In this document: positions 1 through 64,000 of the stretch, piece by piece
Layout of the letters: each line of letters opens with the position of its first letter
How positions within the stretch are numbered: position 1 is the stretch's first letter
Virus record (IMG/VR): IMGVR_UViG_3300025162_000016
Location: 186,001 to 250,000 of that record
Strand: one strand, 5' to 3'
DNA: 64,000 nucleotides
The notes under the pieces: model-generated
What the model was told of the DNA's origin: nothing
Seen by the model: only the letters and a program-made list of their open reading frames with translations
The model's database searches: none
Made by a program: the position numbers and the translations under genes

Positions 1-2
1 CC

Positions 3-1058
3 TCTAAGCAGGAACTTGGCGATTTACAGAAAAAGATGTTGGATTTGATTGAAAAACACGGTATTGAACTCGTATATGTACCAGTAACAATGTCGGGGAA
101 CGATGCTACACTTCGGATCGGCTGCGTAGTTGTAAAAAAACTTACTATGGAGTTGATTGAAGCCGGGAAGGAAGTTTTCCCCATGGTTAATGCTTGGAAA
201 GATGGAGATGGCAATATTAGACCTGATAACGCAATGGCGGAGGCGGTGCAAAAAGGAATTTTGTTGGGAAATAAATTGGGTCGGAAACTGATTATTCGTA
301 GAGAATCCAATCGAAATAAAGAAATTCGAAAACGTTATGGGAAAATTAATAAACGATTAATTTATTCGGCTGGATTTGATTCGGAAGATATTTTTGAGAA
401 AATAAATATCTCTAAATATTCCAAAGGAAGTTTACATATTACCGTTGATGCCAGTACATCAATGGTCGGTAAAAAATGGAATGATACAATAACGATGTGT
501 GTGGCTGTTTGTAAAGCAACCTCCATGGTGGATAACATTCATGTCACCGTTTCTTTTCGTGCCACTAAAACGGTTAGTGGAGTAGAGATGCCTTATGTAG
601 TTCAGGCATATGATTCTCAAGTAGATAAATTTTCCAAAGTAAAAAATTTGTTTCAATATCTTTGTCCCTGTGGATGCACTCCGGAGGGGCTGGCTTTTCA
701 TGCAATAATGAATTTGTTTACAAAGGCGGCACCCGATGAGGAAGATAGATATTTTCTTAATATCTCTGATGGCGAACCTTATTTTGCTATGAAATCTCCG
801 TTAACAGGTCAAATTTTCAATTATGGGGATGAAAACGGAGTAGAACATACCAAAAATCAAGTAAATAAAATCCGTAGGCAAGGAATACATATACTTAGTT
901 ATTATATTCAAGATGAAACATGTAATAGTTGGATCGGGGATGGTCATAACACCAAAAAGAACTTTCAACTCATGTATGGACGGGATGCTAGATTTTTAGA
1001 TATAAACAGTGTCACTGCATTAGCAACATCAATCAACGAACTTTTTTTGAAAGAGTAA
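3..1058 (+). CDS. VWA (MIDAS) domain protein, CobT-like, 5'-truncated by window edge
   Basis: Frame open from nt 3; MIDAS motifs DASTS, TPEG, ISDGEP. Confidence 0.8.
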   Translation, partial: SKQELGDLQKKMLDLIEKHGIELVYVPVTMSGNDATLRIGCVVVKKLTMELIEAGKEVFPMVNAWKDGDGNIRPDNAMAEAVQKGILLGNKLGRKLIIRRESNRNKEIRKRYGKINKRLIYSAGFDSEDIFEKINISKYSKGSLHITVDASTSMVGKKWNDTITMCVAVCKATSMVDNIHVTVSFRATKTVSGVEMPYVVQAYDSQVDKFSKVKNLFQYLCPCGCTPEGLAFHAIMNLFTKAAPDEEDRYFLNISDGEPYFAMKSPLTGQIFNYGDENGVEHTKNQVNKIRRQGIHILSYYIQDETCNSWIGDGHNTKKNFQLMYGRDARFLDINSVTALATSINELFLKE

Positions 1059-1067
1059 AAAAAAGTG

Positions 1068-1096
1068 TTGACATTTTATAGGGTCTGTGATATTGT
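1068..1096 (+). promoter_or_regulatory. sigma70-type promoter
   Basis: TTGACA-17nt-TATTGT with TG extended -10, upstream of ORF 1126. Confidence 0.75.
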
Positions 1097-1125
1097 TAGT
1101 TTGATAATTATAAACCGTAAAAATT

Positions 1126-1491
1126 ATGAATAAAAATAAAGAAAGAAAAAACACGACAAGTCTTAATGTAAACTGGCCAAAGACGCCGTATTTTACAATT
1201 GAAGACGTATTTGCAGCAAATAAGAATGCAAAACCTATTACTTTACGAGTTCGCCTTACTAAGGAAATTGAAAATGGTAGAGCTGGGGAAATCGGTTATA
1301 TAACTGGCCTTCAAGGAAGACCTCGGAAGGTATTTGCGTTTACGCCTATTTCTCAGGTAATGTTAGATTCCACTAAATCACGGCAAATTATTTTGGTTGA
1401 AGAGAACCGTCTCGCTAAATTGAAAATTGCGCCGATGGTTGCTGCTTTTGTACCAAAACCGACGGTTAAATCGGAACTGTTGCCAGTATAA
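1126..1491 (+). CDS. putative winged-helix DNA-binding protein
   Basis: Basic 121 aa; FTIEDV...TLRVRL...GRPRKVF resembles a wHTH with GRP wing. Confidence 0.5.
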   Translation: MNKNKERKNTTSLNVNWPKTPYFTIEDVFAANKNAKPITLRVRLTKEIENGRAGEIGYITGLQGRPRKVFAFTPISQVMLDSTKSRQIILVEENRLAKLKIAPMVAAFVPKPTVKSELLPV

Positions 1492-1521
1492 GAATTATTA
1501 TATCACCCCGCCATATACCAT

Positions 1522-1728
1522 ATGCCCGTTAAAAAAAGAAAAAATCCTAAAAAAGGAATGTCTATTCGGGTGTATGGTATATGGTCGAAGAAAAAAAATA
1601 AAATGATTTATACCAATCTATCAAAAGAAGATACTGAATTGGAATATGATATGGAAGGTTATAACGAATCTGCCCACATCATTGTTTGTTTGGATGCCCT
1701 ATATGATATTAGTAGTTTGGGACTTTAA
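1522..1728 (+). CDS. hypothetical protein
   Basis: 68 aa ORF co-oriented with neighbours. Confidence 0.6.
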   Translation: MPVKKRKNPKKGMSIRVYGIWSKKKNKMIYTNLSKEDTELEYDMEGYNESAHIIVCLDALYDISSLGL

Positions 1729-2032
1729 TATCAACCGCCTTGCCCGTAAGTGGAGTTCCAATTTTTTTTATCTCACCGTTCCCTTGCATGCGATAAACAT
1801 ATAAAGTAATTATTTTTTCTAAGTATGAGGAGCCATCGTTTTGATCTATGAGTGCGGAAAATAATTTTGGATTTTTAAAATTCCCTCGAACTGTTCCTTT
1901 TGATGCATAAATAATGGGATCTCCCCAATCGGAATCATATAATACTGCGTCCTTTCCAAGGAATACTAAATTAAACATAGTTCCATGAATGAAATCTTTT
2001 TTGGATGGATTTAATACTCGTTCTTTAAGCAT
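1709..2032 (-). CDS. hypothetical protein
   Basis: Start re-placed at MLKERV (2032), 3 nt after TATTTATA box. Confidence 0.6.
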   Translation of the reverse strand: MLKERVLNPSKKDFIHGTMFNLVFLGKDAVLYDSDWGDPIIYASKGTVRGNFKNPKLFSALIDQNDGSSYLEKIITLYVYRMQGNGEIKKIGTPLTGKAVDIKVPNY

Positions 2033-2072
2033 GTCTATAAATAGAATAAAATGAACAAAAAACATATAAAAG

Positions 2073-2101
2073 TTGACGTTTTAATGTAAATGTGATATAG
2101 T
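2073..2101 (+). promoter_or_regulatory. sigma70-type promoter
   Basis: TTGACG-17nt-TATAGT with TG extended -10. Confidence 0.75.
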
Positions 2102-2134
2102 TAGTAAATATGAACCAAATACAAAATATACAAT

Positions 2135-2305
2135 ATGGGGAGAACATTTAGAAAAAATGATTTTAGGCGTCCTAAAAAGGACAGGTCCGGTAATAAGAGT
2201 CGTAAACTTCGAGAGTACGAGGGAGAAAAGTTTAAATTTAGACCTCCGTCTAATCAAGATTCATTAGAAGTTCCAGAACCACCGGAATTTTCGGATGAAC
2301 CGTAA
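2135..2305 (+). CDS. small hypothetical protein (56 aa, not in ORF track)
   Basis: MGRTFRKNDFRRPKK...FSDEP*; fills gap between promoter and ORF 2308. Confidence 0.6.
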   Translation: MGRTFRKNDFRRPKKDRSGNKSRKLREYEGEKFKFRPPSNQDSLEVPEPPEFSDEP

Positions 2306-2307
2306 AT

Positions 2308-2595
2308 ATGGTTGTTGAATTATTTCTTACTATTAGTTTTATATCTATCATGGTTGTAGGTTATCTTCTGTGGGCATATCAACAGCGGTTTGAAAATTTA
2401 GTGGGGGATCATACTGCTTTGAAAGCAAAGGTTCGAGAGGGTGAACGTGCCATTGTAGAGAATTTTGGAATTATTGGAAAAAAGTTTACAAAGTTAGAAC
2501 ATGAAATCAAAGACGCAAAGAGAATCACTACCGGTAAAACCAAAGAAGCCGTTAAAGCCGCTACGCAACTCGAACGACGTAGAGAACTCAGCTAA
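2308..2595 (+). CDS. membrane-anchored coiled-coil protein
   Basis: N-terminal hydrophobic helix followed by charged helical region. Confidence 0.6.
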   Translation: MVVELFLTISFISIMVVGYLLWAYQQRFENLVGDHTALKAKVREGERAIVENFGIIGKKFTKLEHEIKDAKRITTGKTKEAVKAATQLERRRELS

Positions 2596-3046
2596 ACTCT
2601 CGTTGTTTGATCATGTGAAACATATTCGGGGTGTTCAAGCCCCGGATTATTTCAATAACCTTTCCGAAGAAAACCAGAAATCCTTTAATCATTTCATGCT
2701 TCTTCGGGCATTATCAATGGATGATGATTGTGTGGGTGAAATGGCCTTCTTATATCGTTATTTTGATAGAATACCTTCGCCACAATTTTATACTCTTTTA
2801 ATTTCATTGACCCCGAAAAACAATAGATGGGTTCCTTGGATTAAAACCAAAATTATTAAACATAGTCCAGATTTATTAAATCTGGTGTCTAAAAAGTTTG
2901 AAATCTCAAAAAGACAGGCCAATGAATATGTAAATGTGCTAGTTGCTACTAATGAAGGGTTAGAACAATTGGTTGGTTTATGTCAAGCAATGGGTCTGAA
3001 TGATAACGAAGTAGAACAGTTATTTAACAAAAAGGATTATAAGTGA
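2501..3046 (+). CDS. clamp loader small subunit, T4 gp62-like
   Basis: LFDH...SFNHFM..RALSM...FY..L...PK..RW..WIK pattern of gp62-like proteins. Confidence 0.65.
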   Translation: MKSKTQRESLPVKPKKPLKPLRNSNDVENSAKLSLFDHVKHIRGVQAPDYFNNLSEENQKSFNHFMLLRALSMDDDCVGEMAFLYRYFDRIPSPQFYTLLISLTPKNNRWVPWIKTKIIKHSPDLLNLVSKKFEISKRQANEYVNVLVATNEGLEQLVGLCQAMGLNDNEVEQLFNKKDYK

Positions 3047-3711
3047 AAGTATTGGCAGTTTCCGGTTTGGCTCGTGTGGGAAAAGATACCTTTTGTTCTA
3101 TTGCCATAAATATTTTAGCTAAGAATGGCATTAATGCAAAACGATATAGTTTCGCTGAACAACTAAAAAAAGAAGTGGCTCCATTTCTACATGATATGTG
3201 TAGAGTTAGTCCGTGGACCACTGACGAAGAAACAAAAAAAGATATTCGTGATTTCCTCGTATGGTATGGAACTACATTTTGGCGAAAACGTGATCCTAAA
3301 CGATGGATCAGAGGGGTAGATACCCAGATTAAAGTGGATGCGAATGATGTTGACATTGCTCATGATGTTGATGTTGCTATTATAACCGACGTGAGATATC
3401 CGAATGAAGCGGAATGGGTTCATTCGTTGGGAGGGTATCTTATTCATATATCAGCTTGGAGAATGGCTTCCTATGGCGAATGTCATGATATGGGTGGGGG
3501 TGACTTCAATGAGACAAAAAAGTTTTTTGAGGCTCCAAATGAACAGGAACGTATTAATGATCCTTTAGTAAAAGAAATGTCTGATTATAAATCAGAATGG
3601 AAATCTAAGGGATTAACACCGGGACAGGCAATTGAGGATATCGACTTTAAAATGGAAGTTCGGAAAGCATTGGATTCTTGTGCGTGGTTCACCGGCGCAT
3701 TGTTCCTATAG
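3043..3711 (+). CDS. deoxynucleoside monophosphate kinase, T4 gp1-like
   Basis: P-loop SGLARVGKDT, FAEQLK, IITDVRYPNE. Confidence 0.8.
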   Translation: MKVLAVSGLARVGKDTFCSIAINILAKNGINAKRYSFAEQLKKEVAPFLHDMCRVSPWTTDEETKKDIRDFLVWYGTTFWRKRDPKRWIRGVDTQIKVDANDVDIAHDVDVAIITDVRYPNEAEWVHSLGGYLIHISAWRMASYGECHDMGGGDFNETKKFFEAPNEQERINDPLVKEMSDYKSEWKSKGLTPGQAIEDIDFKMEVRKALDSCAWFTGALFL

Positions 3712-3979
3712 GTCTTCCACTGAGATAGAATGTAAGGTTTTGATCTGAAACATGACTTAAAAAATGTGGTTTGAATGAGTTAATTACAGTTCCTACTGCT
3801 TTCGTGTAAAGAGATTTACAATTTTCATAAATTTTTTGTCGATCGTTGTTTTTCCAGCAGTTACATTCTCGTTCGTATTCCATTACACAAATGGAAACTG
3901 CCTCGATATCTTTATGTAATCCTCTTAATTGATTTGAATTAACAAAGTTTCGAAATTCAGTGACATTTCGTATATCCAT
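3689..3979 (-). CDS. hypothetical protein
   Basis: 96 aa ORF closing the minus-strand run. Confidence 0.6.
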   Translation of the reverse strand: MDIRNVTEFRNFVNSNQLRGLHKDIEAVSICVMEYERECNCWKNNDRQKIYENCKSLYTKAVGTVINSFKPHFLSHVSDQNLTFYLSGRPIGTMRR

Positions 3980-3980
3980 A

Positions 3981-4409
3981 TTAATTTAGAAGCTTATGGA
4001 CAATACCAAAAAGGATAAGTCCTCCGAAAAAGGCTATAGGAAATATAATCAGATGCCCCGTCCATAATGTTAGACCAATACATAACCATACGGTTACACA
4101 TATTGGACAAGTGATGAGTCGGGTGAAAAAATTGTTATGATATTGACGAAGATATCCGTGATAAGTTAAAGTGACATCATCTTTCTTTTTTTCGTAATAA
4201 TCTTTATAATTAGATAAGAAATTAAGATGAAAAACTTGGCAATATTCTACGAATGCTTCTGTCCGGAAAAATATTAGTAATACAAATGCCAAAAGACAAG
4301 AACTATTTATAATAGTAAATATCATAGAGTTTTTAAGAAATTTGTCCCAATCATTTTCACAGATATATTTCACAATAATTAATGATATGCTGAATAGAAA
4401 AATATTCAT
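3981..4409 (-). CDS. membrane protein, DUF1360-like
   Basis: Hydrophobic helices and LITCPICVTVW motif; start may be at 4325. Confidence 0.55.
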   Translation of the reverse strand: MNIFLFSISLIIVKYICENDWDKFLKNSMIFTIINSSCLLAFVLLIFFRTEAFVEYCQVFHLNFLSNYKDYYEKKKDDVTLTYHGYLRQYHNNFFTRLITCPICVTVWLCIGLTLWTGHLIIFPIAFFGGLILFGIVHKLLN

Positions 4410-4415
4410 TAATCA

Positions 4416-4600
4416 TAAATAGTTTCAGTTATATCATGAACTACCCACCCGCTAAAGCAAGTGGGTTTCCCCGCTTGATTAGTTTCTGAGTTTCGTGGTT
4501 CACAGACTTGATTACTCTCTCTGTTTTACCAGATACCATCCTCGACGCCTCCCCACGTTTTTGTTTATCGTGCGATTTGATTCCCAAACCACACAAACCT
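4416..4600 (-). ncRNA. predicted TnpB omegaRNA (scaffold to 4436, then guide GATATAACTGAAACTATTTA)
   Basis: Known TnpB architecture: RNA overlaps the gene 3' end and right end; 5' boundary approximate. Confidence 0.6.
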
Positions 4601-5799
4601 TGTTTTAATATATTCAGGGACGCATTATAGTCCCTATCGTGATGAATGTTACAAATAGGACAATCCCATTCTCTATCACCCTTCTTTAATGATTGGTTTA
4701 TGTATCCACAATCATTACAGGTTTTAGAAGATGGAAACCATCTATCCACTTGGATGAACTTCCTATCGTTCCATTCACTCTTATATTTGAGTTGTCTAAC
4801 AATCTCATACCAAGATACTTCTTGTATTGACCTTGCTCTCCTATGGTCTTTCATCATATTGATTATACTTAAATCTTCCATACAGATTATTGCGTTGTTT
4901 TTGACAATATCATTAGTAAGTTTATGAGTATAATCCATTTTTACATTAGTTATCTTTTCGTATGTTTTTGCTAACTTAACTCTTGCTCGTTCTCTATTCT
5001 CACCTTTCTTTGTTTTCTTGGAATGCTGTCTTTGTTGGTATTCCAGTTTCTTTCGATATTTCTTTGCTATTCTTGGATTGGAAATCTTTTTACCATCGGA
5101 GAAAGTCATCAGGTCAATCAATCCTAAATCAATACCTACACTTTTATTTGTCTCCTTGACTTTAAGTGTGAAATCTTCCTCAACAATGAATGATACAAAA
5201 TACTTGTTAGTTTTGGTTTTGGAAATGGTGAGGAAACAAATCTCATAGTTTTCTCCAAATGGTCTATGTTGGTTTACCTTAATTGCTTTCAATTTAGGAA
5301 TAGTCAATAGTCCATTCTCAAAAGTAAAATGTTGAGGAATACAGAATGATTGTTTATCGTATTTGGATTTGAAAGATGGGAAGGACGCAATCTTTTTGAA
5401 GAACCTTTGGTATGCTACATCAAGTTGTCGTAATGATTGTTGGAGAGATTGACTATTGACTTCGTTCAACCATTCAGTATCTTTATCCTCTTTCAATGCC
5501 ACAAGAAGTTTAGCCGTATCGTTGTATCCTATTCCTTTTCCATTTTTGAGGTAATGGTCTTTTCGGGCATTAAGAAAGTAATTAAAGACGAAACGGGAAC
5601 AGCCAAAGGATTTAGCAAAGAAGGTCTTTTGTTCTTCGGTTGGAAGAACTGGAAACTTATATCCTCTGGTTATTCTTTTTGTTGTCATCAAGTATAAGTA
5701 TATCGAAGATTTACAAAAAGTTATTTTATTTGTAAATATCTTCATTTTCAATGGGTCGCATTCATCCCATCCCCTAAAGGAGATGGGTTTTATGCTCCC
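4436..5799 (-). mobile_element. non-autonomous IS200/IS605 (IS1341-like) element, TnpB only
   Basis: Subterminal hairpins CCCATCTCCTTTAGGGGATGGG (left end) and CCCACTTGCTTTAGCGGGTGGG-TAGTTCAT (right end); left boundary uncertain by 1-2 nt. Confidence 0.85.
4441..5688 (-). CDS. tnpB: TnpB RNA-guided endonuclease
   Basis: RuvC D/E/D (GIDLG, MEDL, DRDYNA), CNDC/CPIC zinc ribbon; start re-placed at MTTKR. Confidence 0.95.
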   Translation of the reverse strand: MTTKRITRGYKFPVLPTEEQKTFFAKSFGCSRFVFNYFLNARKDHYLKNGKGIGYNDTAKLLVALKEDKDTEWLNEVNSQSLQQSLRQLDVAYQRFFKKIASFPSFKSKYDKQSFCIPQHFTFENGLLTIPKLKAIKVNQHRPFGENYEICFLTISKTKTNKYFVSFIVEEDFTLKVKETNKSVGIDLGLIDLMTFSDGKKISNPRIAKKYRKKLEYQQRQHSKKTKKGENRERARVKLAKTYEKITNVKMDYTHKLTNDIVKNNAIICMEDLSIINMMKDHRRARSIQEVSWYEIVRQLKYKSEWNDRKFIQVDRWFPSSKTCNDCGYINQSLKKGDREWDCPICNIHHDRDYNASLNILKQGLCGLGIKSHDKQKRGEASRMVSGKTERVIKSVNHETQKLIKRGNPLALAGG

Positions 5800-6595
5800 T
5801 CAAAGATAAAATGCCATGGCTAAGGAGTTGTTTTCTACTATCATTCGAAACCTTCTAAATATCCGGAAATCATTTTCGGGCATGAAGAAGTTATGTTTTA
5901 ACATTATATCGATAAACCATACATTTCCTTTAGCATTTACATGTTGAGGTTGGGCTTCATTCACACTGAAAGTGCTATCGTGAATGAGTAGATTTGTACG
6001 TCCTGTCAGATTTTTTACCGTAGCATTTAAATCCGGAATATGTTCAAAACAATCCATCGCAAGAATGGCGTCGTAATGAGTTGCCGGTCCTTTTAAAAAA
6101 TCATCTACATCGATCATTTGGATTCCGGCAATTCCAAATTTTTTCATTAAAAATTCACAGAACTTATATTGATGACTAGTTTTAAAATCACAATATAGAA
6201 TATGTAGGTCTGGAAATTTCTCTTTAAGAAGAAAGCTCGTAATACCCAGTCCTCCCCCCATAATCCACCAGCGAAGTTATTTTGTAATTTTCTATTGCAT
6301 TATAAATGAAACCTAGTTTATCTGTAAACATTGAACAAGCATTCCATGGTAATAAATCAAAGATGTAAAAATCGGTTTCTTTATACCAATTTTCAATAGT
6401 TATATTATCGTGATTTTTTAATTTATTCCATTCTTCCGATAGTTTCTCAACCCCTTTCCGGACGTTGAGATTTCCCATCTTGTTGAATTGATAAAGCAAT
6501 GTTTTTACATCATCTTTAGAGTATTTCTCTTTGAAATATTCATGAACAAGATCGACGCAGGTATTTTCATTTGAAATAGTGTCAAGGATAGTCAT
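5800..6595 (-). pseudogene. class I SAM methyltransferase frameshifted in a G6 tract
   Basis: ORFs 6224-6595 and 5800-6261 join as VDYGGGLGITS if one G is removed at 6254-6259; later AMDCFEHIPD motif. Confidence 0.8.
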
Positions 6596-7845
6596 TCTAT
6601 GATTTGGTTGACATACCATGGCGAGTCGGCATGTATTAGTTTTTTTTCAATTTGATTGATATTACGAATATCAAAAGTAAAGATGTCGTATTCCATTATT
6701 CCGATTTCACCGGAATCTTTAATCAAAGGCGGGAATTGTTTAATGATATTCATTTGCGATTGATTAAAATGTGTAGCATCGAATCTCACGATGATATCAT
6801 TTGAATAATTCGACGTAGATGGAAGTATTCGTTTTGAAAGATCGAATTTTGTATGCGGTTGTTCCTGTTCAATATAGCGTTTAATATTGTCTGGCGATTC
6901 TAGAAATAAGGTATCACACCATGGTTCAATGAATTCAATCAGTTTGTATGGACAGTTTTTTACGACAAATCCGGTATCATATCGGGGGTTGACAATAGGT
7001 AGCATATTTGCATCATGTAAAACATCAGAATGCCATTTTCTCCACCATTCCCGAAATTTGTTTTGACGAAGTTTAGTATATTCATCCGAATCTTGGGCTC
7101 GTTTCCATATATTATTTGAACTCACCGGTATTTCTTGGATTATTTTAATACCGTCTTTAAATCGACTACCTCGACAAGTCATGTGATATACAAAAGACGA
7201 ATGTATTTGTATTAAATTATATCCTTTTAATAAAAATCTATTTCCAATGTCGCTATCCTCTAATTCCATGGGTGCGAAGACTCTTTTATCGTGTCCTCCT
7301 ATAGATAAAAAATCTTTTTTGTGAATTATCCAAGGAGCAAAAAATCCTTGTGTTTTTTTATTTGTTAATTCATTTTTTTTAATAAAATTTAAAAAAGCAT
7401 CCTCTTGGAACTGTTCCGGTTCCATTCCAAAATCGGCAATGTGTTTAGATGGATCTGGGGGATGAAGTGGCGGTTCTACTCTTGTTAGAGTGACTACCAT
7501 ATTTTCTTCCAAAATATTAAGGGCATTTTCCAATGCATTACTTCCCATATACATGTCGGCATGAAATATACCTACAATGGGTTTAGTTGATAAATCTATT
7601 CCTCGATCATATAAAACCGTGTGGCCAATTCGTTCTGGGCCATTATTTCTTGAGATTTTTAAGTTCGAATCGAGTTGTTGTTTTTCGTTCATCCATTTCC
7701 ACGTTCCATCGGTGGAAGCGTCGTCTAACATTATAATTTCAACATTATATTTAATATTTTTTCTAATGGAATTATATGCCCATTGTAAATATTTTAAATT
7801 ATTTCTACTGGGTAGTATTAAAGATATTTGGTCCAATTTATTCAT
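6592..7845 (-). CDS. GT2 glycosyltransferase
   Basis: ISLILPSRN, DDASTDGT, FHADM, LEDSD. Confidence 0.9.
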   Translation of the reverse strand: MNKLDQISLILPSRNNLKYLQWAYNSIRKNIKYNVEIIMLDDASTDGTWKWMNEKQQLDSNLKISRNNGPERIGHTVLYDRGIDLSTKPIVGIFHADMYMGSNALENALNILEENMVVTLTRVEPPLHPPDPSKHIADFGMEPEQFQEDAFLNFIKKNELTNKKTQGFFAPWIIHKKDFLSIGGHDKRVFAPMELEDSDIGNRFLLKGYNLIQIHSSFVYHMTCRGSRFKDGIKIIQEIPVSSNNIWKRAQDSDEYTKLRQNKFREWWRKWHSDVLHDANMLPIVNPRYDTGFVVKNCPYKLIEFIEPWCDTLFLESPDNIKRYIEQEQPHTKFDLSKRILPSTSNYSNDIIVRFDATHFNQSQMNIIKQFPPLIKDSGEIGIMEYDIFTFDIRNINQIEKKLIHADSPWYVNQIIE

Positions 7846-7859
7846 AAATTTTCTTTATA

Positions 7860-8759
7860 TCATTTGGGAAGGTTAAACAATCTACCAACCCATTTGAGTA
7901 AAAGCTCTCTTTCTAGATTTAATCTATCGTTAAACATATTGCATCTGTATCCGGTATAATCTCTTACAATATTATAATCTTTAAGAGGACTAGTGTTGTG
8001 ATGTCCTTTGAGTATGTTTGTTACATGGTATTGTGGAATTTTATGATATAATCTAGACCATTGGAGGCAATAATCATCGTGTCCTATTAACAAATCTGGA
8101 CAGTATAAATTATCCGGCATTTGGTCCGATAAGACGGATGCGGGGGATTCGATTGTATTTAATGGTTGTCCGGGTACTACAAAAGGTATAGTTATAATGG
8201 TTGGGTCTCCCCATTTTTCATTAAATGCGTAAAGTGTTTCCAATGAAATTGGATCTGCGAATCGCATAAATCCATCTTTTATATCTTCGTTTTTTATGTT
8301 TTGAATAGAACAATGTTCTATTGGTTCCCATCCTCCCCACATTTTTCTGGCGGCAAATGTTAAAATATATGGGCGAGTTTTACATTGTTTGTCAAATGTT
8401 TCCGATATATAAAAATATTCCAATGGAAGTAAACAATCTGCGTCTCCCCAATAATTGAGTCCATTTTTTATTGAAAACTCTCGTTTAACGCAAGGGGGTC
8501 CAAAAATCGGATCTTTGTCTGTTATATGAACAATCTCACAGTGTTTAACAAAGGGATGACTCATGAAATGAATCCATTGTTCTTCCGGATCATTGATCGG
8601 AGTGTCCATGTAATTTTTTGTTTGTCCGTTTAGAATTAGAATAAATTCGGTAGGGGCGGTTGAATATTTATATGCATTTTCTATAGACGTTAAAGTTTCA
8701 TTAACTACTTTTACGTCTTTCCAAGAAATTTGCATTGTAAATCTATTTTTATTTATCAT
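7860..8759 (-). CDS. putative GT-A glycosyltransferase
   Basis: WGDAD DxD-like motif, GHDD; cluster context. Confidence 0.55.
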   Translation of the reverse strand: MINKNRFTMQISWKDVKVVNETLTSIENAYKYSTAPTEFILILNGQTKNYMDTPINDPEEQWIHFMSHPFVKHCEIVHITDKDPIFGPPCVKREFSIKNGLNYWGDADCLLPLEYFYISETFDKQCKTRPYILTFAARKMWGGWEPIEHCSIQNIKNEDIKDGFMRFADPISLETLYAFNEKWGDPTIITIPFVVPGQPLNTIESPASVLSDQMPDNLYCPDLLIGHDDYCLQWSRLYHKIPQYHVTNILKGHHNTSPLKDYNIVRDYTGYRCNMFNDRLNLERELLLKWVGRLFNLPK

Positions 8760-11208
8760 GAAGTTGTCTTTGTAGTTTGATTTTAGTCATTTGTAAAATG
8801 TTATCCACTGCCGCTTGTCCGAATTTTTCTTTTATTCTAATTAAAAATTTAGGATTTGTATGATACGTTAAAAAGGCGTCATCTCGGAATTTCAATACTT
8901 CTTTATTACTCAAATGGTTGGTATGCATTGGAAACGTTTCATATGCATGAAAGGAAAATCCCAAATAGTCGGTTGGCATCGCATCTCCTTTATCCAGTGC
9001 TTCTTTATAGATTTGGCTTCCCGGTAATGGCATCACTGCATACGCATTCCATCCACGGGTGGCAAGCTCAAGGCTCAAATCCAATGTAGCTTTCATGCTT
9101 TCATAATCATCCCCTATATGTCCGAAAAGATAGTTTCCCAAGACTTCAATATCTGCTTCCTCTATCTTTTTTACTACATCCCGAATATCGACATCTAAGA
9201 ATTTTCCTTTAGAAATTTCCAGACGAATTTTTTGGCTTCCGCTTTCAATTCCGAGACATAACCATCGGAATCCCGCTTTACGAAGAAGTTTCAAAACGCC
9301 GGGGTCTTTGGATACAGTATCGATACGTGAATATGCCCATAAAAGGAGGTCTTTACTGTATTCTTTTTTGGCAAGTCCTTCACAGATAGGCACATAGTAT
9401 TTAGAATTGAGTAAAAACATTTCGTCGCATAAGCGAATAGTGCTAACTCCCATCTCATGGAGTTTATCAAACTGTTTCAATATAAATTCCGGAGACCAAT
9501 ACCGCATACCTTTGTAGTTTGATGCTACACCGATAGGGTCATTATCGTTTCGGTTGATGATATTAATCATGCAATTATGGGTCAAAACGTTGTTTGCATA
9601 AAAATTATTATGAGGTTCGCATTGTAAATTAAACGTTTCAGTATTTTCGTCTATAACTTTTATATCTTCAATTCTAACATAATGGGGGCAGTTTATAGCC
9701 TTTTCTAACATTATTTTTGTATATCTTTTACCCCCAAAACCTCTATCAAAATTAGTTTTTGAGTGACAACTGGCACAAAGAGTTATAAGATTTGAAGTTT
9801 GATTATTATACTTATTATAATCAATGTGGTGAACATCCAATTTTCCGGTCGTTTTTTTACATTCCTGACATGTATTATTATCACGTATTTTAACGGATTT
9901 TCTCACTCGTCTGTTTTTGCTTAGATAATATGGTTTAAATTTTACACATTTTCCACCGTCCCATTTGGGATTTTTTTCTTTTAAAAATCGTTCACTTGCT
10001 TTATCTTGATTTTTTCGTGAATACATCGGATTAGCATCAGATAACATTTTTTCTCGGGCCATTTTAGATGCCATTTCTCGTCCTTTTTCTGTACAAAGAT
10101 GTGGAATTGTTTTACCCGTAATGAATCGTTCTTTGCTTGTTTTGGAAGTTTTAGACCGGGTTTCATTGACAAACATGGGATTATAATGCTTCATTCTGAA
10201 TATATTTTTGTCGTTTGCATCAACTACAAGTATTTTATCTCCTATTTTAAGATTTTCTGCGTTTACCCACGTTCCATCGTTATAAAATGGATGCTCTCCG
10301 GTACATTTCACGATTTTATTATCGGTTAGTTTAATATGATATATTTTTTCGGAACGTAGATTGTTAGACACTATTACAACGGTTTCAGAAATTTCCAATT
10401 TATTTTCATCCCATGCTAAGAGTTTATCTCCGATTTTTACATCTTCGATTTTTTTATTCTTATCATGTGAAAGAGTTATTTTCGTGCCCGCAGATAAACA
10501 GAAATTACACCCAAATTTGCATCCAAATGATGAAAATAATGTAGCATAGGGTGTTCGGAGGTTAGCATCGTAGTTAGCGTGCCACATGGGAGCCCTATAA
10601 AGATCAAAGGGTTTTTCTTTCTTTGGTAACAAGTCCCACGCATAGCCGGGAAGATCAATGTCCATTCGTTCTTGAGGCACAATCTTTCCAGGTGCCGTTA
10701 AAAAAGGCTTTCCGTCTTTTCGAAATCCAATTCCGTTAATTTGTCCCAAGGTTGACGGGTCCGTTGTCGCTTGAATACCGGCGAGTGCCCACAATGCATA
10801 GACGCCTTCGTTAGTTAGAACAATATCAATGCTCGGCTCGTCTTGCAGAGCTTTGATGGGAAGAGCCTGCATATAGGAACCTACGAATATGTTCGGGATT
10901 TTGCAATCACTAGATTTGAGATATTTAGACAATTGTGTCGCCCCATACATACTCACTGTTCCGGCATTTACGTTTTGTCCATAGACAACGAAGCATAACC
11001 ATTTGGGATTTAGTTCTTTGATCCTTTGAAGTCCCTGTTCGTGAGATTGGTTCTCCGCATTCATGTCAAGAATGCCAACCTCATGTCCTACGGAACGACA
11101 CGACTCGGCAAGTAGTAAACCCCAAGTGGGTGGTTCAATAGAAGAATAGGTTGTTTTCAGTTCTTGATAAACCCGGTCATTTGATGGTATTACAAATAAG
11201 ATGTCCAT
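8749..11208 (-). CDS. cobalamin-binding radical SAM enzyme (class B methylase-like) with intein
   Basis: N-terminal B12-binding domain; CKFGCNF|C after splicing gives CxxxCxxC; DEMF, GIESG; start re-placed at MDILFV. Confidence 0.9.
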   Translation of the reverse strand: MDILFVIPSNDRVYQELKTTYSSIEPPTWGLLLAESCRSVGHEVGILDMNAENQSHEQGLQRIKELNPKWLCFVVYGQNVNAGTVSMYGATQLSKYLKSSDCKIPNIFVGSYMQALPIKALQDEPSIDIVLTNEGVYALWALAGIQATTDPSTLGQINGIGFRKDGKPFLTAPGKIVPQERMDIDLPGYAWDLLPKKEKPFDLYRAPMWHANYDANLRTPYATLFSSFGCKFGCNFCLSAGTKITLSHDKNKKIEDVKIGDKLLAWDENKLEISETVVIVSNNLRSEKIYHIKLTDNKIVKCTGEHPFYNDGTWVNAENLKIGDKILVVDANDKNIFRMKHYNPMFVNETRSKTSKTSKERFITGKTIPHLCTEKGREMASKMAREKMLSDANPMYSRKNQDKASERFLKEKNPKWDGGKCVKFKPYYLSKNRRVRKSVKIRDNNTCQECKKTTGKLDVHHIDYNKYNNQTSNLITLCASCHSKTNFDRGFGGKRYTKIMLEKAINCPHYVRIEDIKVIDENTETFNLQCEPHNNFYANNVLTHNCMINIINRNDNDPIGVASNYKGMRYWSPEFILKQFDKLHEMGVSTIRLCDEMFLLNSKYYVPICEGLAKKEYSKDLLLWAYSRIDTVSKDPGVLKLLRKAGFRWLCLGIESGSQKIRLEISKGKFLDVDIRDVVKKIEEADIEVLGNYLFGHIGDDYESMKATLDLSLELATRGWNAYAVMPLPGSQIYKEALDKGDAMPTDYLGFSFHAYETFPMHTNHLSNKEVLKFRDDAFLTYHTNPKFLIRIKEKFGQAAVDNILQMTKIKLQRQLHDK
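9574..10500 (-). mobile_element. intein with HNH homing endonuclease (309 aa)
   Basis: Starts CLSAGT, block B CTGEHPF, ends VLTHN|C; HNH core TCQEC..VHHID..N...NLITLC..CH. Confidence 0.92.
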
Positions 11209-11209
11209 G

Positions 11210-12184
11210 TTAATATGTTTGATTTTGATAAAGAGTAAGGAATTCCGTAATTTTTTCAATTGATAATCCATGTGCATCTAACATTTCATCTCTCGTGCCA
11301 TTTCCTAAAATATAGCCTTCTTCTAGACCAAAGCGTTTGAGTTTACATTGAAGATTTTTATCGGCAATGGTGTCTGCAATAACGGAGGAAAATCCTCCCC
11401 CGTTTAATGTTTGCTCTTCTAATGTTACAACCAACTCAGCGTGTTTTAAATAGTTATCTAGTACAACCGGAATGGGTTTGATTTGAAATACATCAAATAC
11501 GTTACAATCGATTGTTTTAGTAATTTTAAGTGCTCGACTTAATAGATATCCTGAAGTAACCAAACAAATTTTTGTGCGGCATCCTTCGTCTTTCAATGGA
11601 AACACTCCTTGATTGTTTTCCATATCAAATCCATTATACTGTGTTTCGGTGGTGGCATCATATGTTTTTTCATAAAACACATCCAAAGCGGTATCGTATG
11701 CTCGTTCAAGTCTTATATAAATCAATTTTCGGTTTTTATACGTATATTTTACCAATTGTTTGACTGCGGGATTGGTTGCGGGAGAATAAATTTCTATTCC
11801 GCATATGCTTCGCATATACGCCATATCATCTGTCGGATTGTGGGCGGCACCCGCTGGTGCATATCCTAGTCCGACTCCCACTCCTAGAATGGTAATAGGG
11901 TTTTGAGCAATTGCACATGAATATCTAATCTGCTCGAAGCATCGAGCCGACCAGCATGCCATATAATAAACATATACCTTTTTCCCACGGCTAGAGAACC
12001 CTGCCGCTACATTGATGGAGTTCTGTTCTGAAATGCCGGTTGCGAAAAATTGATTTGGAACTTCTTCTCTCCATTTGTCTAACGCCGGTGCTCCCATATC
12101 CGGAGAAATTAGAATTACATCTTTATCCTTTTTAGCTAGAGTTAGAAGCTCCATTAAAAATAAATCTCGTTGGGTAACACTCAT
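11210..12184 (-). CDS. transketolase C-terminal (pyrimidine-binding) subunit
   Basis: GISEQN, EQIR, YIRLER, TLEEQ; ATGA overlap with upstream gene. Confidence 0.9.
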   Translation of the reverse strand: MSVTQRDLFLMELLTLAKKDKDVILISPDMGAPALDKWREEVPNQFFATGISEQNSINVAAGFSSRGKKVYVYYMACWSARCFEQIRYSCAIAQNPITILGVGVGLGYAPAGAAHNPTDDMAYMRSICGIEIYSPATNPAVKQLVKYTYKNRKLIYIRLERAYDTALDVFYEKTYDATTETQYNGFDMENNQGVFPLKDEGCRTKICLVTSGYLLSRALKITKTIDCNVFDVFQIKPIPVVLDNYLKHAELVVTLEEQTLNGGGFSSVIADTIADKNLQCKLKRFGLEEGYILGNGTRDEMLDAHGLSIEKITEFLTLYQNQTY

Positions 12185-12966
12185 GACAGTTCGTCCTTTC
12201 CTTGTTGAATAAGCTCTGATTCTTTGGGAATAATAGTATGATATTGCCATACTCCCTCCATATAACTAACGCCTTTGCCTTTGATGGTGTTGGCTATAAC
12301 TATCTGTGGTTTTTTTGGTTTGTGTGCAAAAATATGTCGTATTTGTCTAAAATTATGACCATCAATTTCTTCTACTTCGTAGCCAAATGCTTTGAACTTT
12401 TCGGGTAGGGGGTTAAGTTTTACCATATCTTCGGTTGCGCCAAGGATACAAAGTTGATTTCGATCCACGATTAGCCGAATGTTATTCAAGTTGTGATGGG
12501 AAATAAACAGTAATGTCTCCCACACTGAGCCTTCATAGAGTTCCCCATCTCCGAGAATCACATAAATGTCTCGGTCTTTATCATATCCTCGTCCAGCAGC
12601 GAACCCAATACCATTTCCGAGTGATCCGCCCACGAATTGACAACCGGGAATTTTGTAATTACAATGCATGGGTAAAATGCCATTTTTTGTTCCATACTTT
12701 GCTAGTTCTTCCATTGGAAAGTATTTCAAATCCGCAAGAATAGGATACATTGTGGGTGCTCCATGTCCTTTACTGAAAACTATCTCATCATTGTCTGGAT
12801 CAAATAATGAGTATGAATCATAAAATAAGGACACTAATATGTCAACGGTTGACAGACAAGTAGCTAAGTGTCCTATTTTTGAACGGGTCTTGAAATCAAA
12901 AATTTCTCGTCGTACCCATTTCGCTTTTTCTCGTAATTCTTTTGAGGATTTTAGGATAGTTTTCAT
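12181..12966 (-). CDS. transketolase N-terminal (TPP-binding) subunit
   Basis: SKGHG, GSLGNG, GDGELYEG...DRN, TIKGKG. Confidence 0.92.
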   Translation of the reverse strand: MKTILKSSKELREKAKWVRREIFDFKTRSKIGHLATCLSTVDILVSLFYDSYSLFDPDNDEIVFSKGHGAPTMYPILADLKYFPMEELAKYGTKNGILPMHCNYKIPGCQFVGGSLGNGIGFAAGRGYDKDRDIYVILGDGELYEGSVWETLLFISHHNLNNIRLIVDRNQLCILGATEDMVKLNPLPEKFKAFGYEVEEIDGHNFRQIRHIFAHKPKKPQIVIANTIKGKGVSYMEGVWQYHTIIPKESELIQQGKDELS

Positions 12967-13496
12967 GTTTTTATTCCCGCATCACGGGCAGACAGAATTG
13001 GATTGTTATTAACTGGCCAAAATACATTGTATTCTGGATCATTCCACATGATATGATATTGGTCTTCTTGTTTAACATAACTGTTTGATAGTTTATAACT
13101 AAATATGCAAGTGTCAGATATACATAGGTGAGCGTTTACACAGCCAGCCGGAACAATTACTTGTTTTCTATTTTTATCGTTCAATTGGAAACTTTCAACC
13201 TTTTTATATGTTTTTGAATCCTTTCTAAGGTCGATGACCACTAACTGAATAATTCCATGGAGACATTGAAGGATTTTCCATGTTTTTGCGTCTCCGTGAA
13301 ACCCTCGTAATACGGTTTGCTGTGAGAATGAAAAAGAATCTACTATAAATGTGGTTTTCGGAAGCCCAAATTCATTGAAAATTCTATCATATTCATCCTG
13401 ATAGAACGTTTCAACGTTTTCGCCCCGAAAATCGTAGAAAACATCTGGCTCTATTGTCAGGAGTTTGTCTATTTTTTGGCTTTGGGTGATGTTCAT
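12963..13496 (-). CDS. rmlC: dTDP-4-dehydrorhamnose 3,5-epimerase family
   Basis: DFRG, VLRGFH, DLRKDSKTY, WNDP...WP, LSARD. Confidence 0.9.
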   Translation of the reverse strand: MNITQSQKIDKLLTIEPDVFYDFRGENVETFYQDEYDRIFNEFGLPKTTFIVDSFSFSQQTVLRGFHGDAKTWKILQCLHGIIQLVVIDLRKDSKTYKKVESFQLNDKNRKQVIVPAGCVNAHLCISDTCIFSYKLSNSYVKQEDQYHIMWNDPEYNVFWPVNNNPILSARDAGIKT

Positions 13497-14443
13497 ATTC
13501 CTACAAATGGACCATTAGAATATTTAAGAATAGGACACGCCATTAATACTTCATGAATAGCATCGTCCAGAGAAAAAGCTGGTTTCCATCCTAATGATTC
13601 TAGTTTCTCATTGGAAACGATGTAATTTCTCTGATCTGGATCTTTGTTAATCTGCGATTCGGTTATAAAAAAGTCCGGCACTTGTTTTTTTATTGCTAAA
13701 CACAGTTCCATTTTATTTATATTGCAACGGGAATCTCCTACATTATAAATCTGTCCTCGCATCTTTTTGATTGTTATTGCAAAATGAATGGCGGTTGCAA
13801 CTTCCCGAATGTGAATGAAGTTGCGTAAAAAATTAGATTCAAACAGCACTATAAATTTATCGTTATAGGCTCTCCATATAAAATCATTGACTAAAAGATC
13901 CAATCTCATTTTACGAGAAACTCCCATAACGGTAGCCAATCGCAATGAAATGTTGTTTCCCTTTTCCATAATAGCTTTTTCTGCCGCACATTTAGTTATA
14001 CCATATGATGATATAGGATTGAGTGGGGTTTTTTCCGTACAATGAACGGGGGCTCCTTCTATTTGCTCTCCTGTCCCATATCCGGAATTTGTGGTGACAC
14101 ACACAATTAATTGGTCTTTGCTGGATATATTCGCAAGAAATTCGGCACTTTCTTGATTTACTTGTTTTGTTTCGAACGGAAATCGATTGCACATTGGCAT
14201 ACCAACAATTGCGGCTAAGTTTATAATAATATCTGCATTAATAATAGCCTTTTTATATTGCTCTTTGTCTCGAACATCTCCGTAAATGAAATTGAAGTTT
14301 GGGCGACTACATTGTTCGATAATACCATGTTGGCGGTGTATTAGATTATCATATACGGTAACTCTATATCCTAGATTTAAAAGATAATCTGTAAGGACGC
14401 ATCCGATATATCCTGCTCCTCCAGTTAATAGAATTCTATTCAT
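13493..14443 (-). CDS. NAD-dependent nucleotide-sugar epimerase/dehydratase
   Basis: TGGAGYIG, YGITK, LRLATV. Confidence 0.92.
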   Translation of the reverse strand: MNRILLTGGAGYIGCVLTDYLLNLGYRVTVYDNLIHRQHGIIEQCSRPNFNFIYGDVRDKEQYKKAIINADIIINLAAIVGMPMCNRFPFETKQVNQESAEFLANISSKDQLIVCVTTNSGYGTGEQIEGAPVHCTEKTPLNPISSYGITKCAAEKAIMEKGNNISLRLATVMGVSRKMRLDLLVNDFIWRAYNDKFIVLFESNFLRNFIHIREVATAIHFAITIKKMRGQIYNVGDSRCNINKMELCLAIKKQVPDFFITESQINKDPDQRNYIVSNEKLESLGWKPAFSLDDAIHEVLMACPILKYSNGPFVGI

Positions 14444-14864
14444 ATGTGTTTGCTAATAATTTCGATGAACTATACACTTTTGGTAAAGGAATTGCAACAT
14501 ATTTTATTTTATTATCTCGACACGTTTTAATCTCCGCCGATTCTATATTTTTTCCTATTCTATCTCCACTATTGAAGAAAAGCAAGTCGTCATCTAGATA
14601 GATTTTACGAAGAAATAACAGTGTCTGGCACACGGTTCTATCCGTGTCTATAGAAATTTTTACCGTATTTACGTCTCGCAGATGACTCATTATGAATGCT
14701 CGATGGTCTTGATCCATGAATGGTTTAGACCCTTTGAGTTTTACTTGTAAATCATTATTGACGATAACGGTTAAATGATCGCAGAGAAGTCGTGATGCGA
14801 CAATATATTCGATGTGTCCTCGGTGAAGAGGTGAAAAATAACCCGAAACAATTCCTCTTCTCAT
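14436..14864 (-). CDS. cytidylyl/adenylyltransferase (HxGH family, RfaE/TagD-like)
   Basis: SGYFSPLHRGH, GDR, SSSKL. Confidence 0.88.
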   Translation of the reverse strand: MRRGIVSGYFSPLHRGHIEYIVASRLLCDHLTVIVNNDLQVKLKGSKPFMDQDHRAFIMSHLRDVNTVKISIDTDRTVCQTLLFLRKIYLDDDLLFFNSGDRIGKNIESAEIKTCRDNKIKYVAIPLPKVYSSSKLLANTYE

Positions 14865-14866
14865 AT

Positions 14867-15835
14867 TTATATATTTGTTTCCGCATGAATGACCGATGTT
14901 CCCTCATTTTCAAATTTAAAATCTAGTATGGAATCATTGAATTTGTCATAAAGTATTTTTTTAGTAATTGAGTTGCAAATTACAAGAATAAACCCACATC
15001 CTCCAGCGCCGAGCAGTTTCCAACCATACGCCCCGGTTCCTTTAATCTCTTCGATGATTTGATTTATTTTGTGGGTGCTGATGAGTGGAGATATTTGCTG
15101 TTTTTCTTCCCATGCCATTTTAAGCAATTTTCCGATTTGTTCAATATTTTCACTTAGGAAAAATTGATACGCCTCCCTTGCTATTTCCAATATAGCTTTT
15201 TTGTCTCGATTTTCATGAGATTTAGCAATAGTGTTTTGTTCTCTCTGATCATTTGTATAAATGAGAAGCATCGATTCTTGCAGTTCATTTTTGAATTCTT
15301 TAGTAATCGGTAAGGGCTTTACAAAAAATTTTCCATCTTTATGAATTTCAATAGTATTAAATCCTCCATACATTGGCCAAATTTGATCTTGAATACCACC
15401 GGGTTCGTTTAATAGATACCTTTCAATAAAGATGGCTTCATCCACCAATGCTTTTTTCGAGATTTCTGGGGTTTTAAATATTTTATCTAGTAAATGAAGC
15501 ATGCCGATACAAAATGAGGATGAACCACCTAATCCGGTTCGTGCGGGTATATCTGAGAAAGAAAAAAATTCAATGGCGGTATTGATTTTACGGTGTTTTA
15601 AAACTTCTCGAATTAAAGGATTTTGAATTTCATCCCAAATTTTAACACGTTGTAATTGTGAATAAGTAATAACACTCTCTCTGGACATGATAGAAGGTCG
15701 TTTCCTCATTGAAAGATACACATGTTTATCTATGGTTGTTCCGATAAGAAAGGAACCGTGATTTTCGTAGAAATCTTTATAATCCGTAGATCCCCCAAAA
15801 AGAGATATTCTAAATGGTGATTTTACTATGATCAT
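14867..15835 (-). CDS. hddA: GHMP sugar kinase, HddA-like (heptose 7-phosphate 1-kinase)
   Basis: SPFRISLFGGSTD, GLGGSSS, GGIQDQ, KLLGAGGCG. Confidence 0.85.
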   Translation of the reverse strand: MIIVKSPFRISLFGGSTDYKDFYENHGSFLIGTTIDKHVYLSMRKRPSIMSRESVITYSQLQRVKIWDEIQNPLIREVLKHRKINTAIEFFSFSDIPARTGLGGSSSFCIGMLHLLDKIFKTPEISKKALVDEAIFIERYLLNEPGGIQDQIWPMYGGFNTIEIHKDGKFFVKPLPITKEFKNELQESMLLIYTNDQREQNTIAKSHENRDKKAILEIAREAYQFFLSENIEQIGKLLKMAWEEKQQISPLISTHKINQIIEEIKGTGAYGWKLLGAGGCGFILVICNSITKKILYDKFNDSILDFKFENEGTSVIHAETNI

Positions 15836-17004
15836 ATTGCATTGAGTAATTGTGTCAGCCAAATGATATTTTTAATTTCCAATTCGGGATAGTTTCCGAT
15901 ATACCATCCGAAGAAATGACAATGATCGCAATTAGGGAATTTTTCGGCATAATGTGTTCCATATCGGCGGGTCAAATATGGTTGTCGAAGTTGATTCCCT
16001 CCCCCAGACATCCCCCTGCGAAATTCTACTTCATTCTCACGAAGAACCTTTTCTACTTGATTTCTGAGTAGTATGTCTTTATCTTTTAACATAAGCGTAA
16101 ACGCATAGTTACTATTTCCTTCCAAATTAAAATCCGTGACATATCGGGTTGGATTAAGATTGTTTAGGAAGGTGGCAATATTTTCACGTCTTTTTGCATT
16201 GTTTTCATCTAATCGAGGAAGTTGGTTTAATGCTAGAACCGCATTAATTTCGGTGGAACGAAAGTTATAGGCATCTTGCATAAAAATGAAATCCGGATTC
16301 AAATCCGGAAGACTTTTAATAGTATCACTTTTTAGTATCGCACTATCTGATTCTCGGAGCATACCATGAGAACGAAGTATTCTCGCTCTTTCATACGTCC
16401 ATTCATTATTAGTGCAAACCATACCTCCTTCAATGGAAGTCATATGATGGGCATAATAAAATGAAAAATTAGACACAGCTCCGAATGTTCCTACCTTTTT
16501 GCCATTGAAAGTTGCACCGGGCGATTCGCATACATCTTCGATGAGGTAAATGTTTTTAGTAGCATCTAATATTTTTTGAGTGAGTCCATTATATCCTAGA
16601 ATATGAGTAAGTAAAACAGCTAAAGTATTTGGGCCAATACATTTTAGAAGTTGATCTTCGTCGAGGGCAAGGGTTTTGGGGTTTATGTCGCAAAAAATAG
16701 GAGTAAGCCCAGCATGAAGAATGGCTGATATATCGGAAACCCAATTAAGGGGAGATACGATAACCTCTCGTCGGTTTTTTCTATCTGCTACTACCTGAAG
16801 TAATGCCAACGTGAGAATGTTTGCTGAACTGCCCGAATTGACAAAAACACTGTATTTTATACCAAGCCATTTGCTCCACGCTTCTTCAAATTCTCTTACT
16901 TTTTTGCTATTAGTAAGAATAGGGAGCGGTCTTTGCGAAAGAAACTTGACGAGAGCGTCGGCATCTCCGTCGGTAATATTATTGGACATTAATGGCCACT
17001 TCAT
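15832..17004 (-). CDS. DegT-family PLP enzyme, ColD/E1-like 3-dehydratase
   Basis: NSGSSAN, EDVCES, FSFYYAHHMTSIEGG (His in place of Schiff-base Lys). Confidence 0.85.
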   Translation of the reverse strand: MKWPLMSNNITDGDADALVKFLSQRPLPILTNSKKVREFEEAWSKWLGIKYSVFVNSGSSANILTLALLQVVADRKNRREVIVSPLNWVSDISAILHAGLTPIFCDINPKTLALDEDQLLKCIGPNTLAVLLTHILGYNGLTQKILDATKNIYLIEDVCESPGATFNGKKVGTFGAVSNFSFYYAHHMTSIEGGMVCTNNEWTYERARILRSHGMLRESDSAILKSDTIKSLPDLNPDFIFMQDAYNFRSTEINAVLALNQLPRLDENNAKRRENIATFLNNLNPTRYVTDFNLEGNSNYAFTLMLKDKDILLRNQVEKVLRENEVEFRRGMSGGGNQLRQPYLTRRYGTHYAEKFPNCDHCHFFGWYIGNYPELEIKNIIWLTQLLNAI

Positions 17005-18094
17005 AGGTAAATCTGTCTCCGTAAATTGTTTTTAGTTTTTCGATCACATTGGAATTATCTCTAATTATTACATTATACCCTCGTCTCGCTAATTCCTCTG
17101 CGAACTGAAGTTTTTGCGATTCTTCAATGATATCGGTGTTTGGTTTATAAGTTACTGATTCTATCAATACCGGTGTGATATTGTTTGTGCATTTGCTTAC
17201 AAACTCATTCACTTGATTAATTAGATGTGTTTGATTGCTTTTATCAGTTGCATAGCTGATATGCGGATAGACGCCATTCTCTTCACAAAACAAACCAAAC
17301 ATTTTATTATCTCGGGGGAAGCATGGTCCTCCAAACCCATACCCATATTTCAAATATTTAGGTCCAACACGAGAATCCGCCCCAATTGCTGAAAGTATTT
17401 TCTCAAAATCTAATCCCATTTTGCTAGCTACATCTCCCACCATATTCGCAAAAGCTATCTTGGTAGTAATATAACAGTTTAGGGCTATTTTAGTGATTTC
17501 TGCTTCTGTTAATCCCATTCTTTTCAAGTGGAAATCGGAATGACACATGTCGTAATAAATCTCCGAAACCAATTTCCCGCTTTCTTGCGAGGTTTCTCCT
17601 ATCAAAATCATATCTGGATTTAATTGATCTTGAATAATAGATCCTTGGGCGATAAACTCAGGATTATAAACCACTTCGTAATTCAGATTTTTTAATCTTT
17701 CATATACTGTTTGACTATACCCCGGTTCGACTGTACTGGATATGACGAGATGTTTTGTATTTGGTTGAACTCCTAAACTCACGAGTCCCGCAACGATTCT
17801 ATCGATGTATTGATGGTCGAATCTCCCTGATTTAAGTGACGGGGTATGAACCACTACAAATAGGATATCATTTTTTAAGGCAGTTTTAATATCCGTCGAT
17901 GCGGTAAATTTTTTACTATGGCGCAGTAGTTCATCAACATCTGGTTCCGGTGATTGGAATGTTTTATCATTGAGTTGACGAACATAGGATTCGATGACAT
18001 CAACACCGATTACTTCATAACCACATTGTTCTAAATTGAGGGCTAAACATAGTCCCAATCGCCCTGCTCCTATAATTGATACACTTTTATTCAT
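16979..18094 (-). CDS. ugd: UDP-glucose/GDP-mannose 6-dehydrogenase
   Basis: IIGAGRLG, SSTV.PG, NPEF, GFGGPCFPRD, YKPNTD. Confidence 0.9.
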   Translation of the reverse strand: MNKSVSIIGAGRLGLCLALNLEQCGYEVIGVDVIESYVRQLNDKTFQSPEPDVDELLRHSKKFTASTDIKTALKNDILFVVVHTPSLKSGRFDHQYIDRIVAGLVSLGVQPNTKHLVISSTVEPGYSQTVYERLKNLNYEVVYNPEFIAQGSIIQDQLNPDMILIGETSQESGKLVSEIYYDMCHSDFHLKRMGLTEAEITKIALNCYITTKIAFANMVGDVASKMGLDFEKILSAIGADSRVGPKYLKYGYGFGGPCFPRDNKMFGLFCEENGVYPHISYATDKSNQTHLINQVNEFVSKCTNNITPVLIESVTYKPNTDIIEESQKLQFAEELARRGYNVIIRDNSNVIEKLKTIYGDRFTYEVAINVQ

Positions 18095-18981
18095 GATTTT
18101 TTCGGAATATTTTCTAAGAATTCCCGTTTATTATCGTACAGCCAATCTACAGTTGTTTTATACCCCTTTGCTCGTTCTAAGTTATCTAATACGGCATCTA
18201 TTTTGGATTCATATAGTTCTTTGGTAAGCGTCGGTAGGATTTTTCCTAGTTCATCTAGGGTTTCAAACCGAACAATTCCAGCCGGATTGAAAAATTTTTC
18301 TAGACATTTACTACCACAAAATACGGGTATAGTTCCTACAACCATCGCATCGGTTACTTGTTCCGAAAACCAATCATCTATATTAGTATTTGGAATAATA
18401 ATAGAAAACCTATAAGGAGCTAACGCTATAATTTTACCCATTCCCGAGGGAAGATATGTGTCTAATATGTTGTTAAAACCACGTCCGAATACTTCAATTT
18501 TATCTCCAAATCTTTCCACCACGTCGTATCGCATTTTATGTCCGGTAATCCATCGTTTTTGAGACACTATAATTGATACGTTACGTTCTTTTTCATAATT
18601 TCCATAATCTTCTGGCGCAATACCTTGTACGCAGAAATAAATCCAATGAAATTTGTCTTTTCCTACCCAGTTTTCTATAAAACGATATGATGTAAAAACG
18701 TAATCAAAATGCTGGTGATTTTTTTCTAGCCATTTATAGGGATGAAACATGTTTGGATCGAACTGTCCAGCATTATCGTAAATAGTAGGGACTTCTTCCA
18801 TCAAAGCTATTTTGATTTTACCGTTATAATTGACATGTTCTGGAAGTCGCTTGTCTTCGAAAATATGAACATCGCCATTCTTATTTCCAGTATACCAATC
18901 CCATGCTTTTTTGGAGGGAGGAACCCAATGCTGAATTCCTTCCCATGTATCCATTCCTGTATGTGCGGTGATTATGTTCAT
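18091..18981 (-). CDS. GT10-like (alpha-1,3-fucosyltransferase-like) protein
   Basis: YRFSI.I.N...DWFSEQ..DA...GTIPVF.G, a degenerate GT10 motif. Confidence 0.7.
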   Translation of the reverse strand: MNIITAHTGMDTWEGIQHWVPPSKKAWDWYTGNKNGDVHIFEDKRLPEHVNYNGKIKIALMEEVPTIYDNAGQFDPNMFHPYKWLEKNHQHFDYVFTSYRFIENWVGKDKFHWIYFCVQGIAPEDYGNYEKERNVSIIVSQKRWITGHKMRYDVVERFGDKIEVFGRGFNNILDTYLPSGMGKIIALAPYRFSIIIPNTNIDDWFSEQVTDAMVVGTIPVFCGSKCLEKFFNPAGIVRFETLDELGKILPTLTKELYESKIDAVLDNLERAKGYKTTVDWLYDNKREFLENIPKKS

Positions 18982-19757
18982 TGTAACTTGGCTGTAATCA
19001 GTAAATGCCATCCCAAATGTTGCTCTAATGCTTTAAACATATCTGTTCCCATTGCTTGAAACCAAGGTTCCATTACATAGTTGTTTTTCTTATATTCCTC
19101 GACAATGTAAGGGAAAATATGTGTTTGTTTAAATCCAGTTATATGAAACCCTTTTAATAAATTTGTAACGGATTCGTAGTCATATGTAAATGCGAATGGG
19201 CATCCGGATTGTGCTTCAAATTGATCGAATCCTGAATCAATCATTATTTTCTTCCAAGAGTTTTGGGCATAAAGCATGATTTTTAATATGGACTCGGAAC
19301 TCATATATTTTCGAAGTTTAGAGACAATTTTCTCGGGTTCGGGAGAATGATGAATAACCCCAAATGAATAGATCAGGTCATAGGTTTTAAGAGGAAGAAA
19401 ATCACTAAGATGTTCTGCGTTTCCGGTGTAAAAATTTCCTTTTAATCCATATATTTCAAATCGTTTTTTAGTTGCTTCCAATGATACTTCTGAAAGTTCA
19501 ACCGCAGTATAATTAGCTCCTGCTCTTGCAAAGTTTACAGCGGTGGTTCCAAGACCACACCCTATTTCTAATACTTCTTTTCCTTTCCATTCCGGAAAAT
19601 TGCTAAAAGATACGATATGAGGTTCAACGAATAACTTTTTTTGTTCCACTTCGTCAAAATATTCTTTTGTATAAAGCGGCTTTTTAGAATGACCTATATT
19701 ACAAGGTCGTCGGTTCCAAAAAGTCTTAACATCATCTATAGTCATAACTGTTTCCAC
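18978..19757 (-). CDS. class I SAM methyltransferase
   Basis: VLEIGCGLG, YDLIYSFGVIHH. Confidence 0.9.
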   Translation of the reverse strand: METVMTIDDVKTFWNRRPCNIGHSKKPLYTKEYFDEVEQKKLFVEPHIVSFSNFPEWKGKEVLEIGCGLGTTAVNFARAGANYTAVELSEVSLEATKKRFEIYGLKGNFYTGNAEHLSDFLPLKTYDLIYSFGVIHHSPEPEKIVSKLRKYMSSESILKIMLYAQNSWKKIMIDSGFDQFEAQSGCPFAFTYDYESVTNLLKGFHITGFKQTHIFPYIVEEYKKNNYVMEPWFQAMGTDMFKALEQHLGWHLLITAKLQ

Positions 19758-21301
19758 TCGGGCAAAAGTAACTCGTTTATATTAAATCCGTGTTCTGTCA
19801 ATTTGGGTCCGAACCATAAGGATGGCGCATAAACTTGTTTGTCTGTTCTGTTATTTAAGTATGCTCCCCACCATCCAAAAGTGCTGTTGGAAATTATTAT
19901 ATTTTGACATAATGCCATCATATATAGTTCTAAATAATCCCGTTCCACTCCTTGACAAGAATCGAAATCACATGGCACGTCAAACTTGAGGTTTTGACGG
20001 CACCAAGGCATATCGTCAGAGAAAACGACAATTCGAGTAGGTTTAGCCTGATCAACGGCGGAATAAATATATTCCAGAGTCGGAACGGGGTGATATCCTA
20101 TACAACGAGCTTCTAACGCATCCCCACGCCTTACTTGAACCGCAGTGGCGTCTTTTAGCCACCCGAAACGTTCATGTAATTCTTTTTGTATTTCTTTTGT
20201 TGGTCCAAATAAGGATTGAAGGTATTCCCGGTGATGGTCGAAATATTTCCACGATTGAAAATGCCCTCGTAGTTTAATATTGGGTTCAAATGGGATTGGT
20301 TTATAATACATACTCTCCCAGATATATGTTGTGTTTACCGGAGGGTTATTATCTGTAGCGACTCGGATAAATACGTTATTTAAATAGTTGTGAATGTTTC
20401 TTCCTTGATTTGGTAAAATATGCTCACTTGGATTTACTAATAATTGGGCGTTGTTGTCTTTTGCTAATGCAGCAGCGGCAGCAACCTCAAACATTTGATT
20501 TCCGAGACCCCCGGCCAATACAGGATTTACAGTAACCAGTTCGGGATATTTAGGACGGCTACGAACTTCAATTTCTTGGATTTGACCCACATTATTGATT
20601 TTATTTTCAGTATATCCCCTGCTTCCTCCGTTTCCAGCAGAATAGTTCAAAATATATACCGGCTGATCTATTCTGAAAATCTTTTCGGGTGGGCACATTT
20701 CCAAACAGGGATACATTGTCATTAAATCTTCAATCATTATGTATTGATTGGTTTCTTTAGATGTCCAATCTTCTTTCTTTATCTTATTCCATAAAAATCC
20801 CCGATAAGTTCGGAAATGGGAATATCTCCACATATCCCGACGGTAAAGTTTATTTTGTTTTACGTCAGGGGGGGCTTCGGTGTTTTGTGGAAATGGTTCC
20901 GAGAAGGAAGTGTCTGTATCCCATACTGCCATTCCGCCATATGTAATCCAGCAATTGGTTTTATTGTAAACTTCGTTTAGATAATTTATTACCTCATCGT
21001 TTCCTAAGAAGTCATCCCCATCTAATATGCAAACAATGTCATTATCTCGTATAGTTTCATATTCGGATAGACGTTCGAGAAACCATGTTTTCATGTGCCG
21101 CTCGGGAGTTCCAAACAGATGAATACGGCTATCTTTGTCTGCATGTGTTTTAGCTAATTCATATGTTTTATCGGCGGAACCTGCATTGTAATAAACGACG
21201 ATCCAATTGTCGTGAGTTTGGCATATGACAGATTCTAGGTTTTGTTGAACCCATTTTTCATTGTTATAGCTACAAATTAAGATGACAAATCGATTTTCCA
21301 T
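19742..21301 (-). CDS. GT2-GT11 (alpha-1,2-fucosyl/colitosyltransferase-like) fusion
   Basis: GT2 LDGDD; GT11 GGLGNQMF, VRRGD, SNSTFGWWGAYL. Confidence 0.88.
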   Translation of the reverse strand: MENRFVILICSYNNEKWVQQNLESVICQTHDNWIVVYYNAGSADKTYELAKTHADKDSRIHLFGTPERHMKTWFLERLSEYETIRDNDIVCILDGDDFLGNDEVINYLNEVYNKTNCWITYGGMAVWDTDTSFSEPFPQNTEAPPDVKQNKLYRRDMWRYSHFRTYRGFLWNKIKKEDWTSKETNQYIMIEDLMTMYPCLEMCPPEKIFRIDQPVYILNYSAGNGGSRGYTENKINNVGQIQEIEVRSRPKYPELVTVNPVLAGGLGNQMFEVAAAAALAKDNNAQLLVNPSEHILPNQGRNIHNYLNNVFIRVATDNNPPVNTTYIWESMYYKPIPFEPNIKLRGHFQSWKYFDHHREYLQSLFGPTKEIQKELHERFGWLKDATAVQVRRGDALEARCIGYHPVPTLEYIYSAVDQAKPTRIVVFSDDMPWCRQNLKFDVPCDFDSCQGVERDYLELYMMALCQNIIISNSTFGWWGAYLNNRTDKQVYAPSLWFGPKLTEHGFNINELLLPEWKQL

Positions 21302-21308
21302 ACTATGC

Positions 21309-21614
21309 TTATTGCCCCATTGACTTATCGTAAGATGCTTCAGCTTTTGTATAATACGGCAAATTAAATTTGGCTCTGACTGTGGTTTCTATACTATCTC
21401 TCCATTTTATCAAATCCGATGATGAAAGTGTATCGGTTGATACGAATGAATTATATTTTCCCGGCACCCCATTATAATAGTCTGATATTTTAGTATAATC
21501 CAAATCTGCGGTGTGTAATTTTAACATGGCTCCTATTTTTAGGATACCAAGATTCACGACCACCCTTTCGTCTAATAAAAACGGGGATGGCGGTATAATT
21601 AATGCTATTTTCAT
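21309..21614 (-). pseudogene. internally deleted B12-radical SAM remnant
   Basis: B12-domain start MKIALIIPPSPFLLDER..LGIL.I joined directly to a radical-SAM-like C-terminal tail; no CxxxCxxC. Confidence 0.6.
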
Positions 21615-22201
21615 GAATTGTTTATTGGAGTAATTGCGGTATATCGGGTAAACCATGTAATAGAACCAGAAACAAACTGAACATCTTTCACTAAATCCGA
21701 TACTGCTTTGATTACTCCGCTGTGCCTTCCCTTAAAATAATCTTTTTCTATGTATTCGGGGTAATAGTCTGAACCATCGTAATCATGTCCTGCGAGAATA
21801 CCTCCCGGTTTAATTTTAGGAGCCCATGCAATAATATCTTTATAGACGGAAGAATATCGATGATCGGCATCGAGATATACAATATCAAGAGTTTTATCAG
21901 AAACTAAGTCTGCCATTTCCCAGCTTGTTCCATTTAGGAATATAGTTCTCGGATATTGTTTAAGTATATCAATAATGATGTTTTTTACTTTCGATTCAAC
22001 TCCTTCAAATCCCGGTCCACCGGACAAATCGTCTACTAGAATACCCACTCCATTATTGTCATGTACAATAGGTAACCAACTTTTTGCAGTATCTCCAAAT
22101 CCAATACCGATTTCAGCTACAATCATTCCTTCTGATTGGTTATCCTGAACCAGATTAAAAAGTTCCGTTGAGAGTATTGGCTTTTCGGTTTTTTCTTTCA
22201 T
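21611..22201 (-). CDS. SAM methyltransferase (Methyltransf_24-like)
   Basis: AEIGIGFG, VYLDADH.Y, PGGILAGHDY. Confidence 0.88.
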   Translation of the reverse strand: MKEKTEKPILSTELFNLVQDNQSEGMIVAEIGIGFGDTAKSWLPIVHDNNGVGILVDDLSGGPGFEGVESKVKNIIIDILKQYPRTIFLNGTSWEMADLVSDKTLDIVYLDADHRYSSVYKDIIAWAPKIKPGGILAGHDYDGSDYYPEYIEKDYFKGRHSGVIKAVSDLVKDVQFVSGSITWFTRYTAITPINNS

Positions 22202-22275
22202 AATTTATATAAGCTGAAATCCAAGGGGTTTATTTAAGTTATCTTTCCTTTCGTTGTAAATTGTGTTTTCATAAA

Positions 22276-23898
22276 TCATGCGGCGTATATCATTCCCCGC
22301 TCCTCTTGGCGTTCTGGTATTATATTTTTATGGATATCTAAAGTCTCCCCCGAACAAAACGTTCCCTCGACAAAATCGCCGGTTTCATTTTTTCTGTCCG
22401 TATAATAGAATTTAGTATATCCAATATTTTTCAGAACTAAGATGGGTTGATATGACCCTCCTCCGCTCATGTTAATGTTTAAAGTATCCGGTTCATATCC
22501 TACCGCTCCTACTACTTCCCATCCTTCTATTAAAAATTTCAATCGTTGATGTCCGTAAATTCTATGAACGTTCCATACTAATTGATCTTGTCCCATCGGA
22601 ACGGCGAGAAAAAGAAGTCCGTTTGGTTCTAGAATTTTTTTCATTTCTTGCATTGCTCTAATATCTCCATTTGGATTTAGTGGATCACCATACCTCCCTA
22701 ATCCATCGTGTTCAAACGAAGAAATGGAAAACGCTATATCAAATCGGTATCCTGATTTTACTAAATCGGTTAGTAGAATTTCTTTTATTAATGGATGTCC
22801 GTAATTGGGTAAGTTATATTCCACTGTCGTAGGCATTCCCCCATATGCTATTGCCATCGCTTCATACCACGGGCTGGTTGAACCCATGATTGCTACTCGT
22901 TTACCGACAATGGGAATGATATCAAGAGCCTCGTGGAGCCAAACATCGGTTGGTCCATATGTTCCGAAATCGGTCTTTTTCTGTTTGGCACATTCAATGT
23001 AGGCATCGATTTCTTTTAGAGAAAAATCTTTCAATTTAGCGCCTTTAGATTCATCCACATAATTATGAACCAATCTTATAGTTTTCCCCATTAAAAAAGA
23101 AGCTTGCCAGTCGGGCGATAAATCTTCCCATTTCGGTGGAACTAAGTTTTTATGAATCATATTCCAGTCGGAAAGTTGCTCATATAGAATAAACAAATCT
23201 CCATATTCTTTATAGAACAACATTTTAATATGTTTGTTGGCATTTGATTTTCCTATAAATCTATCGGTATTTTCTCCTATTTCGGATTCCGCCAATTTAC
23301 ATAATGTCTGAGCGGTATCTGGGGTTATAACATATGCAGCCGTTCCTCCAATATCTTCGAAGATTTGATCGGAATTCGTGTTTGGTAACGGACGTATTGA
23401 AAAGAAATGCTTATCAAATGGAACTATCTCTGACATCGTGAAATCTTTCATTTTCGTGTTTTGGGGATGTTGAGATAGCAGATAAAGAAAATGATTTCCA
23501 TTCGGAAGATTCAGAAATTCCTCAATAGCTTTTTTGACGGTTTCTACTTTGTTTTCCGGTAAAAGAGCGTCGTCTTCTAATATAAGCATAGGCTCATTCA
23601 ATTCCACGCATTGTTTCCAAAGCATGTAATTGGATAAGAAGTTTGCGGGGAAAGTACCGGCAAATTTGAACTGAACTCCTTTGAATTTAATGATATTATT
23701 GACCAACGTGTAATCATCCGGAGTTATAGCATCGAATAATTGAGTATCGTCAAAACTCTTAGATATAAGAGGAAACAGAACAGTATCTACGTATTCTTTC
23801 CTGCGAATATGTTTGGAATGTTTTGATGAAATACGTTCAACATAAGCCGCATTCGCTGGTGCGGGATTTCTTATTGAGATAATACGGGTATGCATCAT
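22276..23898 (-). CDS. GT25-like plus DUF268-like methyltransferase fusion
   Basis: LILEDDA and GTAAYVITP (GT25); SISSFEHDGLGRYGDPLNP.GD (DUF268-like). Confidence 0.8.
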   Translation of the reverse strand: MMHTRIISIRNPAPANAAYVERISSKHSKHIRRKEYVDTVLFPLISKSFDDTQLFDAITPDDYTLVNNIIKFKGVQFKFAGTFPANFLSNYMLWKQCVELNEPMLILEDDALLPENKVETVKKAIEEFLNLPNGNHFLYLLSQHPQNTKMKDFTMSEIVPFDKHFFSIRPLPNTNSDQIFEDIGGTAAYVITPDTAQTLCKLAESEIGENTDRFIGKSNANKHIKMLFYKEYGDLFILYEQLSDWNMIHKNLVPPKWEDLSPDWQASFLMGKTIRLVHNYVDESKGAKLKDFSLKEIDAYIECAKQKKTDFGTYGPTDVWLHEALDIIPIVGKRVAIMGSTSPWYEAMAIAYGGMPTTVEYNLPNYGHPLIKEILLTDLVKSGYRFDIAFSISSFEHDGLGRYGDPLNPNGDIRAMQEMKKILEPNGLLFLAVPMGQDQLVWNVHRIYGHQRLKFLIEGWEVVGAVGYEPDTLNINMSGGGSYQPILVLKNIGYTKFYYTDRKNETGDFVEGTFCSGETLDIHKNIIPERQEERGMIYAA

Positions 23899-24884
23899 AC
23901 TAATTGAATATCACTATACATCTTATTTTGCCAAATGTCAAGATTATAATATGTTTTATAAAAATGTTTGGCATTGGTTGAGCACCTTTCATAAAAACCA
24001 GTAGGTTCTTTTAAACGTCGTGCTAATTGACGAGCACCGTTGACATCCTCTGCTTCTACCGATAATTCGGGGAAACATTTCCGTTGGGTATCCACTCTAA
24101 TATTACCTATACACGGAATTCCAAAATAAGCGCAATTGAGACTAAAAGTACCTGCGGCTACAGTAGGCATTAGATGAACTGCATATTTGAATGTGGATAA
24201 CATTTTAATCCATTCGACCCATGTCAACCTTGGTATTACATATAAATTAGGAACCTGCTCTTCCCCCGGTTGAGTACAATGTGATGTATGAACATGAATG
24301 GGGCAATCAAATTCATTGGCTACTAAATAACTCTGAAATCCTCCATACCAACGACACATTCCACCGCCTATTATTGCTCTATTTTCAGGAGAGGGTATAA
24401 TTGATTGTATTGAATCTTCTATCATTAACGTTGGTATGGTGGAGACACATTTACCTGGAAACAATCCTTTGTACCAATTAGTGTCATATTCATTATGCGC
24501 AAAAATAATATCGACCTCTGCAATAGTATTATAAAAGTTAAATTGATCCGATATTGACATGTCGTTTACATACGAAGTTGGACCTTCTTGAATAAATGCT
24601 ACTTTTTTATTTTGTTTTTTAATATCTTCTACAAATGACATCGCATAAAGTTGAGAAAATCTATTTGGAATGTTATTCAATTTAATTCCCTCGACATTTA
24701 ATGATACTCCGCCTTTGGGCAGAATAAGCATAACCCAATCATATCCTGAAACTTGAGAATAGTTCATGATATTAAAGTGATCGGCATTAAGGGCAAACAT
24801 CCATGCCATCTCTGCTCGCATATTAGGATGGTTTATTGGGACTTTCCCAGTCCATCCCATTTCAGTTAAAAAACAAATTCGCAT
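23895..24884 (-). CDS. putative GT-B glycosyltransferase
   Basis: AAGTFSLNCAYFGIPCIG resembles GT-B nucleotide-binding helix; cluster context. Confidence 0.6.
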   Translation of the reverse strand: MRICFLTEMGWTGKVPINHPNMRAEMAWMFALNADHFNIMNYSQVSGYDWVMLILPKGGVSLNVEGIKLNNIPNRFSQLYAMSFVEDIKKQNKKVAFIQEGPTSYVNDMSISDQFNFYNTIAEVDIIFAHNEYDTNWYKGLFPGKCVSTIPTLMIEDSIQSIIPSPENRAIIGGGMCRWYGGFQSYLVANEFDCPIHVHTSHCTQPGEEQVPNLYVIPRLTWVEWIKMLSTFKYAVHLMPTVAAGTFSLNCAYFGIPCIGNIRVDTQRKCFPELSVEAEDVNGARQLARRLKEPTGFYERCSTNAKHFYKTYYNLDIWQNKMYSDIQLV

Positions 24885-24886
24885 GT

Positions 24887-25573
24887 TTATTTTGTTTTTT
24901 GCCCGAACACGGTATGTCCACGATTTTCATCAATCGTAAACCATTCATTATATCGAATATTTGTTTTTAATTGAGTTGCCATGGTTTTTTCGTGATATAA
25001 TGCCAAATTAAAATCAAATGGCAATGTGGTAAAGGAAGCGTGCCCTTCTATTTTCTCATGCAGTCGTCGTTCCCAATGAATTCGAGATGGATCGTTTTTA
25101 TAAATGCGTCCTTGAAAATCAGGAGCATTTACTATGGGTCTGTTATCACATTCTGGACATGGAGTAAGTCTCCACCCCCATGTTTTAGCATCTTGAATTG
25201 TTACTCCAATATAATCATTAATTCGGCTAACAAAAATCAATTCAATTGTTGGATTTAACTCAATAATGGATTTGATATTAATAATTAGATTTGGATTTGG
25301 TATCTCATCCCCGTCAATTTGAAATATCCATGGATTTTTACATTGCTCGTTTCCAAAATTTTTATGTTGGGAATAATTACGATCAAGTTTGTGCGGAATT
25401 AATTGTATAGAATCTTTCCATTTATTGAAAATTTCTATTGTATTCGGATTATCAGAGAAATCATCTAATATAATAACTTCATCTTCTATATCTTTATGAG
25501 CAATAACATTGGTTAAACACTTATCTAAAGTATCACTTTCATTGTGTGATGTTATTAAATAACTTATTTTCAT
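24887..25573 (-). CDS. GT2 glycosyltransferase (KdtX/LgtF-like)
   Basis: ISYLITSHNE, DDFSD, QIDGDE, PDFQGR, LHE. Confidence 0.88.
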   Translation of the reverse strand: MKISYLITSHNESDTLDKCLTNVIAHKDIEDEVIILDDFSDNPNTIEIFNKWKDSIQLIPHKLDRNYSQHKNFGNEQCKNPWIFQIDGDEIPNPNLIINIKSIIELNPTIELIFVSRINDYIGVTIQDAKTWGWRLTPCPECDNRPIVNAPDFQGRIYKNDPSRIHWERRLHEKIEGHASFTTLPFDFNLALYHEKTMATQLKTNIRYNEWFTIDENRGHTVFGQKTK

Positions 25574-28148
25574 AATTTTTATTTTCACTTATCGGCATTT
25601 TCGCAATTTCCGCTTGAGTTGGAGGATTTATTGGTGTAGACGCAGTTGGTAATTTTGGGAGATTTAGTTTTTTTAATTTTGGAAGTATAATTTGTTGCGG
25701 TAATACGAATTTAGGAACATATTTTTCCAAAAGCGAGTGAAATGCTTTATCCATTGCCTCAATTGAGAATTTCTCGGCATTTTCAGCACGAAGTAATTCC
25801 GCATTAGGTAATAGCGTATCGTAATTATTAAAAGCTTGTCGCATTTGTTCGGCGGCTTTACCATAATCGACTGTAAACCATTGCGATTCAGCTACAAACC
25901 ATTCATTTACTGCTTCGCCGGAAATCTGTTCTAGTTTACCTTCAAAGAAATTTGCATATTTCGGATTCATGAAATCCAGATGACCACTCCATTTTGGTGC
26001 AATCAATGGTTTTCCGCTTAATGTTGATAATAACATGGGATGACAATTGTGTACTACAAAATTTTCCGTACAGTAACTTTCATCTTCTTCGACTGATAAA
26101 TTATATACCATTCCTTCATATGGTAAGGACTCGATGGTTTTTAGTTTAAATACATGATATGCTACATTATCATATGAAACGGAAAATGATTTGGGAAGTC
26201 CTCCACGGGACAAATATTTATCATTTTGGTATTGAATATTACAAAAACTGTGATTTTTATTTAAAATATCAATAAGTGCGGTATTAGACTTATAATTTGA
26301 AGTTCGAATACGACTAACCGGTGCATTAAATTTATTGTTATCTTTTACATCATGACAAGAGTGTATATTTAATTTTAATAAACACTCTCGTACATCTCTA
26401 ATTAAACTGTCATTTACTAATTGAAGAGATATGTTTTTATTATTTTTTAAACTACCATCTCCCATGAAAATTGATGATATTAAATTTTCAACAAATATTT
26501 TTGATGAATTTTTTAATATCATGGGAATTCTTTTATAAATTGCCCCTGATCCAAATAAAGCCGTTAAGAATTCTCCGATAATTGCGGAATAAAAAATCAG
26601 CTTTAATGAATTTTTAGTTTTGTGAGGTTCGAGGGAGTAAGAATCAATTTCAAAGACAGTTTTGAAACATTCTATTAATTCTTTTGCTATTGTAAGTTCC
26701 TCGTTTTTATTTAAAGAAAATATGATTGCTCCGTTGGAAACGCATCCCTCGGATAGAAAATAACCACATATTTTTGCAAATTCTGGAGATAAAACAATAT
26801 TATTTTTTATTTTCTTTATAGTAGTTTCATTTGAATGAATATAGGTTAAGTTTTCGTCTCGCAATTCAATGTTTGGACACTGTATAAATTCAGATATGTT
26901 TATGGCCGGAGGTGTGGTCCAAGTGTGTTCTTCGGGCAATGCAAGATAATCCGATAGTTTTAATTCCTCTGTTGAAATCCATTGTAAAACATTATTTCTA
27001 TATACATAACATCTATGGTTGGGGGTAAATTGATATGAAATAGAATTGATTCCATTGTAAACCGATATTTTTTTCATTTCTCCACTATAATGTCTAGATA
27101 ATGATGCGGTTACTTTTTTCCATTGTCCCGTATGTGTAAGCACCATATCTTTATTAGTGACATTTTTTATATTTTTTAATCCGGTTTTGGTAACAATTGG
27201 AGTATCTTCTAAAGTACAATAACCCTCTCCATGAGTAAATGAAACGTGAACCTTCACTTTTTTATGATTATAAAGTGAATTCATTTCGATATCACTTAAT
27301 TCGCCATGTAGAAGATAGATGTTTGGCCAGTTGGTAATAGTAGAATTTTCTTTTTTTACCATATCTGTCACTTCTTTTATTTTAGTCAAACACTCATATC
27401 TATCTATGTTAGATAAAGTCGCTCCACTGGTTTTAAGAATAAGTGCAGGGGGATTTTTTACTCCTTTGAATGTCTCAAGGAAAGTTTTCATTAACCATCC
27501 GATAGATTTTCTATCTGAATTCATTGAACCACCCGTCCATTGACCCACGAACAGAAATGCGAAGTTTTCAGTAATCCCAGACATGGCAGTTTCCAATGAA
27601 TCAATCACCGCATTCGTTTTATGATATAAATTGGTGTTCGCTCCCCAAAATAAAACTTCAATGGGGGTCTTTACGATCAATGGTTCAGTTACACCGGTAG
27701 GAAGTTTTTTAGAATATTGTGCTCCTGCGAATACATCTTTACCATGTTGTGACATGACAATATTTAAATCCATTCGGTTAAGACCTTCTAACCATTCTGG
27801 TTTAGGAATGGTAGTTTCAATGGCGGCGGTAATTCCAATATTGTATTTACCAATTTTCATGATTCCTTGCGGAGTCTGTAAAAATTCATTGGGAATAGAT
27901 ACTTGAATAAATAATTCCGGCTGTCGAGTTAATGGTCCTTGAAGTAGTCTACTAAGAAGTTCTTTAGTTAACGGATCCTTGCCTTCCATTTCTAAGTTTC
28001 TCTGTGGGCATTGTCCCCAACGTGTAGGAACAACTCGAACGTCGTATTTATCGTATTTTAATAGACTTTTAGCTAATGCTAACGCCCAATCTCCATACCC
28101 ACTTCTCGTCATTAATGGCGAGGTAATTACACAAACAGGTTTATTCAT
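25539..28148 (-). CDS. GT4-like glycosyltransferase with intein
   Basis: SGYG, FLFVGQW..RKS, HGEGY|CHP. Confidence 0.88.
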   Translation of the reverse strand: MNKPVCVITSPLMTRSGYGDWALALAKSLLKYDKYDVRVVPTRWGQCPQRNLEMEGKDPLTKELLSRLLQGPLTRQPELFIQVSIPNEFLQTPQGIMKIGKYNIGITAAIETTIPKPEWLEGLNRMDLNIVMSQHGKDVFAGAQYSKKLPTGVTEPLIVKTPIEVLFWGANTNLYHKTNAVIDSLETAMSGITENFAFLFVGQWTGGSMNSDRKSIGWLMKTFLETFKGVKNPPALILKTSGATLSNIDRYECLTKIKEVTDMVKKENSTITNWPNIYLLHGELSDIEMNSLYNHKKVKVHVSFTHGEGYCTLEDTPIVTKTGLKNIKNVTNKDMVLTHTGQWKKVTASLSRHYSGEMKKISVYNGINSISYQFTPNHRCYVYRNNVLQWISTEELKLSDYLALPEEHTWTTPPAINISEFIQCPNIELRDENLTYIHSNETTIKKIKNNIVLSPEFAKICGYFLSEGCVSNGAIIFSLNKNEELTIAKELIECFKTVFEIDSYSLEPHKTKNSLKLIFYSAIIGEFLTALFGSGAIYKRIPMILKNSSKIFVENLISSIFMGDGSLKNNKNISLQLVNDSLIRDVRECLLKLNIHSCHDVKDNNKFNAPVSRIRTSNYKSNTALIDILNKNHSFCNIQYQNDKYLSRGGLPKSFSVSYDNVAYHVFKLKTIESLPYEGMVYNLSVEEDESYCTENFVVHNCHPMLLSTLSGKPLIAPKWSGHLDFMNPKYANFFEGKLEQISGEAVNEWFVAESQWFTVDYGKAAEQMRQAFNNYDTLLPNAELLRAENAEKFSIEAMDKAFHSLLEKYVPKFVLPQQIILPKLKKLNLPKLPTASTPINPPTQAEIAKMPISENKNYENKLFNNITQ
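26046..27218 (-). mobile_element. intein with LAGLIDADG homing endonuclease (391 aa)
   Basis: CTLEDT start, FTPNH, GYFLSEG and IFMGDGS motifs, VVHN|C end. Confidence 0.92.
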
Positions 28149-28279
28149 ATTTTTTAATCTAACTTTTATAGTTCCGGTGCCTAATATTTTATAGTTTATT
28201 CAAAACAAATCTAAATATATGTTTTATAATCAAAATTATATGCATCAAACTCTTTCATGTTATTGGTTTTTCTCTTTTT

Positions 28280-28534
28280 TTAATCTTCGTGACACTGACA
28301 ATAACACCGAGTCATTAACATAGATTCAGATGGTTCTATTCCAAAGTTTTCTTTAACATATTTATAAAAAGATTCCATGCATTCATCGCATAGGTTCATT
28401 TTAAGGTTAAGTGTATCAAAATGACTTCCATACCAACATAAGGTGTTTACTCGGGTAAAACATTCCCGATCGGGATGTTTATCACAGAAGAATTTGACTT
28501 CTTCATAAACTCTTTCTGTTATAACTTTTTTCAT
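28280..28534 (-). CDS. Cys-rich hypothetical protein
   Basis: FCDKH...LCDEC. Confidence 0.6.
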   Translation of the reverse strand: MKKVITERVYEEVKFFCDKHPDRECFTRVNTLCWYGSHFDTLNLKMNLCDECMESFYKYVKENFGIEPSESMLMTRCYCQCHED

Positions 28535-29139
28535 ATTTTTTGTAGAACAAAACGAAACTTTCCCGACCTTGTATCCGTATAATAATCGTCCATTTGGGTC
28601 TCGGCATTAATTGTAATAATTTCCTTTCCAGTATTAATATCGAGAATATACATGTAATGAGTTTTTCTGTCTTTAACCTGTTCTCTGAAAAGATATTTCC
28701 AAAAATTGAACCCCTTTTCGGTTTGATTTTCATCTGAGATTATTACAGATTCTCGTTTTAATATATAATCTTCAAAAAAATTTCGTGCTAAACCGTTATC
28801 TCCCTTAAAATTCCATATATGCTTGTTTTCTATTCCTTTAATAGGAGAGGTGATGCGGGTAAAAGAATACTCCATTACAATAAATGGTTTATCTCTCTCC
28901 ATTAAATAATACGTTATATCGTTTCCTTCTATTTTAGAAAATAACCGATATGTAAAACTACCGATTTTATAATTTTCGAGTTCTGTCCCGTTTTTTTCTA
29001 CCCATACCGCATCTCGGGCATTTAAAATTACATCATCACACTGATAATTCCCCCGATAATATTTGTTGGGCAATTCCATTAGGTTATACGTCTCCAATAT
29101 ATATTCTTTATAATCAAAATTATAGGGGTCGAATGTCAT
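28531..29139 (-). CDS. hypothetical protein
   Basis: 202 aa; ISD.NQT.KG..FW motif; ATGA overlaps on both sides. Confidence 0.65.
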   Translation of the reverse strand: MTFDPYNFDYKEYILETYNLMELPNKYYRGNYQCDDVILNARDAVWVEKNGTELENYKIGSFTYRLFSKIEGNDITYYLMERDKPFIVMEYSFTRITSPIKGIENKHIWNFKGDNGLARNFFEDYILKRESVIISDENQTEKGFNFWKYLFREQVKDRKTHYMYILDINTGKEIITINAETQMDDYYTDTRSGKFRFVLQKI

Positions 29140-29717
29140 TGTTGAGATCGTGCTTTAATTTGTTCACTATATGGAATAGAAACATGAACTCCTCCCGTCT
29201 TTAAATAAGTTTGTAAAATACTAGGAGTTGGTTCGGTTTTTTGCGAATCAAACTTAATCTGTTCTTCTGTAAAAATTTCGGTTAAAGGTTTTCCTTTTTT
29301 ATCGGAACTTCCAAATCCACCGGCTCCCCGTTGAGTTTGTGGAAGATCATCCACTAATTCCCATTCCGCTTTATTATAAAACTCAAATATAATTTGGGCT
29401 ATCTTATCTCCAATTTTGATTTCTTTTTCGGTTTTTCCAAAATTGATTAATATAACTCCTATTTCTCCTCTATAATCCTCATCAATAACCCCCCCTAGCA
29501 CATCAATGCCATCTTTATATGCTAGTCCACTTCTGGGTGCAATTCTTCCGTATTGTCCTGCCGGAATGCTAATAGATATTCCCGTCTTAAATAGTTTTCT
29601 ATCCATTGGCATTAAAATATAATCTTCTATAGAATATAAATCATACCCCGCCGAGTGGATACTTCCGCTTATAGGTATAATTGCCGAGTCAATTAGTTTT
29701 TTAATGTATATTTTCAT
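29136..29717 (-). CDS. dut: trimeric dUTPase
   Basis: AGYDL, PRSG, GVIDEDYRG, AQ, RGAGGFGSS. Confidence 0.97.
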   Translation of the reverse strand: MKIYIKKLIDSAIIPISGSIHSAGYDLYSIEDYILMPMDRKLFKTGISISIPAGQYGRIAPRSGLAYKDGIDVLGGVIDEDYRGEIGVILINFGKTEKEIKIGDKIAQIIFEFYNKAEWELVDDLPQTQRGAGGFGSSDKKGKPLTEIFTEEQIKFDSQKTEPTPSILQTYLKTGGVHVSIPYSEQIKARSQQ

Positions 29718-29838
29718 GAAACATATGGTAACTCTATTTTAGCATATTTACAAGATATTATAACGCAAACTCGTCATTTTGTTACGGTAATTACTGTCAT
29801 AGGAACAAGTTGTCCATCGCTATAAATAAACCAGTATG

Positions 29839-32481
29839 TCATAGTTTTTCTAATTTCTTTTTTGTTTCTTCGAGTTTAGTTTCAATCGCAACCTGATCGA
29901 TTGTAGGAACCTCAAATCCCATGTTTTTATCTAACATAAAATTGCCTACATGATCTTTTACCGAATACAATCCAAACGATTTAGATGGTTTCCAATTATG
30001 GAATACATATTCCATTGCATCCACATATTGCTTACACATATTAGTGGCATTTATCCCGCCTTCATTGCACGCCCAACGTCTACCTTCGGCCCCACATTTT
30101 TCTCGCATTGATTTAGACATTTTATACCAATACATATATGCATCCGCAATATCTTCCCATTTCGTTAGATCATCGAAAATATACGGAGTAGGAATACTAC
30201 CTTGAATCATTCTAGTAACTGGCCACAAAGGATATGCCCAAACCCCATGATTTTTATATTTTCCCTCGCTATTAGAACCAAATCCCTGACTAAATTTAAT
30301 CGGATTTCCTTCATCGTCGGTTTGACCAATTTGATCTTGAAGACCACCCGTAACTGATACTATTACCGGAGTCTCACACATGATACTTTCAGCACATGAT
30401 AGTCCATAGCCTTCATTCGAATTATGCAAAATAAATGATTTCATGGTATAAGAATTGTCTTCTTCTACCTCAATATTATATACTTTTCCGGTATAAAGAT
30501 ACTTCTCGATTTTATTTATCGACATCAAATAATATCCGTCTTTAAACCAACTTCTGGATGAATCATTATCATCACTGGTATGAGTAAAATATATTTGATG
30601 ATGAGTATTTCCGGGTTTATATCCAGATGTTCCTTCCGCTAAGCGGATTTTTTTATTCAATCTTACCAGTGCGGTTATTAACTGTTGTTGAAGAACATTG
30701 GAAACAGTAACGATTTTAGTATAGTTACTATCGTTCGTATGACCATCGTATCCATCGGAATCTATAAGGCCATTTATGAATGAATTTAGGATAGTTTCAT
30801 CTTTATTAAACAATATTTCCGATGGAATTTTTTTGGTGTTAGAACTGTTTCCACATATTGTTTTGAAAAAGTTTTCCATTATACCTATAAATGGATGGGA
30901 GAAAAATAAATTAGTGCATTTTTTGTTTTTTTGACCATGGGGTTTAATGGAATAACTTCCACCGAATATATTCACAAAGATATTTCCTATCTTATTGATT
31001 TCATCGTTACCATAATCAGAATTAAAACATATATTATTGTTTGATCCATCTCCGCACCATCTTCCTAAGAGATATGCTAAATCGTTGGTCAGTGGAATTT
31101 TTCTATTTAATACATTTTTACTGTGGGGAAGAAATATTTCAGAATCATTGGACAAATACTTTCTGCTTTTGTATTCGGGAATGAATTTTTCCAAATCAAA
31201 AACCACATTTTCGGTCATATTTTCTGTGAGTTTTGGATACATTACTAAATCTCCCGGTGATAATTCTCCGGATGGAATCCATTCCATATATTGTTGAATT
31301 GACTCGTTTTCGTTCAACAATTTATTTTTCATTTTACTTTTCTTTACCGCCCACACTTTATGTTCGGAGGTAAGTTCCAATGGTTCATTTAAGTTAAATG
31401 GAGTAATTTTAACCATTTCACAGTCAACATTATCATATTCAAATGTTTTTAGTACTGGACGAAATCTTCCTTTATGCGTCAAAACGGTTTCTCCAATTTT
31501 TATTTCTTCAATATTTTTGGGTCCGATTTTAGTTGTTACTTTATAACCCGGTGGAATACAAGATGCATTCACAGTGACATCTGCCATGCTATAAAGATAT
31601 GCCATTTCTTCTGGCGGCATTTTTGCGGGAGAAAAAATTATATCATAATCCGGACATAACGCTTCTTTTACTGCAATTAAATTCGTCCCCGCCTCTTGCA
31701 TTATTTCGGTGTGAAGTAACAAACAACATTTTGCCGCTTCTTCTTTGGGAAGATTATCACAGAAAGTGCGGTAACCTAATATAATGTTGCTAGTGCGTTT
31801 TCGTTGAACATTTCTACTATTGTAAAAAATAACGAAATCGTATTTTTTTCCATTAAAAACCGCTTTTCTGCGATCTCTATATTCTTGTGTAGTAGAATCT
31901 TTTTTATGAAACATATCTTCATTGATTCCATGCGGAACATAATGAAGAAGTGTTTTTCCATTCATTGGTTCATTGATGGTACAACAATTCTTAGGATCAA
32001 GAACCCATTTATTAATATTTTCTGTTTGTCTACTAATGGATAGTAATGCATCGCAGCTTTCATAGAACGCTCGATTATACATTGGATACGGAATGTCATC
32101 CCAGATGTTATAATATGTAATCGGGAGTTTTTTACGTAAACTATGTTCCAATGAGAAAAGCCATCCAAAAAATCTTGGATCGGTAATCATGCAAATGGCA
32201 TCGGGGCGTTCTTGATTAATAATAGAATGTAAAATATTTTCATTGCCATATCCATCGACCGGATAAAGTTTTATATATGCATCATTTATTTTTCTAAGTT
32301 GATTTGTTGCTTGTGATAAATCTAAAACCTTTCCGGTGTCTGGATTTTTAATTGCCCCGGCAATACAACAAAAATCATATTTATGCGCACACCCCAGAAT
32401 CATTTCTCGCCCCATAGTTGCAACCCCCGAATGCATTCTTATATCATCTCCAATCCAAAGTATTTTTTTCTTATTGCTCAT
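29839..32481 (-). CDS. GT4-like glycosyltransferase with intein
   Basis: HSGVAT, VPHGI, SRN..RK, AS|SNEGYGLSCAES (ExxxxxxxE). Confidence 0.9.
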   Translation of the reverse strand: MSNKKKILWIGDDIRMHSGVATMGREMILGCAHKYDFCCIAGAIKNPDTGKVLDLSQATNQLRKINDAYIKLYPVDGYGNENILHSIINQERPDAICMITDPRFFGWLFSLEHSLRKKLPITYYNIWDDIPYPMYNRAFYESCDALLSISRQTENINKWVLDPKNCCTINEPMNGKTLLHYVPHGINEDMFHKKDSTTQEYRDRRKAVFNGKKYDFVIFYNSRNVQRKRTSNIILGYRTFCDNLPKEEAAKCCLLLHTEIMQEAGTNLIAVKEALCPDYDIIFSPAKMPPEEMAYLYSMADVTVNASCIPPGYKVTTKIGPKNIEEIKIGETVLTHKGRFRPVLKTFEYDNVDCEMVKITPFNLNEPLELTSEHKVWAVKKSKMKNKLLNENESIQQYMEWIPSGELSPGDLVMYPKLTENMTENVVFDLEKFIPEYKSRKYLSNDSEIFLPHSKNVLNRKIPLTNDLAYLLGRWCGDGSNNNICFNSDYGNDEINKIGNIFVNIFGGSYSIKPHGQKNKKCTNLFFSHPFIGIMENFFKTICGNSSNTKKIPSEILFNKDETILNSFINGLIDSDGYDGHTNDSNYTKIVTVSNVLQQQLITALVRLNKKIRLAEGTSGYKPGNTHHQIYFTHTSDDNDSSRSWFKDGYYLMSINKIEKYLYTGKVYNIEVEEDNSYTMKSFILHNSNEGYGLSCAESIMCETPVIVSVTGGLQDQIGQTDDEGNPIKFSQGFGSNSEGKYKNHGVWAYPLWPVTRMIQGSIPTPYIFDDLTKWEDIADAYMYWYKMSKSMREKCGAEGRRWACNEGGINATNMCKQYVDAMEYVFHNWKPSKSFGLYSVKDHVGNFMLDKNMGFEVPTIDQVAIETKLEETKKKLEKL
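30421..31560 (-). mobile_element. intein with LAGLIDADG homing endonuclease (380 aa)
   Basis: CIPPG start, LTSEH, LLGRWCGDG and INGLIDSDG motifs, ILHN|S end. Confidence 0.92.
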
Positions 32482-33376
32482 TTATCAGTTCTCCTTTTCT
32501 ATTAAAAACCATTTTTTGAAATTTAAATCCTGCATCTAGAATTGATTGTTTTTTAAGATAAAGATTTTTATCAATTCTATTGGTCCATGTGGATTTTACT
32601 TCTACTATTAAATTATCCAATTTTATAAAAATATCCGGAAAATATCTATGTTTTATATTATCTGGCGTATGATACCAGAAAGCTGGCATCTTTGATCTTG
32701 ATACTTCAATATCCGTTTCCTTGTATATTTTTAAAAGTGCATTTATAGCCATTGGCTCGTATCCCTGGATTTTAACTTCCTTCCCAGACGGTAAAATGAA
32801 TTTTTTCATTTTAAACTTTTGCTGCCGTGTATGTATTTCGGAAACCTGTGAAACACTTTCTACTCCATATTTTTTTAAATTAGTATTTTTACATTTCTCT
32901 CGATTTGTATAATTTTTAGTTCCGTGGTTTTTGATACAAGTGGCGTTTTTCTTTTCTAAGACGGATGGTATTTGTAATACATGAGATACTCCGTATTTTT
33001 TAATATTATTAATTTTTCGTGTTTCTTTGGCGGATTTTATTTGGCCATTCCATTTTACTCCATGTTTTTTATAATTAGATTCATTTATTTTTTGTAATCT
33101 GTACGGATGTTTAGATGCGCATTTATCGGAACAAAAAACTGAGTACCCTTTTAATAAACCTTTAAACCCCCTTCCTTCTAATAGTTTATTGCAATTTAAA
33201 CAAAATTGTTCCCCATAAATGTGTTTATATATTTTTTCAGAAATATTACGTCCCAAATAAGCATCGTTAATAAATTTATATGTTGCCGGATGATATGCTT
33301 TAAGTGTACGATAATATAAACGAGTATTTTGTTTGGCTATTGATAATATTTTCTCGTTGGATAATATATCATTCAT
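32471..33376 (-). CDS. free-standing putative homing endonuclease (PD-(D/E)XK/TnsA-like) with KKYGV repeats
   Basis: CxxC/CxxxC, four N.KK(Y/H)G repeats, HRYFPDIF...IVEVKS. Confidence 0.75.
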   Translation of the reverse strand: MNDILSNEKILSIAKQNTRLYYRTLKAYHPATYKFINDAYLGRNISEKIYKHIYGEQFCLNCNKLLEGRGFKGLLKGYSVFCSDKCASKHPYRLQKINESNYKKHGVKWNGQIKSAKETRKINNIKKYGVSHVLQIPSVLEKKNATCIKNHGTKNYTNREKCKNTNLKKYGVESVSQVSEIHTRQQKFKMKKFILPSGKEVKIQGYEPMAINALLKIYKETDIEVSRSKMPAFWYHTPDNIKHRYFPDIFIKLDNLIVEVKSTWTNRIDKNLYLKKQSILDAGFKFQKMVFNRKGELINEQ

Positions 33377-33545
33377 AGGATTTGGCGTTTAATGATCCGC
33401 TGATTGTGGTTCTAATGAAAGATAAACAAGTGTTTGTTATCCATTTTCCAATTATTAGATTTCGTGGGAAACAATAATCATGAATTATTTTGTATTCTTT
33501 TTCAGAAACGTTGACCATGTGCCGTTTGATATGTGATTTTTTCAT
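33369..33545 (-). CDS. small putative RHH-like regulator (58 aa, not in ORF track)
   Basis: MKKSHIKRHMVNVSEKEYKIIHDYC...; starts 3 nt after TATTTATT box, overlaps endonuclease start. Confidence 0.6.
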   Translation of the reverse strand: MKKSHIKRHMVNVSEKEYKIIHDYCFPRNLIIGKWITNTCLSFIRTTISGSLNAKSYE

Positions 33546-33606
33546 GACAATAAATAGTGTTTACATTTGTAAAATCATTTTTATTTTTGTAAAATCTTAT
33601 TTATAT

Positions 33607-34056
33607 TTAATAACTGATTTCTACATTTAGAACAGTGAACGTAATTGTAACAATATTTGGATTTCCTGTGCTGCTCCAATCTAATGTTCCAAATTCAACT
33701 CTACCCGCACCTACTTCAATAGTCCATGTGGTATCGATAGTTCCTACGGGATTTAACTCATTTACGATGATGGTGTTGGTTGGATTGGCTAATACTTTCA
33801 GAATTTTTTGTTCCAACTGAGATGCGAGTGGATTATACAGCGTTAGATCTAATTTGGAATTTTTCCATCCATCTGGACCAGATGAATTAGAATAAACAGG
33901 TAAAGTTACGGATTTTATTACATGAGAAGGAATTCCGGTAAGTGTTGCGATAAATCGCTTTCCTATTTTTGGTTCAAATTCGGTTTGTTCAAATCCGATG
34001 GATTTCAGTTTTTGCTGTAAGTCGGATGCATTTGTATTTTCTGTTGGTTTATTCAT
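33607..34056 (-). CDS. tail tube (T4 gp19)-like protein
   Basis: FEPK..RF, LTLYNP, W.I, FG.LDWS pattern. Confidence 0.6.
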   Translation of the reverse strand: MNKPTENTNASDLQQKLKSIGFEQTEFEPKIGKRFIATLTGIPSHVIKSVTLPVYSNSSGPDGWKNSKLDLTLYNPLASQLEQKILKVLANPTNTIIVNELNPVGTIDTTWTIEVGAGRVEFGTLDWSSTGNPNIVTITFTVLNVEISY

Positions 34057-34061
34057 AAAAA

Positions 34062-34283
34062 TTAAAATTCGCAGGAGCCTGTAACTACAACCGGGATGTT
34101 GACAGTCGTAACGGTGGGGGTATAATTAATGACTTGATCTCGAAATTCAGAATTGGACACGAAGAGATTGACACATTTCTCTACAAGGGATTGTAGAGAG
34201 ATTTTATGACGAATACCGAGAACCTTGAAGTCGTTATATAAGGTTTCGGGAATCTTAACCGTGGTAGCTACTTTATCTTTCAT
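34062..34283 (-). CDS. ribbon-helix-helix DNA-binding protein
   Basis: TTVKIPETLYNDFK...ISLQSLVE. Confidence 0.7.
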   Translation of the reverse strand: MKDKVATTVKIPETLYNDFKVLGIRHKISLQSLVEKCVNLFVSNSEFRDQVINYTPTVTTVNIPVVVTGSCEF

Positions 34284-34286
34284 ATT

Positions 34287-34339
34287 TTATATCCATTACG
34301 TATGTCCTTATATACGGACATAATCATTAATGGATATAA
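34287..34339. repeat. nested inverted repeat upstream of RHH gene
   Basis: TTATATCCATTA/TAATGGATATAA enclosing TATGTCC/GGACATA. Confidence 0.85.
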
Positions 34340-34386
34340 GTATGAAGAAAAAACCGAAAGATAATTATTTTATCGAAAAAAATATT

Positions 34387-35265
34387 TTAGTCAATAATAT
34401 CTGTAATAGCATCACACGTTTTTCCTCGATGTAAGCAATATCGACAATTACTTTTGTTCTTACCGGGAATTTTGGGATATTTTATATCCTCATTATATCT
34501 GCCATCTGGATGAAAACAATCGGAAAGGAATTTATTAAAATGATCTATCACTCGATTTACTTCATTTTGGTCTGCGGGTGGTTTAAAAATTTGAATGCGG
34601 GACTGTTTATATTTGGAGTTTTCGTAGAGTTTACGTTTTAGGATAAAAAATTCTACATCTATTTTTGTCACCGGAACCTCGTGTTTTCGACTATAAAGAG
34701 CTTTATATAATACTAATTGTGAAGTTTTAGCTAAATCCGCTTGTTGAGAGGCATTCCAACCCATTCGAGCGGTTTTAAAATCAAAAATTTTAATTCGACC
34801 GGTTTTTTTCTCTTTTAATACCAAATCGATATACCCATAATAGTTTGTATTATTGAGTAATGGCATATTGAGTTCATCTTCCACTCCTAAAAATTCATAT
34901 TTATCGGCGGGAAAGTGTTGTAGTCGAACCGATGCTTGCATGAATTCATTGATGAAATTGACTCCATCTTCAACGAATTCTTGAATTTCGGTCTGAGTTG
35001 CAATTATTTTGTTATCAGCGACTTCCTGAATGAATGTATCTATGAAAAAATTTCGGAGATTGAGTGTCGTCGCTTTCACCAGTCCTTCCGTATATAGAGT
35101 TTTAACATAAAGTTGAAGAGCTTCATGGATAGCATTCCCATAGGTTAGGTTTAAATTAACTTCCCGAGTTCGTAATCCTTTAATATAATCCAGGTTCCAG
35201 TGGTTGGGGCATGAAAACCATTTACTATATTGACTATAGGATACTACTTTTTTCTTTTCGCTCAT
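34387..35265 (-). CDS. PD-(D/E)XK exonuclease, Cas4/RecB-like
   Basis: SYSQ...CP, GNAIH, GYIDL, DFKT, QL.LY, CRYC...C. Confidence 0.9.
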   Translation of the reverse strand: MSEKKKVVSYSQYSKWFSCPNHWNLDYIKGLRTREVNLNLTYGNAIHEALQLYVKTLYTEGLVKATTLNLRNFFIDTFIQEVADNKIIATQTEIQEFVEDGVNFINEFMQASVRLQHFPADKYEFLGVEDELNMPLLNNTNYYGYIDLVLKEKKTGRIKIFDFKTARMGWNASQQADLAKTSQLVLYKALYSRKHEVPVTKIDVEFFILKRKLYENSKYKQSRIQIFKPPADQNEVNRVIDHFNKFLSDCFHPDGRYNEDIKYPKIPGKNKSNCRYCLHRGKTCDAITDIID

Positions 35266-35330
35266 ATTGTGATATGATATCACCATTCGTTTAAAAAACA
35301 ACTTATTTTATTTTATTACTATTTATTGAA

Positions 35331-36080
35331 GTGAAACAAATTATCTTTTTTCTAATGTTCCTTGTGCTTGGGATAACTATTCTCAATGCAGAAGAGTTTA
35401 CTACCGGTGGGGTATATGTTCAAGTTGCAACTACAAATTCAATTTGTAATTTAATTGGTAGAACCACTAATCATGTAGAACCTCTTATAATCGGCAAAAC
35501 ATATCGACTTGAAACCGACCTCATGGAGATTAAAACAAAAATCGGAGAAACCATTATATTGGCATTATCCACCGGATTGCAAGTAAAAGTATCCCCAAAT
35601 TCATTTTTCTCGGTAGATACCTTTAATCAATTAGTTGTAAATAATGAAAGTCAGCCTGCTTTACTTAAATCGGAATATGCTATTACGGCATTATCTCTTT
35701 TAGACGGTGATATAGAGGTAATTTGCCCAAAAATCGACACTAATTCTCAATGTATTCTACAAACTCCATTGGTTAACTTGACATTAACAAAATGTAAACT
35801 TTCAATTAGATCTAATTTAAAATATGTTATTTTAAATGCTATTGAAGGTGGGGTAACTGTAGTAGATTCGAAGAATAAACAGACCTTTATCGATAAAGGT
35901 AATTTGGGATTGATTATTCAGTATCCTGGTAGAGAAGGTGAAATAATGGTGACTCAGAAAGCTATTTCTCCGGATGAACTGCAAAAAACAACTAAATCTA
36001 TTGATGAACTTGAGAATTATGCGAAAGAAGTGTTGTTTGTGGTAATGGATAAAAAGGTTATTGGGATTCGGTTAAAATAA
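35331..36080 (+). CDS. exported FecR-like domain protein
   Basis: Signal peptide; beta-rich, with L.L.DG, TPL and IEGGVTV motifs. Confidence 0.55.
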   Translation: MKQIIFFLMFLVLGITILNAEEFTTGGVYVQVATTNSICNLIGRTTNHVEPLIIGKTYRLETDLMEIKTKIGETIILALSTGLQVKVSPNSFFSVDTFNQLVVNNESQPALLKSEYAITALSLLDGDIEVICPKIDTNSQCILQTPLVNLTLTKCKLSIRSNLKYVILNAIEGGVTVVDSKNKQTFIDKGNLGLIIQYPGREGEIMVTQKAISPDELQKTTKSIDELENYAKEVLFVVMDKKVIGIRLK

Positions 36081-36728
36081 GTTGCTATGCGGGGATATTC
36101 TGATATTGTGGGAAGATATGGAAATATTAGAATCGACGGATTGTGGAAAACATGATGTTAAAAACATTAAATTTTCACGAGTTTGGGCAATGCCGAACTC
36201 TGATACGTTTAAAGTCAAGCCCATTGGCGAGTTTGTTAAAAAATATCTTGACAAATCGAAAGTAAGTGTAGATTCTTTTGCTCGGAATAATTCATGGTGT
36301 TCCTATACGAATGATATTAATCCTACCACAATTGCCCAATATCATTTAGATGCGGAAGCATTTCATTTGGAATTAGTTAAAAAGGAGATTAAATGTGATT
36401 TATGGGTGTTTGATCCGCCATACTCTCCACGGCAATTAAAAGAATGTTACAATAGTTTTGGCAGAAAAATGCAATTGGAGGATGGACAAACGGCAAGACT
36501 TCGTAAAATATGGAAAGCCACTATGGTTCCGGTGTTAGCATTGGATGCGGTGGTTTTATCTTTTGGATGGAACACGGTTGGAATGGGTAAGAAATTGGGG
36601 TTATCAACTGATGGATTAAATGTTACAATTCTTACAAAATTCTAAAATAATTTATAACTTCAACACAATAAATAATAAAATATTTACTTTTTTATGATTT
36701 TCTACTTTTTACTTTATACTTATATCAT

Positions 36729-36887
36729 ATGGGAAGAAAACGAAAAAATATAACTTATGCACAATTACTTGCGGGTGGACGCTTGCGATCCCGCAAATAT
36801 TATAGTGAAAATAAAGAAGAATGTAAACGAAAAGCATTGGAGAGATATTATTCTATAAAAAATGCTTCTATTACTCCCAAATCATAA
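36729..36887 (+). CDS. small basic protein inside IS (52 aa, not in ORF track)
   Basis: MGRKRKN...RKYYSENKEECKRKALERYY; stop abuts tnpB ATG; TACTTATA box 4 nt upstream. Confidence 0.7.
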   Translation: MGRKRKNITYAQLLAGGRLRSRKYYSENKEECKRKALERYYSIKNASITPKS

Positions 36888-38120
36888 ATGCCTAAATTTC
36901 TAAAAGGATATAAAATTGAATTGGCCCCAAATAAGTGTCAGATGACATTGTTTAGAAAGCATTTTGGAGCCAGCAGATTCGCATTTAATTGGGCGTTACA
37001 AAAGAAAAAAGAAGCATTTGATAGGAAAGAAAAGATTCCGAACAATATTGAATTGCATAGAGAGTTGAATAAACTTAAGGGAACGGATGCCTTACCTTGG
37101 GCTTACGATGTTAGTAAAGTCGCATTTCAGTCGGGTTTAATTAACTGTGATAGAGCATTTCAGAATTTCTTTAATCGTTGTAAGAAAAAAGTCAAAGGGA
37201 AGAAGGGATTCCCAAAATTTAAGTCAAAGAAGAATGAGACACAATCATTCAAATTAGATGGTTCGATATACTTGACAGATAAATCTCACATTAAATTACC
37301 TCGTATTGGTAAAGTCAAGTTAAAAGAATTGGATTACATTCCAATCGATACTGAAATCAAATCAGTAACAATTAGTCGTAAAAGCAGTAAATGGTTCGTA
37401 TCTTGTTTGGTAGAATCTGATATTAAGATGCTCCCACAGACAGATAAGAAAGTTGGAATTGATTTAGGAATTAAGACCTTAGCAACCTGTTCTAATGGGA
37501 CTAAATATGAGAATCCCAACGCATTAAAATTCAATTTACGAAAATTAAAGAGAAAACAACGTCAGTTAAGTAGAAAAAAGAAAGGAAGTCAAAATTATAA
37601 AAAATCAAAGTTAAAACTTTCTAAGTTACATAATAGAATTTCTAACATAAGGAAAGATTCGTCGCACAAAGCGACTTCAAAAATAATTAACGAAAACCAA
37701 GTAATTGTTATTGAAGGATTGAAGATTTCCAATATGTTAAAAAATCACTGTCTTGCTCAGGCAATTAGTGATATGTCTGCCCATGAATTTCGCAGACAGT
37801 TAGAATATAAGGCAAAATGGTATGGTCGTGAAATCATTATTGCCGATACTTACTTTCCATCTAGCAAGACTTGTTCGTGTTGTGGATGGAAGAATGATAA
37901 TCTCACATTGAAAGATAGAATTTTCAAATGTGAGATTTGTAAGAATGAGATGGATAGAGACTTGAATGCCTCTAAAAATCTTGAGAAACTTTCTACCGTC
38001 AGTTCGACGGGAATTTACGCCTTGGGAGATGGGAGTTCGGTTTGTCCAGCAATGGATAAATCTAGCCCGTCGTTGAAAAAGGAATCTAACGGAAAATTTA
38101 CATACACCCTAAAAAGATGA
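36888..38120 (+). CDS. tnpB: TnpB RNA-guided endonuclease (IS607-type)
   Basis: GIDLG, IEGL, DRDLNA; CSCC/CEIC zinc ribbon. Confidence 0.95.
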   Translation: MPKFLKGYKIELAPNKCQMTLFRKHFGASRFAFNWALQKKKEAFDRKEKIPNNIELHRELNKLKGTDALPWAYDVSKVAFQSGLINCDRAFQNFFNRCKKKVKGKKGFPKFKSKKNETQSFKLDGSIYLTDKSHIKLPRIGKVKLKELDYIPIDTEIKSVTISRKSSKWFVSCLVESDIKMLPQTDKKVGIDLGIKTLATCSNGTKYENPNALKFNLRKLKRKQRQLSRKKKGSQNYKKSKLKLSKLHNRISNIRKDSSHKATSKIINENQVIVIEGLKISNMLKNHCLAQAISDMSAHEFRRQLEYKAKWYGREIIIADTYFPSSKTCSCCGWKNDNLTLKDRIFKCEICKNEMDRDLNASKNLEKLSTVSSTGIYALGDGSSVCPAMDKSSPSLKKESNGKFTYTLKR

Positions 38121-38170
38121 ATGTAAATTTTTGTAAGTTTAGAAGAACGGTTTGCAATCGTTGAAATAAT
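37990..38170 (+). ncRNA. predicted TnpB omegaRNA (scaffold to 38150, guide TTTGCAATCGTTGAAATAAT)
   Basis: GC-rich hairpins CCGTCAGTTCGACGG and GATGGG...CCCGTC overlapping tnpB 3' end. Confidence 0.65.
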
Positions 38171-38227
38171 GATGGTTTGTCACGGAGCGGATCATAATGA
38201 CACTATTTGTATGGCAGAAAAAAGAAT

Positions 38228-38692
38228 ATGACATTTGAGGAAGTAAAAGAACTTGGTATCATTTATCATCACAAATTCGTGGTGTTGCAACAGATGAATA
38301 TTATCATTCAGGAATTGATTAAACGGGCGCAAGATCATGATAATAGTAAATTTTCGGAAGAAGAGTTTCCCTTCCTTGTTAAGGCAATGGATGATTTACA
38401 CAAGGTTCAATTTGGAACTCCGGAATATGCGGAAGTGAGAGAAAAGTGGTCTGGTTTATTTAATTCCCATTATAAAAAGAATAGCCATCACCCAGAATTC
38501 TATCCAAATGGGATTGAGGATATGAATCTTTTAGATTTAGTGGAGCTATTATGTGATTGGAAAGCGGCATCTATGCGGAAAGAGAATGGTGGAACAATTT
38601 CAAATTCTATTCGAGTAGGCACAGAAAGATATGGATTAAGTTCTCAGTTAGTAAAAATACTTGAAAATACCGCACGGGCATGTAAGATGTAG
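38228..38692 (+). CDS. HD-like protein (DUF5662-like)
   Basis: HDNSK, HY..N.HHPE, ELLCDW; ATGA overlap with the restored methyltransferase stop. Confidence 0.75.
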   Translation: MTFEEVKELGIIYHHKFVVLQQMNIIIQELIKRAQDHDNSKFSEEEFPFLVKAMDDLHKVQFGTPEYAEVREKWSGLFNSHYKKNSHHPEFYPNGIEDMNLLDLVELLCDWKAASMRKENGGTISNSIRVGTERYGLSSQLVKILENTARACKM

Positions 38693-38744
38693 TCGTAACA
38701 ATTTGAAGTTTAAAATTTAAAATTTAAATCATAATAGGATATTT

Positions 38745-41396
38745 GTGTACGTTAATATTTGGGTAGACAGAAGAAACGAAATTGTCCATGTATGGGACGA
38801 CGAGAAGGGATGCGTTAATTTTCCGCTTGAAGCGATCCGATTTGCTTATAAAAAGAATCCAGCCGGTGAATATGTTTCTTTATACGGAGATCGTCTCGAA
38901 GAGGTTATGTATTATGATGATAATGATCATTCTCTCCTCGAATCAGATGTTCCAATAGAATTAAAAACTTTAAGTAAATTGTATGAGGATAGTGATGAAG
39001 TTTCAGAGACTACTGCTATTGGGGTAATTGATATTGAAGTTGATTCTACCGGAGGATTTCCGAATATTGAAACGGGAGACAAGGCCATTACTGCGATTGC
39101 GTTGTACGACACGTCTACTGAGACATTTTGGTCATTTGTGCTTGATCCCGATAAAAAAATTGTTTCTCGCACTGAGCGCACCAAACTAAATTCATCTGAT
39201 ACTAAAGATTATGAATGGAATATTAACTCTTATAAATACGAAGACGTTTTATTAAGAGCATTTTTGAGTAAATGGGAAGAATGTAATTTTAGCATTGTCT
39301 CTGGATGGAACTGTAATGGGTTTGATTTGCCCTATATTTATAATCGAATTCGTGCTGTGTTAGGTAAGAAGGCGGGGTATCGACTATCGACAATTGGAAT
39401 GTGTTATTTACACAAATTTTCCAAAACAATGCGAATTGCGGGAATGTCTTGTCTTGATTACCTTGATCTTTATAAAAAGTTTATTGGTAAAGATCAGCCA
39501 ACATTTGCATTAAATTATATTGGACAGGAAGAAGTAGGAATTGGAAAAATACCATATCGTGGCAGTTTAGTTACTTTGTATAAAGAGGATTTGGATCGAT
39601 ATGTTGAATATAATTTAAATGACGTTAAAATTGTAGTAGCATTGGAGAAAAAATTAGATTTCATTTATCTTGCACGGTCGGTATGTCACAAAGGACATGT
39701 TCCTTATGAATGGTATATATATTCTTCTCGTTGGATTGACGGGGCGTTATTAACTTATTTACATCGTAAAAAATTAATAGCTCCTAATAAACCAGTTGGA
39801 GGGAAAGAAGAATATGAAGCGATGAAAGAGGAAGGTGCAGAAGGGTTTGAAGGCGCATATGTAAAAGATCCGGTGCCGGGGCTCTATGATTGGGTGTATT
39901 CCGCAGATGTCACTTCTTTGTATCCCAGCACTATTATGTCCCTAAATATTTCTAGTGAGACTAAATTTGGGAAGATAGAAAATTGGGATACGGAAAAATT
40001 CGTTAATGGAAAAATAGGGGCGGTATCTATAGGAGAAACGCATTATACTGAAGAAGAATTTAAAGAATTAATTAAAGATGGAAAATATAGTATAAGTTCT
40101 AACGGCATTCTTTATTCTCAGGATATTATGGGAATTGTTCCTTCCATTCTTAATATATGGTTTTCGGAGCGTGTGGAATTTAAAGCACTGGCGGAAAAAT
40201 ACAAAAACGAAGGTGATAAAGTCAAAGAACTATTTTATGATAGACGACAAAAGCGGCAAAAAATCTTCATGAATAGCGTCTACGGCACACTAGGACTTCC
40301 GATCTTCCGATTCTATGATAAGGATAATGCCGAGGCAACCACGGTCTCCGGGCAGCATGTTATCAAGATGACCGAACGGTTTGTTAATATGAAATATGCC
40401 GATAAATTTGCTGATAAAGGCGAGATAACTAACGATGATTTTGTCATATATATTGATACCGATAGCGTTTACATGTCAGCTAAACCCTTGCTTAATTTAG
40501 ATAAAAAATCTACGGAAGTAACTGATGATACTATTCAGTATGTTATTGATTTGTCCGTGGAAATGTCTAAAGGAATTAACGAATTTTATGAGTTTGCAAT
40601 TCCTGCCATGTTCAACTTGAATAAACATCGAATAAAAATCACGCCGGATGTTATTACTACAACTACATTGTGGATCAAGAAAAAACGATATGCCATGATG
40701 AAAGTGTATGATATGGAAAAACAACGTAAAGTATTAGATAAAGACGGGACTTTAGGGAAATTGGAAGTTAAAGGTATTGATGTAGTGAGAACTTCATTTC
40801 CGGCTCGATTTCGTAAATTTTCAGGAGAACTTTTGAACATGATCCTGCGTAAGGTTTCAAAAAACACGATTGATGATAGAATTCTTGTAATGGAACGAGA
40901 AATTAAAACATTGCCGGTGGATGAAATTGCAAAAAACACTTCTGTAAATTTTATTAGTCGTAAAGGAGATGCAAATTACAATCCTCCGGATAGAAAGATG
41001 TTTACTGTTCCTACCTCTAAAACTCCTCCTCAAGTAGGAGCCGCTATGATGTATAATGACATGTTAAAGAAATTCGGTTTACAAAAACAATATGAGCCAA
41101 TTCATAACGGTCAAAAAATTAAATGGGTGTATTTGAAGGAGAATCCACATGCTTTAGATTATTTGGCTATTAAAGCAGATGGGACTGATCCTGATGAAAT
41201 CCTAGAAATTATTAATACTTATGTAGATCGTAAACAGATGTATGAACGAGAATTGAAAACAAAAATTGCCAAGTTCTATGCGGTGTTGAAATGGATATAT
41301 CCCTCATTTACTGCTAGACTTGCAGATTCTTTTTTCAAATCAAAAACGGTTTCCGTTCCAGTCGTTCCTAAATTGGATGACGAGGAAGAAGAATAA
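38745..41396 (+). CDS. polB: family B DNA polymerase (T4 gp43-like)
   Basis: DIE, GWN...FD, YN..D exonuclease motifs; DVTSLYPS, K...NSVYG, YIDTDS. Confidence 0.97.
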   Translation: MYVNIWVDRRNEIVHVWDDEKGCVNFPLEAIRFAYKKNPAGEYVSLYGDRLEEVMYYDDNDHSLLESDVPIELKTLSKLYEDSDEVSETTAIGVIDIEVDSTGGFPNIETGDKAITAIALYDTSTETFWSFVLDPDKKIVSRTERTKLNSSDTKDYEWNINSYKYEDVLLRAFLSKWEECNFSIVSGWNCNGFDLPYIYNRIRAVLGKKAGYRLSTIGMCYLHKFSKTMRIAGMSCLDYLDLYKKFIGKDQPTFALNYIGQEEVGIGKIPYRGSLVTLYKEDLDRYVEYNLNDVKIVVALEKKLDFIYLARSVCHKGHVPYEWYIYSSRWIDGALLTYLHRKKLIAPNKPVGGKEEYEAMKEEGAEGFEGAYVKDPVPGLYDWVYSADVTSLYPSTIMSLNISSETKFGKIENWDTEKFVNGKIGAVSIGETHYTEEEFKELIKDGKYSISSNGILYSQDIMGIVPSILNIWFSERVEFKALAEKYKNEGDKVKELFYDRRQKRQKIFMNSVYGTLGLPIFRFYDKDNAEATTVSGQHVIKMTERFVNMKYADKFADKGEITNDDFVIYIDTDSVYMSAKPLLNLDKKSTEVTDDTIQYVIDLSVEMSKGINEFYEFAIPAMFNLNKHRIKITPDVITTTTLWIKKKRYAMMKVYDMEKQRKVLDKDGTLGKLEVKGIDVVRTSFPARFRKFSGELLNMILRKVSKNTIDDRILVMEREIKTLPVDEIAKNTSVNFISRKGDANYNPPDRKMFTVPTSKTPPQVGAAMMYNDMLKKFGLQKQYEPIHNGQKIKWVYLKENPHALDYLAIKADGTDPDEILEIINTYVDRKQMYERELKTKIAKFYAVLKWIYPSFTARLADSFFKSKTVSVPVVPKLDDEEEE

Positions 41397-41400
41397 CAAT

Positions 41401-41754
41401 ATGCAATATCCTCAAATAGAAAAAAGAAAAACCAATAGAGGAGATCGTTTCTTTGTAAAAGGAGAACCCGCATTTAGTGGTTCTCAATTGCATGGATTTA
41501 AAACTGAAGATTCTTTAATGCGGTGCTATACATGGTGGTTTCATAATATTTATTTAAAAAAACAAAAAGGAAAAGAGGCTAAAGCGGAATGGGAAAATGG
41601 TGGGCGGGATGAATTTTATAAAAAAGACACTACGGTTAAAGGAAAAAAAGATTTTGGTTGTAAACCCAAACAAATGTCATCCCTTCCCGTTCCTAAAATC
41701 GAATCCATTATTGCAGAATATGATGCAAAAGATATTCCTAGTTGGCTAGACTAA
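41401..41754 (+). CDS. hypothetical protein
   Basis: Start at MQYPQ, just after polB stop. Confidence 0.6.
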   Translation: MQYPQIEKRKTNRGDRFFVKGEPAFSGSQLHGFKTEDSLMRCYTWWFHNIYLKKQKGKEAKAEWENGGRDEFYKKDTTVKGKKDFGCKPKQMSSLPVPKIESIIAEYDAKDIPSWLD

Positions 41755-41814
41755 AAAATATAAAAACTTGCAATTAAACCAGACTTGATATAGCGTTATA
41801 ACCTACGAGAAGTT

Positions 41815-42561
41815 ATGCAGAAAAATTTATTGGAAAATTTCATAAAACGATATAGCCTTGGAGGTATATGTGAATGTGCTCATTGGTATAGTGATGCCGA
41901 AAAGAAAACTCTTACTGCCCGAGCCCACACCGACGAGAAAACCGTTATTTTAAAAATCATTTTAAAAAAATGGGAGGGAATGGAAACTTGTCAAATGGCA
42001 TTGCCAAGTTCCACTAAAATTAAAGCAATGCTTAATCCGATTGGAGATGAGGTAGTGGTTACTCTAAATAAAATTAGAGATAGAATTGCCAATTTTACCG
42101 TGGCAGATGTTGATTGTGAAGCGACTTGCACGGTGGCTGAATATGATGCGTTTCCCGAAACCCTGGATACTGATACCGCCGAAATTCCCTTGGAATTTGA
42201 TGTTGAAGTGAAGTTTACTGAGGAGTTTGTCAATAGATTAATGAAATCAATTGCGGCTTTGACTGAAGCTAAAGATTTTGTTCTGATGAACAATAAAAAG
42301 GGAAAGTTGGATATGGTCATCAATTATGAGGATACTAATACGAATCGTATACGTATTCCGGTAGAGACCATTAACGGTAAAGATAAAATTGATACTCCGA
42401 CCGCATTATCAACAGCGGTATTAAAAGCGATTATCAATTCAAATGATAAAGCGGACGGCGCTGTTTTAAAAGTTTCCAGCCGTGGTATTGGAGTTATAAA
42501 TTTTGAAGATGAGACTTTTAAATCGACCTATTTTCTATTTTCACCACGAGTAATTGAATAA
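41815..42561 (+). CDS. DNA sliding clamp (gp45/PCNA-like)
   Basis: About 250 aa, two-domain alpha/beta pattern, between polB and clamp loader. Confidence 0.75.
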   Translation: MQKNLLENFIKRYSLGGICECAHWYSDAEKKTLTARAHTDEKTVILKIILKKWEGMETCQMALPSSTKIKAMLNPIGDEVVVTLNKIRDRIANFTVADVDCEATCTVAEYDAFPETLDTDTAEIPLEFDVEVKFTEEFVNRLMKSIAALTEAKDFVLMNNKKGKLDMVINYEDTNTNRIRIPVETINGKDKIDTPTALSTAVLKAIINSNDKADGAVLKVSSRGIGVINFEDETFKSTYFLFSPRVIE

Positions 42562-42568
42562 TTAAAAC

Positions 42569-43516
42569 ATGAACGAACCTCTAATTAAAGAACGTCGGAC
42601 AATCCAATATATTTGGACAGAAAAATACAGGCCAAAATCATTGGATACATTTATTGGTAATGATTCCGTGAAGAAAAAGATTCGAGGATTCATTGATCAA
42701 AAAGATCTACCGCACCTGCTTTTCCACGGAACCGCAGGAACTGGTAAAACCTCGTTGGCAAAGATGATTGTTAAATGTATTCCCTGTGATCATATTTATA
42801 TTAATGCATCGGACGAACGAACCATTGACACTATTCGTGATAAAATTGTTGGATTTGCGTCTACGGTATCGTTTGAGCCACTAAGAATTATCATTCTGGA
42901 TGAGGCGGATTTTTTACCCGCATTGTCGCAGGGGGCACTCCGTAATGTAATGGAAACTTATTCTATTCATTCCAGATTTATTCTAACTTGTAATTATATT
43001 GAACGTATTACTCAGCCAATTGTTTCTCGTTGCGGTGGAGGAATTAAAGTTGAACCATTATCAATGGAAGCAGTTGCCGAACATTTGTCTCTTATTCTTG
43101 AGACTGAGAAGATTAAATATACTATAGAGGATATTGGGTTTATTGTAAAAAGTTATTATCCGGATGTTCGTAAAATTATCAATTTTGCCCAACAAAATAC
43201 GGAAAAGGGTAAATTAGCGATAGCGGTTGAGAATTGTATTGAAACAGACTATCTGGAACAATTATTAACATTACTTAAAACGCCAAAGAAAGCGGGAGTG
43301 TTTGGACAAATTCGCCAGTTGGTTGCAGATGCTCAATTTTCTAATTATGACGAGGTTTATCGATATCTTTTTGATAAAGTAAATGAATTCGCCAAAGACA
43401 AAGAGCCGCAGGTTATTCTCGAATTGGCGGATGCTGTTTATCAGTCCGCCTTAGTGTTCGAAAAAGAAATAACGTTCGTTGCAATGATTCAGAAGATACT
43501 TAAATGTCTGGTTTAA
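42569..43516 (+). CDS. clamp loader AAA+ subunit (gp44/RFC small)
   Basis: WTEKYRP, GTAGTGKT, NASD, LDEAD, SRC. Confidence 0.95.
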   Translation: MNEPLIKERRTIQYIWTEKYRPKSLDTFIGNDSVKKKIRGFIDQKDLPHLLFHGTAGTGKTSLAKMIVKCIPCDHIYINASDERTIDTIRDKIVGFASTVSFEPLRIIILDEADFLPALSQGALRNVMETYSIHSRFILTCNYIERITQPIVSRCGGGIKVEPLSMEAVAEHLSLILETEKIKYTIEDIGFIVKSYYPDVRKIINFAQQNTEKGKLAIAVENCIETDYLEQLLTLLKTPKKAGVFGQIRQLVADAQFSNYDEVYRYLFDKVNEFAKDKEPQVILELADAVYQSALVFEKEITFVAMIQKILKCLV

Positions 43517-43525
43517 CAAAAAAAT

Positions 43526-43747
43526 ATGAAATGCGAAAAATGTGGAAAAACCGTAATCGGAACAGAAAAATGGTATGATTTTTCCCCTAAGCGGGATTTG
43601 TGTTGGGGTGGACATCCGTTAAAAGCGTCCGAGCTTCCTGAAATGGAAGAAACCTCGGTGGATGATAACGATTATATAATCATATGCGACATATCTGAAA
43701 AGGTCAGTAAAAAAATAAAAGTTGGAAGTTTGCGAAAAGTATTATGA
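43526..43747 (+). CDS. hypothetical protein
   Basis: 73 aa, N-terminal CEKC. Confidence 0.55.
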   Translation: MKCEKCGKTVIGTEKWYDFSPKRDLCWGGHPLKASELPEMEETSVDDNDYIIICDISEKVSKKIKVGSLRKVL

Positions 43748-43833
43748 ATTTTGCCATTTGTAACTATAGAGTTTTTGGATTTCGATTTGTAACTCGTTGA
43801 TAATGCGGAATTTACGAAATATGATATTTGATG

Positions 43834-43926
43834 TTGACAAACCGAGGATAATAGAATATACTGCCGCTCGCAAATTAATATACAGGTGAAGTGCTGGAAC
43901 AGGCCAGTTACTATATCTCCCTGTAT
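43834..43926 (+). promoter_or_regulatory. sigma70 promoter followed by structured 5' leader
   Basis: TTGACA-17nt-TATACT; stem ATACAGG/CCTGTAT with inner CTGG/CCAG. Confidence 0.65.
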
Positions 43927-43960
43927 CAACAAAGAACAAAGAACAAAGAATAAAAAAATT

Positions 43961-44257
43961 ATGGCAAATAATAACGGTCCAATGTGGAAAAATGAACAAG
44001 ACCGTCAAATCCTTGCAGAGGTTTACAGATCGTTTGCAACCGCATTTGATGGTAATAATAATCCTACCGCTTATCAATCGTGGTTTCGTGGTGCGGGTAT
44101 AGTTGAAAATCATCCAATGAAGATGGCAAGAACTCTGGTTATTAATTGTAACTATAGGCCGCTTTTGTTGATGAAAGAGATTCTATCGGTTGCATCGAAA
44201 CTTAACATTGAAGTTTTCCTTCAAGAGGTAGATGAAATGGGTAACCCGAAATCTTAA
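43961..44257 (+). CDS. hypothetical protein
   Basis: Start MANNNG after A-rich leader. Confidence 0.65.
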   Translation: MANNNGPMWKNEQDRQILAEVYRSFATAFDGNNNPTAYQSWFRGAGIVENHPMKMARTLVINCNYRPLLLMKEILSVASKLNIEVFLQEVDEMGNPKS

Positions 44258-44315
44258 TTCGGCAATCGTTTTCCCTAAAGGGATAAGGAGTTAACCTGCT
44301 ACTCTGATATAAGTT

Positions 44316-44618
44316 ATGGAACATTCTGAAATACAGTTATGGTTATTGATTCTTACACTTATTTTCCCCAGGTTGGGATTGATTATTGCTTGGTTTGGGG
44401 GGCAAATCCCATATAATACGATACCATTTGTGGGAGATATGTTAATGGCGGTTTTTTTACCTAGATTGTTAATGATAATTTACATTGTTACCAATCTAGG
44501 TACCGGTAGCGGGTGGTTTTGGATACATCTATTTGTGTTCATAATATCTTTCGGTTTCACTTGGGTAAGAATTTCTTATGCCATGCTGCAAGATAAGAAT
44601 ATTTGGAGTACCGGCTAG
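44316..44618 (+). CDS. small multi-TM membrane protein
   Basis: Three hydrophobic helices with repeated (F/L)PRL. Confidence 0.7.
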   Translation: MEHSEIQLWLLILTLIFPRLGLIIAWFGGQIPYNTIPFVGDMLMAVFLPRLLMIIYIVTNLGTGSGWFWIHLFVFIISFGFTWVRISYAMLQDKNIWSTG

Positions 44619-44654
44619 TAACTATTATAGATGACGTTGATATTATAACAGGGA

Positions 44655-45803
44655 ATGGACGATAATTTTAAATTGGCGGATATAAAAATACGAGATCCTC
44701 TTAGAGAACGAGGGGTATTATATGTTGGTCAATATGGAACTAGTGGATATGCTACTGCGGCAAAAGGGTATATATGTGACTTTTTGATGCGGGGTATTCC
44801 AATTAGTTGGAATCCATTGAAACTTGATGATTCGGAATTATCCGATGATAATTTTTATAACATATTGGCTAAGACTGTTATAGGCAAGGCAATTTCAGAT
44901 GTACGTACTATTATTTTGCATTGCACTGCGGATTTGTGGCCAACTTACAAATCTGAAAATGCCGATAAATTTCTCAATAGAAATATTATAGGATATACCG
45001 TATGGGAGACAAATGTCTTGCCGAGATATTGGCCAAAATTTATTAACGAATCGGTGAATGAAGTGTGGTGTCCTTCTCATTATAATTACGAAACTTTTGT
45101 TAATTCTGGGGTAACCATTCCGATTAGAGTAGTTCCTCATATATTTTTAAAAATTGATCTTCCAAAACGGGAGCAGGTTTTATTAACGGATTGTGTGGGA
45201 AATTCGATTGTAGATGATCCCCATGTAGTTACTTTTTATAACAATTCGATTGTAGATGATCCTCATGCATTTACTTTTTATAATATAAGTGAATTAAATG
45301 AAAGAAAAAACGTTATAAGTTTGGTAGAGACGTTTTGTAAAGCATTTACTAAATCGGATTCAGTTAGATTGCTTCTTAAAGTTCATTATAAAAATTACAC
45401 GACGGAAAATTTAACTTATTGTATTAATAAGATTTTTGCGGTTCTTAAGGATTTCCCGAATCATGCCTCGGTGATATTGATAACTGGAAATTTAACCGAA
45501 CTTGAACTTCTTTCATTACATTCAATTGGAGATTGCTATGTATCTCTTACCAGATCAGAGGCATTTGGGTTAACTATTTTTGATGCTATGAATTATGGTA
45601 AGAAAGTTATAGTTACTGGATATGGCGGACAGGTTGATTATTTGGGAAATAACTATTCTGGTCTGGTGAGTTACAAATTGGTAGATGTTCAGAATATGGA
45701 TAGTTTTACTCATGGATATTATATGCAGGGTAAACAACAATGGGCAGCACCAAATATTGATCATGCAGTAGAGTTAATGCGAAAAGTTGTAAATATCATT
45801 TAA
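44655..45803 (+). CDS. GT4 glycosyltransferase
   Basis: SGYA, TVWET, RKN, RSEAFGL..FDAM. Confidence 0.9.
   Translation: MDDNFKLADIKIRDPLRERGVLYVGQYGTSGYATAAKGYICDFLMRGIPISWNPLKLDDSELSDDNFYNILAKTVIGKAISDVRTIILHCTADLWPTYKSENADKFLNRNIIGYTVWETNVLPRYWPKFINESVNEVWCPSHYNYETFVNSGVTIPIRVVPHIFLKIDLPKREQVLLTDCVGNSIVDDPHVVTFYNNSIVDDPHAFTFYNISELNERKNVISLVETFCKAFTKSDSVRLLLKVHYKNYTTENLTYCINKIFAVLKDFPNHASVILITGNLTELELLSLHSIGDCYVSLTRSEAFGLTIFDAMNYGKKVIVTGYGGQVDYLGNNYSGLVSYKLVDVQNMDSFTHGYYMQGKQQWAAPNIDHAVELMRKVVNII
45201..45284 (+). repeat. in-frame 42-bp tandem duplication
   Basis: NSIVDDPHVVTFYN / NSIVDDPHAFTFYN. Confidence 0.95.
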
Positions 45804-45814
45804 AAAAAATATAT

Positions 45815-46834
45815 ATGGATACTATTGTTGCTGTTACCGCACAAATTCCCTATCTGAATAAAGATGGAAAAATTGTGGCGTTCGGGGGAGGAGTTCCTAG
45901 AGCCATGATTAATCTGTTTAATTGCATATCAGATGTTTATAAGATTTACATTATGTATGTTCCTCAATATACTCCTAACAATGGAACAATGTTTCAATAC
46001 GAAAATATGACTTATATACCCGAAATTTCATTTTTTAAGTTTGAGGAAGTGTATGATAAATATTTTATTGGGATTGATTTCATTTTTATGATAGATATAT
46101 TTATACATGGGGAAAGTTCTTTTCAATGGAGATCATTGCCTCATAAAAAAATAGGAATGATTCAAACATGGAATACTGATCCTTTAGATATTGGAATGAA
46201 TGGAATAATTTGCAATGGGATCGAAGAGAGAATTAATATGTCTCCGCTATTATTTCCTGTTGGTTGTTTATATGATTCAAATGTGTTTTATCCCACAAAT
46301 CAGCCCAGAAAAAACTTTGCGTTGTATACTGGCCGATTGGATGTGGATAAAAACGTTCAATATTTGATTGATAATTGGAAAAAAATTTATGAGAAATTTG
46401 GAACTATATTGAAACTAATAGGTCCGTGTAATGTACAGAAAGTTAAAGTTCCTGAGTGTGATTATATAATCAATTTACCTCCGGTTGAAGATGCTATCCT
46501 CAGAGCGTATTATAATACATGTAAATGTTTTATAATGCCGTCAAAATGTGAAAGTTTTTGCTGTTCACTAGTTGAGGCGCTCGCCTGTAATGCTCCTTGT
46601 GTTGTTGATGGTGCAGTTGGATCAATAAAAAATTTCAATGGAATGGCAAAATATGTTTATGGCAATGGATATATTTGTCAAAATCTTTTATTACAAAATA
46701 TTGAAAACGTTTTATCGTCGTCTGTCGTTTCAGTAGAATCATCCGAGTTTGTAAAAAAACAATTTTCAATATCAGAAAATAAAATAGCTATCAAAAATTT
46801 TATAAAATTATGCCAGGATCCTCCGATATATTAA
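45815..46834 (+). CDS. GT4 glycosyltransferase
   Basis: GGGV, YTGRL..KN, PSKCESFCCSLVEALAC. Confidence 0.88.
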   Translation: MDTIVAVTAQIPYLNKDGKIVAFGGGVPRAMINLFNCISDVYKIYIMYVPQYTPNNGTMFQYENMTYIPEISFFKFEEVYDKYFIGIDFIFMIDIFIHGESSFQWRSLPHKKIGMIQTWNTDPLDIGMNGIICNGIEERINMSPLLFPVGCLYDSNVFYPTNQPRKNFALYTGRLDVDKNVQYLIDNWKKIYEKFGTILKLIGPCNVQKVKVPECDYIINLPPVEDAILRAYYNTCKCFIMPSKCESFCCSLVEALACNAPCVVDGAVGSIKNFNGMAKYVYGNGYICQNLLLQNIENVLSSSVVSVESSEFVKKQFSISENKIAIKNFIKLCQDPPIY

Positions 46835-47337
46835 ACGAAGATATTATCTCTATCGTAACAAGAATAAATCCATCCACTGTATTTGATGTAGGGGTGGGGG
46901 CGGGAAAATATGGGGAAATGTTAAAGAAAATATGTCCGTCAGTTTCTCTTACTGGGTGTGAAATAGATGCTTCATATTTAACAGAATTTAAAACACGACA
47001 TTCTTTTTATAAAAAGATTGTGGTTAAATCCATTATAGAAATAATAGATACAGAAGAGTTTGACGTTGATTTAGTTATTATGGGAGACGTACTTGAACAT
47101 TTAAAATACAGTCAAATTTTCGATGTGTTGGATTATTTTCAGTATCGAAGCAAATATATACTTTGTCTGTACCCAACTTGTCTTCGACAAGGAATATGGA
47201 ATGGACATTCATCTGAGCGTCATTTATCTGAAGTGAGGCTTAGAGATATCGTAGAAAGATATAATATATTGGAATATAAAAAGTTACAGGAGGTTGGATT
47301 CTCGATGAATTTATTATTAATACGGGCTTACTTATAA
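46810..47337 (+). CDS. class I SAM methyltransferase
   Basis: VFDVGVGAG, GDVLEHL. Confidence 0.88.
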   Translation: MPGSSDILNEDIISIVTRINPSTVFDVGVGAGKYGEMLKKICPSVSLTGCEIDASYLTEFKTRHSFYKKIVVKSIIEIIDTEEFDVDLVIMGDVLEHLKYSQIFDVLDYFQYRSKYILCLYPTCLRQGIWNGHSSERHLSEVRLRDIVERYNILEYKKLQEVGFSMNLLLIRAYL

Positions 47338-47338
47338 T

Positions 47339-48060
47339 ATGATTACTCGATTTACCATATATATGGAGAAAGATGTTCCGGAACAAACTTTCTTCGAAAA
47401 TTGATGTTTGATAATTTTGATTTAGTTCCGACGTATCTTCCGGACGGACATTTTGGATGGAAACATTTTTTTGGCTCTTTTGAAAATAGAAATGCTATTA
47501 GGAAATCAGAAGATTGTGCTATTTTATCTATAGTAAGAAATCCAATTGATTATTTAGTATCGTTTTATTATAATCCACATCATCAACCAAAAGAACGTTT
47601 GACAAATTTTATAACATTTTTATCCTCGCCGTTTTATTCTGTAGATGGTAATAATATAGACAGGAAAATTGATATAAATATAGAAAACGAAAGTCGTTAT
47701 CAAGACATTTTTGAAATGAGAAGTGTAAAAAGTAGATTTTTATATTCAACTATTCCCACGCTAACGAAAAATTGGTATTTTATGAAATATGAAGATTTAA
47801 AATCTGCTCCTGAAAATTTACTTGAAAATATAACTCGGAAATTTGAGTTAATTCCTAAAACACGCCGGTTTATGGTTGAGCAAAGAAGAGTGGGCCCTCC
47901 ATCTGAACGAAATGAGTTTGAATTTTCTAATGCTCCTTTAATGGAAAATTATTCCATTGATTCTTCTGACGCTAAAGAAATTATAAAAAATCGGTTAGAT
48001 TTTGAAATTGAAAAGTTAATAGGATATGATAAAAATACCATTATTATGCGACTTACATGA
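47339..48060 (+). pseudogene. sulfotransferase-like protein frameshifted at (AT)4
   Basis: Removing one AT at 47357-47364 gives MITRFTIYGERCSGTNFL (5'-PSB-like loop) in frame with VRNP.D.L.S and KYEDL. Confidence 0.72.
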
Positions 48061-48071
48061 TATTTATACGT

Positions 48072-48692
48072 ATGAAAGAAAAAAAGTCAACTAAAGAGAA
48101 TACGTATGACATGGGTATTGCAGGTAATACCGGGGCCATTGCAACTACCGCTGGATGGGGAACCTTTGCCTCTCCCAATGTAAGTCAGAATTCGGCTAAT
48201 TTTGTGAGTGGTAAAAATCAAGCAGACATTACCGCCACTAATACGGATGCATTAAACAATAAAATGATCGGGGCAAAAAGTAATACTCTAGCAGGAGCCC
48301 CTGCCTCTCCGAGTGCATTAGATGCGACTGTAAACCAAATTTATAGTAAAGAAATTACGCCTTCTGTTGATGAAGTCATGACCGGTCTCAAATATGAGAT
48401 GCAGAATATGATTAAAAAGGATAAGGCGAGAGCCAAAGATGTTGTGCTCGCAAATTTAAAACAAGATCCGCATTATTATGGAAAATTAGGAATGTGGAAT
48501 ATATCGGATAAAAATATGATGAATGTTCAACCCGCAAATCAAAGTAAAACCCCCGCTGAACTTCAAATGGAAGAGCGCATTAATGTGCTTAATCAGATGA
48601 TTAAAGCAAAGGGTAAAAGAACCGAAACCCCACAGTCTATTAAAGATGCCATTGCAGAGACAAAAGCAAAGAGAGATGCTCGATATTCCTAA
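48072..48692 (+). CDS. hypothetical protein with DUF5661-like segment
   Basis: GLKYEM...A...VL.NL..DPHYY; start 3 nt after TATTTATA. Confidence 0.6.
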   Translation: MKEKKSTKENTYDMGIAGNTGAIATTAGWGTFASPNVSQNSANFVSGKNQADITATNTDALNNKMIGAKSNTLAGAPASPSALDATVNQIYSKEITPSVDEVMTGLKYEMQNMIKKDKARAKDVVLANLKQDPHYYGKLGMWNISDKNMMNVQPANQSKTPAELQMEERINVLNQMIKAKGKRTETPQSIKDAIAETKAKRDARYS

Positions 48693-48701
48693 GAAAAATA
48701 G

Positions 48702-48730
48702 TTGACCATCGGTGCATAATACGATATATT
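48702..48730 (+). promoter_or_regulatory. sigma70 promoter, probably leaderless
   Basis: TTGACC-17nt-TATATT, ATG 6 nt downstream. Confidence 0.6.
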
Positions 48731-48736
48731 GCGGTA

Positions 48737-49825
48737 ATGTTACCACGCACATTTTATATCACCCTTAAAGAAACTCCTTTAAGATATCGTAGTTTTATTG
48801 AATCCGCTAACCTTGCAGGAATATCCGCAGAACCTTTTTTCGGAATTTTCGGTAAAAAATACGGATTATCCGCCAAATATCCCAATATTTTAGAATCTTC
48901 TAATGATAAGATGTTTTTAACCGATGGTGCCATCGGATGCACATTATCACATTTGACTCTTTGGAAAACCCTTTCAATTCTACCCGAGAACGAATTTTTT
49001 ATTTTAGAAGATGACGCCCTTTTTGTGGACAGATTTAAAGAAAAATTCCAATCTATATATGAAAAACTCCCACCCAATTGGGAGTTTGTTTATGTGGGAT
49101 GGATTCCATTTGGACATGATGTTTCGCCAATTATAGTTGATGAAGGAATTAGTATTCGTTTACCTAGTGCGACTCATGCTTATATGGTAAAAAAATCGGC
49201 GTTAGAAAAATTGATAGATGCAGTAGTTCCGATACAATCTCCGCTTGATTTAACTCTCATTCATAAGTTGCTGCCGTCTATTAACTATTTCGTATGTGAT
49301 CCATCATTGGTATCACAAAAGAGTTATCTAAATACTAATGATGCCATATGGACTTCTCTTGTATATGATTGGAAAAACGATCTGTATGGATGTAAAAAGA
49401 AATTATTAAAAGAAATTTCTCTTACGGATGGGTGGCATAATGCAGAGCGTAATGATACGGAAATATGGAGATGGAGTAAAGATATGTTCCTTATTAATAT
49501 CCCTAAGAATATTGATTCTATAACATTATCTTTTAGTACGCCTATAAATAATAATCTTAATCTTTCTATTGGTGACAATCAAACGGAAATCCCTCTTGTT
49601 ATTGGTCATAATGAATTAGAGATATTGACAAATGGAGGAACTCAAATAATTGGTAGGGTAGAAATACCGTTTATACCATCTCAAAAATCTGAGAAAAATA
49701 CCGATACTAGAACATTAGGAATATGTTTAAAACAGATTATTATAAAAATGGGGGCAACTATTATTCCAATTGAACTTTCGGAATTAGGTTCAATTCCGAC
49801 TTTACCTATATCGTTTAAATTGTGA
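48737..49825 (+). CDS. GT25 glycosyltransferase with C-terminal beta domain
   Basis: GCTLSH..LW, ILEDDA, THAYMV. Confidence 0.88.
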   Translation: MLPRTFYITLKETPLRYRSFIESANLAGISAEPFFGIFGKKYGLSAKYPNILESSNDKMFLTDGAIGCTLSHLTLWKTLSILPENEFFILEDDALFVDRFKEKFQSIYEKLPPNWEFVYVGWIPFGHDVSPIIVDEGISIRLPSATHAYMVKKSALEKLIDAVVPIQSPLDLTLIHKLLPSINYFVCDPSLVSQKSYLNTNDAIWTSLVYDWKNDLYGCKKKLLKEISLTDGWHNAERNDTEIWRWSKDMFLINIPKNIDSITLSFSTPINNNLNLSIGDNQTEIPLVIGHNELEILTNGGTQIIGRVEIPFIPSQKSEKNTDTRTLGICLKQIIIKMGATIIPIELSELGSIPTLPISFKL

Positions 49826-50466
49826 TACCGAAAACTATTCATCAAATTTGGATCGGGAATGATCCAATTCCAGATACATGCAACGCATTTATTGAACAGT
49901 GGAAAGCAATGTATTCGGATTACAATCATATTCTTTGGGACGATAGTAGGGTTAAAATTACAAATATTATTCCGGATGATAAACAAAAATATTTCACGTC
50001 GGCATATCCAATAGCATTGCGAGCTGATATTTTGAGATATGAGATTGTTCGTCGGTTTGGCGGGATTTATATTGATGTAGATACCGAACCGCTTAAACGG
50101 ATGGAAGATTATATGTTGAATTGTAGGTTTTTTGGTGGGAAACAATCAGAGCATCAAATCGCCATCGGTATTTTTGGTGCGGAACCACGAAATGAATTAA
50201 TAAATGACGTATGTGCTACCGTGGTCTCAAATATAGAAGATAAACTTGCATCTGGATGCGGGTTGGAATGGGTAGATCAATTGACGGGTCCGATGTATTT
50301 CACTCGTAGGTCTATTCCATATCGATCCGACCCTAGTTATTATTTTTATAATATGATTTATTTCTATCCTTATTCGTGGCTTGAACCGCATCGTCGTCAT
50401 GAGAATTTCAAAATAACGTCTCCGGATGCATATTCCGTTCATCATTGGCAAAAAAAATGGCTGTGA
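49822..50466 (+). CDS. GT32 (DxD) glycosyltransferase
   Basis: IPKTIHQIW, ADILRY, GGIYIDVD, TGP. Confidence 0.92.
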   Translation: MIPKTIHQIWIGNDPIPDTCNAFIEQWKAMYSDYNHILWDDSRVKITNIIPDDKQKYFTSAYPIALRADILRYEIVRRFGGIYIDVDTEPLKRMEDYMLNCRFFGGKQSEHQIAIGIFGAEPRNELINDVCATVVSNIEDKLASGCGLEWVDQLTGPMYFTRRSIPYRSDPSYYFYNMIYFYPYSWLEPHRRHENFKITSPDAYSVHHWQKKWL

Positions 50467-51062
50467 ATTATAATTTTATAGAAATCGGAACATCTGATTT
50501 TGATAGTTTAATTGAAACCGTGGATGATATCGCAACGGGTATAGTAGTAGAGCCGGTTAATTTTTATTTATATAAACTTCCGCATAAACCGAGAATACAC
50601 AAGTTGTGTGCGGCTATTGGAGAAAAGAACTCTCATGCGTTTATTCATTATTTAAATCCAAATATAATTGAGAAATATCAATTACCGGCATGGAGTAAAG
50701 GTTGTAATATGATTGGAAAAAATCATCCTACTGTTATAGATCTTCTTCTAAAAATGAATATTTCACCGGAAGAATATTTTTTAAAAGAGTCGGTTGCCAC
50801 CTATACTCTCAATACGGTTTTTGATATGTTTCAAGTCAATTCTGTAGAAGTTGTTAAAATAGATGCCGAAGGGGACGATTGTATGATTATGCGACAACTT
50901 CATAGTATAATTTGTCAAAATCGTATTTACAAACCTCGTAAAATTTATTTTGAAACAAATGAATTGGGGATAAAAAAGGATATTGAAGATATTAGAACGA
51001 TGTTCATGAATATTGGTTATAAAGTGACAGTTGGAAGTGAGGATAGTTACCTGTTCTATTGA
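50457..51062 (+). CDS. FkbM-family methyltransferase
   Basis: FIEIG, VEPV, KIDAEGDD. Confidence 0.85.
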   Translation: MAVNYNFIEIGTSDFDSLIETVDDIATGIVVEPVNFYLYKLPHKPRIHKLCAAIGEKNSHAFIHYLNPNIIEKYQLPAWSKGCNMIGKNHPTVIDLLLKMNISPEEYFLKESVATYTLNTVFDMFQVNSVEVVKIDAEGDDCMIMRQLHSIICQNRIYKPRKIYFETNELGIKKDIEDIRTMFMNIGYKVTVGSEDSYLFY

Positions 51063-51307
51063 AATTTATTCTCGCTAAATTTAGGTTTTTAAAACACTCG
51101 GGACTATAAACTCCGTGCTGGAATATTTCTATTCTCATCTTTTTGTTAGTCAATTAACCTATGTTTATTAACATTCTTCACCGGAAAAATATATTAAAAC
51201 AAGCGATTTATTGACAGAATTTCACTTCGGTTGCAGTTTTAATGTTGACGCAGTGGACACCACCTACTCGTCAACCCACAACTGTTTATTTTATTAGAAC
51301 TGAAGTT

Positions 51308-51335
51308 ACTATAGCAGAATTTCTATAAATGTCAA
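51308..51335 (-). promoter_or_regulatory. sigma70 promoter facing an ORF-poor structured region
   Basis: TTGACA-16nt-TATAGT with TG extension on minus strand. Confidence 0.6.
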
Positions 51336-51469
51336 CATTTTTCTATAAAATGTTTGCTCTTTTCTGATACTATGTTAGAATTGTTACACGGATAAGTTCA
51401 TATGGATTTAATAGTTGGGTTATATCATTTCTAATCGCTTTTTGTCATGTGAATAGATATTTATATGAC

Positions 51470-52666
51470 ATGAGCGATTATCGATCTTATTTTTTAAAAT
51501 CATTGGGTCTTAGAGAAGACCAGTTACCAGGAGGAATTGGGGATGATACCTCTTCTATTCAAGTAAGTCCCGAACAGTTGGCTATGGGTATTAAGTTGGA
51601 AATGGAGCATACCTATGATCCGACGCTGGCAAGAGAGATTGCCTTGGATCATCTTACAGAAGATCCCGAGTATTATTCTCATTTAAAATCTGCCGGTATG
51701 GCGGATGAATTATCGAATGAAAAATCATCGCAGCCGGGACCAACGATGAGAAACCGACTTCTGGGTCCATCTCAAATTTCACATCCTTCTGTAATTGCGG
51801 TGGCTGTTCGTGGAACTAAAACCGGTCTCCTTCCTGCCGGTGGATATGTTGAAGATTCAGAGAAATCTAAATTTGGTGGGTGGGAAAAGATGAAAGTATT
51901 ACCACAAGGTGGTGTAGTAGGAGATCTAGAAAAAGCCCGTTTAGGTGGGCTTGAACGAGTTAAAAATATTAAGCCCAATTCTCAAGGTGCAATTTCGGAT
52001 ACTCCCGCCTCGGATGAGATTAAATCAAAAGGTGGGCATTTTACTCCTAATAATCAAAGAATAACCGGTGATGATTGTCCCGTGACTAGTGAAAAAGGTA
52101 ATGATGCTATTCACCCAATGCAGGTTCAGCAATTAGGTAATCCGCCGATTGAGGATGATGGAACAACTCGCAATGGTAAAGACTCTCCGGCGGCTGCTAT
52201 CGCAGGTGTGGAAGGCGGTTCTGCGCCAGATTCTATAGATGGTTCGCATCCAATGGACAAATTTATTGCCGGGGATGCGGAAGAAGAAAATTTATCAATG
52301 GGTGGGGAACCCGATGAGGTTAATATACCCGACGAATCCGGTGAAGAAAAGGAAACGGGTCCGTGGGGTATAGAACTGGATCGCCCGAAAGAAGAAGAAG
52401 AGGAAAAAGGAGAAGGAGAAGATGTTGCTATTGATATTAAAGAGAACGAAGAATGTGAGTGTGGAAATTCGGATATGAAACGCCGGTTTCAACAGTTAGC
52501 TAACATTAAAACGCCGGAAACCAAAGTAAAAGTAAAAGTTAGTGTTCAGCCAGAAAAACTTAAACAACTTAGAGAACTTGTAGGGAGATTAAATGCTCAA
52601 GGTAAAGTTACTCCAATCTTGTCTAAAGCTCAGAAATATCTTAAAGAATTTGATGGTTCAAAATGA
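51470..52666 (+). CDS. DUF5661-domain acidic, low-complexity protein
   Basis: MGIKLEMEHT...AREIALDHLTEDPEYY; start 4 nt after TATTTATA. Confidence 0.75.
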   Translation: MSDYRSYFLKSLGLREDQLPGGIGDDTSSIQVSPEQLAMGIKLEMEHTYDPTLAREIALDHLTEDPEYYSHLKSAGMADELSNEKSSQPGPTMRNRLLGPSQISHPSVIAVAVRGTKTGLLPAGGYVEDSEKSKFGGWEKMKVLPQGGVVGDLEKARLGGLERVKNIKPNSQGAISDTPASDEIKSKGGHFTPNNQRITGDDCPVTSEKGNDAIHPMQVQQLGNPPIEDDGTTRNGKDSPAAAIAGVEGGSAPDSIDGSHPMDKFIAGDAEEENLSMGGEPDEVNIPDESGEEKETGPWGIELDRPKEEEEEKGEGEDVAIDIKENEECECGNSDMKRRFQQLANIKTPETKVKVKVSVQPEKLKQLRELVGRLNAQGKVTPILSKAQKYLKEFDGSK

Positions 52667-53631
52667 ATATTGGAGTAACAATAGATATGGAGTTAAAACC
52701 GAGGTTTACGAGTTTGTATGGTTCAATGTCTAAACGGCTTGGAATTAAAAAGGCTCCTCAAATTATTTTAACTCAAAGTATTTCTAATGCGAATAAACCA
52801 TTTGGTAAAACGGCGTATTATGATCCTCAGAAAAAACTTGTAAAGGTTTATATTACTAAACGGCACCCGACTGATATTTTACGTAGTTTCGCTCATGAAC
52901 TGATTCATCATTGGCAAAATGAACATGATGCTCTTCCGCCACAGCAAACTGGACAAGAACACTATGCTCAGAAAGACCCAGTTTTACGGCAACGAGAAAT
53001 GGAGGCGTATTTATTGGGCAACATATTATTCCGTGATTGGCAAGATGAAAATAGATATGGGGCTATTAATGAAAACATTGAAATGAATAACAAAGAAACT
53101 ATTCGGGCAATTATTCGAAAAATTCTTTTTGAATTTGTTAAACCACGAGTAATTAGTAATAAAACGATTACTAAATCCGAACTTCGAAAACTCATTAAGG
53201 AGCGAATTGAAGAAATGGGTAAAAAGAAAAACTCTGTTGCTAAAAAAGGGAATCCTTCACCAAACCAAAATTACGCTCAATGGTTGCAGCAAATGTTTAC
53301 TCATAGTGATACGCAGAATAAAAAAGCTCAGAAGTACTATGCTATTGGATTTGGGGGTGATTATTATTGTTGGTATTGGGATACTACCACGCAACAGGTA
53401 GTTACCGCTCACGGTGGAAGTCACGCCAAGACTTTTGGAAATAAAATTCCTTACATGACATTTAGAGGTCGCTATGATGTCAATACTAAAGAGTTAAGTA
53501 TGACTATTCCGGAATATGGCAAGATGAAGATTACTAAAGATCCACGGCGAGATGCTCCTCCTGAGTTACTGGCGGCATTAAAAAAGACTTTTCCTGGTCA
53601 TAAATTATTTTATTTTCCATTTACTGTATGA
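52663..53631 (+). CDS. zincin-like (HExxH) protein with extra C-terminal domain
   Basis: SFAHELIHH...REMEAY. Confidence 0.7.
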   Translation: MNIGVTIDMELKPRFTSLYGSMSKRLGIKKAPQIILTQSISNANKPFGKTAYYDPQKKLVKVYITKRHPTDILRSFAHELIHHWQNEHDALPPQQTGQEHYAQKDPVLRQREMEAYLLGNILFRDWQDENRYGAINENIEMNNKETIRAIIRKILFEFVKPRVISNKTITKSELRKLIKERIEEMGKKKNSVAKKGNPSPNQNYAQWLQQMFTHSDTQNKKAQKYYAIGFGGDYYCWYWDTTTQQVVTAHGGSHAKTFGNKIPYMTFRGRYDVNTKELSMTIPEYGKMKITKDPRRDAPPELLAALKKTFPGHKLFYFPFTV

Positions 53632-53885
53632 ATGAAGACCCCTATATTTTATTGTTTAGACGAAAGACTATTAATGCTGGTGAAGTTGCAGAACCGGTGC
53701 AACACTGGTCCGAGATAGACATAAAAAAACTCGAAGAATTCTGTAATAATCATAACATAGTGGGATTTAACTGCGGAAATGTTCCTCCCTTAGTAGCACT
53801 TAGGTTATTGAAAAATAAATTAGGTTTTTGTGATGAAGGAAATGCAACTGGCAATCCGACAAAAAAACAACTTATATACGGATAA
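53628..53885 (+). CDS. hypothetical protein
   Basis: ATGA overlap. Confidence 0.6.
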   Translation: MNEDPYILLFRRKTINAGEVAEPVQHWSEIDIKKLEEFCNNHNIVGFNCGNVPPLVALRLLKNKLGFCDEGNATGNPTKKQLIYG

Positions 53886-53933
53886 TTAGTGAGTAAATTG
53901 AAATTTTAATGAAATGCAAATATATTTATATCT

Positions 53934-54641
53934 ATGACCAAACATGAACTTAGAAATCTCGTTGTTGAAGAAATGCGATCATATCTTCTTGAAAGCAAAA
54001 AAAGAAATACTGTGAAGCGATCGGAACTTAAAGGACTTATTAAAGAAGTTGTACGCCAATGTGTAAAAGAAGCGGGTCCGCAATATAAAGTGAGAGGTAA
54101 AAAATCTCAACTGGAGCAGCCGGGATTGCGCAATAAAGCTCGTGAGATGCAATGTGACCCTACTATCAACGAAGAATTTCCGGTAGGTGAAGATGAATTT
54201 CCGGCTACAGATGCTCCTGAAAGTGAGATTGGTGGAGATGAGCATACTGAATATAACGAGCAAGATGAGATTCGTTTAATTAAAGCCATGGGTCAAGCCA
54301 TTATTAAGCTTTTGCAGATGCATCGTGGTATGGATGAACCCGAAAGCGGCGAAGAAAGTAGTGAAGTTGATTCCGAAATAGAAGGTGTTGACGGAGAATC
54401 GGTGCCAGACGTTCCCGAAGAACCTATTGAGGATGAAGAATCTGCTGCACCGTTCCCTCCAAAAAAGAAAGCGGCACCAAAAAAAGATGAAGCGGAAACA
54501 GAACCGGATGAACCGGAAGAAGATGAATTAGATGAGGCTAAAACTCAAAATCGTTCGTATACTACTGCCAAAGATGGTCCGCAGAATCCTAAAAACGTTC
54601 GTGATTCGAAGGTTCCAATGACTGAACGCAAACGACGATAA
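53934..54641 (+). CDS. acidic low-complexity protein (scaffold/internal-head-like)
   Basis: Repeated EL..L(I/V).E helices, E/D-rich; TATTTATA box upstream. Confidence 0.6.
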   Translation: MTKHELRNLVVEEMRSYLLESKKRNTVKRSELKGLIKEVVRQCVKEAGPQYKVRGKKSQLEQPGLRNKAREMQCDPTINEEFPVGEDEFPATDAPESEIGGDEHTEYNEQDEIRLIKAMGQAIIKLLQMHRGMDEPESGEESSEVDSEIEGVDGESVPDVPEEPIEDEESAAPFPPKKKAAPKKDEAETEPDEPEEDELDEAKTQNRSYTTAKDGPQNPKNVRDSKVPMTERKRR

Positions 54642-54676
54642 AACGTAAATAAAATAAGTTGTTTTTTACAGAAAAT

Positions 54677-54715
54677 GCGCTATAATGACTTCATAATGTT
54701 GTTATGGCGTTTTTT
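54677..54715 (+). terminator. probable intrinsic terminator
   Basis: GCGCTATAATGAC/GTTGTTATGGCGT stem with G-U pairs, then T-run. Confidence 0.55.
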
Positions 54716-54750
54716 CTGCCTAGTTATAAAGAACGGATACACATACAAAT

Positions 54751-55047
54751 ATGCAAATATACATTACAGATACGACATTGAAGCCGGTTCAGGATAAGGT
54801 TTTTACCGATTATAACTTGGCGGTTAAATACTTAGAAGGCATTTCACAGAGAGCATTTGGTCAATCTCGAAAAGATTACATGATATTATTAGAATCATGC
54901 GGGCATGGCGATGATGACAGAGGTTCCGTTACATTTGTTCGAGCCATGGCTGAACGAATTGAAATTGGAATTATTAGAGATGGGAGAAAAATGCGATGTG
55001 ATATAACCGCTGCCTTTGCTTTTAATAAACCAGAGTATGGATCTTGA
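54751..55047 (+). CDS. hypothetical protein
   Basis: 98 aa ORF. Confidence 0.65.
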   Translation: MQIYITDTTLKPVQDKVFTDYNLAVKYLEGISQRAFGQSRKDYMILLESCGHGDDDRGSVTFVRAMAERIEIGIIRDGRKMRCDITAAFAFNKPEYGS

Positions 55048-56686
55048 AATAGAGTGGGAATTACCATATAAAATTAAAGTAGGTGCTATAGATCAATGGC
55101 GTCGAATATGGCTCATTCCCATTTCTACTAGAAATGCTTTTTTTGAATTCTGGAGAGAGGTTAAATTTCAATTGTTATCTGAAGGGTTTCGAGTTTATAA
55201 AGAAGAAGACGAATGGTTTCTGTCTGAAACTAAACTTTCTAAACTCCAATTTAAACCTATTGGTATCACTCGTAAACAAGATGCCCCGGAATTATCAGAT
55301 TATCTATTGCCGGTATATGATATTAAGGATGATACAGGATTGCGTCCATGGCAAGCAATTGCAGCGGGGCGTTTAGTTTCGGCTATTAACCAATGGGGGT
55401 CTGCTATTGATGGTTCAGATACCGGCACTGGGAAAACATTTTCTGCATGTGCCGTCGCTAGAGATATGGATATGCAGATAGTAGTAGTATGTCCTAAAGC
55501 AGTTATTTCACAATGGAATGATGTAATTAAAAATCATTTTCATATGCAGGATCGTCTAATTTCTGTTACCAACTACGAACAGCTTAAAATCGGAAAAACA
55601 AGTTCAGAATTGGCATCTTTTGTCATTCCTCGTGATACTCGTAAAAAAACATTCCAGTGGAAGGTGCCTAAAAACACTCTTATTATATGGGATGAATCGC
55701 AAAAACTCAAGAATTGGAAAACTAAAAATGCCAAGACTTGTATTGCGGCATATAAACAAGGATATAAACAGTTGTTTTGTTCTGCTACTAATGCCACTAA
55801 TCCGCTTGAACTTCGAACGGTAGGTAATAGTTTAAAATTATTTAAAGGTGGACAACAGGGGTGGTATCAATGGTTACATGAACATGGTTGTAAAAAGGGA
55901 ATGTGGGGAATGGAGTTTACTTCCGATAATAAGCTTCGTCAAAAAGTTCTTAAAAAACTTCATAAGGATATATTCATGGATCGGGGAGTGCGATTACGAC
56001 GAGATACCATTCCGGATTTTCCAAAATGTGATTTGTATGCGGTTCTTCTTGATATGGAGAAGGATGATACTAATCAAATCAATGCGATTTATGCAGAGAT
56101 GGAAAAAGAATTGAAGGCACTTGATAAGGTGGCTAATGCCAACAAGATGAATCATCTCGTTATTGAGCTTCGGCATCGACAGCGAATTGAATTGACAAAG
56201 GTTCCCCTGTTTATCAATATGATCGAAGAAGCTAAAGATGAAGGTTTCTCAATAGTGCTTTTTGTTAATTTTACTGCTACAATTACAGCGATATCTGATA
56301 GATTAGGTATTTCATGTATTTTCGATGGTAAAGTAGGGGATGCTGTCCGAGAATTAAATAAACAGCGGTTTCAAAATAACGAGGAACAAGTTATTCTAGT
56401 TAATGTCCAATCTGGAGGTGGCGGGTTAAGTTTGCACGATTTGCAGGGTGGACATCCTCGGTTAGCACTTATCTCTCCATCTTATTCGCCGGTTAATATG
56501 AGACAAGTAATAGGGCGAATATGGCGAGATGATGCAAAGACAAAAGGAATCCAAAAATTAGTGTGCGTCAAAGGAACCGTGGAAGAAAATGTGTATCACA
56601 ATGTAATGAAAAAATTAAACAATTTGGATCTTTTAAACGATGGAGATCTTCGGTTATCTCCACAATATGAAGAAGTTAAACAATAA
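55037..56686 (+). CDS. SF2 (SNF2-like) helicase/ATPase
   Basis: DTGTGKT, DESQ, SAT, G.GLSL, Q.IGRI.R. Confidence 0.92.
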   Translation: MDLEIEWELPYKIKVGAIDQWRRIWLIPISTRNAFFEFWREVKFQLLSEGFRVYKEEDEWFLSETKLSKLQFKPIGITRKQDAPELSDYLLPVYDIKDDTGLRPWQAIAAGRLVSAINQWGSAIDGSDTGTGKTFSACAVARDMDMQIVVVCPKAVISQWNDVIKNHFHMQDRLISVTNYEQLKIGKTSSELASFVIPRDTRKKTFQWKVPKNTLIIWDESQKLKNWKTKNAKTCIAAYKQGYKQLFCSATNATNPLELRTVGNSLKLFKGGQQGWYQWLHEHGCKKGMWGMEFTSDNKLRQKVLKKLHKDIFMDRGVRLRRDTIPDFPKCDLYAVLLDMEKDDTNQINAIYAEMEKELKALDKVANANKMNHLVIELRHRQRIELTKVPLFINMIEEAKDEGFSIVLFVNFTATITAISDRLGISCIFDGKVGDAVRELNKQRFQNNEEQVILVNVQSGGGGLSLHDLQGGHPRLALISPSYSPVNMRQVIGRIWRDDAKTKGIQKLVCVKGTVEENVYHNVMKKLNNLDLLNDGDLRLSPQYEEVKQ

Positions 56687-56697
56687 TTTTACGTTTT

Positions 56698-57072
56698 ATG
56701 AATATGTCGAAAGTCATGAAGTCCTCTACCATTAAAAAAATAATTGTAAAAATAAATGGAAAACGAAGTATCGTAACAGTTGATGCTGCCGTGTTCGATG
56801 ATATTTTTATTGAAGCAGCAACTCGGGTTATTGAAAAACATCGAGAAAATATGTCTTTTTTTCATAAGATATTAATTATCGGCGAATGTTATGAAGTTGA
56901 ACATGAATCCGATCCAGAGAAACATTTTCAAATTAATTTATATCATATCCTACTCAATGCGGGGTTGTATTCAGTAGCAGAACTTCTTAGAGAGAAGACA
57001 AAGAATTTGCATAATGTTGACATACAACTTGAACCTGCTCGTGCCAATGTCAGAAAATCTACTAACTCCTGA
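56698..57072 (+). CDS. hypothetical protein
   Basis: 124 aa ORF. Confidence 0.65.
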   Translation: MNMSKVMKSSTIKKIIVKINGKRSIVTVDAAVFDDIFIEAATRVIEKHRENMSFFHKILIIGECYEVEHESDPEKHFQINLYHILLNAGLYSVAELLREKTKNLHNVDIQLEPARANVRKSTNS

Positions 57073-57838
57073 TATCAGTGGTTCTATAGTTGAGCAATTT
57101 GGATTACGTAGTCCAGTTGATACTTCAATGAAGGGCGATGAACGAGTTATTGCTGTTTTAGCTAAAAAGGTGGATGATTTAGCTAAAGAACTGTATGAAG
57201 TAAAAAAGGAGAAGCTATTAAAAGAAACACATCTACCCCTCGAAGTATTAGAACACTTAGGATTGCCACCTAATCCTCCTACTCCACTTAAACGAGGCAG
57301 GGGATATCGTCCTTTGATGGCGCATGAAATTATTGAAGCTAAAGCTATTATCCGAGGGAAAAAAGGATTTGTTAATGAAGCAATGGTAGCTCGTTATTTA
57401 AGGATATCTTTCATCACGTATAAAAAATATGCGAGACGTTATAATTTATGGGAGCCCAATCCAAATCTAAAAGGAAAAAAAGGACTTTATGATCCAGAAA
57501 GAGGTCGCTATCCTTTAAGTGAAATTTTATTAGGAAAATATCCTGAGTATCCGGTATTCAGAGTAAAAGATAAACTTATTCGAAGTAAAATAAAAGAACC
57601 CAAATGTGAACTTTGCGGTTTTCATGAAAAAAGAATACTCGATGGAAAAATACCCCTACTTTTAAATTTCATGGATGGGAATGAAAAAAATCATGCGTTG
57701 GAGAATATGAAATTATATTGTCTTAATTGCACTTTCACCAGTGGTAGAGGTTACATTCGGAGTGGTCAACATTATTTCGATACAGATTGGTTGCAAGACG
57801 GAAAAAAAAGTTCAGCGGAGGAATCAAATCGATGGTGA
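57047..57838 (+). CDS. HTH plus degenerate HNH zinc-finger protein
   Basis: VARYLRIS..TYKKY; CELC...DGN..N..LEN...CLNC without the catalytic His. Confidence 0.6.
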   Translation: MSENLLTPDISGSIVEQFGLRSPVDTSMKGDERVIAVLAKKVDDLAKELYEVKKEKLLKETHLPLEVLEHLGLPPNPPTPLKRGRGYRPLMAHEIIEAKAIIRGKKGFVNEAMVARYLRISFITYKKYARRYNLWEPNPNLKGKKGLYDPERGRYPLSEILLGKYPEYPVFRVKDKLIRSKIKEPKCELCGFHEKRILDGKIPLLLNFMDGNEKNHALENMKLYCLNCTFTSGRGYIRSGQHYFDTDWLQDGKKSSAEESNRW

Positions 57839-57850
57839 TATTTATAATAT

Positions 57851-58297
57851 ATGAAAGACCAACCAATGCATATTCTTACACAAGAAGGAATTCTTTCTTC
57901 GTTTTCGATCTCTCAAAAGTTGACGGAGAAAGAAGTGAACGTTCTTCTTTCAAAGGCCAAACGTAAATGTAAAAATAAAGAGAATCCATTGGATATTGTT
58001 CAAAACAATGTTTTGGAAGAGATCGTGAATGCTACCAAAAATGGAACCCTTCCCGGTATTATTGTAGACGAAAAAGAAGAAGAACCATTACTTCCCATCA
58101 AATCCATTGATTTCCTCAATCATATGGTAATGGTTATTTCTCAGAAATTTAAAAATAAAAAATTAGATAAATTATCTCTTTGCTATTTTATAAATTTCTT
58201 GGTGGGTAATCTTAACTTATCCGAAGAAGATTTTGAAGACTTTCATCGCCGTGTTCAAGAAGCTAAAGGGGGCGATGATAATGATGATTACGAATAA
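57851..58297 (+). CDS. hypothetical protein
   Basis: TATTTATA box 4 nt upstream. Confidence 0.65.
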   Translation: MKDQPMHILTQEGILSSFSISQKLTEKEVNVLLSKAKRKCKNKENPLDIVQNNVLEEIVNATKNGTLPGIIVDEKEEEPLLPIKSIDFLNHMVMVISQKFKNKKLDKLSLCYFINFLVGNLNLSEEDFEDFHRRVQEAKGGDDNDDYE

Positions 58298-58345
58298 AAT
58301 AACTTGATTGTTTTTAAAAATTGTGTTATTTTTTAGCAAAATTAT

Positions 58346-59404
58346 ATGAGTAACAACATTGCTGTCATAACTGGTGCCGGGGGAATGGACGCAAAGACAT
58401 TAACCCATTTTTTGTTAAATAAAGGATATAAAGTAATTTTAACATATAGAAGGAATTCGTTTTTTGATGTCCAACACATTAAATCATTATTTAAAACAGA
58501 TTTAGAAGAAAATTTTAATTCTCAGTTAGAATGTGAGGTTTGTGATGTTTCTTGTCAAAATAGTGTTATAGAATGTATTAAAGAAATTATTAAAAAACAT
58601 GGTAGAATAGATGAGTTATATCATTTAGCGGCAATGACTCATGTTGGAAATAGTTTTAAACAAAAGGAACTATCAATTATAGTTAATGGACAAAGTCATT
58701 ATTATTTTTTGGAAGCTCTTAAAAATAATAGTCCAACTACAAAATTTTATGGGGCAATGACGAGTGAGTTAGTAGGTGGAGTGAATCAAATAGCATATGA
58801 TGAAGATATGAAATGGAATCCCAAGTCCCCATATGCTATTGGAAAAGCATTAGGGGCAAGATGGATAGAATTCTATAAAGAATCGGAAGATAGTCATCTG
58901 TTTTGTTGCTATGGTATTCTTAGCAATCACTCGAATACATATCGAAGTTTAGATTTTGCTGTTCGCAAAATAACAAATACGGCTGCAAGAATTTTTCTCG
59001 GCAAATCTTCCCAACTACAACTGGCACATTTAAATTGGGCAAGAGATGAACATTGGAGTGATTTTGGGTGTGAAATGATGTGGAAAATGTTGCAGTTAAA
59101 ATCACCGGAAAATTTTGTAATAGGAAACGGCGAATGCCATTGGGGCGAAGAATATGTAGAAGAAGCGTTTTCTTATTTTAATCTTGATTGGAAAACGTAT
59201 GTAAAGTTTGATACTAATTTAAACAGACCGAATGAAGTTGTTAAATTGGTTTCTAATAGTAATAAAGCCAAAGAAATGTTAGGATGGAAATCAAATAGAT
59301 TAACATTTAAAAAACATATTGAATTACTTTGTAAATTTGACTATGATCTGGAATCTGGAAATGTCCCGGTTCGCCCTGATGTTTTTGAATTATATCCAGA
59401 ATGA
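58346..59404 (+). CDS. gmd: GDP-mannose 4,6-dehydratase
   Basis: ITG..G.D, HLAAMTHV..SF, TSEL, PKSPYA.GK, RKIT, RP.EV. Confidence 0.88.
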   Translation: MSNNIAVITGAGGMDAKTLTHFLLNKGYKVILTYRRNSFFDVQHIKSLFKTDLEENFNSQLECEVCDVSCQNSVIECIKEIIKKHGRIDELYHLAAMTHVGNSFKQKELSIIVNGQSHYYFLEALKNNSPTTKFYGAMTSELVGGVNQIAYDEDMKWNPKSPYAIGKALGARWIEFYKESEDSHLFCCYGILSNHSNTYRSLDFAVRKITNTAARIFLGKSSQLQLAHLNWARDEHWSDFGCEMMWKMLQLKSPENFVIGNGECHWGEEYVEEAFSYFNLDWKTYVKFDTNLNRPNEVVKLVSNSNKAKEMLGWKSNRLTFKKHIELLCKFDYDLESGNVPVRPDVFELYPE

Positions 59405-59423
59405 ATTAATTCATATTTCTTAG

Positions 59424-60745
59424 AGGAAGGAAACCCCAACGGCTTTAGCCTTGGGGAGGAATTCCGACCACTTCCAATATCCTACTATAGTTTAATCCTA
59501 ATGTCAATAAATTCTTTCAGTGTATGAAAATATTTGATGTTTTGAGATTTTTGAACCATACTTATATTGGATGAGTAAATTAACTTACAACACAAGAATA
59601 ATCTTTGAGAATCAACTCGACAATAATAAAATTGTTGCAATGATGGATTCTCAACTATTTGCATGGAACGAGTGTTCTAAAATTAAATTCTCATCAGTAA
59701 CTAAAAATTCCATTGTCGAACTGCATTCTAAATTCTATAAATCTTTCCGAGAGAATAACCCCGATATTCCATCTCAAGTTGTAATTTCTGCCGAACAATC
59801 AGTTCTATCTTCTTACCGATCAATTAAATCAAATAAACATAAAATTAAAACTGCCATTGTTAAGAAAAATCCATCTATTCGATTAGATAAAAGAACATAT
59901 TCCTATAAAAATGGAGTTTTTAGTATAATTTCACTAGAAAAAAGAGTTAAATGTAAACCATTCTTATTTCCAAAACTACAAGAATTAATATCTAAATATT
60001 CTTTTTGCGATCCATTATTATTTATACGAAAAGATGAAGTCTGGATTTCTCTTACTTTTAACATTCCCGTTTTATTACCCACCAAGATACTAGCCATTGG
60101 AGTTGATTTAGGTTGCATAAATTTAGCAGCAACTAGCGAAGGTAAATTATATAAAGATAAATCGTTTAACGCTAGAAAACGACAGTTGAGACATTTAAAA
60201 TCATCATTAAAATCCAAAGGTACTAAATCCTCTCGTAAACATTTAATTAAATTACATCACAAAGAACATAATATAAATAAAAATTTATCGCATCATTTAG
60301 CAAATATAATCATTAAAGATACCACTGCGGATGTGATTGTCCTAGAAAACTTAAAGTCATTAAAAGTAAAAAAACATAAGTATCAGAATAAAAATAGAAT
60401 TTCTCAAGTTCCTATGTTTGAATTGAGAAGAATACTTACCTATAAGGCACTCCTGTCTAATAAACAGGTGATAACAGTTAGTCCATCGTTCACTTCGCAA
60501 ATTGACCATAGAACCGGAAAATTGGATGGTCAAAGAATTGGTGGTAGGTATATCGGAAAAGATGGTCAGATATTACATGCGGATATAAATGCTGCATGTA
60601 ATATAGGATTACGTTCCAAACACCCATGCTCAATAAGAAATTATTATGTATGGCAGGCGACAGTCAATTCGCCAATCGTATGTAAATCTTCTGCTAGTAG
60701 AGAAGTATTACAAGCCCCTATCCCTTTAGGGTAGGGGTTGTTGAC
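59424..60745 (+). mobile_element. non-autonomous IS200/IS605 element inserted after TTAG
   Basis: Left-end hairpin CCCCAACGGCTTTAGCCTTGGGG; right-end hairpin CCCCTATCCCTTTAGGGTAGGGG-TTGTTGAC; removal restores a stop for the HNH gene. Confidence 0.9.
59571..60734 (+). CDS. tnpB: TnpB RNA-guided endonuclease lacking zinc-ribbon cysteines
   Basis: GVDLG, VLENL, HADINAA; TSQIDHRTG replaces CxxC. Confidence 0.92.
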   Translation: MSKLTYNTRIIFENQLDNNKIVAMMDSQLFAWNECSKIKFSSVTKNSIVELHSKFYKSFRENNPDIPSQVVISAEQSVLSSYRSIKSNKHKIKTAIVKKNPSIRLDKRTYSYKNGVFSIISLEKRVKCKPFLFPKLQELISKYSFCDPLLFIRKDEVWISLTFNIPVLLPTKILAIGVDLGCINLAATSEGKLYKDKSFNARKRQLRHLKSSLKSKGTKSSRKHLIKLHHKEHNINKNLSHHLANIIIKDTTADVIVLENLKSLKVKKHKYQNKNRISQVPMFELRRILTYKALLSNKQVITVSPSFTSQIDHRTGKLDGQRIGGRYIGKDGQILHADINAACNIGLRSKHPCSIRNYYVWQATVNSPIVCKSSASREVLQAPIPLG

Positions 60746-60765
60746 TCCTCTATTTTGAGAAATAA
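60640..60765 (+). ncRNA. predicted TnpB omegaRNA (scaffold to 60745, guide TCCTCTATTTTGAGAAATAA)
   Basis: Overlaps tnpB 3' end and right-end hairpin; 5' boundary approximate. Confidence 0.6.
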
Positions 60766-61374
60766 ATTCCAATCTATATGTTTTGCTTCGTGAATTAGTT
60801 TATATCGAGGAATTGGGTTTGGTTTTTCCGGTAACCTAATTAATTTCAAACCGGCTTCTTCCGGTGTTTTGTTAGACTTAATTGTATTGAGATTTTTATC
60901 AGAACAAACGAGATTTTCCCACGAATTATCTCCTCCACGAGATTTTGGACGAACATGATCAATAGAAATCTGATCCTTTTTTAACTTGCGGCCCGTATAT
61001 TGACACCGATTGCCATCTCGAATACGAATTTGTTCAGTGGAAGGATTTTTACCAAATTTCACCTCGGGCACCTTGCCATAATTTTTTACAATTAAAATCG
61101 TCGGAATTCTGATTTCCATGCGAATTGTCTTAATTGAAAAATCCCATTCCCGAATCGGTAGCGTAATCCATTCTTCCCATTCCACTGGTCGAATTTGTAA
61201 TGGTTGACTAAAATCAACCAATCCCTCCTCGCTTATAACATAATCAATATCTAATGCATAACTGTTTTTCCCACCCGCAAGATCCACCAGTGCCTTCCCA
61301 ACATTAAATTGATCTATTACCTGCCAATGCCTATTTAATTTTAAACAAAGTAATTTATTTTCTATTCCCTTCAT
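60718..61374 (-). CDS. HNH endonuclease (McrA-like)
   Basis: RD...CQY, IDHVRPKSRGG..SWENLV, N..K..KTPEEA. Confidence 0.9.
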   Translation of the reverse strand: MKGIENKLLCLKLNRHWQVIDQFNVGKALVDLAGGKNSYALDIDYVISEEGLVDFSQPLQIRPVEWEEWITLPIREWDFSIKTIRMEIRIPTILIVKNYGKVPEVKFGKNPSTEQIRIRDGNRCQYTGRKLKKDQISIDHVRPKSRGGDNSWENLVCSDKNLNTIKSNKTPEEAGLKLIRLPEKPNPIPRYKLIHEAKHIDWNLFLKIEESTTPTLKG

Positions 61375-61437
61375 AAATCATAAATATACGGAAAAAACTC
61401 AAGAGATTGTTTGTAGTTTTTTATATTTATATGAAAT

Positions 61438-61710
61438 ATGATTAAACTCAAAGATATTCTAGGTGGAAATGTTGACTCGATTAAATGGATAGTTGGTATC
61501 GTGGATAATTATGGAAAAATTCATCACAAGGTAGTGCAACTGAACGATCCTATTGATAGTCATAACCAAATTTGGCCGCTTGCTCATCATGGAAAATGGA
61601 GATGGATGCCAAGTAAACCAACTCAAATGAACACATACAACGAACAATTAGATGAAGATGCTATCGATGCTATTTGGCAGCTTATTGATCGTTATAGATT
61701 ATTTTTATAA
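61438..61710 (+). CDS. hypothetical protein
   Basis: MIKLKDIL N-terminus; TATTTATA box 6 nt upstream. Confidence 0.65.
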   Translation: MIKLKDILGGNVDSIKWIVGIVDNYGKIHHKVVQLNDPIDSHNQIWPLAHHGKWRWMPSKPTQMNTYNEQLDEDAIDAIWQLIDRYRLFL

Positions 61711-61714
61711 TTTT

Positions 61715-62272
61715 TCACCACAAATTATCGATTAATCCCCATTCTTTAGCTTGATTAGCATCGAAATAGCGATCTCCTACTTTTTCACATTGCGATTTCC
61801 AAAATGTCTTGGATTTTTTTGTATGATTCTCCATTAAGCTGTTCCAACGTTCCTCAACTTCTCCAAAATGAGCGAGATCATTTTTAACCTCATCCATTTT
61901 TCCACCAATATCCCCGTAGCTTTGATGAACCATAAAATATGTGTTTGGAGTAGCATAACGATGTCCTTTTTTTCCACAGGCGACTAATAACGGCGCTGCT
62001 GACATACATTTCCCCATTGCTATGGTATATATTGGAGCTTTGCATTTCTGTATAGTGTCGTAAAGTGCAAACATGTCATATTGACATCCCCCATAAGAGC
62101 CAACAAAAAGTTCAATTGGGCTCTTAGATGATTCTGTTTCCATCAGATATATCGCCTTAACCACTAATCCGATTGGCATATTTTCTACATCGTCAAATAA
62201 AAATACTCTACGGTTATTGCGATCAACGCCGTGAGAAAATAAAATATCGGTCCAATCTATAGTTGTTTTCAT
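61715..62272 (-). CDS. clpP: ClpP-family protease subunit
   Basis: S.GG, GKCMSAA (Ser), MVHQ (His), DRYF.A.QA.EWGLID. Confidence 0.92.
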   Translation of the reverse strand: MKTTIDWTDILFSHGVDRNNRRVFLFDDVENMPIGLVVKAIYLMETESSKSPIELFVGSYGGCQYDMFALYDTIQKCKAPIYTIAMGKCMSAAPLLVACGKKGHRYATPNTYFMVHQSYGDIGGKMDEVKNDLAHFGEVEERWNSLMENHTKKSKTFWKSQCEKVGDRYFDANQAKEWGLIDNLW

Positions 62273-62295
62273 GACTATAAATAGAATAGATATTT

Positions 62296-63102
62296 TTAAA
62301 CAATGTCAGCTAATTTGTTAATAGATAATGTTGAACCGTCCCATATTGCATAATGCATGTTTTTCCAAACGTCCAAACACAAATTATATGTTGTATTGGT
62401 CGTTTTTGTTTGTTTTTTCGTTGGAGTCCAATTAGAAGATAATTCAAAGTATGGCTGTGAATCATTAGAATCCTGAATCAACCAAGATGCTGATCCGTGT
62501 TGTTGGGGACTATGACCATAAATCTGAGAAAGCCCGGTAATAGGGAGCATCTCTTTATTATGATCACACCACGTAATCCCCCCTACTCGTTGAAATCCTC
62601 CACGGGAATGTCCCGCACAAAAAATCCAACTATTTTGCCGGTGACCTTCAATAATTTCATTATCAAGATAATTAGATATTTCTTTTAGAAATGCCGGACG
62701 ATTTGTATGAAGATTGGCTATATTTTCCGGCAGATTAGATTTATGTAATCCACCATGACTCAATAACCATGTGTTATCGAGGATATGATAGAATTTAAAT
62801 TTATTCCAAACGGTATGATCTATTCTATCCCGAACGATAAAATGTTTCCATTGAGTATATCCAGAACATCTCCAATGTTCTGCTGGGAATGCGTAGTGGC
62901 AATCATGATTTCCAAATAAATGGATTCGATTAGGTTGTTTCACCGAATTCTCTAACCAATCACACATTTCGTTAACCGATTCCGGGTCGTCATTGAAGTC
63001 ATCGAAAAAATCCCCGAGGAAAATAATGTCATCTGCCCCAACGAAATCAATGATTTTTTGAGCCGCCTCCCATTGTAAATGTAAATCCGGCAGAATTAGC
63101 AC
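62296..63102 (-). CDS. calcineurin-like metallophosphoesterase
   Basis: DLH, GDFFD, GNHD, SHGG, GHS. Confidence 0.92.
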   Translation of the reverse strand: MLILPDLHLQWEAAQKIIDFVGADDIIFLGDFFDDFNDDPESVNEMCDWLENSVKQPNRIHLFGNHDCHYAFPAEHWRCSGYTQWKHFIVRDRIDHTVWNKFKFYHILDNTWLLSHGGLHKSNLPENIANLHTNRPAFLKEISNYLDNEIIEGHRQNSWIFCAGHSRGGFQRVGGITWCDHNKEMLPITGLSQIYGHSPQQHGSASWLIQDSNDSQPYFELSSNWTPTKKQTKTTNTTYNLCLDVWKNMHYAIWDGSTLSINKLADIV

Positions 63103-63119
63103 ATTATTTTTATCGTTCT

Positions 63120-63467
63120 TTACAATGTTATAATTCTACTTTTTTCTTTCCTCTCCCACCCATATGCATTCATTTGGGTTTCAGGAATTACTTCAAGCGA
63201 TTCATCTATCCCCATAAGAATAAAACAAACGTTTTTCTCTCTGAAATGTTGACTCAAAGGACGCAATGCTTTACTAATTTGTTGTCCCGCTGCCATTCTT
63301 TTAGCCGTTTCAGGCTGATCAATTTTAATGATAATAACGCTATTGGGCAATATATCATCAATATTGATTTTTACTACTTCTGCCTCCTTTGGCAATACTG
63401 CTTCTGTAGGTGACGGAGTTATAAATTCCGGTAAAATCGGTAGGTTTATTATATTATTTTCGCTCAT
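63120..63467 (-). CDS. hypothetical protein
   Basis: ORF in minus-strand run. Confidence 0.6.
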   Translation of the reverse strand: MSENNIINLPILPEFITPSPTEAVLPKEAEVVKINIDDILPNSVIIIKIDQPETAKRMAAGQQISKALRPLSQHFREKNVCFILMGIDESLEVIPETQMNAYGWERKEKSRIITL

Positions 63468-63636
63468 ATTTTTTAGGTTCAATTAATTTCGGACAAGAAT
63501 TGCTTTTATGATTAGTCCAGTGTTCGCACATGGCACACCATTTGTTATGCCAATTTATATCGCTATAATTGGTGTTCCAGTTTTTTGGATTATAACCAAT
63601 AATAGGCTTCATTCCTTTACCCGCAGATGTTTTCAT
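63454..63636 (-). CDS. small zinc-knuckle-like protein
   Basis: CAMC...H....C; ATGA overlap. Confidence 0.5.
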   Translation of the reverse strand: MKTSAGKGMKPIIGYNPKNWNTNYSDINWHNKWCAMCEHWTNHKSNSCPKLIEPKKYERK

Positions 63637-64000
63637 TTAATCGTGGTTATTTCGTCAAATTCCGGTGATTGTGGTTTTTCGTAATTACCAATCATTCTAT
63701 CGATTACGTCAACGGGAACATTACGCCCTCCCTCATCCGCTCGTTTAGAATTTCTTTCCAACAATATCTCACGAGGAAATTCGAATGTGATTGCTCGTAA
63801 GTGGGCAAGTTTCTTTTTTGCAATATTAACAAAATCTTTGCGAGCTTTTTTAGAACAAAAACAGGCATCGACGACCACGTTTTCACCATTATTTAACCTT
63901 GATTCCATTTCCTCTTTTAAAAGTGCAAAGGCTTGAGCGGATACAGATTGATCGTCTTCGTTTCTTCCAAGTCTGGCTCGATTGCGGTCTGAGGATAAAT
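63633..64000 (-). CDS. AAA_33/polynucleotide-kinase-like P-loop kinase, 5'-truncated
   Basis: Frame open to window end (LSSDRNR); VVVDA, RNSKR, RNVP..VI.RM. Confidence 0.8.
   Translation of the reverse strand, partial: LSSDRNRARLGRNEDDQSVSAQAFALLKEEMESRLNNGENVVVDACFCSKKARKDFVNIAKKKLAHLRAITFEFPREILLERNSKRADEGGRNVPVDVIDRMIGNYEKPQSPEFDEITTIK

What the first reader, a model, noticed from the sequence alone, without database searches (positions are those of the whole stretch)
2030..62283. TA(T/C)TTAT(A) box 3-4 nt before start codons: candidate phage promoter giving leaderless mRNA
Seen: the octamer lies 3-4 nt upstream of the start codon at 2036(-), 4414(-), 5693(-), 29821(-, only a 6-codon ORF follows), 33549(-), 35320(+), 36717(+), 48061(+), 51458(+), 53923(+), 57839(+), 59559(+), 61379(-) and 62276(-), and 6 nt upstream at 61424(+). 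It marks first genes of runs rather than internal genes. Known: T4 late promoters are a lone TATAAATA -10 box read by gp55; this motif is its reverse complement. Inference: a phage-sigma late promoter whose start site falls at or next to the ATG. It also corrects several ORF starts.
Basis: partly seen in the sequence, partly recalled or inferred. Interest (0 to 1): 0.65.

Follow-up and report, generated by a model that had tools for sequence, protein, structure and literature searches.

The report
Leaderless late promoter box, jumbo phage
The TATTTATA box is a real promoter element shared by a whole branch of distant T4-like phages, where it precedes capsid and tail genes. In this 369-kb freshwater phage it often sits so close to the start codon that the messages should have no leader.

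Summary
All 15 sites exist as described. Genome-wide, TAYTTAT followed by 4-5 nt and an ATG opening a long ORF occurs 26 times, against 2.3±1.6 in shuffles. In the window the count is 10 against 0.5. Single-base variants and the reverse orientation show no such peak.

The window lies in a 368,758-bp T4-superfamily myovirus from fresh water, with a Gp23 capsid protein, a tail sheath, PolB, a sliding clamp and no Shine-Dalgarno signal.

The box is a clade-wide promoter. It is conserved upstream of the tail-sheath gene in most of 30 relatives. It also precedes tail genes in cultured Flavobacterium phage immuto and Microcystis phage Mel-JY01, and the capsid operon here. It is kept before orthologous genes while the flanks diverge.

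In relatives the box-to-ATG spacing is bimodal, at 4-6 nt or 17-42 nt. A conserved purine lies 4 nt after the 7-mer, exactly where the A of ATG falls in the close class. This implies leaderless mRNA.

A second class of sigma70-like promoters (38 sites) is also leaderless. No start-site data exist, so this stays inference.

The parts
2036..2043 (-). Box TATTTATA, 3 nt, ATG at 2032 (107-aa gene 1709-2032); head of a divergent pair
4414..4421 (-). Box TATTTATG, 4 nt, ATG at 4409 (142-aa ORF 3981-4409), just downstream of a TnpB element's terminal hairpin
5693..5700 (-). Box TACTTATA, 4 nt, ATG at 5688 (TnpB/OrfB_IS605, 415 aa, 4441-5688)
29821..29828 (-). Box TATTTATA, 3 nt, ATG of a 6-codon ORF; not conserved in L010; doubtful site
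33549..33556 (-). Box TATTTATT, 3 nt, ATG at 33545 (58-aa ORF); the region is absent from L010
35320..35327 (+). Box TATTTATT, 3 nt, GTG at 35331 (FecR-like, 249 aa); divergent head. The box is kept before the orthologue in L010, L011 and L013; L012 has TATAAT plus 7 nt instead
36717..36724 (+). Box TACTTATA, 4 nt, ATG at 36729 (52-aa ORF followed by TnpB 36888-38120)
48061..48068 (+). Box TATTTATA, 3 nt, ATG at 48072 (206 aa). Box and 4-nt spacing (from the 7-mer) are conserved in L011, L012 and L013 while the flanks diverge; internal position (gap 11 nt)
51458..51465 (+). Box TATTTATA, 4 nt, ATG at 51470 (398 aa, DUF5661); box conserved in L011 with a 7-nt spacer
53923..53930 (+). Box TATTTATA, 3 nt, ATG at 53934 (235 aa); box conserved in L011 with a 6-nt spacer
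54721..54728 (+). Leadered variant box TAGTTATA, 22 nt before ATG 54751 and just after a terminator-like hairpin (54677-54710). The L011 orthologue has TACTTATA at the same place.
57839..57846 (+). Box TATTTATA, 4 nt, ATG at 57851 (148 aa); internal position (gap 12 nt)
59559..59566 (+). Box TACTTATA, 4 nt, ATG at 59571 (TnpB-like, 387 aa). The RNA-library contig starts at 59578 and none extends upstream
61379..61386 (-). Box TATTTATG, 4 nt, ATG at 61374 (HNH endonuclease, 218 aa); box conserved before the orthologue in L160
61424..61431 (+). Box TATTTATA, 6 nt, ATG at 61438 (90 aa); divergent partner of 61379
62276..62283 (-). Box TATTTATA, 3 nt, ATG at 62272 (ClpP-like/prohead protease, 185 aa); not conserved in L160
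41815..42561 (+). Sliding-clamp gene (248 aa) between PolB (38745-41396) and a clamp-loader AAA+ gene (42569-43516); a possible co-activator of late transcription by analogy with T4 gp45

Best explanation
(A/C)TAYTTAT(A) is the -10-like core of a promoter class shared by a deep branch of T4-superfamily myoviruses. It has no -35 hexamer, only a weak T-run about 8-11 nt upstream of the box. It drives capsid and tail genes, so it is most likely the late promoter.

The most likely reader is host RNA polymerase core carrying a phage-encoded, highly diverged gp55-like sigma. This is a 292-aa protein at genome 24,254-25,132, outside the window.

Transcription probably starts at a purine 4-5 nt after the 7-mer. 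In this jumbo phage and its close relatives, about 35 copies are placed so that this purine is the A of the start codon, usually with T at -1. These produce leaderless mRNAs or mRNAs with a leader of at most 2 nt. That fits a genome in which no Shine-Dalgarno signal is used.

Shown here: the motif, its positional and orientation specificity, its conservation, its association with late genes, the sigma-like fold, and its co-occurrence with the box. Inferred: the start site, the identity of the factor that reads the box, the timing, and any role for the sliding clamp.
For: - Positional enrichment: 26 observed against 2.3 in shuffles. The spacing histogram is sharp and one-base variants are flat. 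Sense orientation outnumbers antisense 51 to 23.
- No SD: upstream regions are A-rich and G-poor. SD-like 4-mers occur before 35 of 448 starts, against 48 of 448 at a control position inside genes.
- Orthologous conservation with diverged flanks, in relatives of 30-44% GC, for the genes at 35331, 48072, 51470, 53934, 54751 and 61374.
- The box is conserved 35-60 nt upstream of the tail-sheath gene in about 25 of 30 relatives. It also lies before tail sheath, tail tube, baseplate and tape-measure genes of Flavobacterium phage immuto and Microcystis phage Mel-JY01. It lies about 130 nt before the operon that holds the Gp23 capsid gene and before this phage's own tail sheath and tail protein genes.
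- In 0.9 Mb of relatives the box-to-ATG spacing is bimodal, at 4-6 nt and 17-42 nt. The reverse-complement control is flat. A variable distance excludes a fixed translational role.
- In 144 non-redundant boxes the position 4 nt after the 7-mer is A in 67% and a purine in 82%. This coincides with the A of ATG in the close class.
- 4 of 34 box sites follow a terminator-like hairpin within 80 nt, against 11 of 448 for all genes.
- Independent support for leaderless design: 38 sigma70-like promoters (TTGACn, 16-17 nt, TAnnnT) lie 4-9 nt before an ATG. One also precedes a tRNA cluster.
- Among 50,697 phage records its homologues occur only in immuto, Mel-JY01 and one uncultured 484-kb phage. TATTTATA is the only upstream motif that immuto and Mel-JY01 share.
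- No phage RNA polymerase or canonical sigma was found by Pfam.
- A sliding clamp is present.
Against: - There are no transcript 5' ends. The only RNA run found covers just one TnpB gene, as contigs.
- With T4's geometry (box at -13 to -6; PMC7892883) the start would fall 1-2 nt inside or after the ATG. A shorter discriminator must therefore be assumed.
- About 270 of 377 copies of the 7-mer lie inside coding sequence, so the core alone cannot define a promoter.
- Sites 29821 and 62276 are not conserved.
- No gp33 homologue or clamp-binding tail was identified.
- Box genes in the window include transposases and endonucleases, so 'late' is not shown for them.
Confidence: 0.62

Rival explanations
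1. The box is a promoter, but a host sigma factor (primary or alternative) reads it without any phage-encoded specificity factor. The 292-aa sigma-like protein would then serve another promoter class or another role.
For: The box sits where the -10 element of the sigma70-like class sits relative to the ATG. The phage clearly uses sigma70-type promoters elsewhere. The link between the sigma candidate and the box is only co-occurrence.
Against: The same box is used by phages of a Flavobacterium and of a Microcystis, and the primary sigmas of those hosts recognise different elements (my own knowledge, not tested here). The box lacks the TAnnnT register and a -35 element. TATTTATA is the only upstream motif shared by the phages that share the sigma candidate.
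Confidence: 0.15
2. A phage-encoded, non-canonical RNA polymerase that went undetected here recognises the box, as in phiKZ/AR9-type or crAss-type phages.
For: The genome is jumbo-sized. Large proteins of 2,375, 1,003 and 860 aa have no family match. phiKZ-group early promoters are AT-rich boxes with a start site 6 nt downstream (PMC5312081).
Against: There is no match to Rpb2_6, Rpb1_2 or T7-type RNA polymerase models. The phage belongs to the T4 superfamily (Gp23, tail sheath), which uses host polymerase. Its 160-190 kb cultured relatives carry the same box.
Confidence: 0.08
3. The box acts at the RNA level as a translation-initiation signal that replaces Shine-Dalgarno, for example as an AU-rich ribosome or S1 binding site at -12 to -5.
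For: It occupies the place of an SD sequence in a genome without SD. The spacing to the ATG is tight.
Against: In the same genome and in relatives the box also lies 17-130 nt upstream of starts, most often at 17-42 nt. It is enriched at run heads and divergent regions rather than at tightly packed genes. It follows terminators. Only about 8% of genes have it.
Confidence: 0.05
4. The pattern is a chance product of AT-rich intergenic DNA.
For: The 8-mer count alone is only about 1.75 times the shuffled expectation in the window. One or two listed sites look like chance (29821).
Against: The shuffle test gives 26 against 2.3, with a maximum of 9. One-base variants are flat. There is an orientation bias. 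The box is conserved in relatives of up to 44% GC.
Confidence: 0.01

Closest known systems
T4 late promoters (TATAAATA at -13 to -6), read by gp55 with gp33 and the gp45 sliding clamp
   Same: Both are a lone 8-bp -10-like box without a -35 element, placed before capsid and tail genes of a T4-superfamily phage. Read in the same orientation, 6 of 8 positions agree. These include the adenines at the places gp55 buries in deep pockets (-12 and -8 in T4; PMC7892883). A gp55-like fold and a sliding clamp are encoded.
   Different: The two central bases are TT instead of AA. In silico consensus sequences reported for other T4-related phages are highly similar to T4's or differ at -13/-12 (PMC2988020). 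The inferred start is about 2 nt closer to the box. The sigma candidate is 292 aa, with a Lys-rich N-terminus and an extra C-terminal helical domain, and it has no significant sequence similarity to gp55. No gp33 or clamp-binding tail was found. Many copies abut the start codon.
Bacterial sigma70 promoters that give leaderless mRNAs (for example lambda cI from PRM, or many actinobacterial genes)
   Same: A -10 element lies 5-7 nt before an AUG, so that +1 is the A. AUG is strongly preferred: 31 of 33 box sites use ATG. This genome's own sigma70-like class has the same layout.
   Different: Here two promoter classes give at least 70 such genes in one phage genome. The box class has no -35 hexamer and no TAnnnT register.
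Bacteroidota promoters (TTTG at -33, TAnnTTTG at -7)
   Same: Both begin with TA, are T-rich, and have an upstream T-run or TTTG. Both go with genes that lack SD sequences.
   Different: The box ends in TAT(A), not TTTG. The upstream TTTG, where present, lies about 12-14 nt from the box by eye rather than about 19 nt (my recollection of the literature, not checked). The box is also used by a cyanophage.
phiKZ/AR9 virion-polymerase early promoters
   Same: Both are AT-rich conserved boxes with a start site a fixed few nt downstream, in jumbo phages.
   Different: Those need phage multisubunit polymerases, which were not detected here. AR9 and phiKZ transcripts have 5' UTRs of at least 26 nt, and none is leaderless.

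Membership tests
T4-type late promoter system | 8-bp -10-like element with consensus TATAAATA on the non-template strand | tested here: not met
   The consensus is (A/C)TAYTTAT(A). TATAAATA in the gene-ward orientation shows no positional enrichment. 6 of 8 positions agree.
T4-type late promoter system | No conserved -35 element | tested here: met
   There is only a weak T-run at -18 to -15 from the box (information content 0.3-0.6 bit) in 33 own sites, and it is weaker still in 144 sites from relatives.
T4-type late promoter system | Precedes virion (late) genes | tested here: met
   Tail sheath across about 25 of 30 relatives. Tail genes of immuto and Mel-JY01. This phage's own tail sheath, tail proteins and Gp23 operon. 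Timing was not measured.
T4-type late promoter system | Phage encodes a gp55-family sigma (sigma region 2 homologue) | tested here: inconclusive
T4-type late promoter system | Activation by a sliding clamp through gp33 and C-terminal clamp-binding motifs | not testable with these tools
   A clamp gene is present (41815-42561). No gp33 homologue or clamp-binding tail was recognised.
Leaderless mRNA | Primary 5' end within 0-2 nt of the start codon | not testable with these tools
   Only contigs of one RNA run were available, and they cover one TnpB gene. Indirect support comes from the conserved purine 4 nt after the 7-mer.
Leaderless mRNA | AUG start and no SD | tested here: met
   31 of 33 box sites use ATG. 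There is no SD enrichment in the genome.
Sigma70 -35/-10 promoter | TTGACA-like hexamer, 16-18 nt, then TAnnnT | tested here: not met
   Not met for the box class. It is met by a separate class of 38 sites, mostly at 250-340 kb.
phiKZ-type phage-polymerase promoter | Phage-encoded multisubunit RNA polymerase | tested here: not met
   No PF00562 or PF00623 match, with the controls positive. Very divergent polymerases could escape these models.

The most novel reading that the evidence does not exclude
A deep, mostly uncultured branch of the T4 superfamily may have re-tuned the gp55 late-transcription system to a new box (TATTTATA), with an enlarged sigma that nobody has annotated. Homologues of the sigma candidate number 1,329, and hosts span at least Bacteroidota and Cyanobacteria.

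Its jumbo members would then have moved both promoter classes up against the start codons. Under this reading, the genes at more than 70 promoter sites are expressed as true leaderless mRNAs in an SD-free setting. The promoter's +1 purine and the initiation codon would be the same nucleotide.
Probability: 0.4. Interest if true: 0.72.

Novelty: new variant of a known kind. Interest (0 to 1): 0.6.

Why it matters
The box gives a simple, testable rule for finding late promoters and true start codons in a large group of environmental phages. That group includes jumbo phages and cultured Flavobacterium and Microcystis phages, whose regulatory signals are undescribed.

It also points to an unannotated core gene as the likely late sigma. 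This offers a natural specificity variant (TT instead of AA in the centre of the box) for studying how gp55-type sigmas read DNA.

If the leaderless layout is confirmed, this would be an unusually extensive use of leaderless translation by a phage. That bears on how ribosomes of hosts without Shine-Dalgarno use select start codons.

Tried and rejected
- **Giant eukaryotic virus.** I first suspected one, because of PolB, inteins and many glycosyltransferases. I rejected this: there is no NCLDV capsid match, though that model had no positive control. The genome has T4 Gp23, a tail sheath and baseplate genes.
- **DNA search of the phage collection.** It found nothing.
- **Direct searches of the genome.** Searches for Sigma70_r2, Sigma70_r4_2, gp55 PHROGs (phrog_234, phrog_12791), RNA polymerase beta and beta', and T7-type polymerase all gave no hit. 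The sigma candidate was reached only indirectly, through Flavobacterium phage immuto.
- **Sequence-level links of the candidate to known proteins.** A PDB profile search, PHROGs, BLASTP and hhalign against gp55 were all non-significant.
- **Host identification through a TnpB gene.** This gave only a 46% match in a Neisseriaceae MAG contig, which is uninformative. The host remains unknown. One PolB homologue is labelled Bacteroidales, and the only RNA run that shares words with the stretch is a freshwater metatranscriptome.
- **RNA evidence.** One freshwater metatranscriptome shares 6% of the sampled words. When laid on 57401-63400, it covers only the TnpB gene at 59578-60740 at 96-98% identity. 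It therefore says nothing about start sites.
- **Whole-record search of relatives L011-L013.** This was not possible.
- **Generic sigma70 and terminator scans of the window.** They were at or near background.
- **The idea that TACTTATA boxes are copies of IS ends.** Rejected: the regions upstream of the TnpB genes share nothing but the box.
- **Complex prediction.** No job was run.
Full report
**What the window is.** The window is bases 186,001-250,000 of a 368,758-bp IMG/VR virus record. The record has 7,102-bp direct terminal repeats and 35.8% GC.

The window carries a family-B DNA polymerase, many glycosyltransferase and sugar-nucleotide genes (three of them interrupted by inteins), three TnpB/IS605-type genes, an SNF2-type helicase and a ClpP-like protease. 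I first considered a giant eukaryotic virus. The genome instead encodes a T4 Gp23-type major capsid protein (Pfam E 5e-58), a T4-type tail sheath, a baseplate wedge and tail proteins. It is therefore a jumbo member of the T4 superfamily.

The closest cultured relatives by tail sheath are Microcystis phage Mel-JY01 and Flavobacterium phage vB_FspM_immuto, at 41-45% identity. The only RNA run that shares words with the stretch is a freshwater metatranscriptome. The host is unknown.

**The observation.** All 15 sites are as described. The bare 8-mer is only modestly over-represented: 28 against 16±4. Its position is what carries the signal.

- Of 377 TAYTTATN 8-mers in the genome, 26 lie 3-4 nt before an ATG that opens a long ORF, against about one at any other spacing.
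- Shuffling the 30 nt upstream of all 2,305 candidate ATGs gives 2.3±1.6 (maximum 9) against 26 observed. For the window it gives 0.5±0.7 against 10.
- Every one-base variant other than TACTTAT is flat.
- In one-directional intergenic regions the sense orientation outnumbers the antisense 51 to 23 (p 0.0015).
- An alignment of 33 sites gives (A/C)TAYTTAT(A), with a weak T-run at -18 to -15 from the box start and no -35 hexamer.
- The sites favour divergent regions and gapped positions, but six sit at tightly packed internal genes.

**The genome has no Shine-Dalgarno signal.** Upstream of 448 predicted starts the sequence is A-rich and G-poor, with T at -1 in half of the genes. SD-like 4-mers are no more common there than inside genes, 35 against 48.

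**A second leaderless promoter class.** K-mer enrichment upstream of starts revealed TTGAC(T/A)TT. Thirty-eight sites have TTGACn, then 16-17 nt, then TAnnnT, followed by an ATG 4-9 nt later. Other distances are almost empty. Most of these sites lie at 250-340 kb, and one precedes a tRNA cluster.

Placing the start codon at the expected +1 of a promoter is therefore a general design of this genome. The TATTTAT box sits where the -10 hexamer of that class sits.

**The box is a promoter, not a translation signal.** In this genome it also occurs at greater distances from starts:
- 8-37 nt before large genes, including the tail sheath and a tail protein;
- about 130 nt before the operon that holds the capsid gene.

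Across relatives:
- In about 25 of 30 tail-sheath loci (41-76% identity, 31-45% GC), TATTTAT(A) lies 35-60 nt upstream of the sheath ATG.
- In cultured immuto and Mel-JY01 it precedes tail sheath, tail tube or completion, baseplate hub and tape-measure genes.
- It is among the most enriched upstream 8-mers in immuto (22 genes) and is also enriched in Mel-JY01.
- Over 0.9 Mb of relatives the spacing to the next long ORF is bimodal, at 4-6 nt and 17-42 nt. The reverse complement is flat.

Four of 34 close-spaced sites follow a terminator-like hairpin, against 11 of 448 genes overall.

**Conservation of window sites.**
- In four relatives with PolB 71-76% identical, the box persists before orthologues of the genes at 35331, 48072, 51470 and 53934 although the flanks have diverged. 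In L012 the 35331 orthologue has TATAAT plus 7 nt instead.
- A leadered TAGTTATA at 54721 corresponds to TACTTATA in L011.
- The 61379 box is kept in L160.
- 29821 and 62276 are not conserved.

**Where transcription starts.** In 144 non-redundant boxes from relatives, most of them leadered, the position 4 nt after the 7-mer is A in 67% and a purine in 82%. This is the signature of a +1 nucleotide. It is exactly the place of the A of ATG when the spacer is 4 nt. With a 5-nt spacer the base before the ATG is usually T (by eye). That gives the pyrimidine(-1)/purine(+1) pair which, to my knowledge, bacterial polymerase prefers. This supports leaderless or near-leaderless transcripts but does not prove them.

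The only RNA data are contigs from one freshwater metatranscriptome. They cover a TnpB gene from 59578, which is 7 nt inside the ORF, to 60740, and nothing else in 57401-63400.

**Who reads the box.**
- Pfam models found no canonical sigma or phage RNA polymerase, and PHROG models found no gp55, in this genome.
- The gp55 PHROG gave a weak hit (E 0.008) to a hypothetical protein of immuto. That protein has a clear homologue in this genome (E 6.8e-38): 292 aa, at genome 24,254-25,132.
- The homologue is a strongly conserved core gene with 1,329 homologues, no Pfam domain and only 'hypothetical' labels.
- Sequence-level similarity to gp55 is not significant, although hhalign aligns the expected segments.
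- Among 50,697 phage records, homologues occur only in immuto, Mel-JY01 and one uncultured 484-kb phage. immuto and Mel-JY01 carry the box, and their hosts belong to different phyla. That argues for phage-encoded specificity.
- The gene after PolB folds as a sliding clamp. The model has low confidence, but all top hits are PCNA or beta clamps (E about 2e-5). It is followed by a clamp-loader gene.

**Comparison with T4.** T4's box TATAAATA spans -13 to -6. gp55 flips out the adenines at -12, -9 and -8 (PMC7892883). In the same orientation TATTTATA agrees at 6 of 8 positions, including the two deep-pocket adenines, and differs at the two central bases.

In silico consensus sequences reported for other T4-related phages are highly similar to T4's or differ only at -13/-12 (PMC2988020). 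I found no paper describing TATTTATA as a phage late promoter. The inferred start is about 2 nt closer to the box than in T4. AR9 and phiKZ transcripts, by contrast, have leaders of at least 26 nt.

**Verdict.** The box is a conserved promoter of a T4-related clade, most likely its late promoter read by a diverged gp55-like sigma. In this jumbo phage it, and a second promoter class, are positioned to give leaderless mRNAs. The start site, the timing and the factor remain to be shown experimentally. I rate it a new variant of a known kind.

Noticed in passing
G000:C1 about 250,000-340,000; a window candidate at 48702-48736: A second promoter class: TTGAC(T/A)TT, 16-17 nt, (cgg)TAnnnT, then an ATG 4-9 nt later. 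There are 38 sites, mostly before small ORFs and so probably early genes. One also precedes the tRNA cluster at 286,137.
   Followed up: partly
G000:C1:24254-25132 (L138:1354-2232): An unannotated 292-aa core protein with a sigma-factor fold, whose best match is T4 gp55. The next gene (127 aa, acidic) has its own leaderless box at 25209 and follows a terminator-like hairpin. It could be a co-activator.
   Followed up: partly
G000:C1 about 337,900-349,800: A dense array of about 25 small paralogous genes. Their upstream regions consist of tandem GGTCACAAGTT-like decamers, followed by either ACAACTAGAATTAC-ATG or TATAAATGAACT...-ATG.
   Followed up: no
window 8749-11208, 25539-28148, 29839-32481 (all - strand): Inteins (Hint/HNH or LAGLIDADG) interrupt a B12-binding radical SAM protein and two further genes, one of them a group-1 glycosyltransferase. 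Relative L010 lacks the two inteins at 25539-28148 and 29839-32481, but its PolB match is split into three pieces, which suggests insertions there.
   Followed up: partly
window 4441-5688(-), 36888-38120(+), 59571-60734(+); hairpin near 4425-4460: Three TnpB/IS605-family genes, each preceded by the C variant of the box (TACTTATA). In a freshwater RNA library, contigs 96-98% identical cover 59578-60740, and several contigs share only 60711-60741 before running into different flanks. This looks like an element end found in several genomic contexts.
   Followed up: partly
window 4441-35265 (- strand): A run of about 30 kb and about 30 genes for sugar-nucleotide and glycan synthesis (DegT aminotransferase, UDP-glucose dehydrogenase, transketolase-like, several glycosyltransferases). 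Only three boxes lie at its edges (5693, 29821, 33549) and none between 5,700 and 29,800.
   Followed up: no
G000:C1:91282-93000: The Gp23-type capsid gene matches the Pfam model in two pieces, with a gap of about 160 codons between them. This is possibly an insertion domain. The search reported one TAA within the matched span. The gene has one of the few SD-like leaders (GAGGAG).
   Followed up: no
Flavobacterium phage immuto (MW353176): Besides TATTTATA, a second enriched upstream motif (TATATTTAGGTATCAATAATTAA) is present. It may be another promoter class of that phage.
   Followed up: no

Follow-up and report, generated by a model that had tools for sequence, protein, structure and literature searches.

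Three TnpB elements in a freshwater jumbo phage share a start-proximal signal of their phage lineage

Why do three different TnpB elements in one phage genome carry the same eight nucleotides at the same distance from a start codon? We addressed this question in a stretch of 64,000 nucleotides (IMGVR_UViG_3300025162_000016:186001-250000), referred to here as the window, in which positions are counted from its first letter. The window belongs to the 368,758-bp genome, with direct terminal repeats, of an uncultured freshwater jumbo phage whose metagenome sources are lakes. Its core genes are T4-like, those for the capsid protein and the polymerase included; no cultured phage has a polymerase with more than 40% identity to this one, and a megablast search of 20 kb of the phage against cultured phages returned no match. 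IS200/IS605 and IS607 elements are numerous in this genome, which holds at least 15 TnpB genes, 12 of these outside the window. TnpB genes are common in phages and, to our knowledge, their role there is not known. A preliminary description of the window had proposed that the three elements are phage-adapted and that their nucleases act in homing.

Element 1 is a TnpB-only element of the IS200/IS605 type (1,370 bp; 4436-5805, minus strand), delimited by homology breaks against other contigs. Copies in contigs L004, L005, L007 and L076 are 84-86% identical to it at the DNA level and lie in unrelated flanks. Its gene tnpB1 (4441-5688, minus strand) encodes 415 amino acids with the Pfam domains HTH_OrfB_IS605, OrfB_IS605 and TNB, the triad D187/E271/D353 and a CCCC zinc finger; the protein matches ISDra2 TnpB structures (E=2e-63) and evolves under constraint (dN/dS 0.08-0.11). 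A subterminal hairpin at the left end (5766-5787, minus strand) shows compensatory changes in L004 and L005. The 3′ region (4436-4597, minus strand), which includes a right-end hairpin at 4443-4466, is structured in an omegaRNA-like manner, with a folding z of -3.3 and 46 consensus pairs among four copies, 5 compensatory; its final 34 nt show no change, not even in a paralogue with 46% identity. The search for Rfam families gave no match in the window, this region included. Directly 5′ of the left end lies TTTAT (5806-5810, minus strand), a candidate target site or TAM, and the same pentamer precedes the conserved left-end GGGAGCA by 10-11 nt in four copies of this type with different flanks. 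By position, and from the established biology of IS200/IS605 TnpB, the predicted guide/target at the right end would be 4416-4435 (minus strand), a stretch that shares nucleotides with the next gene's start signal.

Element 3 is likewise a TnpB-only IS200/IS605-type element (1,331 bp; 59415-60745, plus strand), with ends set by homology breaks against L059, L060 and L061 and hairpins at the left (59434-59456) and right (60715-60737, both plus strand) ends. The phages G001 and G002 have the element alone in common with this locus, while their flanks differ. In tnpB3 (59571-60734, plus strand; 387 amino acids; dN/dS 0.10-0.14) the D-E-D triad is intact and the zinc-finger cysteines are lost. TTCAT (59410-59414, plus strand), again a candidate target site or TAM directly 5′ of the left end, is kept in most of about 15 aligned copies with unrelated flanks, one of which reads TTCAC. 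The predicted guide/target, placed by position at 60746-60765 (plus strand), would fall within the 3′ end of an HNH gene. Both elements have subterminal imperfect hairpins at both ends, conserved across copies through compensatory changes, and no terminal inverted repeats. Since neither contains a Y1 TnpA, they are TnpB-only (IS1341-like) members of their family.

Element 2 (about 36597-38152, plus strand) is derived from IS607 and lacks tnpA. Its left 70 bp and the stretch 36883-38152 are homologous to the complete IS607 copies in the viral contigs L024 and L025, which carry a MerR-plus-resolvase TnpA, and direct alignment placed the IS607 left end at 36597-36665. The gene tnpB2 (36888-38120, plus strand; 410 amino acids), assigned by Pfam, keeps both D-E-D and zinc finger; its product is 36% identical to TnpB1 and 87-90% identical to TnpB of L024 and L025, with dN/dS of 0.06-0.08 against these copies. 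In L025 the IS607 copy splits a gene that this phage has in uninterrupted form, and three further IS607 copies with a serine-recombinase TnpA are present in the genome. The earlier assignment of the three elements to two IS families with retained RuvC D-E-D triads is thus borne out, and the triad is kept in all 15 TnpB copies.

Two further statements of the preliminary description held in part. Transposase was said to be lacking, and no Y1 or serine transposase was found within the window; elsewhere, however, the genome encodes four, one Y1 (genome positions 321,910-322,194, 130 kb away) and three of IS607 type, so that the elements are not transposase-free in practice. Of the reported three inteins and two free nucleases, the inteins and one free HNH gene are present, but the PD-(D/E)XK protein resembles an exonuclease and not a homing enzyme.

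The shared sequence, TACTTATA, lies exactly 4 nt upstream of the first ATG in all three units, as had been described: at 5693-5700 (minus strand; tnpB1 ATG at 5688), 36717-36724 (plus strand) and 59559-59566 (plus strand; tnpB3 ATG). The element ends defined by homology breaks enclose all three sites. The box is placed for tnpB1 and tnpB3; at site 2, by contrast, the ATG opens a 52-aa sORF and not tnpB. Two marks of the phage-wide motif, A at -1 and, 15-19 nt upstream, a T-tract (5715-5719 at site 1), are likewise found at each site.

Could an AT-rich genome produce this arrangement by coincidence? TACTTATA as such is not enriched in the window, where 5 copies were observed and 3.7 expected. 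Its position contradicts such a reading: from the 28 genomic copies in about 723,000 positions of both strands, we calculated a chance of about 3e-11 of finding it exactly at N4 before 3 of 16 IS first genes. The box is moreover conserved across relatives, and we regard coincidence as extremely improbable. Genome-wide, 6 of 16 IS units carry the box and 9 of 16 are without it; it is enriched at IS first genes (6/16 vs 34/364, p=0.003).

The box matches the commonest start-proximal motif of the phage, [A/C]TA[T/C]TTATA-N3-5-ATG; in an unbiased 6-mer scan the unrelated GGTCACAACTAGAAT family was commonest overall (up to 12), and next came TATTTA, which at -12 outnumbered every other 6-mer. Of 133 genomic copies of TATTTATA, 22 stand before an ATG-ORF, as do 8 of the 28 copies of TACTTATA; for the other one-mismatch variants the share is mostly 0-7%. 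The motif has two parts, the box and, some 15 nt upstream of it, a T-tract; position -1 is A or C. Related phages are enriched for the motif as well (G001, 50 vs a control value of 16; G002, 24 vs 4), and three other large viral contigs are not. The box is therefore the lineage's own start-proximal signal, which supports the earlier notion of a shared phage promoter variant, with the reservation that its C variant contains TATACT, a -10 of host type. PHROG annotation of ten box-bearing genes revealed no apparent temporal class.

What kind of signal is it? The phage has a second class of starts with the same geometry: among 146 TTGACN-N16-18-TANNNT sites, an ATG-ORF begins 5-9 nt downstream of the -10 in 37, most often at 6-7 nt. 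Because the box lies at the same distance from its ATG as the -10 of these sigma70-like promoters, the likeliest reading is a -10-type element that would yield leaderless mRNAs. Promoter wiring of the TnpB elements to the phage start signal is likely. A Bacteroidota-type promoter (TTTG / TAnnTTTG) was considered and dropped, as the phage has clear TTGACT-N16-17-TATAAT promoters. A likeness of the box to the yeast mitochondrial promoter was taken as coincidence.

The box could instead act on RNA, in translation initiation or processing, through a phage RNA-binding protein or an AU-specific endoribonuclease, with tnpB expressed on longer transcripts. Several boxes indeed lie 11-33 nt, some of them only 11-12 nt, past the stop codon of a co-directional gene, often with TGA directly before the box; no Shine-Dalgarno sequence lies between box and ATG; and the start codon that follows is always ATG, never GTG or TTG. 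The bipartite structure with its upstream T-tract, the sigma70-like spacing, and the occurrence of boxes behind terminator-like hairpins or back-to-back in divergent gaps of 63-80 nt speak against an RNA signal, which we consider quite unlikely.

The -10-type, leaderless reading invites comparison with the T4 late promoter, with which the phage box shares an AT-rich 8-bp -10-type sequence, without -35, before many genes of a T4-like phage. The T4 late promoter TATAAATA is read by gp55 without a -35 element. In the phage studied here, by contrast, the box is TATTTATA or TACTTATA in sense orientation, and just 5 of 133 copies of TATAAATA lie before a start, which departs from the T4-type late promoter consensus. 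T4 late promoters also give a leader with a ribosome-binding site, whereas the phage box is 3-5 nt from the ATG and predicted to be leaderless. A search of the genome for T4 gp55 or Sigma70_r2 gave no match, although divergent homologues could be missed by it. The T7-type single-subunit RNA polymerase family likewise gave no match, in a search whose controls also stayed negative and which hence carries no weight.

We next compared upstream sequences of phage-borne and cellular relatives. Relatives of TnpB1 and TnpB3 on phage contigs keep the box or its T variant: ATACTTATA is conserved among TnpB1 relatives of 57-100% protein identity, and the tnpB3 orthologues have TACTTATA in L059 and TATTTATA in L060 and L061. 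The box is thus kept, or swapped to the majority T variant, over synonymous divergences from 0.4 to saturation. Among 73 cellular TnpB1 relatives the exact TACTTATA box does not occur. All inspected contexts of TnpB1-clade relatives down to 55% identity are phage-like contigs, and the cellular relatives are at most 47% identical; in the TnpB3 clade, one 73%-identical relative is maybe in cellular DNA. Upstream of the start, at 5-9 nt and with a peak at 6-7, 28 of the 73 cellular relatives nevertheless have a TANNNT hexamer. As a -10 at leaderless spacing is ancestral in the bacterial relatives, only the exact 8-mer is phage-specific, and the claim that the elements have converged on the phage programme was overstated: the predicted leaderless layout is inherited from bacterial IS ancestors.

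This inheritance raises the question of whether the box is simply the element's own host-type -10 (TATACT, or CATACT in element 3) in a leaderless promoter from bacteria, its phage likeness being due to AT-rich drift. TATACT does serve as the -10 of TTGAC-containing sigma70-like promoters of this genome, a tRNA promoter among them. Sites 1 and 2 and most C-variant relatives read TATACTTATA, site 3 reads CATACTTATA, and element 3 can alternatively be read as TTGATG-N17-CATACT. Yet no -35 is present at 16-18 nt in the three units, and a sigma70 consensus scan around them found nothing above chance and no match at the boxes. In orthologues the box is exchanged for TATTTATA, the top motif of the phage, which does not fit a TANNNT hexamer; the A at -1 is retained, as is the additional TA that follows the hexamer; and the 8-mer occurs in no cellular relative. 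We therefore regard a purely host-type -10 as unlikely and retain the phage start signal as our reading.

Element 2 differs from its relatives in what precedes tnpB. The complete IS607 copies carry tnpA and, before it, a small ORF; in element 2 both give way to an internal 217 bp (36666-36882), which hold box site 2 and the sORF and have no counterpart in L024 or L025. The sORF (36729-36887, plus strand) encodes a 52-aa protein of an MGRK... family, and its stop adjoins the tnpB2 ATG (TAAATG). The family occurs in at least 12 viral contigs, as well as in G001 and at 18.6 kb in this genome. In 7 of 9 cases tested, the gene after the sORF was by score a GIY-YIG, NUMOD or other endonuclease. One of the three elements sits in the slot that a homing endonuclease would usually fill. 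Unexpectedly, the homing idea gains support from this: an sORF that ordinarily accompanies free-standing homing endonucleases here precedes TnpB2.

How the elements move bears on what TnpB does for them. At the DNA level, alignment between this phage and G001 or G002 is confined to the elements, and elements are common to phages at 74-85% DNA identity without aligning flanks, which requires transfer between phages. Mini-elements and solo ends are plentiful, one element copy is nested inside another in L076, and run X1 contained one RE-to-LE joint. Four metagenome runs and two contig collections, covering metagenome and viral contigs, contained no empty-site junctions for elements 1 or 3. The elements have the same depth as their flanks, which gives the impression that they are fixed in the population.

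Such observations would also suit selfish IS passengers that have a genuine promoter match and are moved in trans, with TnpB merely restoring them after excision and no homing between phages. The genome's Y1 TnpA and three IS607 TnpA genes, several with the box, fit this picture, as do the mini-elements, the joint and the lack of presence/absence polymorphism for elements 1 and 3 in the data searched. Transfer between phages, and a TnpB2 without cognate tnpA behind the partner sORF of homing endonucleases, argue against it; we consider it possible, if doubtful.

The explanation we favour, with a moderate degree of confidence in it as a whole, is that of a colonised phage whose TnpB units carry the leaderless start signal of the lineage, together with TnpB cutting and the sORF module of element 2. 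Because the phage start signal is present in each and one sits in a homing-endonuclease slot, the elements look like long-term residents of phage genomes. Element 2 would be an IS607 derivative that lost tnpA, its place now held by a promoter-plus-sORF module that elsewhere would drive free-standing homing endonucleases, and elements 1 and 3 TnpB-only IS200/IS605 elements. The signal would consist of a T-tract, about 14 nt, [A/C]TA[T/C]TTATA, 3-5 nt and the ATG, most likely as a -35-less, -10-type promoter with transcription starting at or next to the A of ATG. A single leaderless transcript may then comprise tnpB and, at its 3′ end, the omegaRNA. The exact 8-mer would be the version of this phage group, carried within the element between related phages. 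From known TnpB biology, TnpB-omegaRNA would cut a TAM-flanked copy of the sequence adjacent to the right end, present either at the donor site after excision or in the uninterrupted allele that a co-infecting relative carries, and phage recombination machinery would copy the element back. The genome's own Y1 and serine transposases could act in trans. Homing itself, as well as the timing of expression, is what we infer; for the earlier proposal that TnpB is made during genome replication no evidence emerged, and a search for RNA runs listed none.

A homing role is plausible. ISDra2/ISGst-type IS200/IS605 systems perform restorative homing after TnpA excision, and elements 1 and 3 resemble them in domain set, D-E-D triad, subterminal hairpins, a conserved pentamer directly before the left end, insertion without terminal inverted repeats and a predicted 3′ RNA structure that extends into tnpB. 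Unlike these systems, they are without tnpA, reside in a lytic-type jumbo phage and carry a phage start signal in the left end, and the TnpB3 clade is without zinc finger. Free-standing Seg and Mob endonucleases of T4-like phages, which carry out intronless homing, are likewise small nuclease genes with their own promoter between or at the ends of conserved genes; here inteins and an HNH gene lie nearby, and the sORF partner is common to GIY-YIG/NUMOD genes. Targets of Seg and Mob are recognised by protein, whereas recognition by TnpB would be by RNA. More speculatively, and with considerable doubt, we suggest a TnpB radiation mainly in freshwater jumbo phages, with the phage leaderless signal in the left end, swapped into GIY-YIG promoter-plus-sORF cassettes, and with transposase-independent, RNA-programmed homing between co-infecting phages.

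Leaderless gene starts appear very widespread in this phage lineage, in two promoter-like classes, which bears on host prediction and annotation of such genomes. For TnpB, a 2026 review of OMEGA systems describes 'transposon non-restorative homing', in which co-infecting phages or plasmids would have their insert-free allele cut by TnpB; the review draws its support from plasmids and treats phages in theory only (PMC13565253). This is the mechanism that the preliminary description had proposed, and the locus is a natural candidate for it rather than a demonstration. To date, spread of this kind into co-infecting phages is a theoretical proposal only, for which the locus would give testable material: defined ends, candidate TAMs (TTTAT and TTCAT), candidate guides and a shared start signal. 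In element 2, it may also represent a natural swap, with TnpB in place of a protein-guided homing endonuclease.

The C variant of the AT-rich box found just 5′ of ATG codons, TACTTATA, has five copies in the window, which is not above chance expectation. Three of these five copies lie exactly 4 nt upstream of an ATG, one in each TnpB unit: at 5693–5700 (minus strand) in El.1, at 36717–36724 (plus strand) in El.2 and at 59559–59566 (plus strand) in El.3. All three positions were checked, and this placement, noted in the preliminary description, holds up and is no chance effect. Among the TnpB-like genes of the genome, TACTTATA at this distance is confined to the three window units, whose sites also share an A at −1 and a T-tract. 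All three proteins were assigned to TnpB by Pfam; TnpB1 and TnpB2 are only 36% identical, and TnpB3 shares 28–36% with the others, in the RuvC core alone. As had been claimed, the D-E-D triad is retained in each of them, while TnpB3 is without its four zinc-finger cysteines. At the second site the box does precede the first ATG by 4 nt, but this ATG opens a 52-aa small ORF (sORF), the stop codon of which abuts the tnpB2 ATG at 36888.

Element ends were set where homology stops to the copies that other viral contigs carry between unrelated flanks. Between its homology breaks El.1 spans 4436–5805, with TTTAT just outside the left end and a right end finishing in TAGTTCAT; El.3 spans 59415–60745, with TTCAT just outside the left end and GTTGAC closing the right end. 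The first 70 bp of El.2 (about 36597–38152) and positions 36883–38152 match complete IS607 copies in two other contigs (L024 and L025), both of which carry a MerR-resolvase TnpA. Joining the flanks in silico yields a plausible methyltransferase gene end overlapping the next start for El.1, and an HNH gene with its stop one codon beyond the junction for El.3. Every element overlaps the final codons of an adjacent gene (El.1, the methyltransferase gene, 5800–5805; El.2, an ORF at 36082–36645, 36597–36645; El.3, the HNH gene, 60718–60745), and each insertion supplies this neighbour with a new C-terminus and stop codon. Three intein-containing genes (8749–11277, 25539–28148 and 29839–32481; one for a B12/radical-SAM protein, its intein bearing an HNH domain, one with a LAGLIDADG intein and one for a glycosyltransferase) sit within an extended cluster of glycosyltransferase and sugar-nucleotide genes.

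The viral record of which the window forms positions 186,001–250,000 (368,758 bp, direct terminal repeats of ~7.1 kb, 35.8% G+C) codes for a T4-type major capsid protein and a family-B polymerase whose closest cultured relative, from a Microcystis phage, is only 40% identical. No DNA-level alignment to cultured relatives was found; freshwater and lake metagenome runs contain the same DNA. At least 15 TnpB-like genes are present in the genome, each with D-E-D, and the first ATGs of 15 intact ones lie at genome positions 7596, 11646, 52412, 76732, 83448, 181044, 191688, 222888, 245571, 276819, 279325, 296987, 323277, 328866 and 353001. Zinc-finger cysteines are absent from all five TnpB3-clade members among them. 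The window elements had been described as lacking transposase, but the wider genome has one Y1 transposase (321,910–322,194) and three IS607 serine recombinases. Genome ~337–350 kb is a long, internally repetitive region that the DUF6745 gene of the metagenome-assembled contig L076 matches hundreds of times at 65–75% identity.

Genome-wide, the majority T variant TATTTATA lies 3–5 nt before an ATG-initiated ORF in 22 of 133 copies and TACTTATA in 8 of 28; for other one-mismatch variants the figure is mostly 0–7%. Functional-looking sites have A or C at −1 and a T-tract 15–18 nt upstream, and the codon that follows is always ATG, never GTG or TTG. In an unbiased scan upstream of 296 well-defined starts, the GGTCACAACTAGAAT family, unrelated to the box, supplied the commonest 6-mers, and TATTTA was the top 6-mer for offset −12. 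Another conserved upstream sequence, the third, is GGTCACAACTAGAATTAC, which stops a few nucleotides short of the ATG in about 12 genes genome-wide. Two related jumbo-phage contigs show enrichment of the box motif (G001, 50 versus 16 for the control; G002, 24 versus 4), and three other large viral contigs do not.

A second promoter class in the genome is sigma70-like (TTGACT, 16–17 nt, TATAAT). As 37 of 146 such sites have an ATG-ORF 5–9 nt after the −10 (peak 6–7), leaderless starts appear to be the rule in this phage. Consensus promoters of this class, with ATG 6–7 nt past the −10, are dense at genome 251–340 kb (e.g. 263578, 310128, 312148). When the box is parsed as TA[T/C]TTA + TA + N3–5, its hexamer-to-ATG distance equals that of the sigma70-like promoters, and for this reason we read it as a −10-type, −35-less promoter that would yield leaderless mRNAs. 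Some boxes lie only 11–12 nt past the preceding stop codon, which would suit a signal acting on the RNA; we consider this unlikely and retain the promoter reading. Neither gp55 nor sigma-region-2 genes were found in the genome, and a single-subunit polymerase search that matched none of its controls gave no genome match.

In the TnpB1 clade, ATACTTATA at 4–5 nt is kept in relatives of 57–100% protein identity, in every case in phage-like context, with synonymous divergence from 0.6 to saturation. TnpB3 orthologues carry either TACTTATA (L059, L071) or the majority TATTTATA (L060, L061, G001:16141), and more distant copies have different AT-rich boxes. A 48.8-kb Logan contig, L186, contains a 73% identical TnpB3-clade gene that may lie in cellular DNA, since its neighbours are Y1 TnpA and PSCyt2/PSD1-type genes; it has TAATATAT-N4-GTG instead of the box. 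The closest relatives in cellular genomes reach only 47% identity. Comparison of phage-borne and bacterial upstream motifs bore out the expected difference: the 8-mer of the phage relatives occurs in 0 of 73 cellular ones, and a one-mismatch version in three. Within the genome, the box precedes 6 of 16 IS first genes versus 34 of 364 other ORFs (p = 0.003). A TANNNT hexamer lies 5–9 nt before the start in 28 of the 73 cellular relatives (peak 6–7), so the IS family already had, ancestrally, a −10 positioned for leaderless tnpB mRNA. The C variant lies nearly always within TATACTTATA and holds TATACT, a host-type −10 that also serves genome promoters with TTGAC at −35, a tRNA promoter among them. 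Given both this and the ancestral TANNNT, sequence alone cannot separate a phage-box variant from a host-type −10. The boxes of the phage-borne relatives, their absence from cellular ones and the IS enrichment agree with the proposed wiring of the elements to phage expression signals, which is likely; in part, however, the architecture is inherited and not a product of convergence.

All three TnpBs have dN/dS of 0.06–0.14. The 3′ end of El.1 has a more stable fold than shuffled sequence (z = −3.3), with five compensatory pairs across four copies, and the final 34 nt do not vary even in a 46%-identical paralogue. DNA-level alignment of this phage to G001 and G002 is limited to the elements (74–85%), and mini-elements and solo ends are dispersed in this phage and its relatives. 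The mini-elements (~280 bp) consist of left plus right end, and solo ends are of both IS200/IS605 types (genome 154964–155244, 260614–260722 and 292089; G002:78090–78337). In L076 (3414–5345), an NCBI contig with phage-like genes, an El.3-type copy encloses one of El.1 type, and the 473 nt that remain of the outer copy match the window copy at 100% identity; in L025 an IS607 splits a nuclease-like gene whose homologue is intact at ~152.4 kb of this genome. Together, these observations indicate movement between phages. In four metagenome runs El.3 depth equals flank depth; they gave no empty-site joint for El.3, one right-to-left-end joint and one left-right mini joint, and the contig collections searched contained no exact empty-site junction. 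The right-to-left-end joint is a contig of run X1 in which the El.3 right end (60745) runs back into the left end (59419); an excised, circular element, a tandem copy or a related copy could each explain it.

TnpB is established as an RNA-guided nuclease restoring excised IS200/IS605 copies (PMC8612924; bioRxiv 10.1101/2023.03.14.532601; PMC10690162). It is frequent in phages (PMC12607003), and a phage-borne tnpB is reported to be induced during infection by cyanophage A-1(L) (bioRxiv 10.64898/2026.02.14.705889). In a 2026 review, homing into co-infecting phages or plasmids is a theoretical "non-restorative" mode with evidence from plasmids only (PMC13565253). Neither a phage-type start signal within TnpB elements nor the sORF cassette turned up in our literature searches. 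The expression timing and homing-endonuclease-like action proposed for these TnpBs are inferences.

The sORF directly 5′ of tnpB2 (36729–36887) encodes a small, basic protein (MGRK...YY..NKE...ERYY) with no counterpart in IS607 relatives. Family members occur in G001, once more in this genome (18525–18665, minus strand) and in other viral contigs, of which there are at least 12; L190:1513–1665 and L201–L212 hold such members. The next gene, abutting or overlapping the sORF, scored as homing-endonuclease type in seven of nine tested cases: GIY-YIG with NUMOD3 (L201, L202), SegE-like GIY-YIG (G001), NUMOD1 or NUMOD3 (L203, L206, L211) and, at genome 17.6–18.5 kb, PHROG families annotated "endonuclease" and "HNH endonuclease"; in L204 and L209 it had no family match. 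Several family sORFs have the same start signal, G001 with TACTTATA at 4 nt. Because this family elsewhere precedes such genes, several with that signal, El.2 has an RNA-guided nuclease in the slot of a protein-guided homing endonuclease; this supports the homing idea indirectly, but better than any other observation. As for the phage itself, most of its mRNAs seem to be leaderless, a trait that may help in narrowing the range of candidate hosts.

Follow-up and report, generated by a model that had tools for sequence, protein, structure and literature searches.

A probable two-locus glycan-biosynthesis system in a jumbo relative of Immutovirus and the Microcystis phage Mel-JY01

Large sugar gene clusters in phages are already known. 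The T4-like cyanophage P-SSM2, described in 2005, has two clusters with 24 'LPS' genes between them, and further large clusters were described in the T4-like cyanophage S-SSM7, pelagimyophages and other jumbo phages (PMC1079782, PMC3037559, PMC7029224, PMC7824862). The clusters studied here are a further case of this known kind. An earlier sequence-only reading of this DNA, in which glycosylation at this scale was established for giant eukaryotic viruses and characterised phage capsid glycosylation used only a few glycosyltransferases, overstated the novelty, as phages with large clusters have been described since P-SSM2.

Phage identity and conservation in relatives

The analysed 64-kb stretch (the window) covers positions ~186,001–250,000 of a 368,758-bp IMG/VR contig from an aquatic jumbo phage with a genome of ~370 kb and ~30 sugar-building genes, three of them with self-splicing inteins. 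The phage is found in many samples, and identical sequence (100% identity) occurs in other, independent assemblies. Profile searches identified T4-type genes, namely a gp43-type PolB (phrog_262, 1.6e-167), a gp44/gp62 clamp loader (gp44-like gene: phrog_168, 3.8e-74) and a dNMP kinase, confirming that the genome is that of a phage. Mel-JY01 is the best isolate match of the replication module (40% identity), and genes for Rnl1/Rnl2, DHFR, ligase and a three-intein RNR lie in the flanks. The sugar genes had been placed among replication and structural genes; the former are present, but no virion structural gene was identifiable within the window by profile searches.

The sugar cluster is native to the phage, because its GC/GC3 and codon usage match the core genes (equal GC/GC3; r = 0.93), it is 100% identical across independent assemblies and its core is kept in relatives. 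Compared with the relative L003, two genes of the glycosyltransferase (GT) core are conserved as strongly as the replication genes (GT4 75% and GT-B 70% versus PolB 77% and gp44 75%). The gene order PD-(D/E)XK nuclease-GT4-GT-B-GT2 is common to L006, L007, L010 and L167, and is also found in two cultured phages, immuto of Flavobacterium (Bacteroidota) and Mel-JY01 of Microcystis (Cyanobacteria). The core adjoins the nuclease in L003, L006, L167 and both cultured phages, as here. Conservation across related phages, proposed earlier as a check, is found. GT4 orthologues share 73–76% identity in L003, L006 and L167 and 44% in Mel-JY01 and immuto; the GT2 has orthologues in L003, L006, L007, L010, L167, Mel-JY01 and immuto, and a dUTPase-like gene lies at the equivalent position in L003, L006, L010 and L167. 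Both glycan loci are hypervariable in content among relatives. The second locus (gp44 to DUF5661/SNF2) is also present in L003 and L172–L175, with other contents.

Gene content of the two loci and the nucleotide-sugar cassette

The genes of cluster 1 (5.8–32.5 kb; Table 1) all lie on the minus strand. Besides a nucleotide-sugar cassette of the heptose type, the cluster encodes at least nine soluble GT proteins and four SAM-methyltransferase domains. About seven junctions are 4-nt ATGA-type overlaps, and most others overlap or are spaced by <15 nt; three inteins interrupt the run, as do a homing-endonuclease gene, a dUTPase gene and two small uncharacterised ORFs. Gene classes were assigned by searches against Pfam, NCBIfam and the PDB, and these bear out the earlier picture of a co-oriented, largely ATGA-coupled run with about eight GTs and four methyltransferase domains, each class being confirmed where stated.

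Table 1. Features of the window and the matches on which they were assigned.
Feature	Coordinates	Strand	Basis
IS605-family TnpB (OrfB) element, borders cluster 1	4438-5805	-	Pfam OrfB_IS605, Cas12f1-like_TNB, HTH
SAM methyltransferase, frameshifted	5800-6619	-	Methyltransf_12/23 in 3' piece
GT2, 417 aa	6592-7845	-	Glycos_transf_2, 4.7e-16
Unknown, 299 aa, possibly GT-A (lead only)	7860-8759	-	Atlas feature neighbours
B12-binding-domain radical SAM enzyme with intein	8749-11277	-	B12-binding, Radical_SAM, Intein_splicing, HNH
Intein 1, 309 aa, HNH endonuclease	9574-10500	-	Aligned to L009 orthologue, which has no intein
Two-subunit ThDP enzyme, transketolase-like (C half 11210-12250; N half 12181-12966)	11210-12966	-	Transketolase_N, Transket_pyr, Transketolase_C
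RmlC-like cupin 3,5-epimerase	12963-13496	-	dTDP_sugar_isom, 5e-39
SDR, taken as Cj1427-type NDP-heptose C4-dehydrogenase	13493-14443	-	Closest PDB 6vo6/6vo8
HIGH-superfamily nucleotidyltransferase (RfaE domain II/TagD-like)	14436-14864	-	CTP_transf_like
HddA/WcbL-like GHMP sugar-phosphate kinase	14867-15862	-	GHMP_kinases_N/C
ColD-type PMP/PLP-dependent sugar 3-dehydratase	15832-17004	-	DegT family, 1e-60
NDP-sugar 6-dehydrogenase (Ugd-like)	16979-18094	-	Pfam N-terminal and central domains
GT10-like, fucosyltransferase-type, marginal	18091-19011	-	Glyco_transf_10, 2.7e-5
SAM methyltransferase	18978-19757	-	Methyltransf_12/25/11, ~1e-14
GT2 + GT11 two-domain transferase	19742-21301	-	Glycos_transf_2 (residues 7-138), Glyco_transf_11 (257-490)
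O-methyltransferase	21611-22201	-	Methyltransf_24, 1.4e-12
GT25 + DUF268 (methyltransferase-like) fusion	22276-23898	-	Glyco_transf_25, 2.4e-16; DUF268, 3.4e-30
GT-B (GT4-like)	23895-24884	-	Atlas structure matches
GT2, lineage core	24887-25588	-	Glycos_transf_2, 1.3e-14
Divergent GT-B (GT4-like) with intein, lineage core	25539-28148	-	AF2 model of intein-free orthologue
Intein 2, 391 aa, LAGLIDADG	26046-27218	-	HGEG(F/Y)/G motif
dUTPase, between two core GT-B genes	29136-29717	-	dUTPase, 2.9e-38
GT4 with intein, lineage core	29839-32481	-	Glycos_transf_1, Intein_splicing
Intein 3, 380 aa, LAGLIDADG-type	30421-31560	-	Aligned to L003 orthologue, which has no intein
Homing-endonuclease-like gene, free-standing	32471-33376	-	DUF7487; phrog_3339 homing endonuclease
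PD-(D/E)XK nuclease	34387-35301	-	Left anchor of glycan locus, kept in lineage
T4-type replication module	38745-43516	+	PolB 38745-41396; gp44-like clamp loader 42569-43516
GT4	44655-45803	+	Cluster 2
GT4	45815-46834	+	Cluster 2
Methyltransferase	46810-47337	+	Cluster 2
Sulfotransferase-like	47401-48060	+	Cluster 2
Unknown	48057-48692	+	Cluster 2
GT25	48737-49825	+	Cluster 2
GT32-type	49822-50466	+	Cluster 2
FkbM methyltransferase	50445-51062	+	Cluster 2
gmd, GDP-mannose 4,6-dehydratase-like SDR	58346-59404	+	GDP_Man_Dehyd, 3.8e-60

Two of the transferases have no Pfam match and are GT-B by structure. Bacterial GT4 models of the Atlas match the GT4-like protein next to the GT25 fusion with TM scores of 0.71–0.78. 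The clusters to which this protein belongs bear the name GT family 1, and it has orthologues in L006, L007, L009, L010 and L167 (49–68% identity). The divergent core GT-B is assigned via the predicted fold of its intein-free orthologue (AF2 pLDDT 84.7), for which Foldseek returned the chlorovirus GT 3oy2 (1.8e-14) as best match, followed by MshA, BshA and HepE; its family comprises >7,900 homologue clusters on contigs of up to 380 kb. The GT10-like score is marginal (24.3 bits versus a cut-off of 23.9), and its homologue in L009 (49% identity) lies beside the GT2+GT11 gene. The 299-aa protein has no match in Pfam or PHROG; GT2 and GT7C clusters are among its feature neighbours in the Atlas (0.96–0.97), but have <170 features in common with it. 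It is possibly a GT-A transferase, as a lead only.

Among the sugar enzymes only the Ugd-like dehydrogenase exceeds an NCBIfam equivalog cut-off (TIGR03026, 246 bits versus 189.8). The best NCBIfam match of the kinase is HddA (130 bits versus 600), and its best PDB matches are heptose kinases (4usm, 4n3o, 3k85). The nucleotidyltransferase also matches TIGR02199, TIGR00125, PDB 3glv and TagD, and the RmlC-like protein scores 123 bits against TIGR01221 (cut-off 156). The SDR, previously read as an epimerase, is most like a C4-dehydrogenase, matching 6vo6/6vo8 over its full length (phmmer, 2e-94; next match 8e-20). We take PDB 6vo6 to be Cj1427. The ColD-like protein (best PDB match ColD/WbdK 2gms, 5e-45) is of the 3-dehydratase type, not an aminotransferase: in its FYYAHHM motif, the residue opposite ColD His188 is a His instead of a Lys. 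Both transketolase-like halves score below the NCBIfam transketolase/DXS equivalog cut-offs; the split recurs in L009 and L168, whereas most other cassettes have a small E1_dh + Transket_pyr pair in its place. The radical SAM protein is closest to HpnJ and BchE in NCBIfam, each below cut-off, and its intein-free orthologue to AprD4 in the PDB (5e-14).

The cassette is common to many bacteria and T4-like phages, always with a two-subunit ThDP enzyme; T4 core genes occur at 54/78 viral loci with the cassette versus 0/80 bacterial loci. Cj1427 together with a C3-dehydratase yields GDP-3-deoxy-4-keto-heptose in vitro (PMC10680097).

Profile searches confirmed the second cluster (44655-51062; four GTs, two methyltransferases and one sulfotransferase-like gene) and gmd, the latter at 189 bits against TIGR01472 (cut-off 415). 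As stated earlier, the window lacks a flippase, a polymerase, an ABC exporter and a priming transferase. When its six reading frames were scanned for hydropathy, no polytopic membrane protein came up; the only TM segments were those of two small 3–4-TM ORFs (44316-44618; 3981-4409) and a single one at the C terminus of the cluster 2 GT25. Scans for promoters and terminators found no more than expected by chance.

Inteins and polymorphism between strains

All three inteins have intact splicing motifs and lie within catalytic motifs of their host enzymes. Intein 1 (Cys1, TGEH, THN/C) sits inside the CxxxCxxC iron-sulfur motif of the radical SAM enzyme (GCKFGCNF / intein / C). Strain L168, otherwise 99.8% identical, lacks exactly this intein (927 bp), with mismatches clustered within 12 nt of the site, and 66/66 other viral copies are intein-free. 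Intein 2 (Cys1, TPNH, VHN/C) interrupts the HGEG(F/Y)/G motif of the divergent GT-B and is followed by Cys as its +1 residue, at a Gly invariant in 24 intein-free homologues; the family has ~9 further intein-bearing alleles. Intein 3 (Cys1, TSEH, LHN/S), homologous to intein 2 (25% identity, 4e-19), lies two residues ahead of the EX7E motif of the GT4 (NAS / intein / SNEGYGLSCAES), and ~6 of the best 120 GT4 family members carry an intein. Such intact inteins in catalytic sites, together with intein-free alleles in relatives and, for the radical SAM gene, in the 99.8%-identical strain, argue that the enzymes are expressed and under selection, and against stuffer DNA.

The free-standing homing-endonuclease-like gene abuts the GT4 gene and is missing in relatives. 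Besides the radical SAM intein, the TnpB element and a poly-C frameshift are polymorphic between the 99.8%-identical strains, L168 lacking the element. The earlier reading had overlooked the inteins and these polymorphisms, as well as the core common to immuto and Mel-JY01 and the recurrence of the cassette. A C6 tract (6254-6259) splits methyltransferase motif I between ORFs 6224-6619 and 5800-6261; L168 has C5 and an intact 279-aa methyltransferase. The frameshift in this strain speaks against the explanation given below.

Proposed pathway and its acceptor

We propose a native three-layer phage glycan system with a phage-specified acceptor, and give this explanation as a whole a probability of about one half. 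The first layer would be the lineage-conserved soluble GT4, divergent GT-B and GT2 beside the nuclease, with a further GT-B common to closer metagenomic relatives. The second would be the cassette of HddA-like kinase, HIGH-type nucleotidyltransferase, Cj1427-like C4-dehydrogenase, ColD-type 3-dehydratase, RmlC-like epimerase, ThDP enzyme and radical SAM enzyme. Judged from homology, it may activate a heptose-type sugar phosphate, oxidise C4 and remove the 3-OH; the resulting NDP-3-deoxy-4-keto sugar would then be modified by C-C chemistry of the ThDP enzyme and by the radical SAM enzyme, in the latter case most likely through methylation. Against the explanation stand the absence of GmhA, GmhB and an HddC-type transferase from the window, the scores below NCBIfam cut-offs of all sugar enzymes but the dehydrogenase, the promoter and terminator scans, and AprD4, the nearest solved relative of the radical SAM enzyme, which is a dehydratase and no methylase. 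The third layer would consist of variable GT, GT-GT and GT-MT fusion enzymes, O-methyltransferases, the sulfotransferase-like enzyme, Ugd and Gmd. After three enzymes have excised inteins out of their catalytic motifs, the set would act in the infected cell's cytoplasm and make a methylated hetero-oligosaccharide. Cytoplasmic assembly, as suggested earlier, is the simplest reading because all transferases are soluble and export machinery is absent from the window.

The acceptor would most probably be phage-specified, namely a virion protein. The lack of any membrane or export component and a conserved core that spans hosts of different phyla speak for a virion acceptor, and the lack of an identified structural gene in the window speaks against it. 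The hypervariable content of both loci also fits an arms race over the host surface, which was proposed in the papers on pelagimyophages and on jumbo phages, but a host-surface glycan is less favoured than a phage-encoded target. DNA, earlier considered a possible acceptor, appears unlikely, because immuto_2-6A carries the conserved GT core yet its DNA contains dA, dC, dT and fdPreQ1 only, with no glycosylated nucleoside (PMC10516641). The cluster is a conserved part of the phage, and its cultured relatives immuto and Mel-JY01 share the core.

Glycan genes of a T4-type jumbo phage

The window matches the IMG/VR contig IMGVR_UViG_3300025162_000016 (368,758 bp) at 100% identity at about positions 186,001-250,000. 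Contig 3300009502_001313 (102,940 bp), from another sample, is likewise 100% identical to it over every stretch fetched (5835-27004 and 28745-51164), and ENA assemblies reproduce 1-11491 and 52296-64000 at 100%. One window protein is present in 116 indexed blocks of the sequence collection. A PHROG search identified PolB (phrog_262, 1.6e-167) and a gp44-like clamp loader (3.8e-74), and a gp62-like subunit and dNMP kinase complete this set of T4-type replication genes. The immediate flanks of the window carry Rnl1, Rnl2, a Pnk-like kinase, DHFR, DNA ligase and a ribonucleotide reductase (RNR) large subunit that is interrupted by three inteins. By PolB, Microcystis phage Mel-JY01 is the closest isolate (40% identity). 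GC content is 31-39% along the whole window, codon usage in the two glycan clusters is correlated with that in the core genes (r = 0.92-0.93), and the reading frames of the region are intact, long and densely packed. T4-type genes, identical assemblies and homogeneous composition together identify a jumbo phage with native glycan genes. The window belongs to a bona fide tailed-phage genome and not to a bacterial island, in agreement with the phage call of the sequence-only reading. A chimeric assembly or recent bacterial insert, which that reading had named as a danger, is ruled out by the identical independent assemblies and the phage-like codon usage. A giant-virus origin, suggested by PolB, the GT10/GT11/GT25 genes, DUF268 and the inteins, was also rejected, since PolB and the clamp loader fall in T4-type PHROGs and phages are the closest isolates. 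Among bacteria, the closest homologues of the sugar cassette are spread across many phyla and do not assign a host.

Rfam and tRNA searches of the window gave no matches, and sigma-70 promoter and terminator scans were not above shuffled sequences. The T4 late-promoter motif TATAAATA occurs at 23 sites (12.9 +/- 3.5 expected), a single one of which is plausibly placed, upstream of the endonuclease/GT4 genes. The cumulative GC skew has its minimum at about 34000-35331, where the minus-strand glycan/nuclease run and the plus-strand replication run diverge from starts 30 nt apart (35301 / 35331). A replication origin may lie there, or the minimum may reflect no more than the strand bias of transcription.

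Profile searches found each of the gene classes proposed from the sequence at its expected place. Clusters 1 and 2 and gmd comprise about 29 recognisable glycan genes, and the window holds at least 13 GT proteins of GT2, GT4/GT-B, GT10, GT11, GT25 and GT32-type families and about 10 sugar-nucleotide enzymes. For cluster 1 the four methyltransferase domains counted earlier stand, while the roughly eight GTs have to be replaced by nine or ten GT proteins; the structural genes thought to surround the clusters were not identifiable within the window. A tailed-phage genome that combines nucleotide-sugar enzymes with several GT families has both features by which large-phage polysaccharide clusters are recognised.

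A six-frame hydropathy scan detected no polytopic membrane protein in any frame of the window, so the previously noted absence of a flippase, Wzy, ABC exporter and priming GT holds. Nor were there Pfam matches in the window to priming (polyprenyl-phosphate) transferases, flippases, polymerases or ABC exporters. Bacterial Wzx/Wzy- or ABC-dependent O-antigen and capsule loci, in contrast, carry such export and priming components. The scan did reveal a C-terminal TM segment on a single GT25 and a small 3-TM ORF upstream of cluster 2. The latter was considered as a GtrA/SMR-type flippase and rejected, as no flippase similarity was found.

Features of the window with their positions (nt)
Feature	Position	Remarks
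dNMP kinase	3043-3711	T4-type
TnpB gene	4438-5805	IS605-type
Methyltransferase	5800-6619	minus strand; frameshifted
C6 tract	6254-6259	plus strand
Possible GT-A transferase	7860-8759	lead only
Sugar cassette	8749-17004	
Intein 1	9574-10500	309 aa, HNH; splits radical-SAM CxxxCxxC, third Cys is the +1 residue
GT-B transferase	23895-24884	no Pfam match; bacterial GT4 models in Atlas, TM 0.71-0.78
GT2 (core)	24887-25588	
Divergent GT-B (core)	25539-28148	no Pfam match; extein assigned via AF2 model of intein-free orthologue, pLDDT 84.7
Intein 2	26046-27218	391 aa, LAGLIDADG; in HGEG(F/Y)G motif of divergent GT-B
dUTPase	29136-29717	
GT4 (core)	29839-32481	
Intein 3	30421-31560	380 aa; two residues before EX7E motif of GT4
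Homing-endonuclease-like gene	32471-33376	DUF7487; free-standing
Late-promoter motif	33598-33605	
PD-(D/E)XK nuclease	34387-35301	
DNA-methyltransferase-like ORF	36082-36645	phrog_11619, 7.7e-24
TnpB gene	36888-38120	IS605-type
Small membrane ORF	44316-44618	
GT4 (cluster 2)	44655-45803	
Tandem repeat in GT4	45201-45283	41-nt unit, 93% identity, 42-nt spacing
GT32-type transferase	49822-50466	
Homing-endonuclease-like gene	57014-57838	HNH; free-standing
gmd	58346-59404	
TnpB gene	59571-60734	IS605-type
Homing-endonuclease-like gene	60718-61374	HNH; free-standing

In a Foldseek search the model of the intein-free GT-B orthologue matched chlorovirus glycosyltransferase 3oy2 best (1.8e-14), followed by MshA, BshA and HepE. 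Distant homologues of this domain (proteins P0273-P0300; 730-1,090 aa, on contigs up to 214 kb) are fused to GT9 (heptosyltransferase, PF01075), GT4 or GT2 domains; the GT9 fusions would be another link of the core GT-B family to heptose chemistry. We infer from the GT11- and GT10-type transferases together with Gmd that GDP-6-deoxy-hexose donors, e.g. fucose- or colitose-like, fit the locus. The tandem repeat in the cluster 2 GT4 gene yields a duplicated 14-residue segment. Residues 4-43 of the GT32-type transferase match the N-terminus of the TcdA/TcdB glycosyltransferase domain in a short local Pfam alignment, a family-level similarity of the DXD region only, and nothing else toxin-like was found in the window. 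The dUTPase gene sits between two core GT-B genes, and at its position four relatives (L003, L006, L010, L167) have a longer dUTPase-like gene (about 240-260 aa, 29-37% identity). The DNA-methyltransferase-like ORF adjoins the divergent region. The Mel-JY01 locus has a SAM synthetase gene (L165 7347-8549) between its replication genes and GT locus, a position that fits heavy SAM demand.

Transferase core, inteins and strain polymorphism

The gene order PD-(D/E)XK - GT4 - (dUTPase-like) - GT-B - GT2 - GT-B - ColD-like is found in the related loci L003/L007, L006, L010 and L167. The shorter order PD-(D/E)XK - GT4 - GT-B - GT2 occurs in two cultured phages, Mel-JY01 and Flavobacterium phage immuto, with 44% (GT4), 37-38% (GT-B) and 33-34% (GT2) identity to the window. 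The conservation proposed earlier as a check was thus confirmed: the core is orthologous and syntenic in relatives, and about as conserved as PolB. Compared with L003/L007, the glycan genes show 64-75% identity (GT4 75%, GT-B 70%, GT2 64%, ColD-like 71%, kinase 71%, SDR 68%) and the replication core 75-77% (PolB 77%, gp44 75%).

Around this core the gene content varies. Cluster 2 is fixed between gp44 and DUF5661/SNF2, and its genes differ in the relatives L172-L175. Between the GT-B and the ColD-like gene of cluster 1, modules have been inserted (GT25-DUF268, MT, GT2-GT11, MT, GT10 and Ugd) that are partly common to the relative L009, and a further module (GT2 and MT) lies beyond the radical-SAM gene. 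The window locus is larger than those of its relatives because of these modules: the Mel-JY01 and immuto loci span about 6-11 kb and have no inteins, whereas that of the window has expanded to about 27 kb. In both, variable sugar genes come after the core, and these also differ from those of the window, with WecE-type transaminases, WcaG and a pilin-glycosylation-like gene in immuto.

Three enzymes of cluster 1 are interrupted by in-frame inteins that are matched by the Pfam Intein_splicing model and show the hallmarks of class 1. All splicing residues are present (C1...TGEH...THN|C, C1...TPNH...VHN|C and C1...TSEH...LHN|S). The +1 residue of intein 2 is Cys, and the corresponding position is an invariant Gly in 24 intein-free homologues. 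Intein 2 is a homologue of intein 3 (25% identity, 4e-19), and intein 1 is unrelated to either. Precise empty sites occur in intein-free alleles: the radical-SAM enzyme is intein-free in L009, in the strain variant L168 and in 66 loci, and intein-free alleles of both GTs occur in L003, L006, L010 and L167. Only a minority of each family carries an intein, some 6 of the 120 best GT4 homologues and some 9 among the GT-B homologues.

The RNR large subunit, about 4-9 kb left of the window in L168 (1-5196) and in L169 (1-3200), another contig of the same phage, is 1,905-2,038 aa long and has three intein insertions (HNH_3, LAGLIDADG_3), so that with those of cluster 1 the phage carries at least six inteins. 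A resolvase and TnpB pair lies near RNR in L169 and is absent in L168. In L003 the PolB gene (L003:8423-12876) is interrupted, at the equivalent of window position 39310, by about 1 kb of inserted in-frame sequence and is then split into two ORFs (812 and 478 aa) around a 186-aa ORF, whereas PolB of the window is uninterrupted. The arrangement in L003 looks like an intein plus a gene split mediated by a homing endonuclease.

Over window 1-13789, L168 (a 179-kb ENA scaffold) has 99.75-99.9% identity and differs in three ways. It lacks the first TnpB element and exactly the 927 bp of intein 1, and its C tract has five residues and leaves an intact 279-aa methyltransferase gene, which the C6 tract of the window frameshifts. 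Poly-G tracts in bacterial capsule-modification genes are phase-variable, and the C5/C6 tract resembles them, though it may be nothing more than a mutation in one strain. Of some 10 substitutions in the two blocks aligned on either side of the intein 1 insertion site (9555-9590 and 10480-10515 against L168:17060-17095), about 4 lie within 12 nt of that site. Such clustering suggests either homing-site variation, with a diverged and possibly cleavage-resistant site, or co-conversion.

Mobile elements are frequent in the 64 kb, with three TnpB genes and three free-standing homing-endonuclease-like genes. An 84%-identical copy of the first TnpB gene is present in L006, and the third is represented by two shorter ORFs (182 and 141 aa) in a different variant record. 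The DUF7487 endonuclease gene abuts the GT4 gene and is absent from relatives.

These elements, the one frameshifted methyltransferase and the 48-62% identity of the cassette to bacterial homologues could be taken to mean that the glycan genes are non-functional, either a chimeric insert of bacterial origin or decaying DNA whose role is to fill the capsid, and 'stuffer DNA' was suggested as a possibility for cyanophage clusters (PMC3037559). That explanation is already largely refuted, and we give it hardly any credence. Identical assemblies come from different samples, composition is homogeneous with the phage core, the frames are long, intact and tightly packed with orthologues conserved like PolB, the inteins occupy catalytic motifs and retain all splicing residues, and the frameshifted gene is intact in the sister strain.

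Composition and predicted chemistry of the sugar cassette

We define the cassette by a radical SAM enzyme, a two-subunit ThDP enzyme, a GHMP kinase, a ColD-like enzyme and an SDR, with or without an RmlC-like protein and a nucleotidyltransferase. The block is present in 66-78 of 78 fetched viral loci, 54 of which also have genes of the T4 core, gp23, UvsW and gp46/47 among them. Bacterial carriers belong to many phyla (many Pelagibacteraceae, Bradyrhizobium, Cohaesibacter, Lachnospiraceae, KB13, Methylopumilus, Nanopelagicus), many SAR11 genomes among them, and no T4 genes occur in the bacterial loci.

Most of the sugar enzymes score below NCBIfam equivalog cut-offs. The best alignment of the ColD-like enzyme is with ColD/WbdK, and His occupies the position of His188, which makes the enzyme a 3-dehydratase; the alternative that this 'DegT' gene encodes an aminotransferase was rejected, as the Schiff-base position holds His. 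For the GHMP kinase the best NCBIfam and PDB matches are heptose kinases (HddA, WcbL), at 130 bits against an equivalog cut-off of 600 bits. The SDR matches PDB 6vo6/6vo8 (2e-94), the former of which we take to be Cj1427, GDP-heptose C4-dehydrogenase. The nucleotidyltransferase is of the HIGH type. The ThDP enzyme is transketolase-like in the window and a small E1_dh and Transket_pyr pair in most loci. The possibility that the transketolase pair is one frameshifted gene was discarded, since split and overlap are kept in L009 and L168.

The capsular heptose modification pathway of C. jejuni is a close parallel (PMC10680097). Both have a Cj1427-type C4-dehydrogenase, a PLP-dependent C3-dehydratase and an RmlC-type epimerase, and the GHMP kinase of the window is a candidate for the HddA type of that pathway, the dehydrogenase and dehydratase being assigned in the window by the 6vo6 match of the SDR, presumably Cj1427, and the ColD-type His. 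Cj1427 and HS:5 C3-dehydratase were shown by Raushel and colleagues to form GDP-3-deoxy-4-keto-heptose in vitro (PMC10680097). Unlike C. jejuni, the phage has a nucleotidyltransferase of the HIGH family and adds the ThDP and B12-domain radical SAM enzymes, and profile searches found no GmhA isomerase, GmhB phosphatase, HddC guanylyltransferase or C4-reductase within the window. GmhA and GmhB could be supplied by the host.

The minimal cassette never includes a C4-reductase and always includes the ThDP enzyme, and we infer from this a C2-branching at the 4-keto carbon of the NDP-sugar, as in yersiniose-type pathways. Branched-chain deoxysugars (yersiniose YerE, avilamycin AviB1/B2, aldgamycin) are made with a 3-dehydratase and a ThDP enzyme, and those of the yersiniose type receive the C2 branch at the 4-keto carbon. 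By resemblance, a 3-deoxy-4-keto NDP-sugar would receive a two-carbon branch at C4 from the ThDP enzyme, which would explain a minimal cassette without C4-reductase, and would then undergo radical-SAM chemistry. The yersiniose-type ThDP enzymes are acetolactate-synthase-like, however, whereas that of the window is transketolase/E1-like and its substrate probably a heptose. As an alternative role, the transketolase-like pair might supply sedoheptulose 7-phosphate. Methylation is the commonest role of B12-domain radical SAM enzymes and is a candidate here, though the nearest solved relative, AprD4, is a dehydratase.

Candidate acceptors and related viral systems

The acceptor that we favour, with a probability of about 0.5, is the virion itself, that is, a phage-encoded structure. 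Soluble GTs without export genes, a core with orthologues in phages of both Bacteroidota and Cyanobacteria and with the conservation of the replication genes, and inteins in catalytic motifs all argue for an acceptor that the phage specifies. Chlorovirus and mimivirus glycosylate autonomously, with soluble virus-encoded GTs that act on virion proteins in the cytoplasm. Like the window, giant viruses have multidomain enzymes of GT-GT and GT-MT type and make their own nucleotide sugars, and among known structures the core GT-B matches a chlorovirus GT best; unlike the phage they infect eukaryotes, and for the phage lineage a virion glycan is a prediction. Mycobacteriophage virion glycosylation (Freeman et al. 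2023, as cited in PMC12619734) involves, in that account, few GTs encoded beside structural genes, which the window does not have in identifiable form.

A tentative alternative is that the phage remodels the host surface. Its enzymes would make nucleotide sugars and extend a lipid-linked or LPS/capsule intermediate of the host, whose own priming, flipping and export would display the glycan, so that superinfection by competitors is blocked during a long latent period. This is the published reading for the P-SSM2/S-SSM7, pelagimyophage and jumbo-phage clusters (PMC1079782, PMC7029224, PMC7824862). Both loci of the window are fixed in position and hypervariable in content among relatives, like bacterial O-antigen loci, the cassette is common to surface-glycan-type loci of many bacteria, SAR11 genomes included, and the GT25 TM segment and the 3-TM ORF also speak for it. 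Against this, a priming transferase, flippase, polymerase, ligase and ABC exporter are all absent by the hydropathy scan of the window, the membrane ORF does not resemble a flippase, and the GT4/GT-B/GT2 core, at replication-gene conservation, is syntenic in phages whose Bacteroidota and Cyanobacteria hosts have different surface acceptors.

T-even phages and other viruses glycosylate modified DNA bases and so evade restriction, and the transferases might act likewise on modified bases of this phage. The T4-type dNMP kinase, the dUTPase inside the cluster, the nearby DNA-methyltransferase-like ORF and the orientation shared by the locus with recombination and replication genes would suit such a role, and a paper cited in PMC12619734 describes the decoration of DNA with diverse glycans by viral GTs. 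We nevertheless regard DNA as a very improbable acceptor. At least 13 GTs of at least six families, with O-methyl- and sulfotransferases, are far more than any DNA-glycosylation system has. Phage DNA glycosylation systems combine hydroxymethyl-pyrimidine synthesis with a DNA glycosyltransferase, and no hydroxymethylase occurs within the window. Phage immuto_2-6A has the conserved GT core, yet nucleoside LC-MS detected only dA, dC, dT and fdPreQ1 and no sugar-bearing nucleosides (PMC10516641).

Phage polysaccharide clusters as a kind have been described since 2005, as the 'LPS' clusters of the T4-like cyanophages P-SSM2, S-SSM7 and S-SM2 (PMC1079782, PMC3037559) and, in jumbo phages, as 'capsular polysaccharide modification systems' (PMC7824862). 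Like the window, they belong to large lytic phages with T4-type modules, form one or two clusters of tens of genes with epimerases/dehydratases, kinases, HIGH nucleotidyltransferases, cupin isomerases and several GT families, lack export genes and have a predicted function only. The window differs in its Immutovirus/Mel-JY01-related lineage (38% is the best cyanophage identity of the ColD-like enzyme), its vertically conserved GT core, its heptose/ColD/ThDP/radical-SAM cassette and the inteins in three enzymes. Pelagimyophages, aquatic T4-like phages, also have glycosyltransferase, rfaE-like and Ugd genes, and their radical-SAM cassettes come and go between close relatives (PMC7029224). Their sugar genes adjoin tail fibres in the host-recognition cluster, whereas those of the window flank replication genes, and the composition and likely chemistry of the cassette, the same rSAM-ThDP-kinase-ColD-SDR block as in our 54 T4-like loci, are not analysed there. 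What is new here is the lineage, the scale and the vertically conserved GT core, the composition of the cassette with its wide distribution in phages and bacteria, and three inteins, one of them presence/absence polymorphic inside the radical-SAM iron-sulfur motif.

The role of phage 'LPS' clusters has been debated since 2005, with host-surface change, DNA protection and stuffer DNA all proposed. Polymerase-like conservation, occurrence in phages of different host phyla and inteins in catalytic motifs mark the glycan genes, as far as sequence comparison goes, as selected, working phage parts. The cassette is a widespread, defined unit without an assigned product, in bacteria (many SAR11) and T4-like phages. 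Inteins in glycosyltransferases and the polymorphic radical-SAM intein offer a clean natural case in which to study how inteins home within phage populations. Immuto and Mel-JY01 carry the same core and are cultivable, so function tests are feasible. A wider and still speculative picture is that the core and the heptose-type cassette form an obligate virion-glycosylation system of a clade of large aquatic phages that is very abundant and for the most part uncultured, with thousands of homologue clusters and genomes up to about 400 kb. Its product might be a previously unknown C-branched or C-methylated 3-deoxy-heptose, the catalytic motifs of indispensable enzymes would be safe havens for inteins, with that in the radical-SAM iron-sulfur motif still sweeping through the population, and the whole would be a bacterial-virus counterpart of giant-virus glycosylation.
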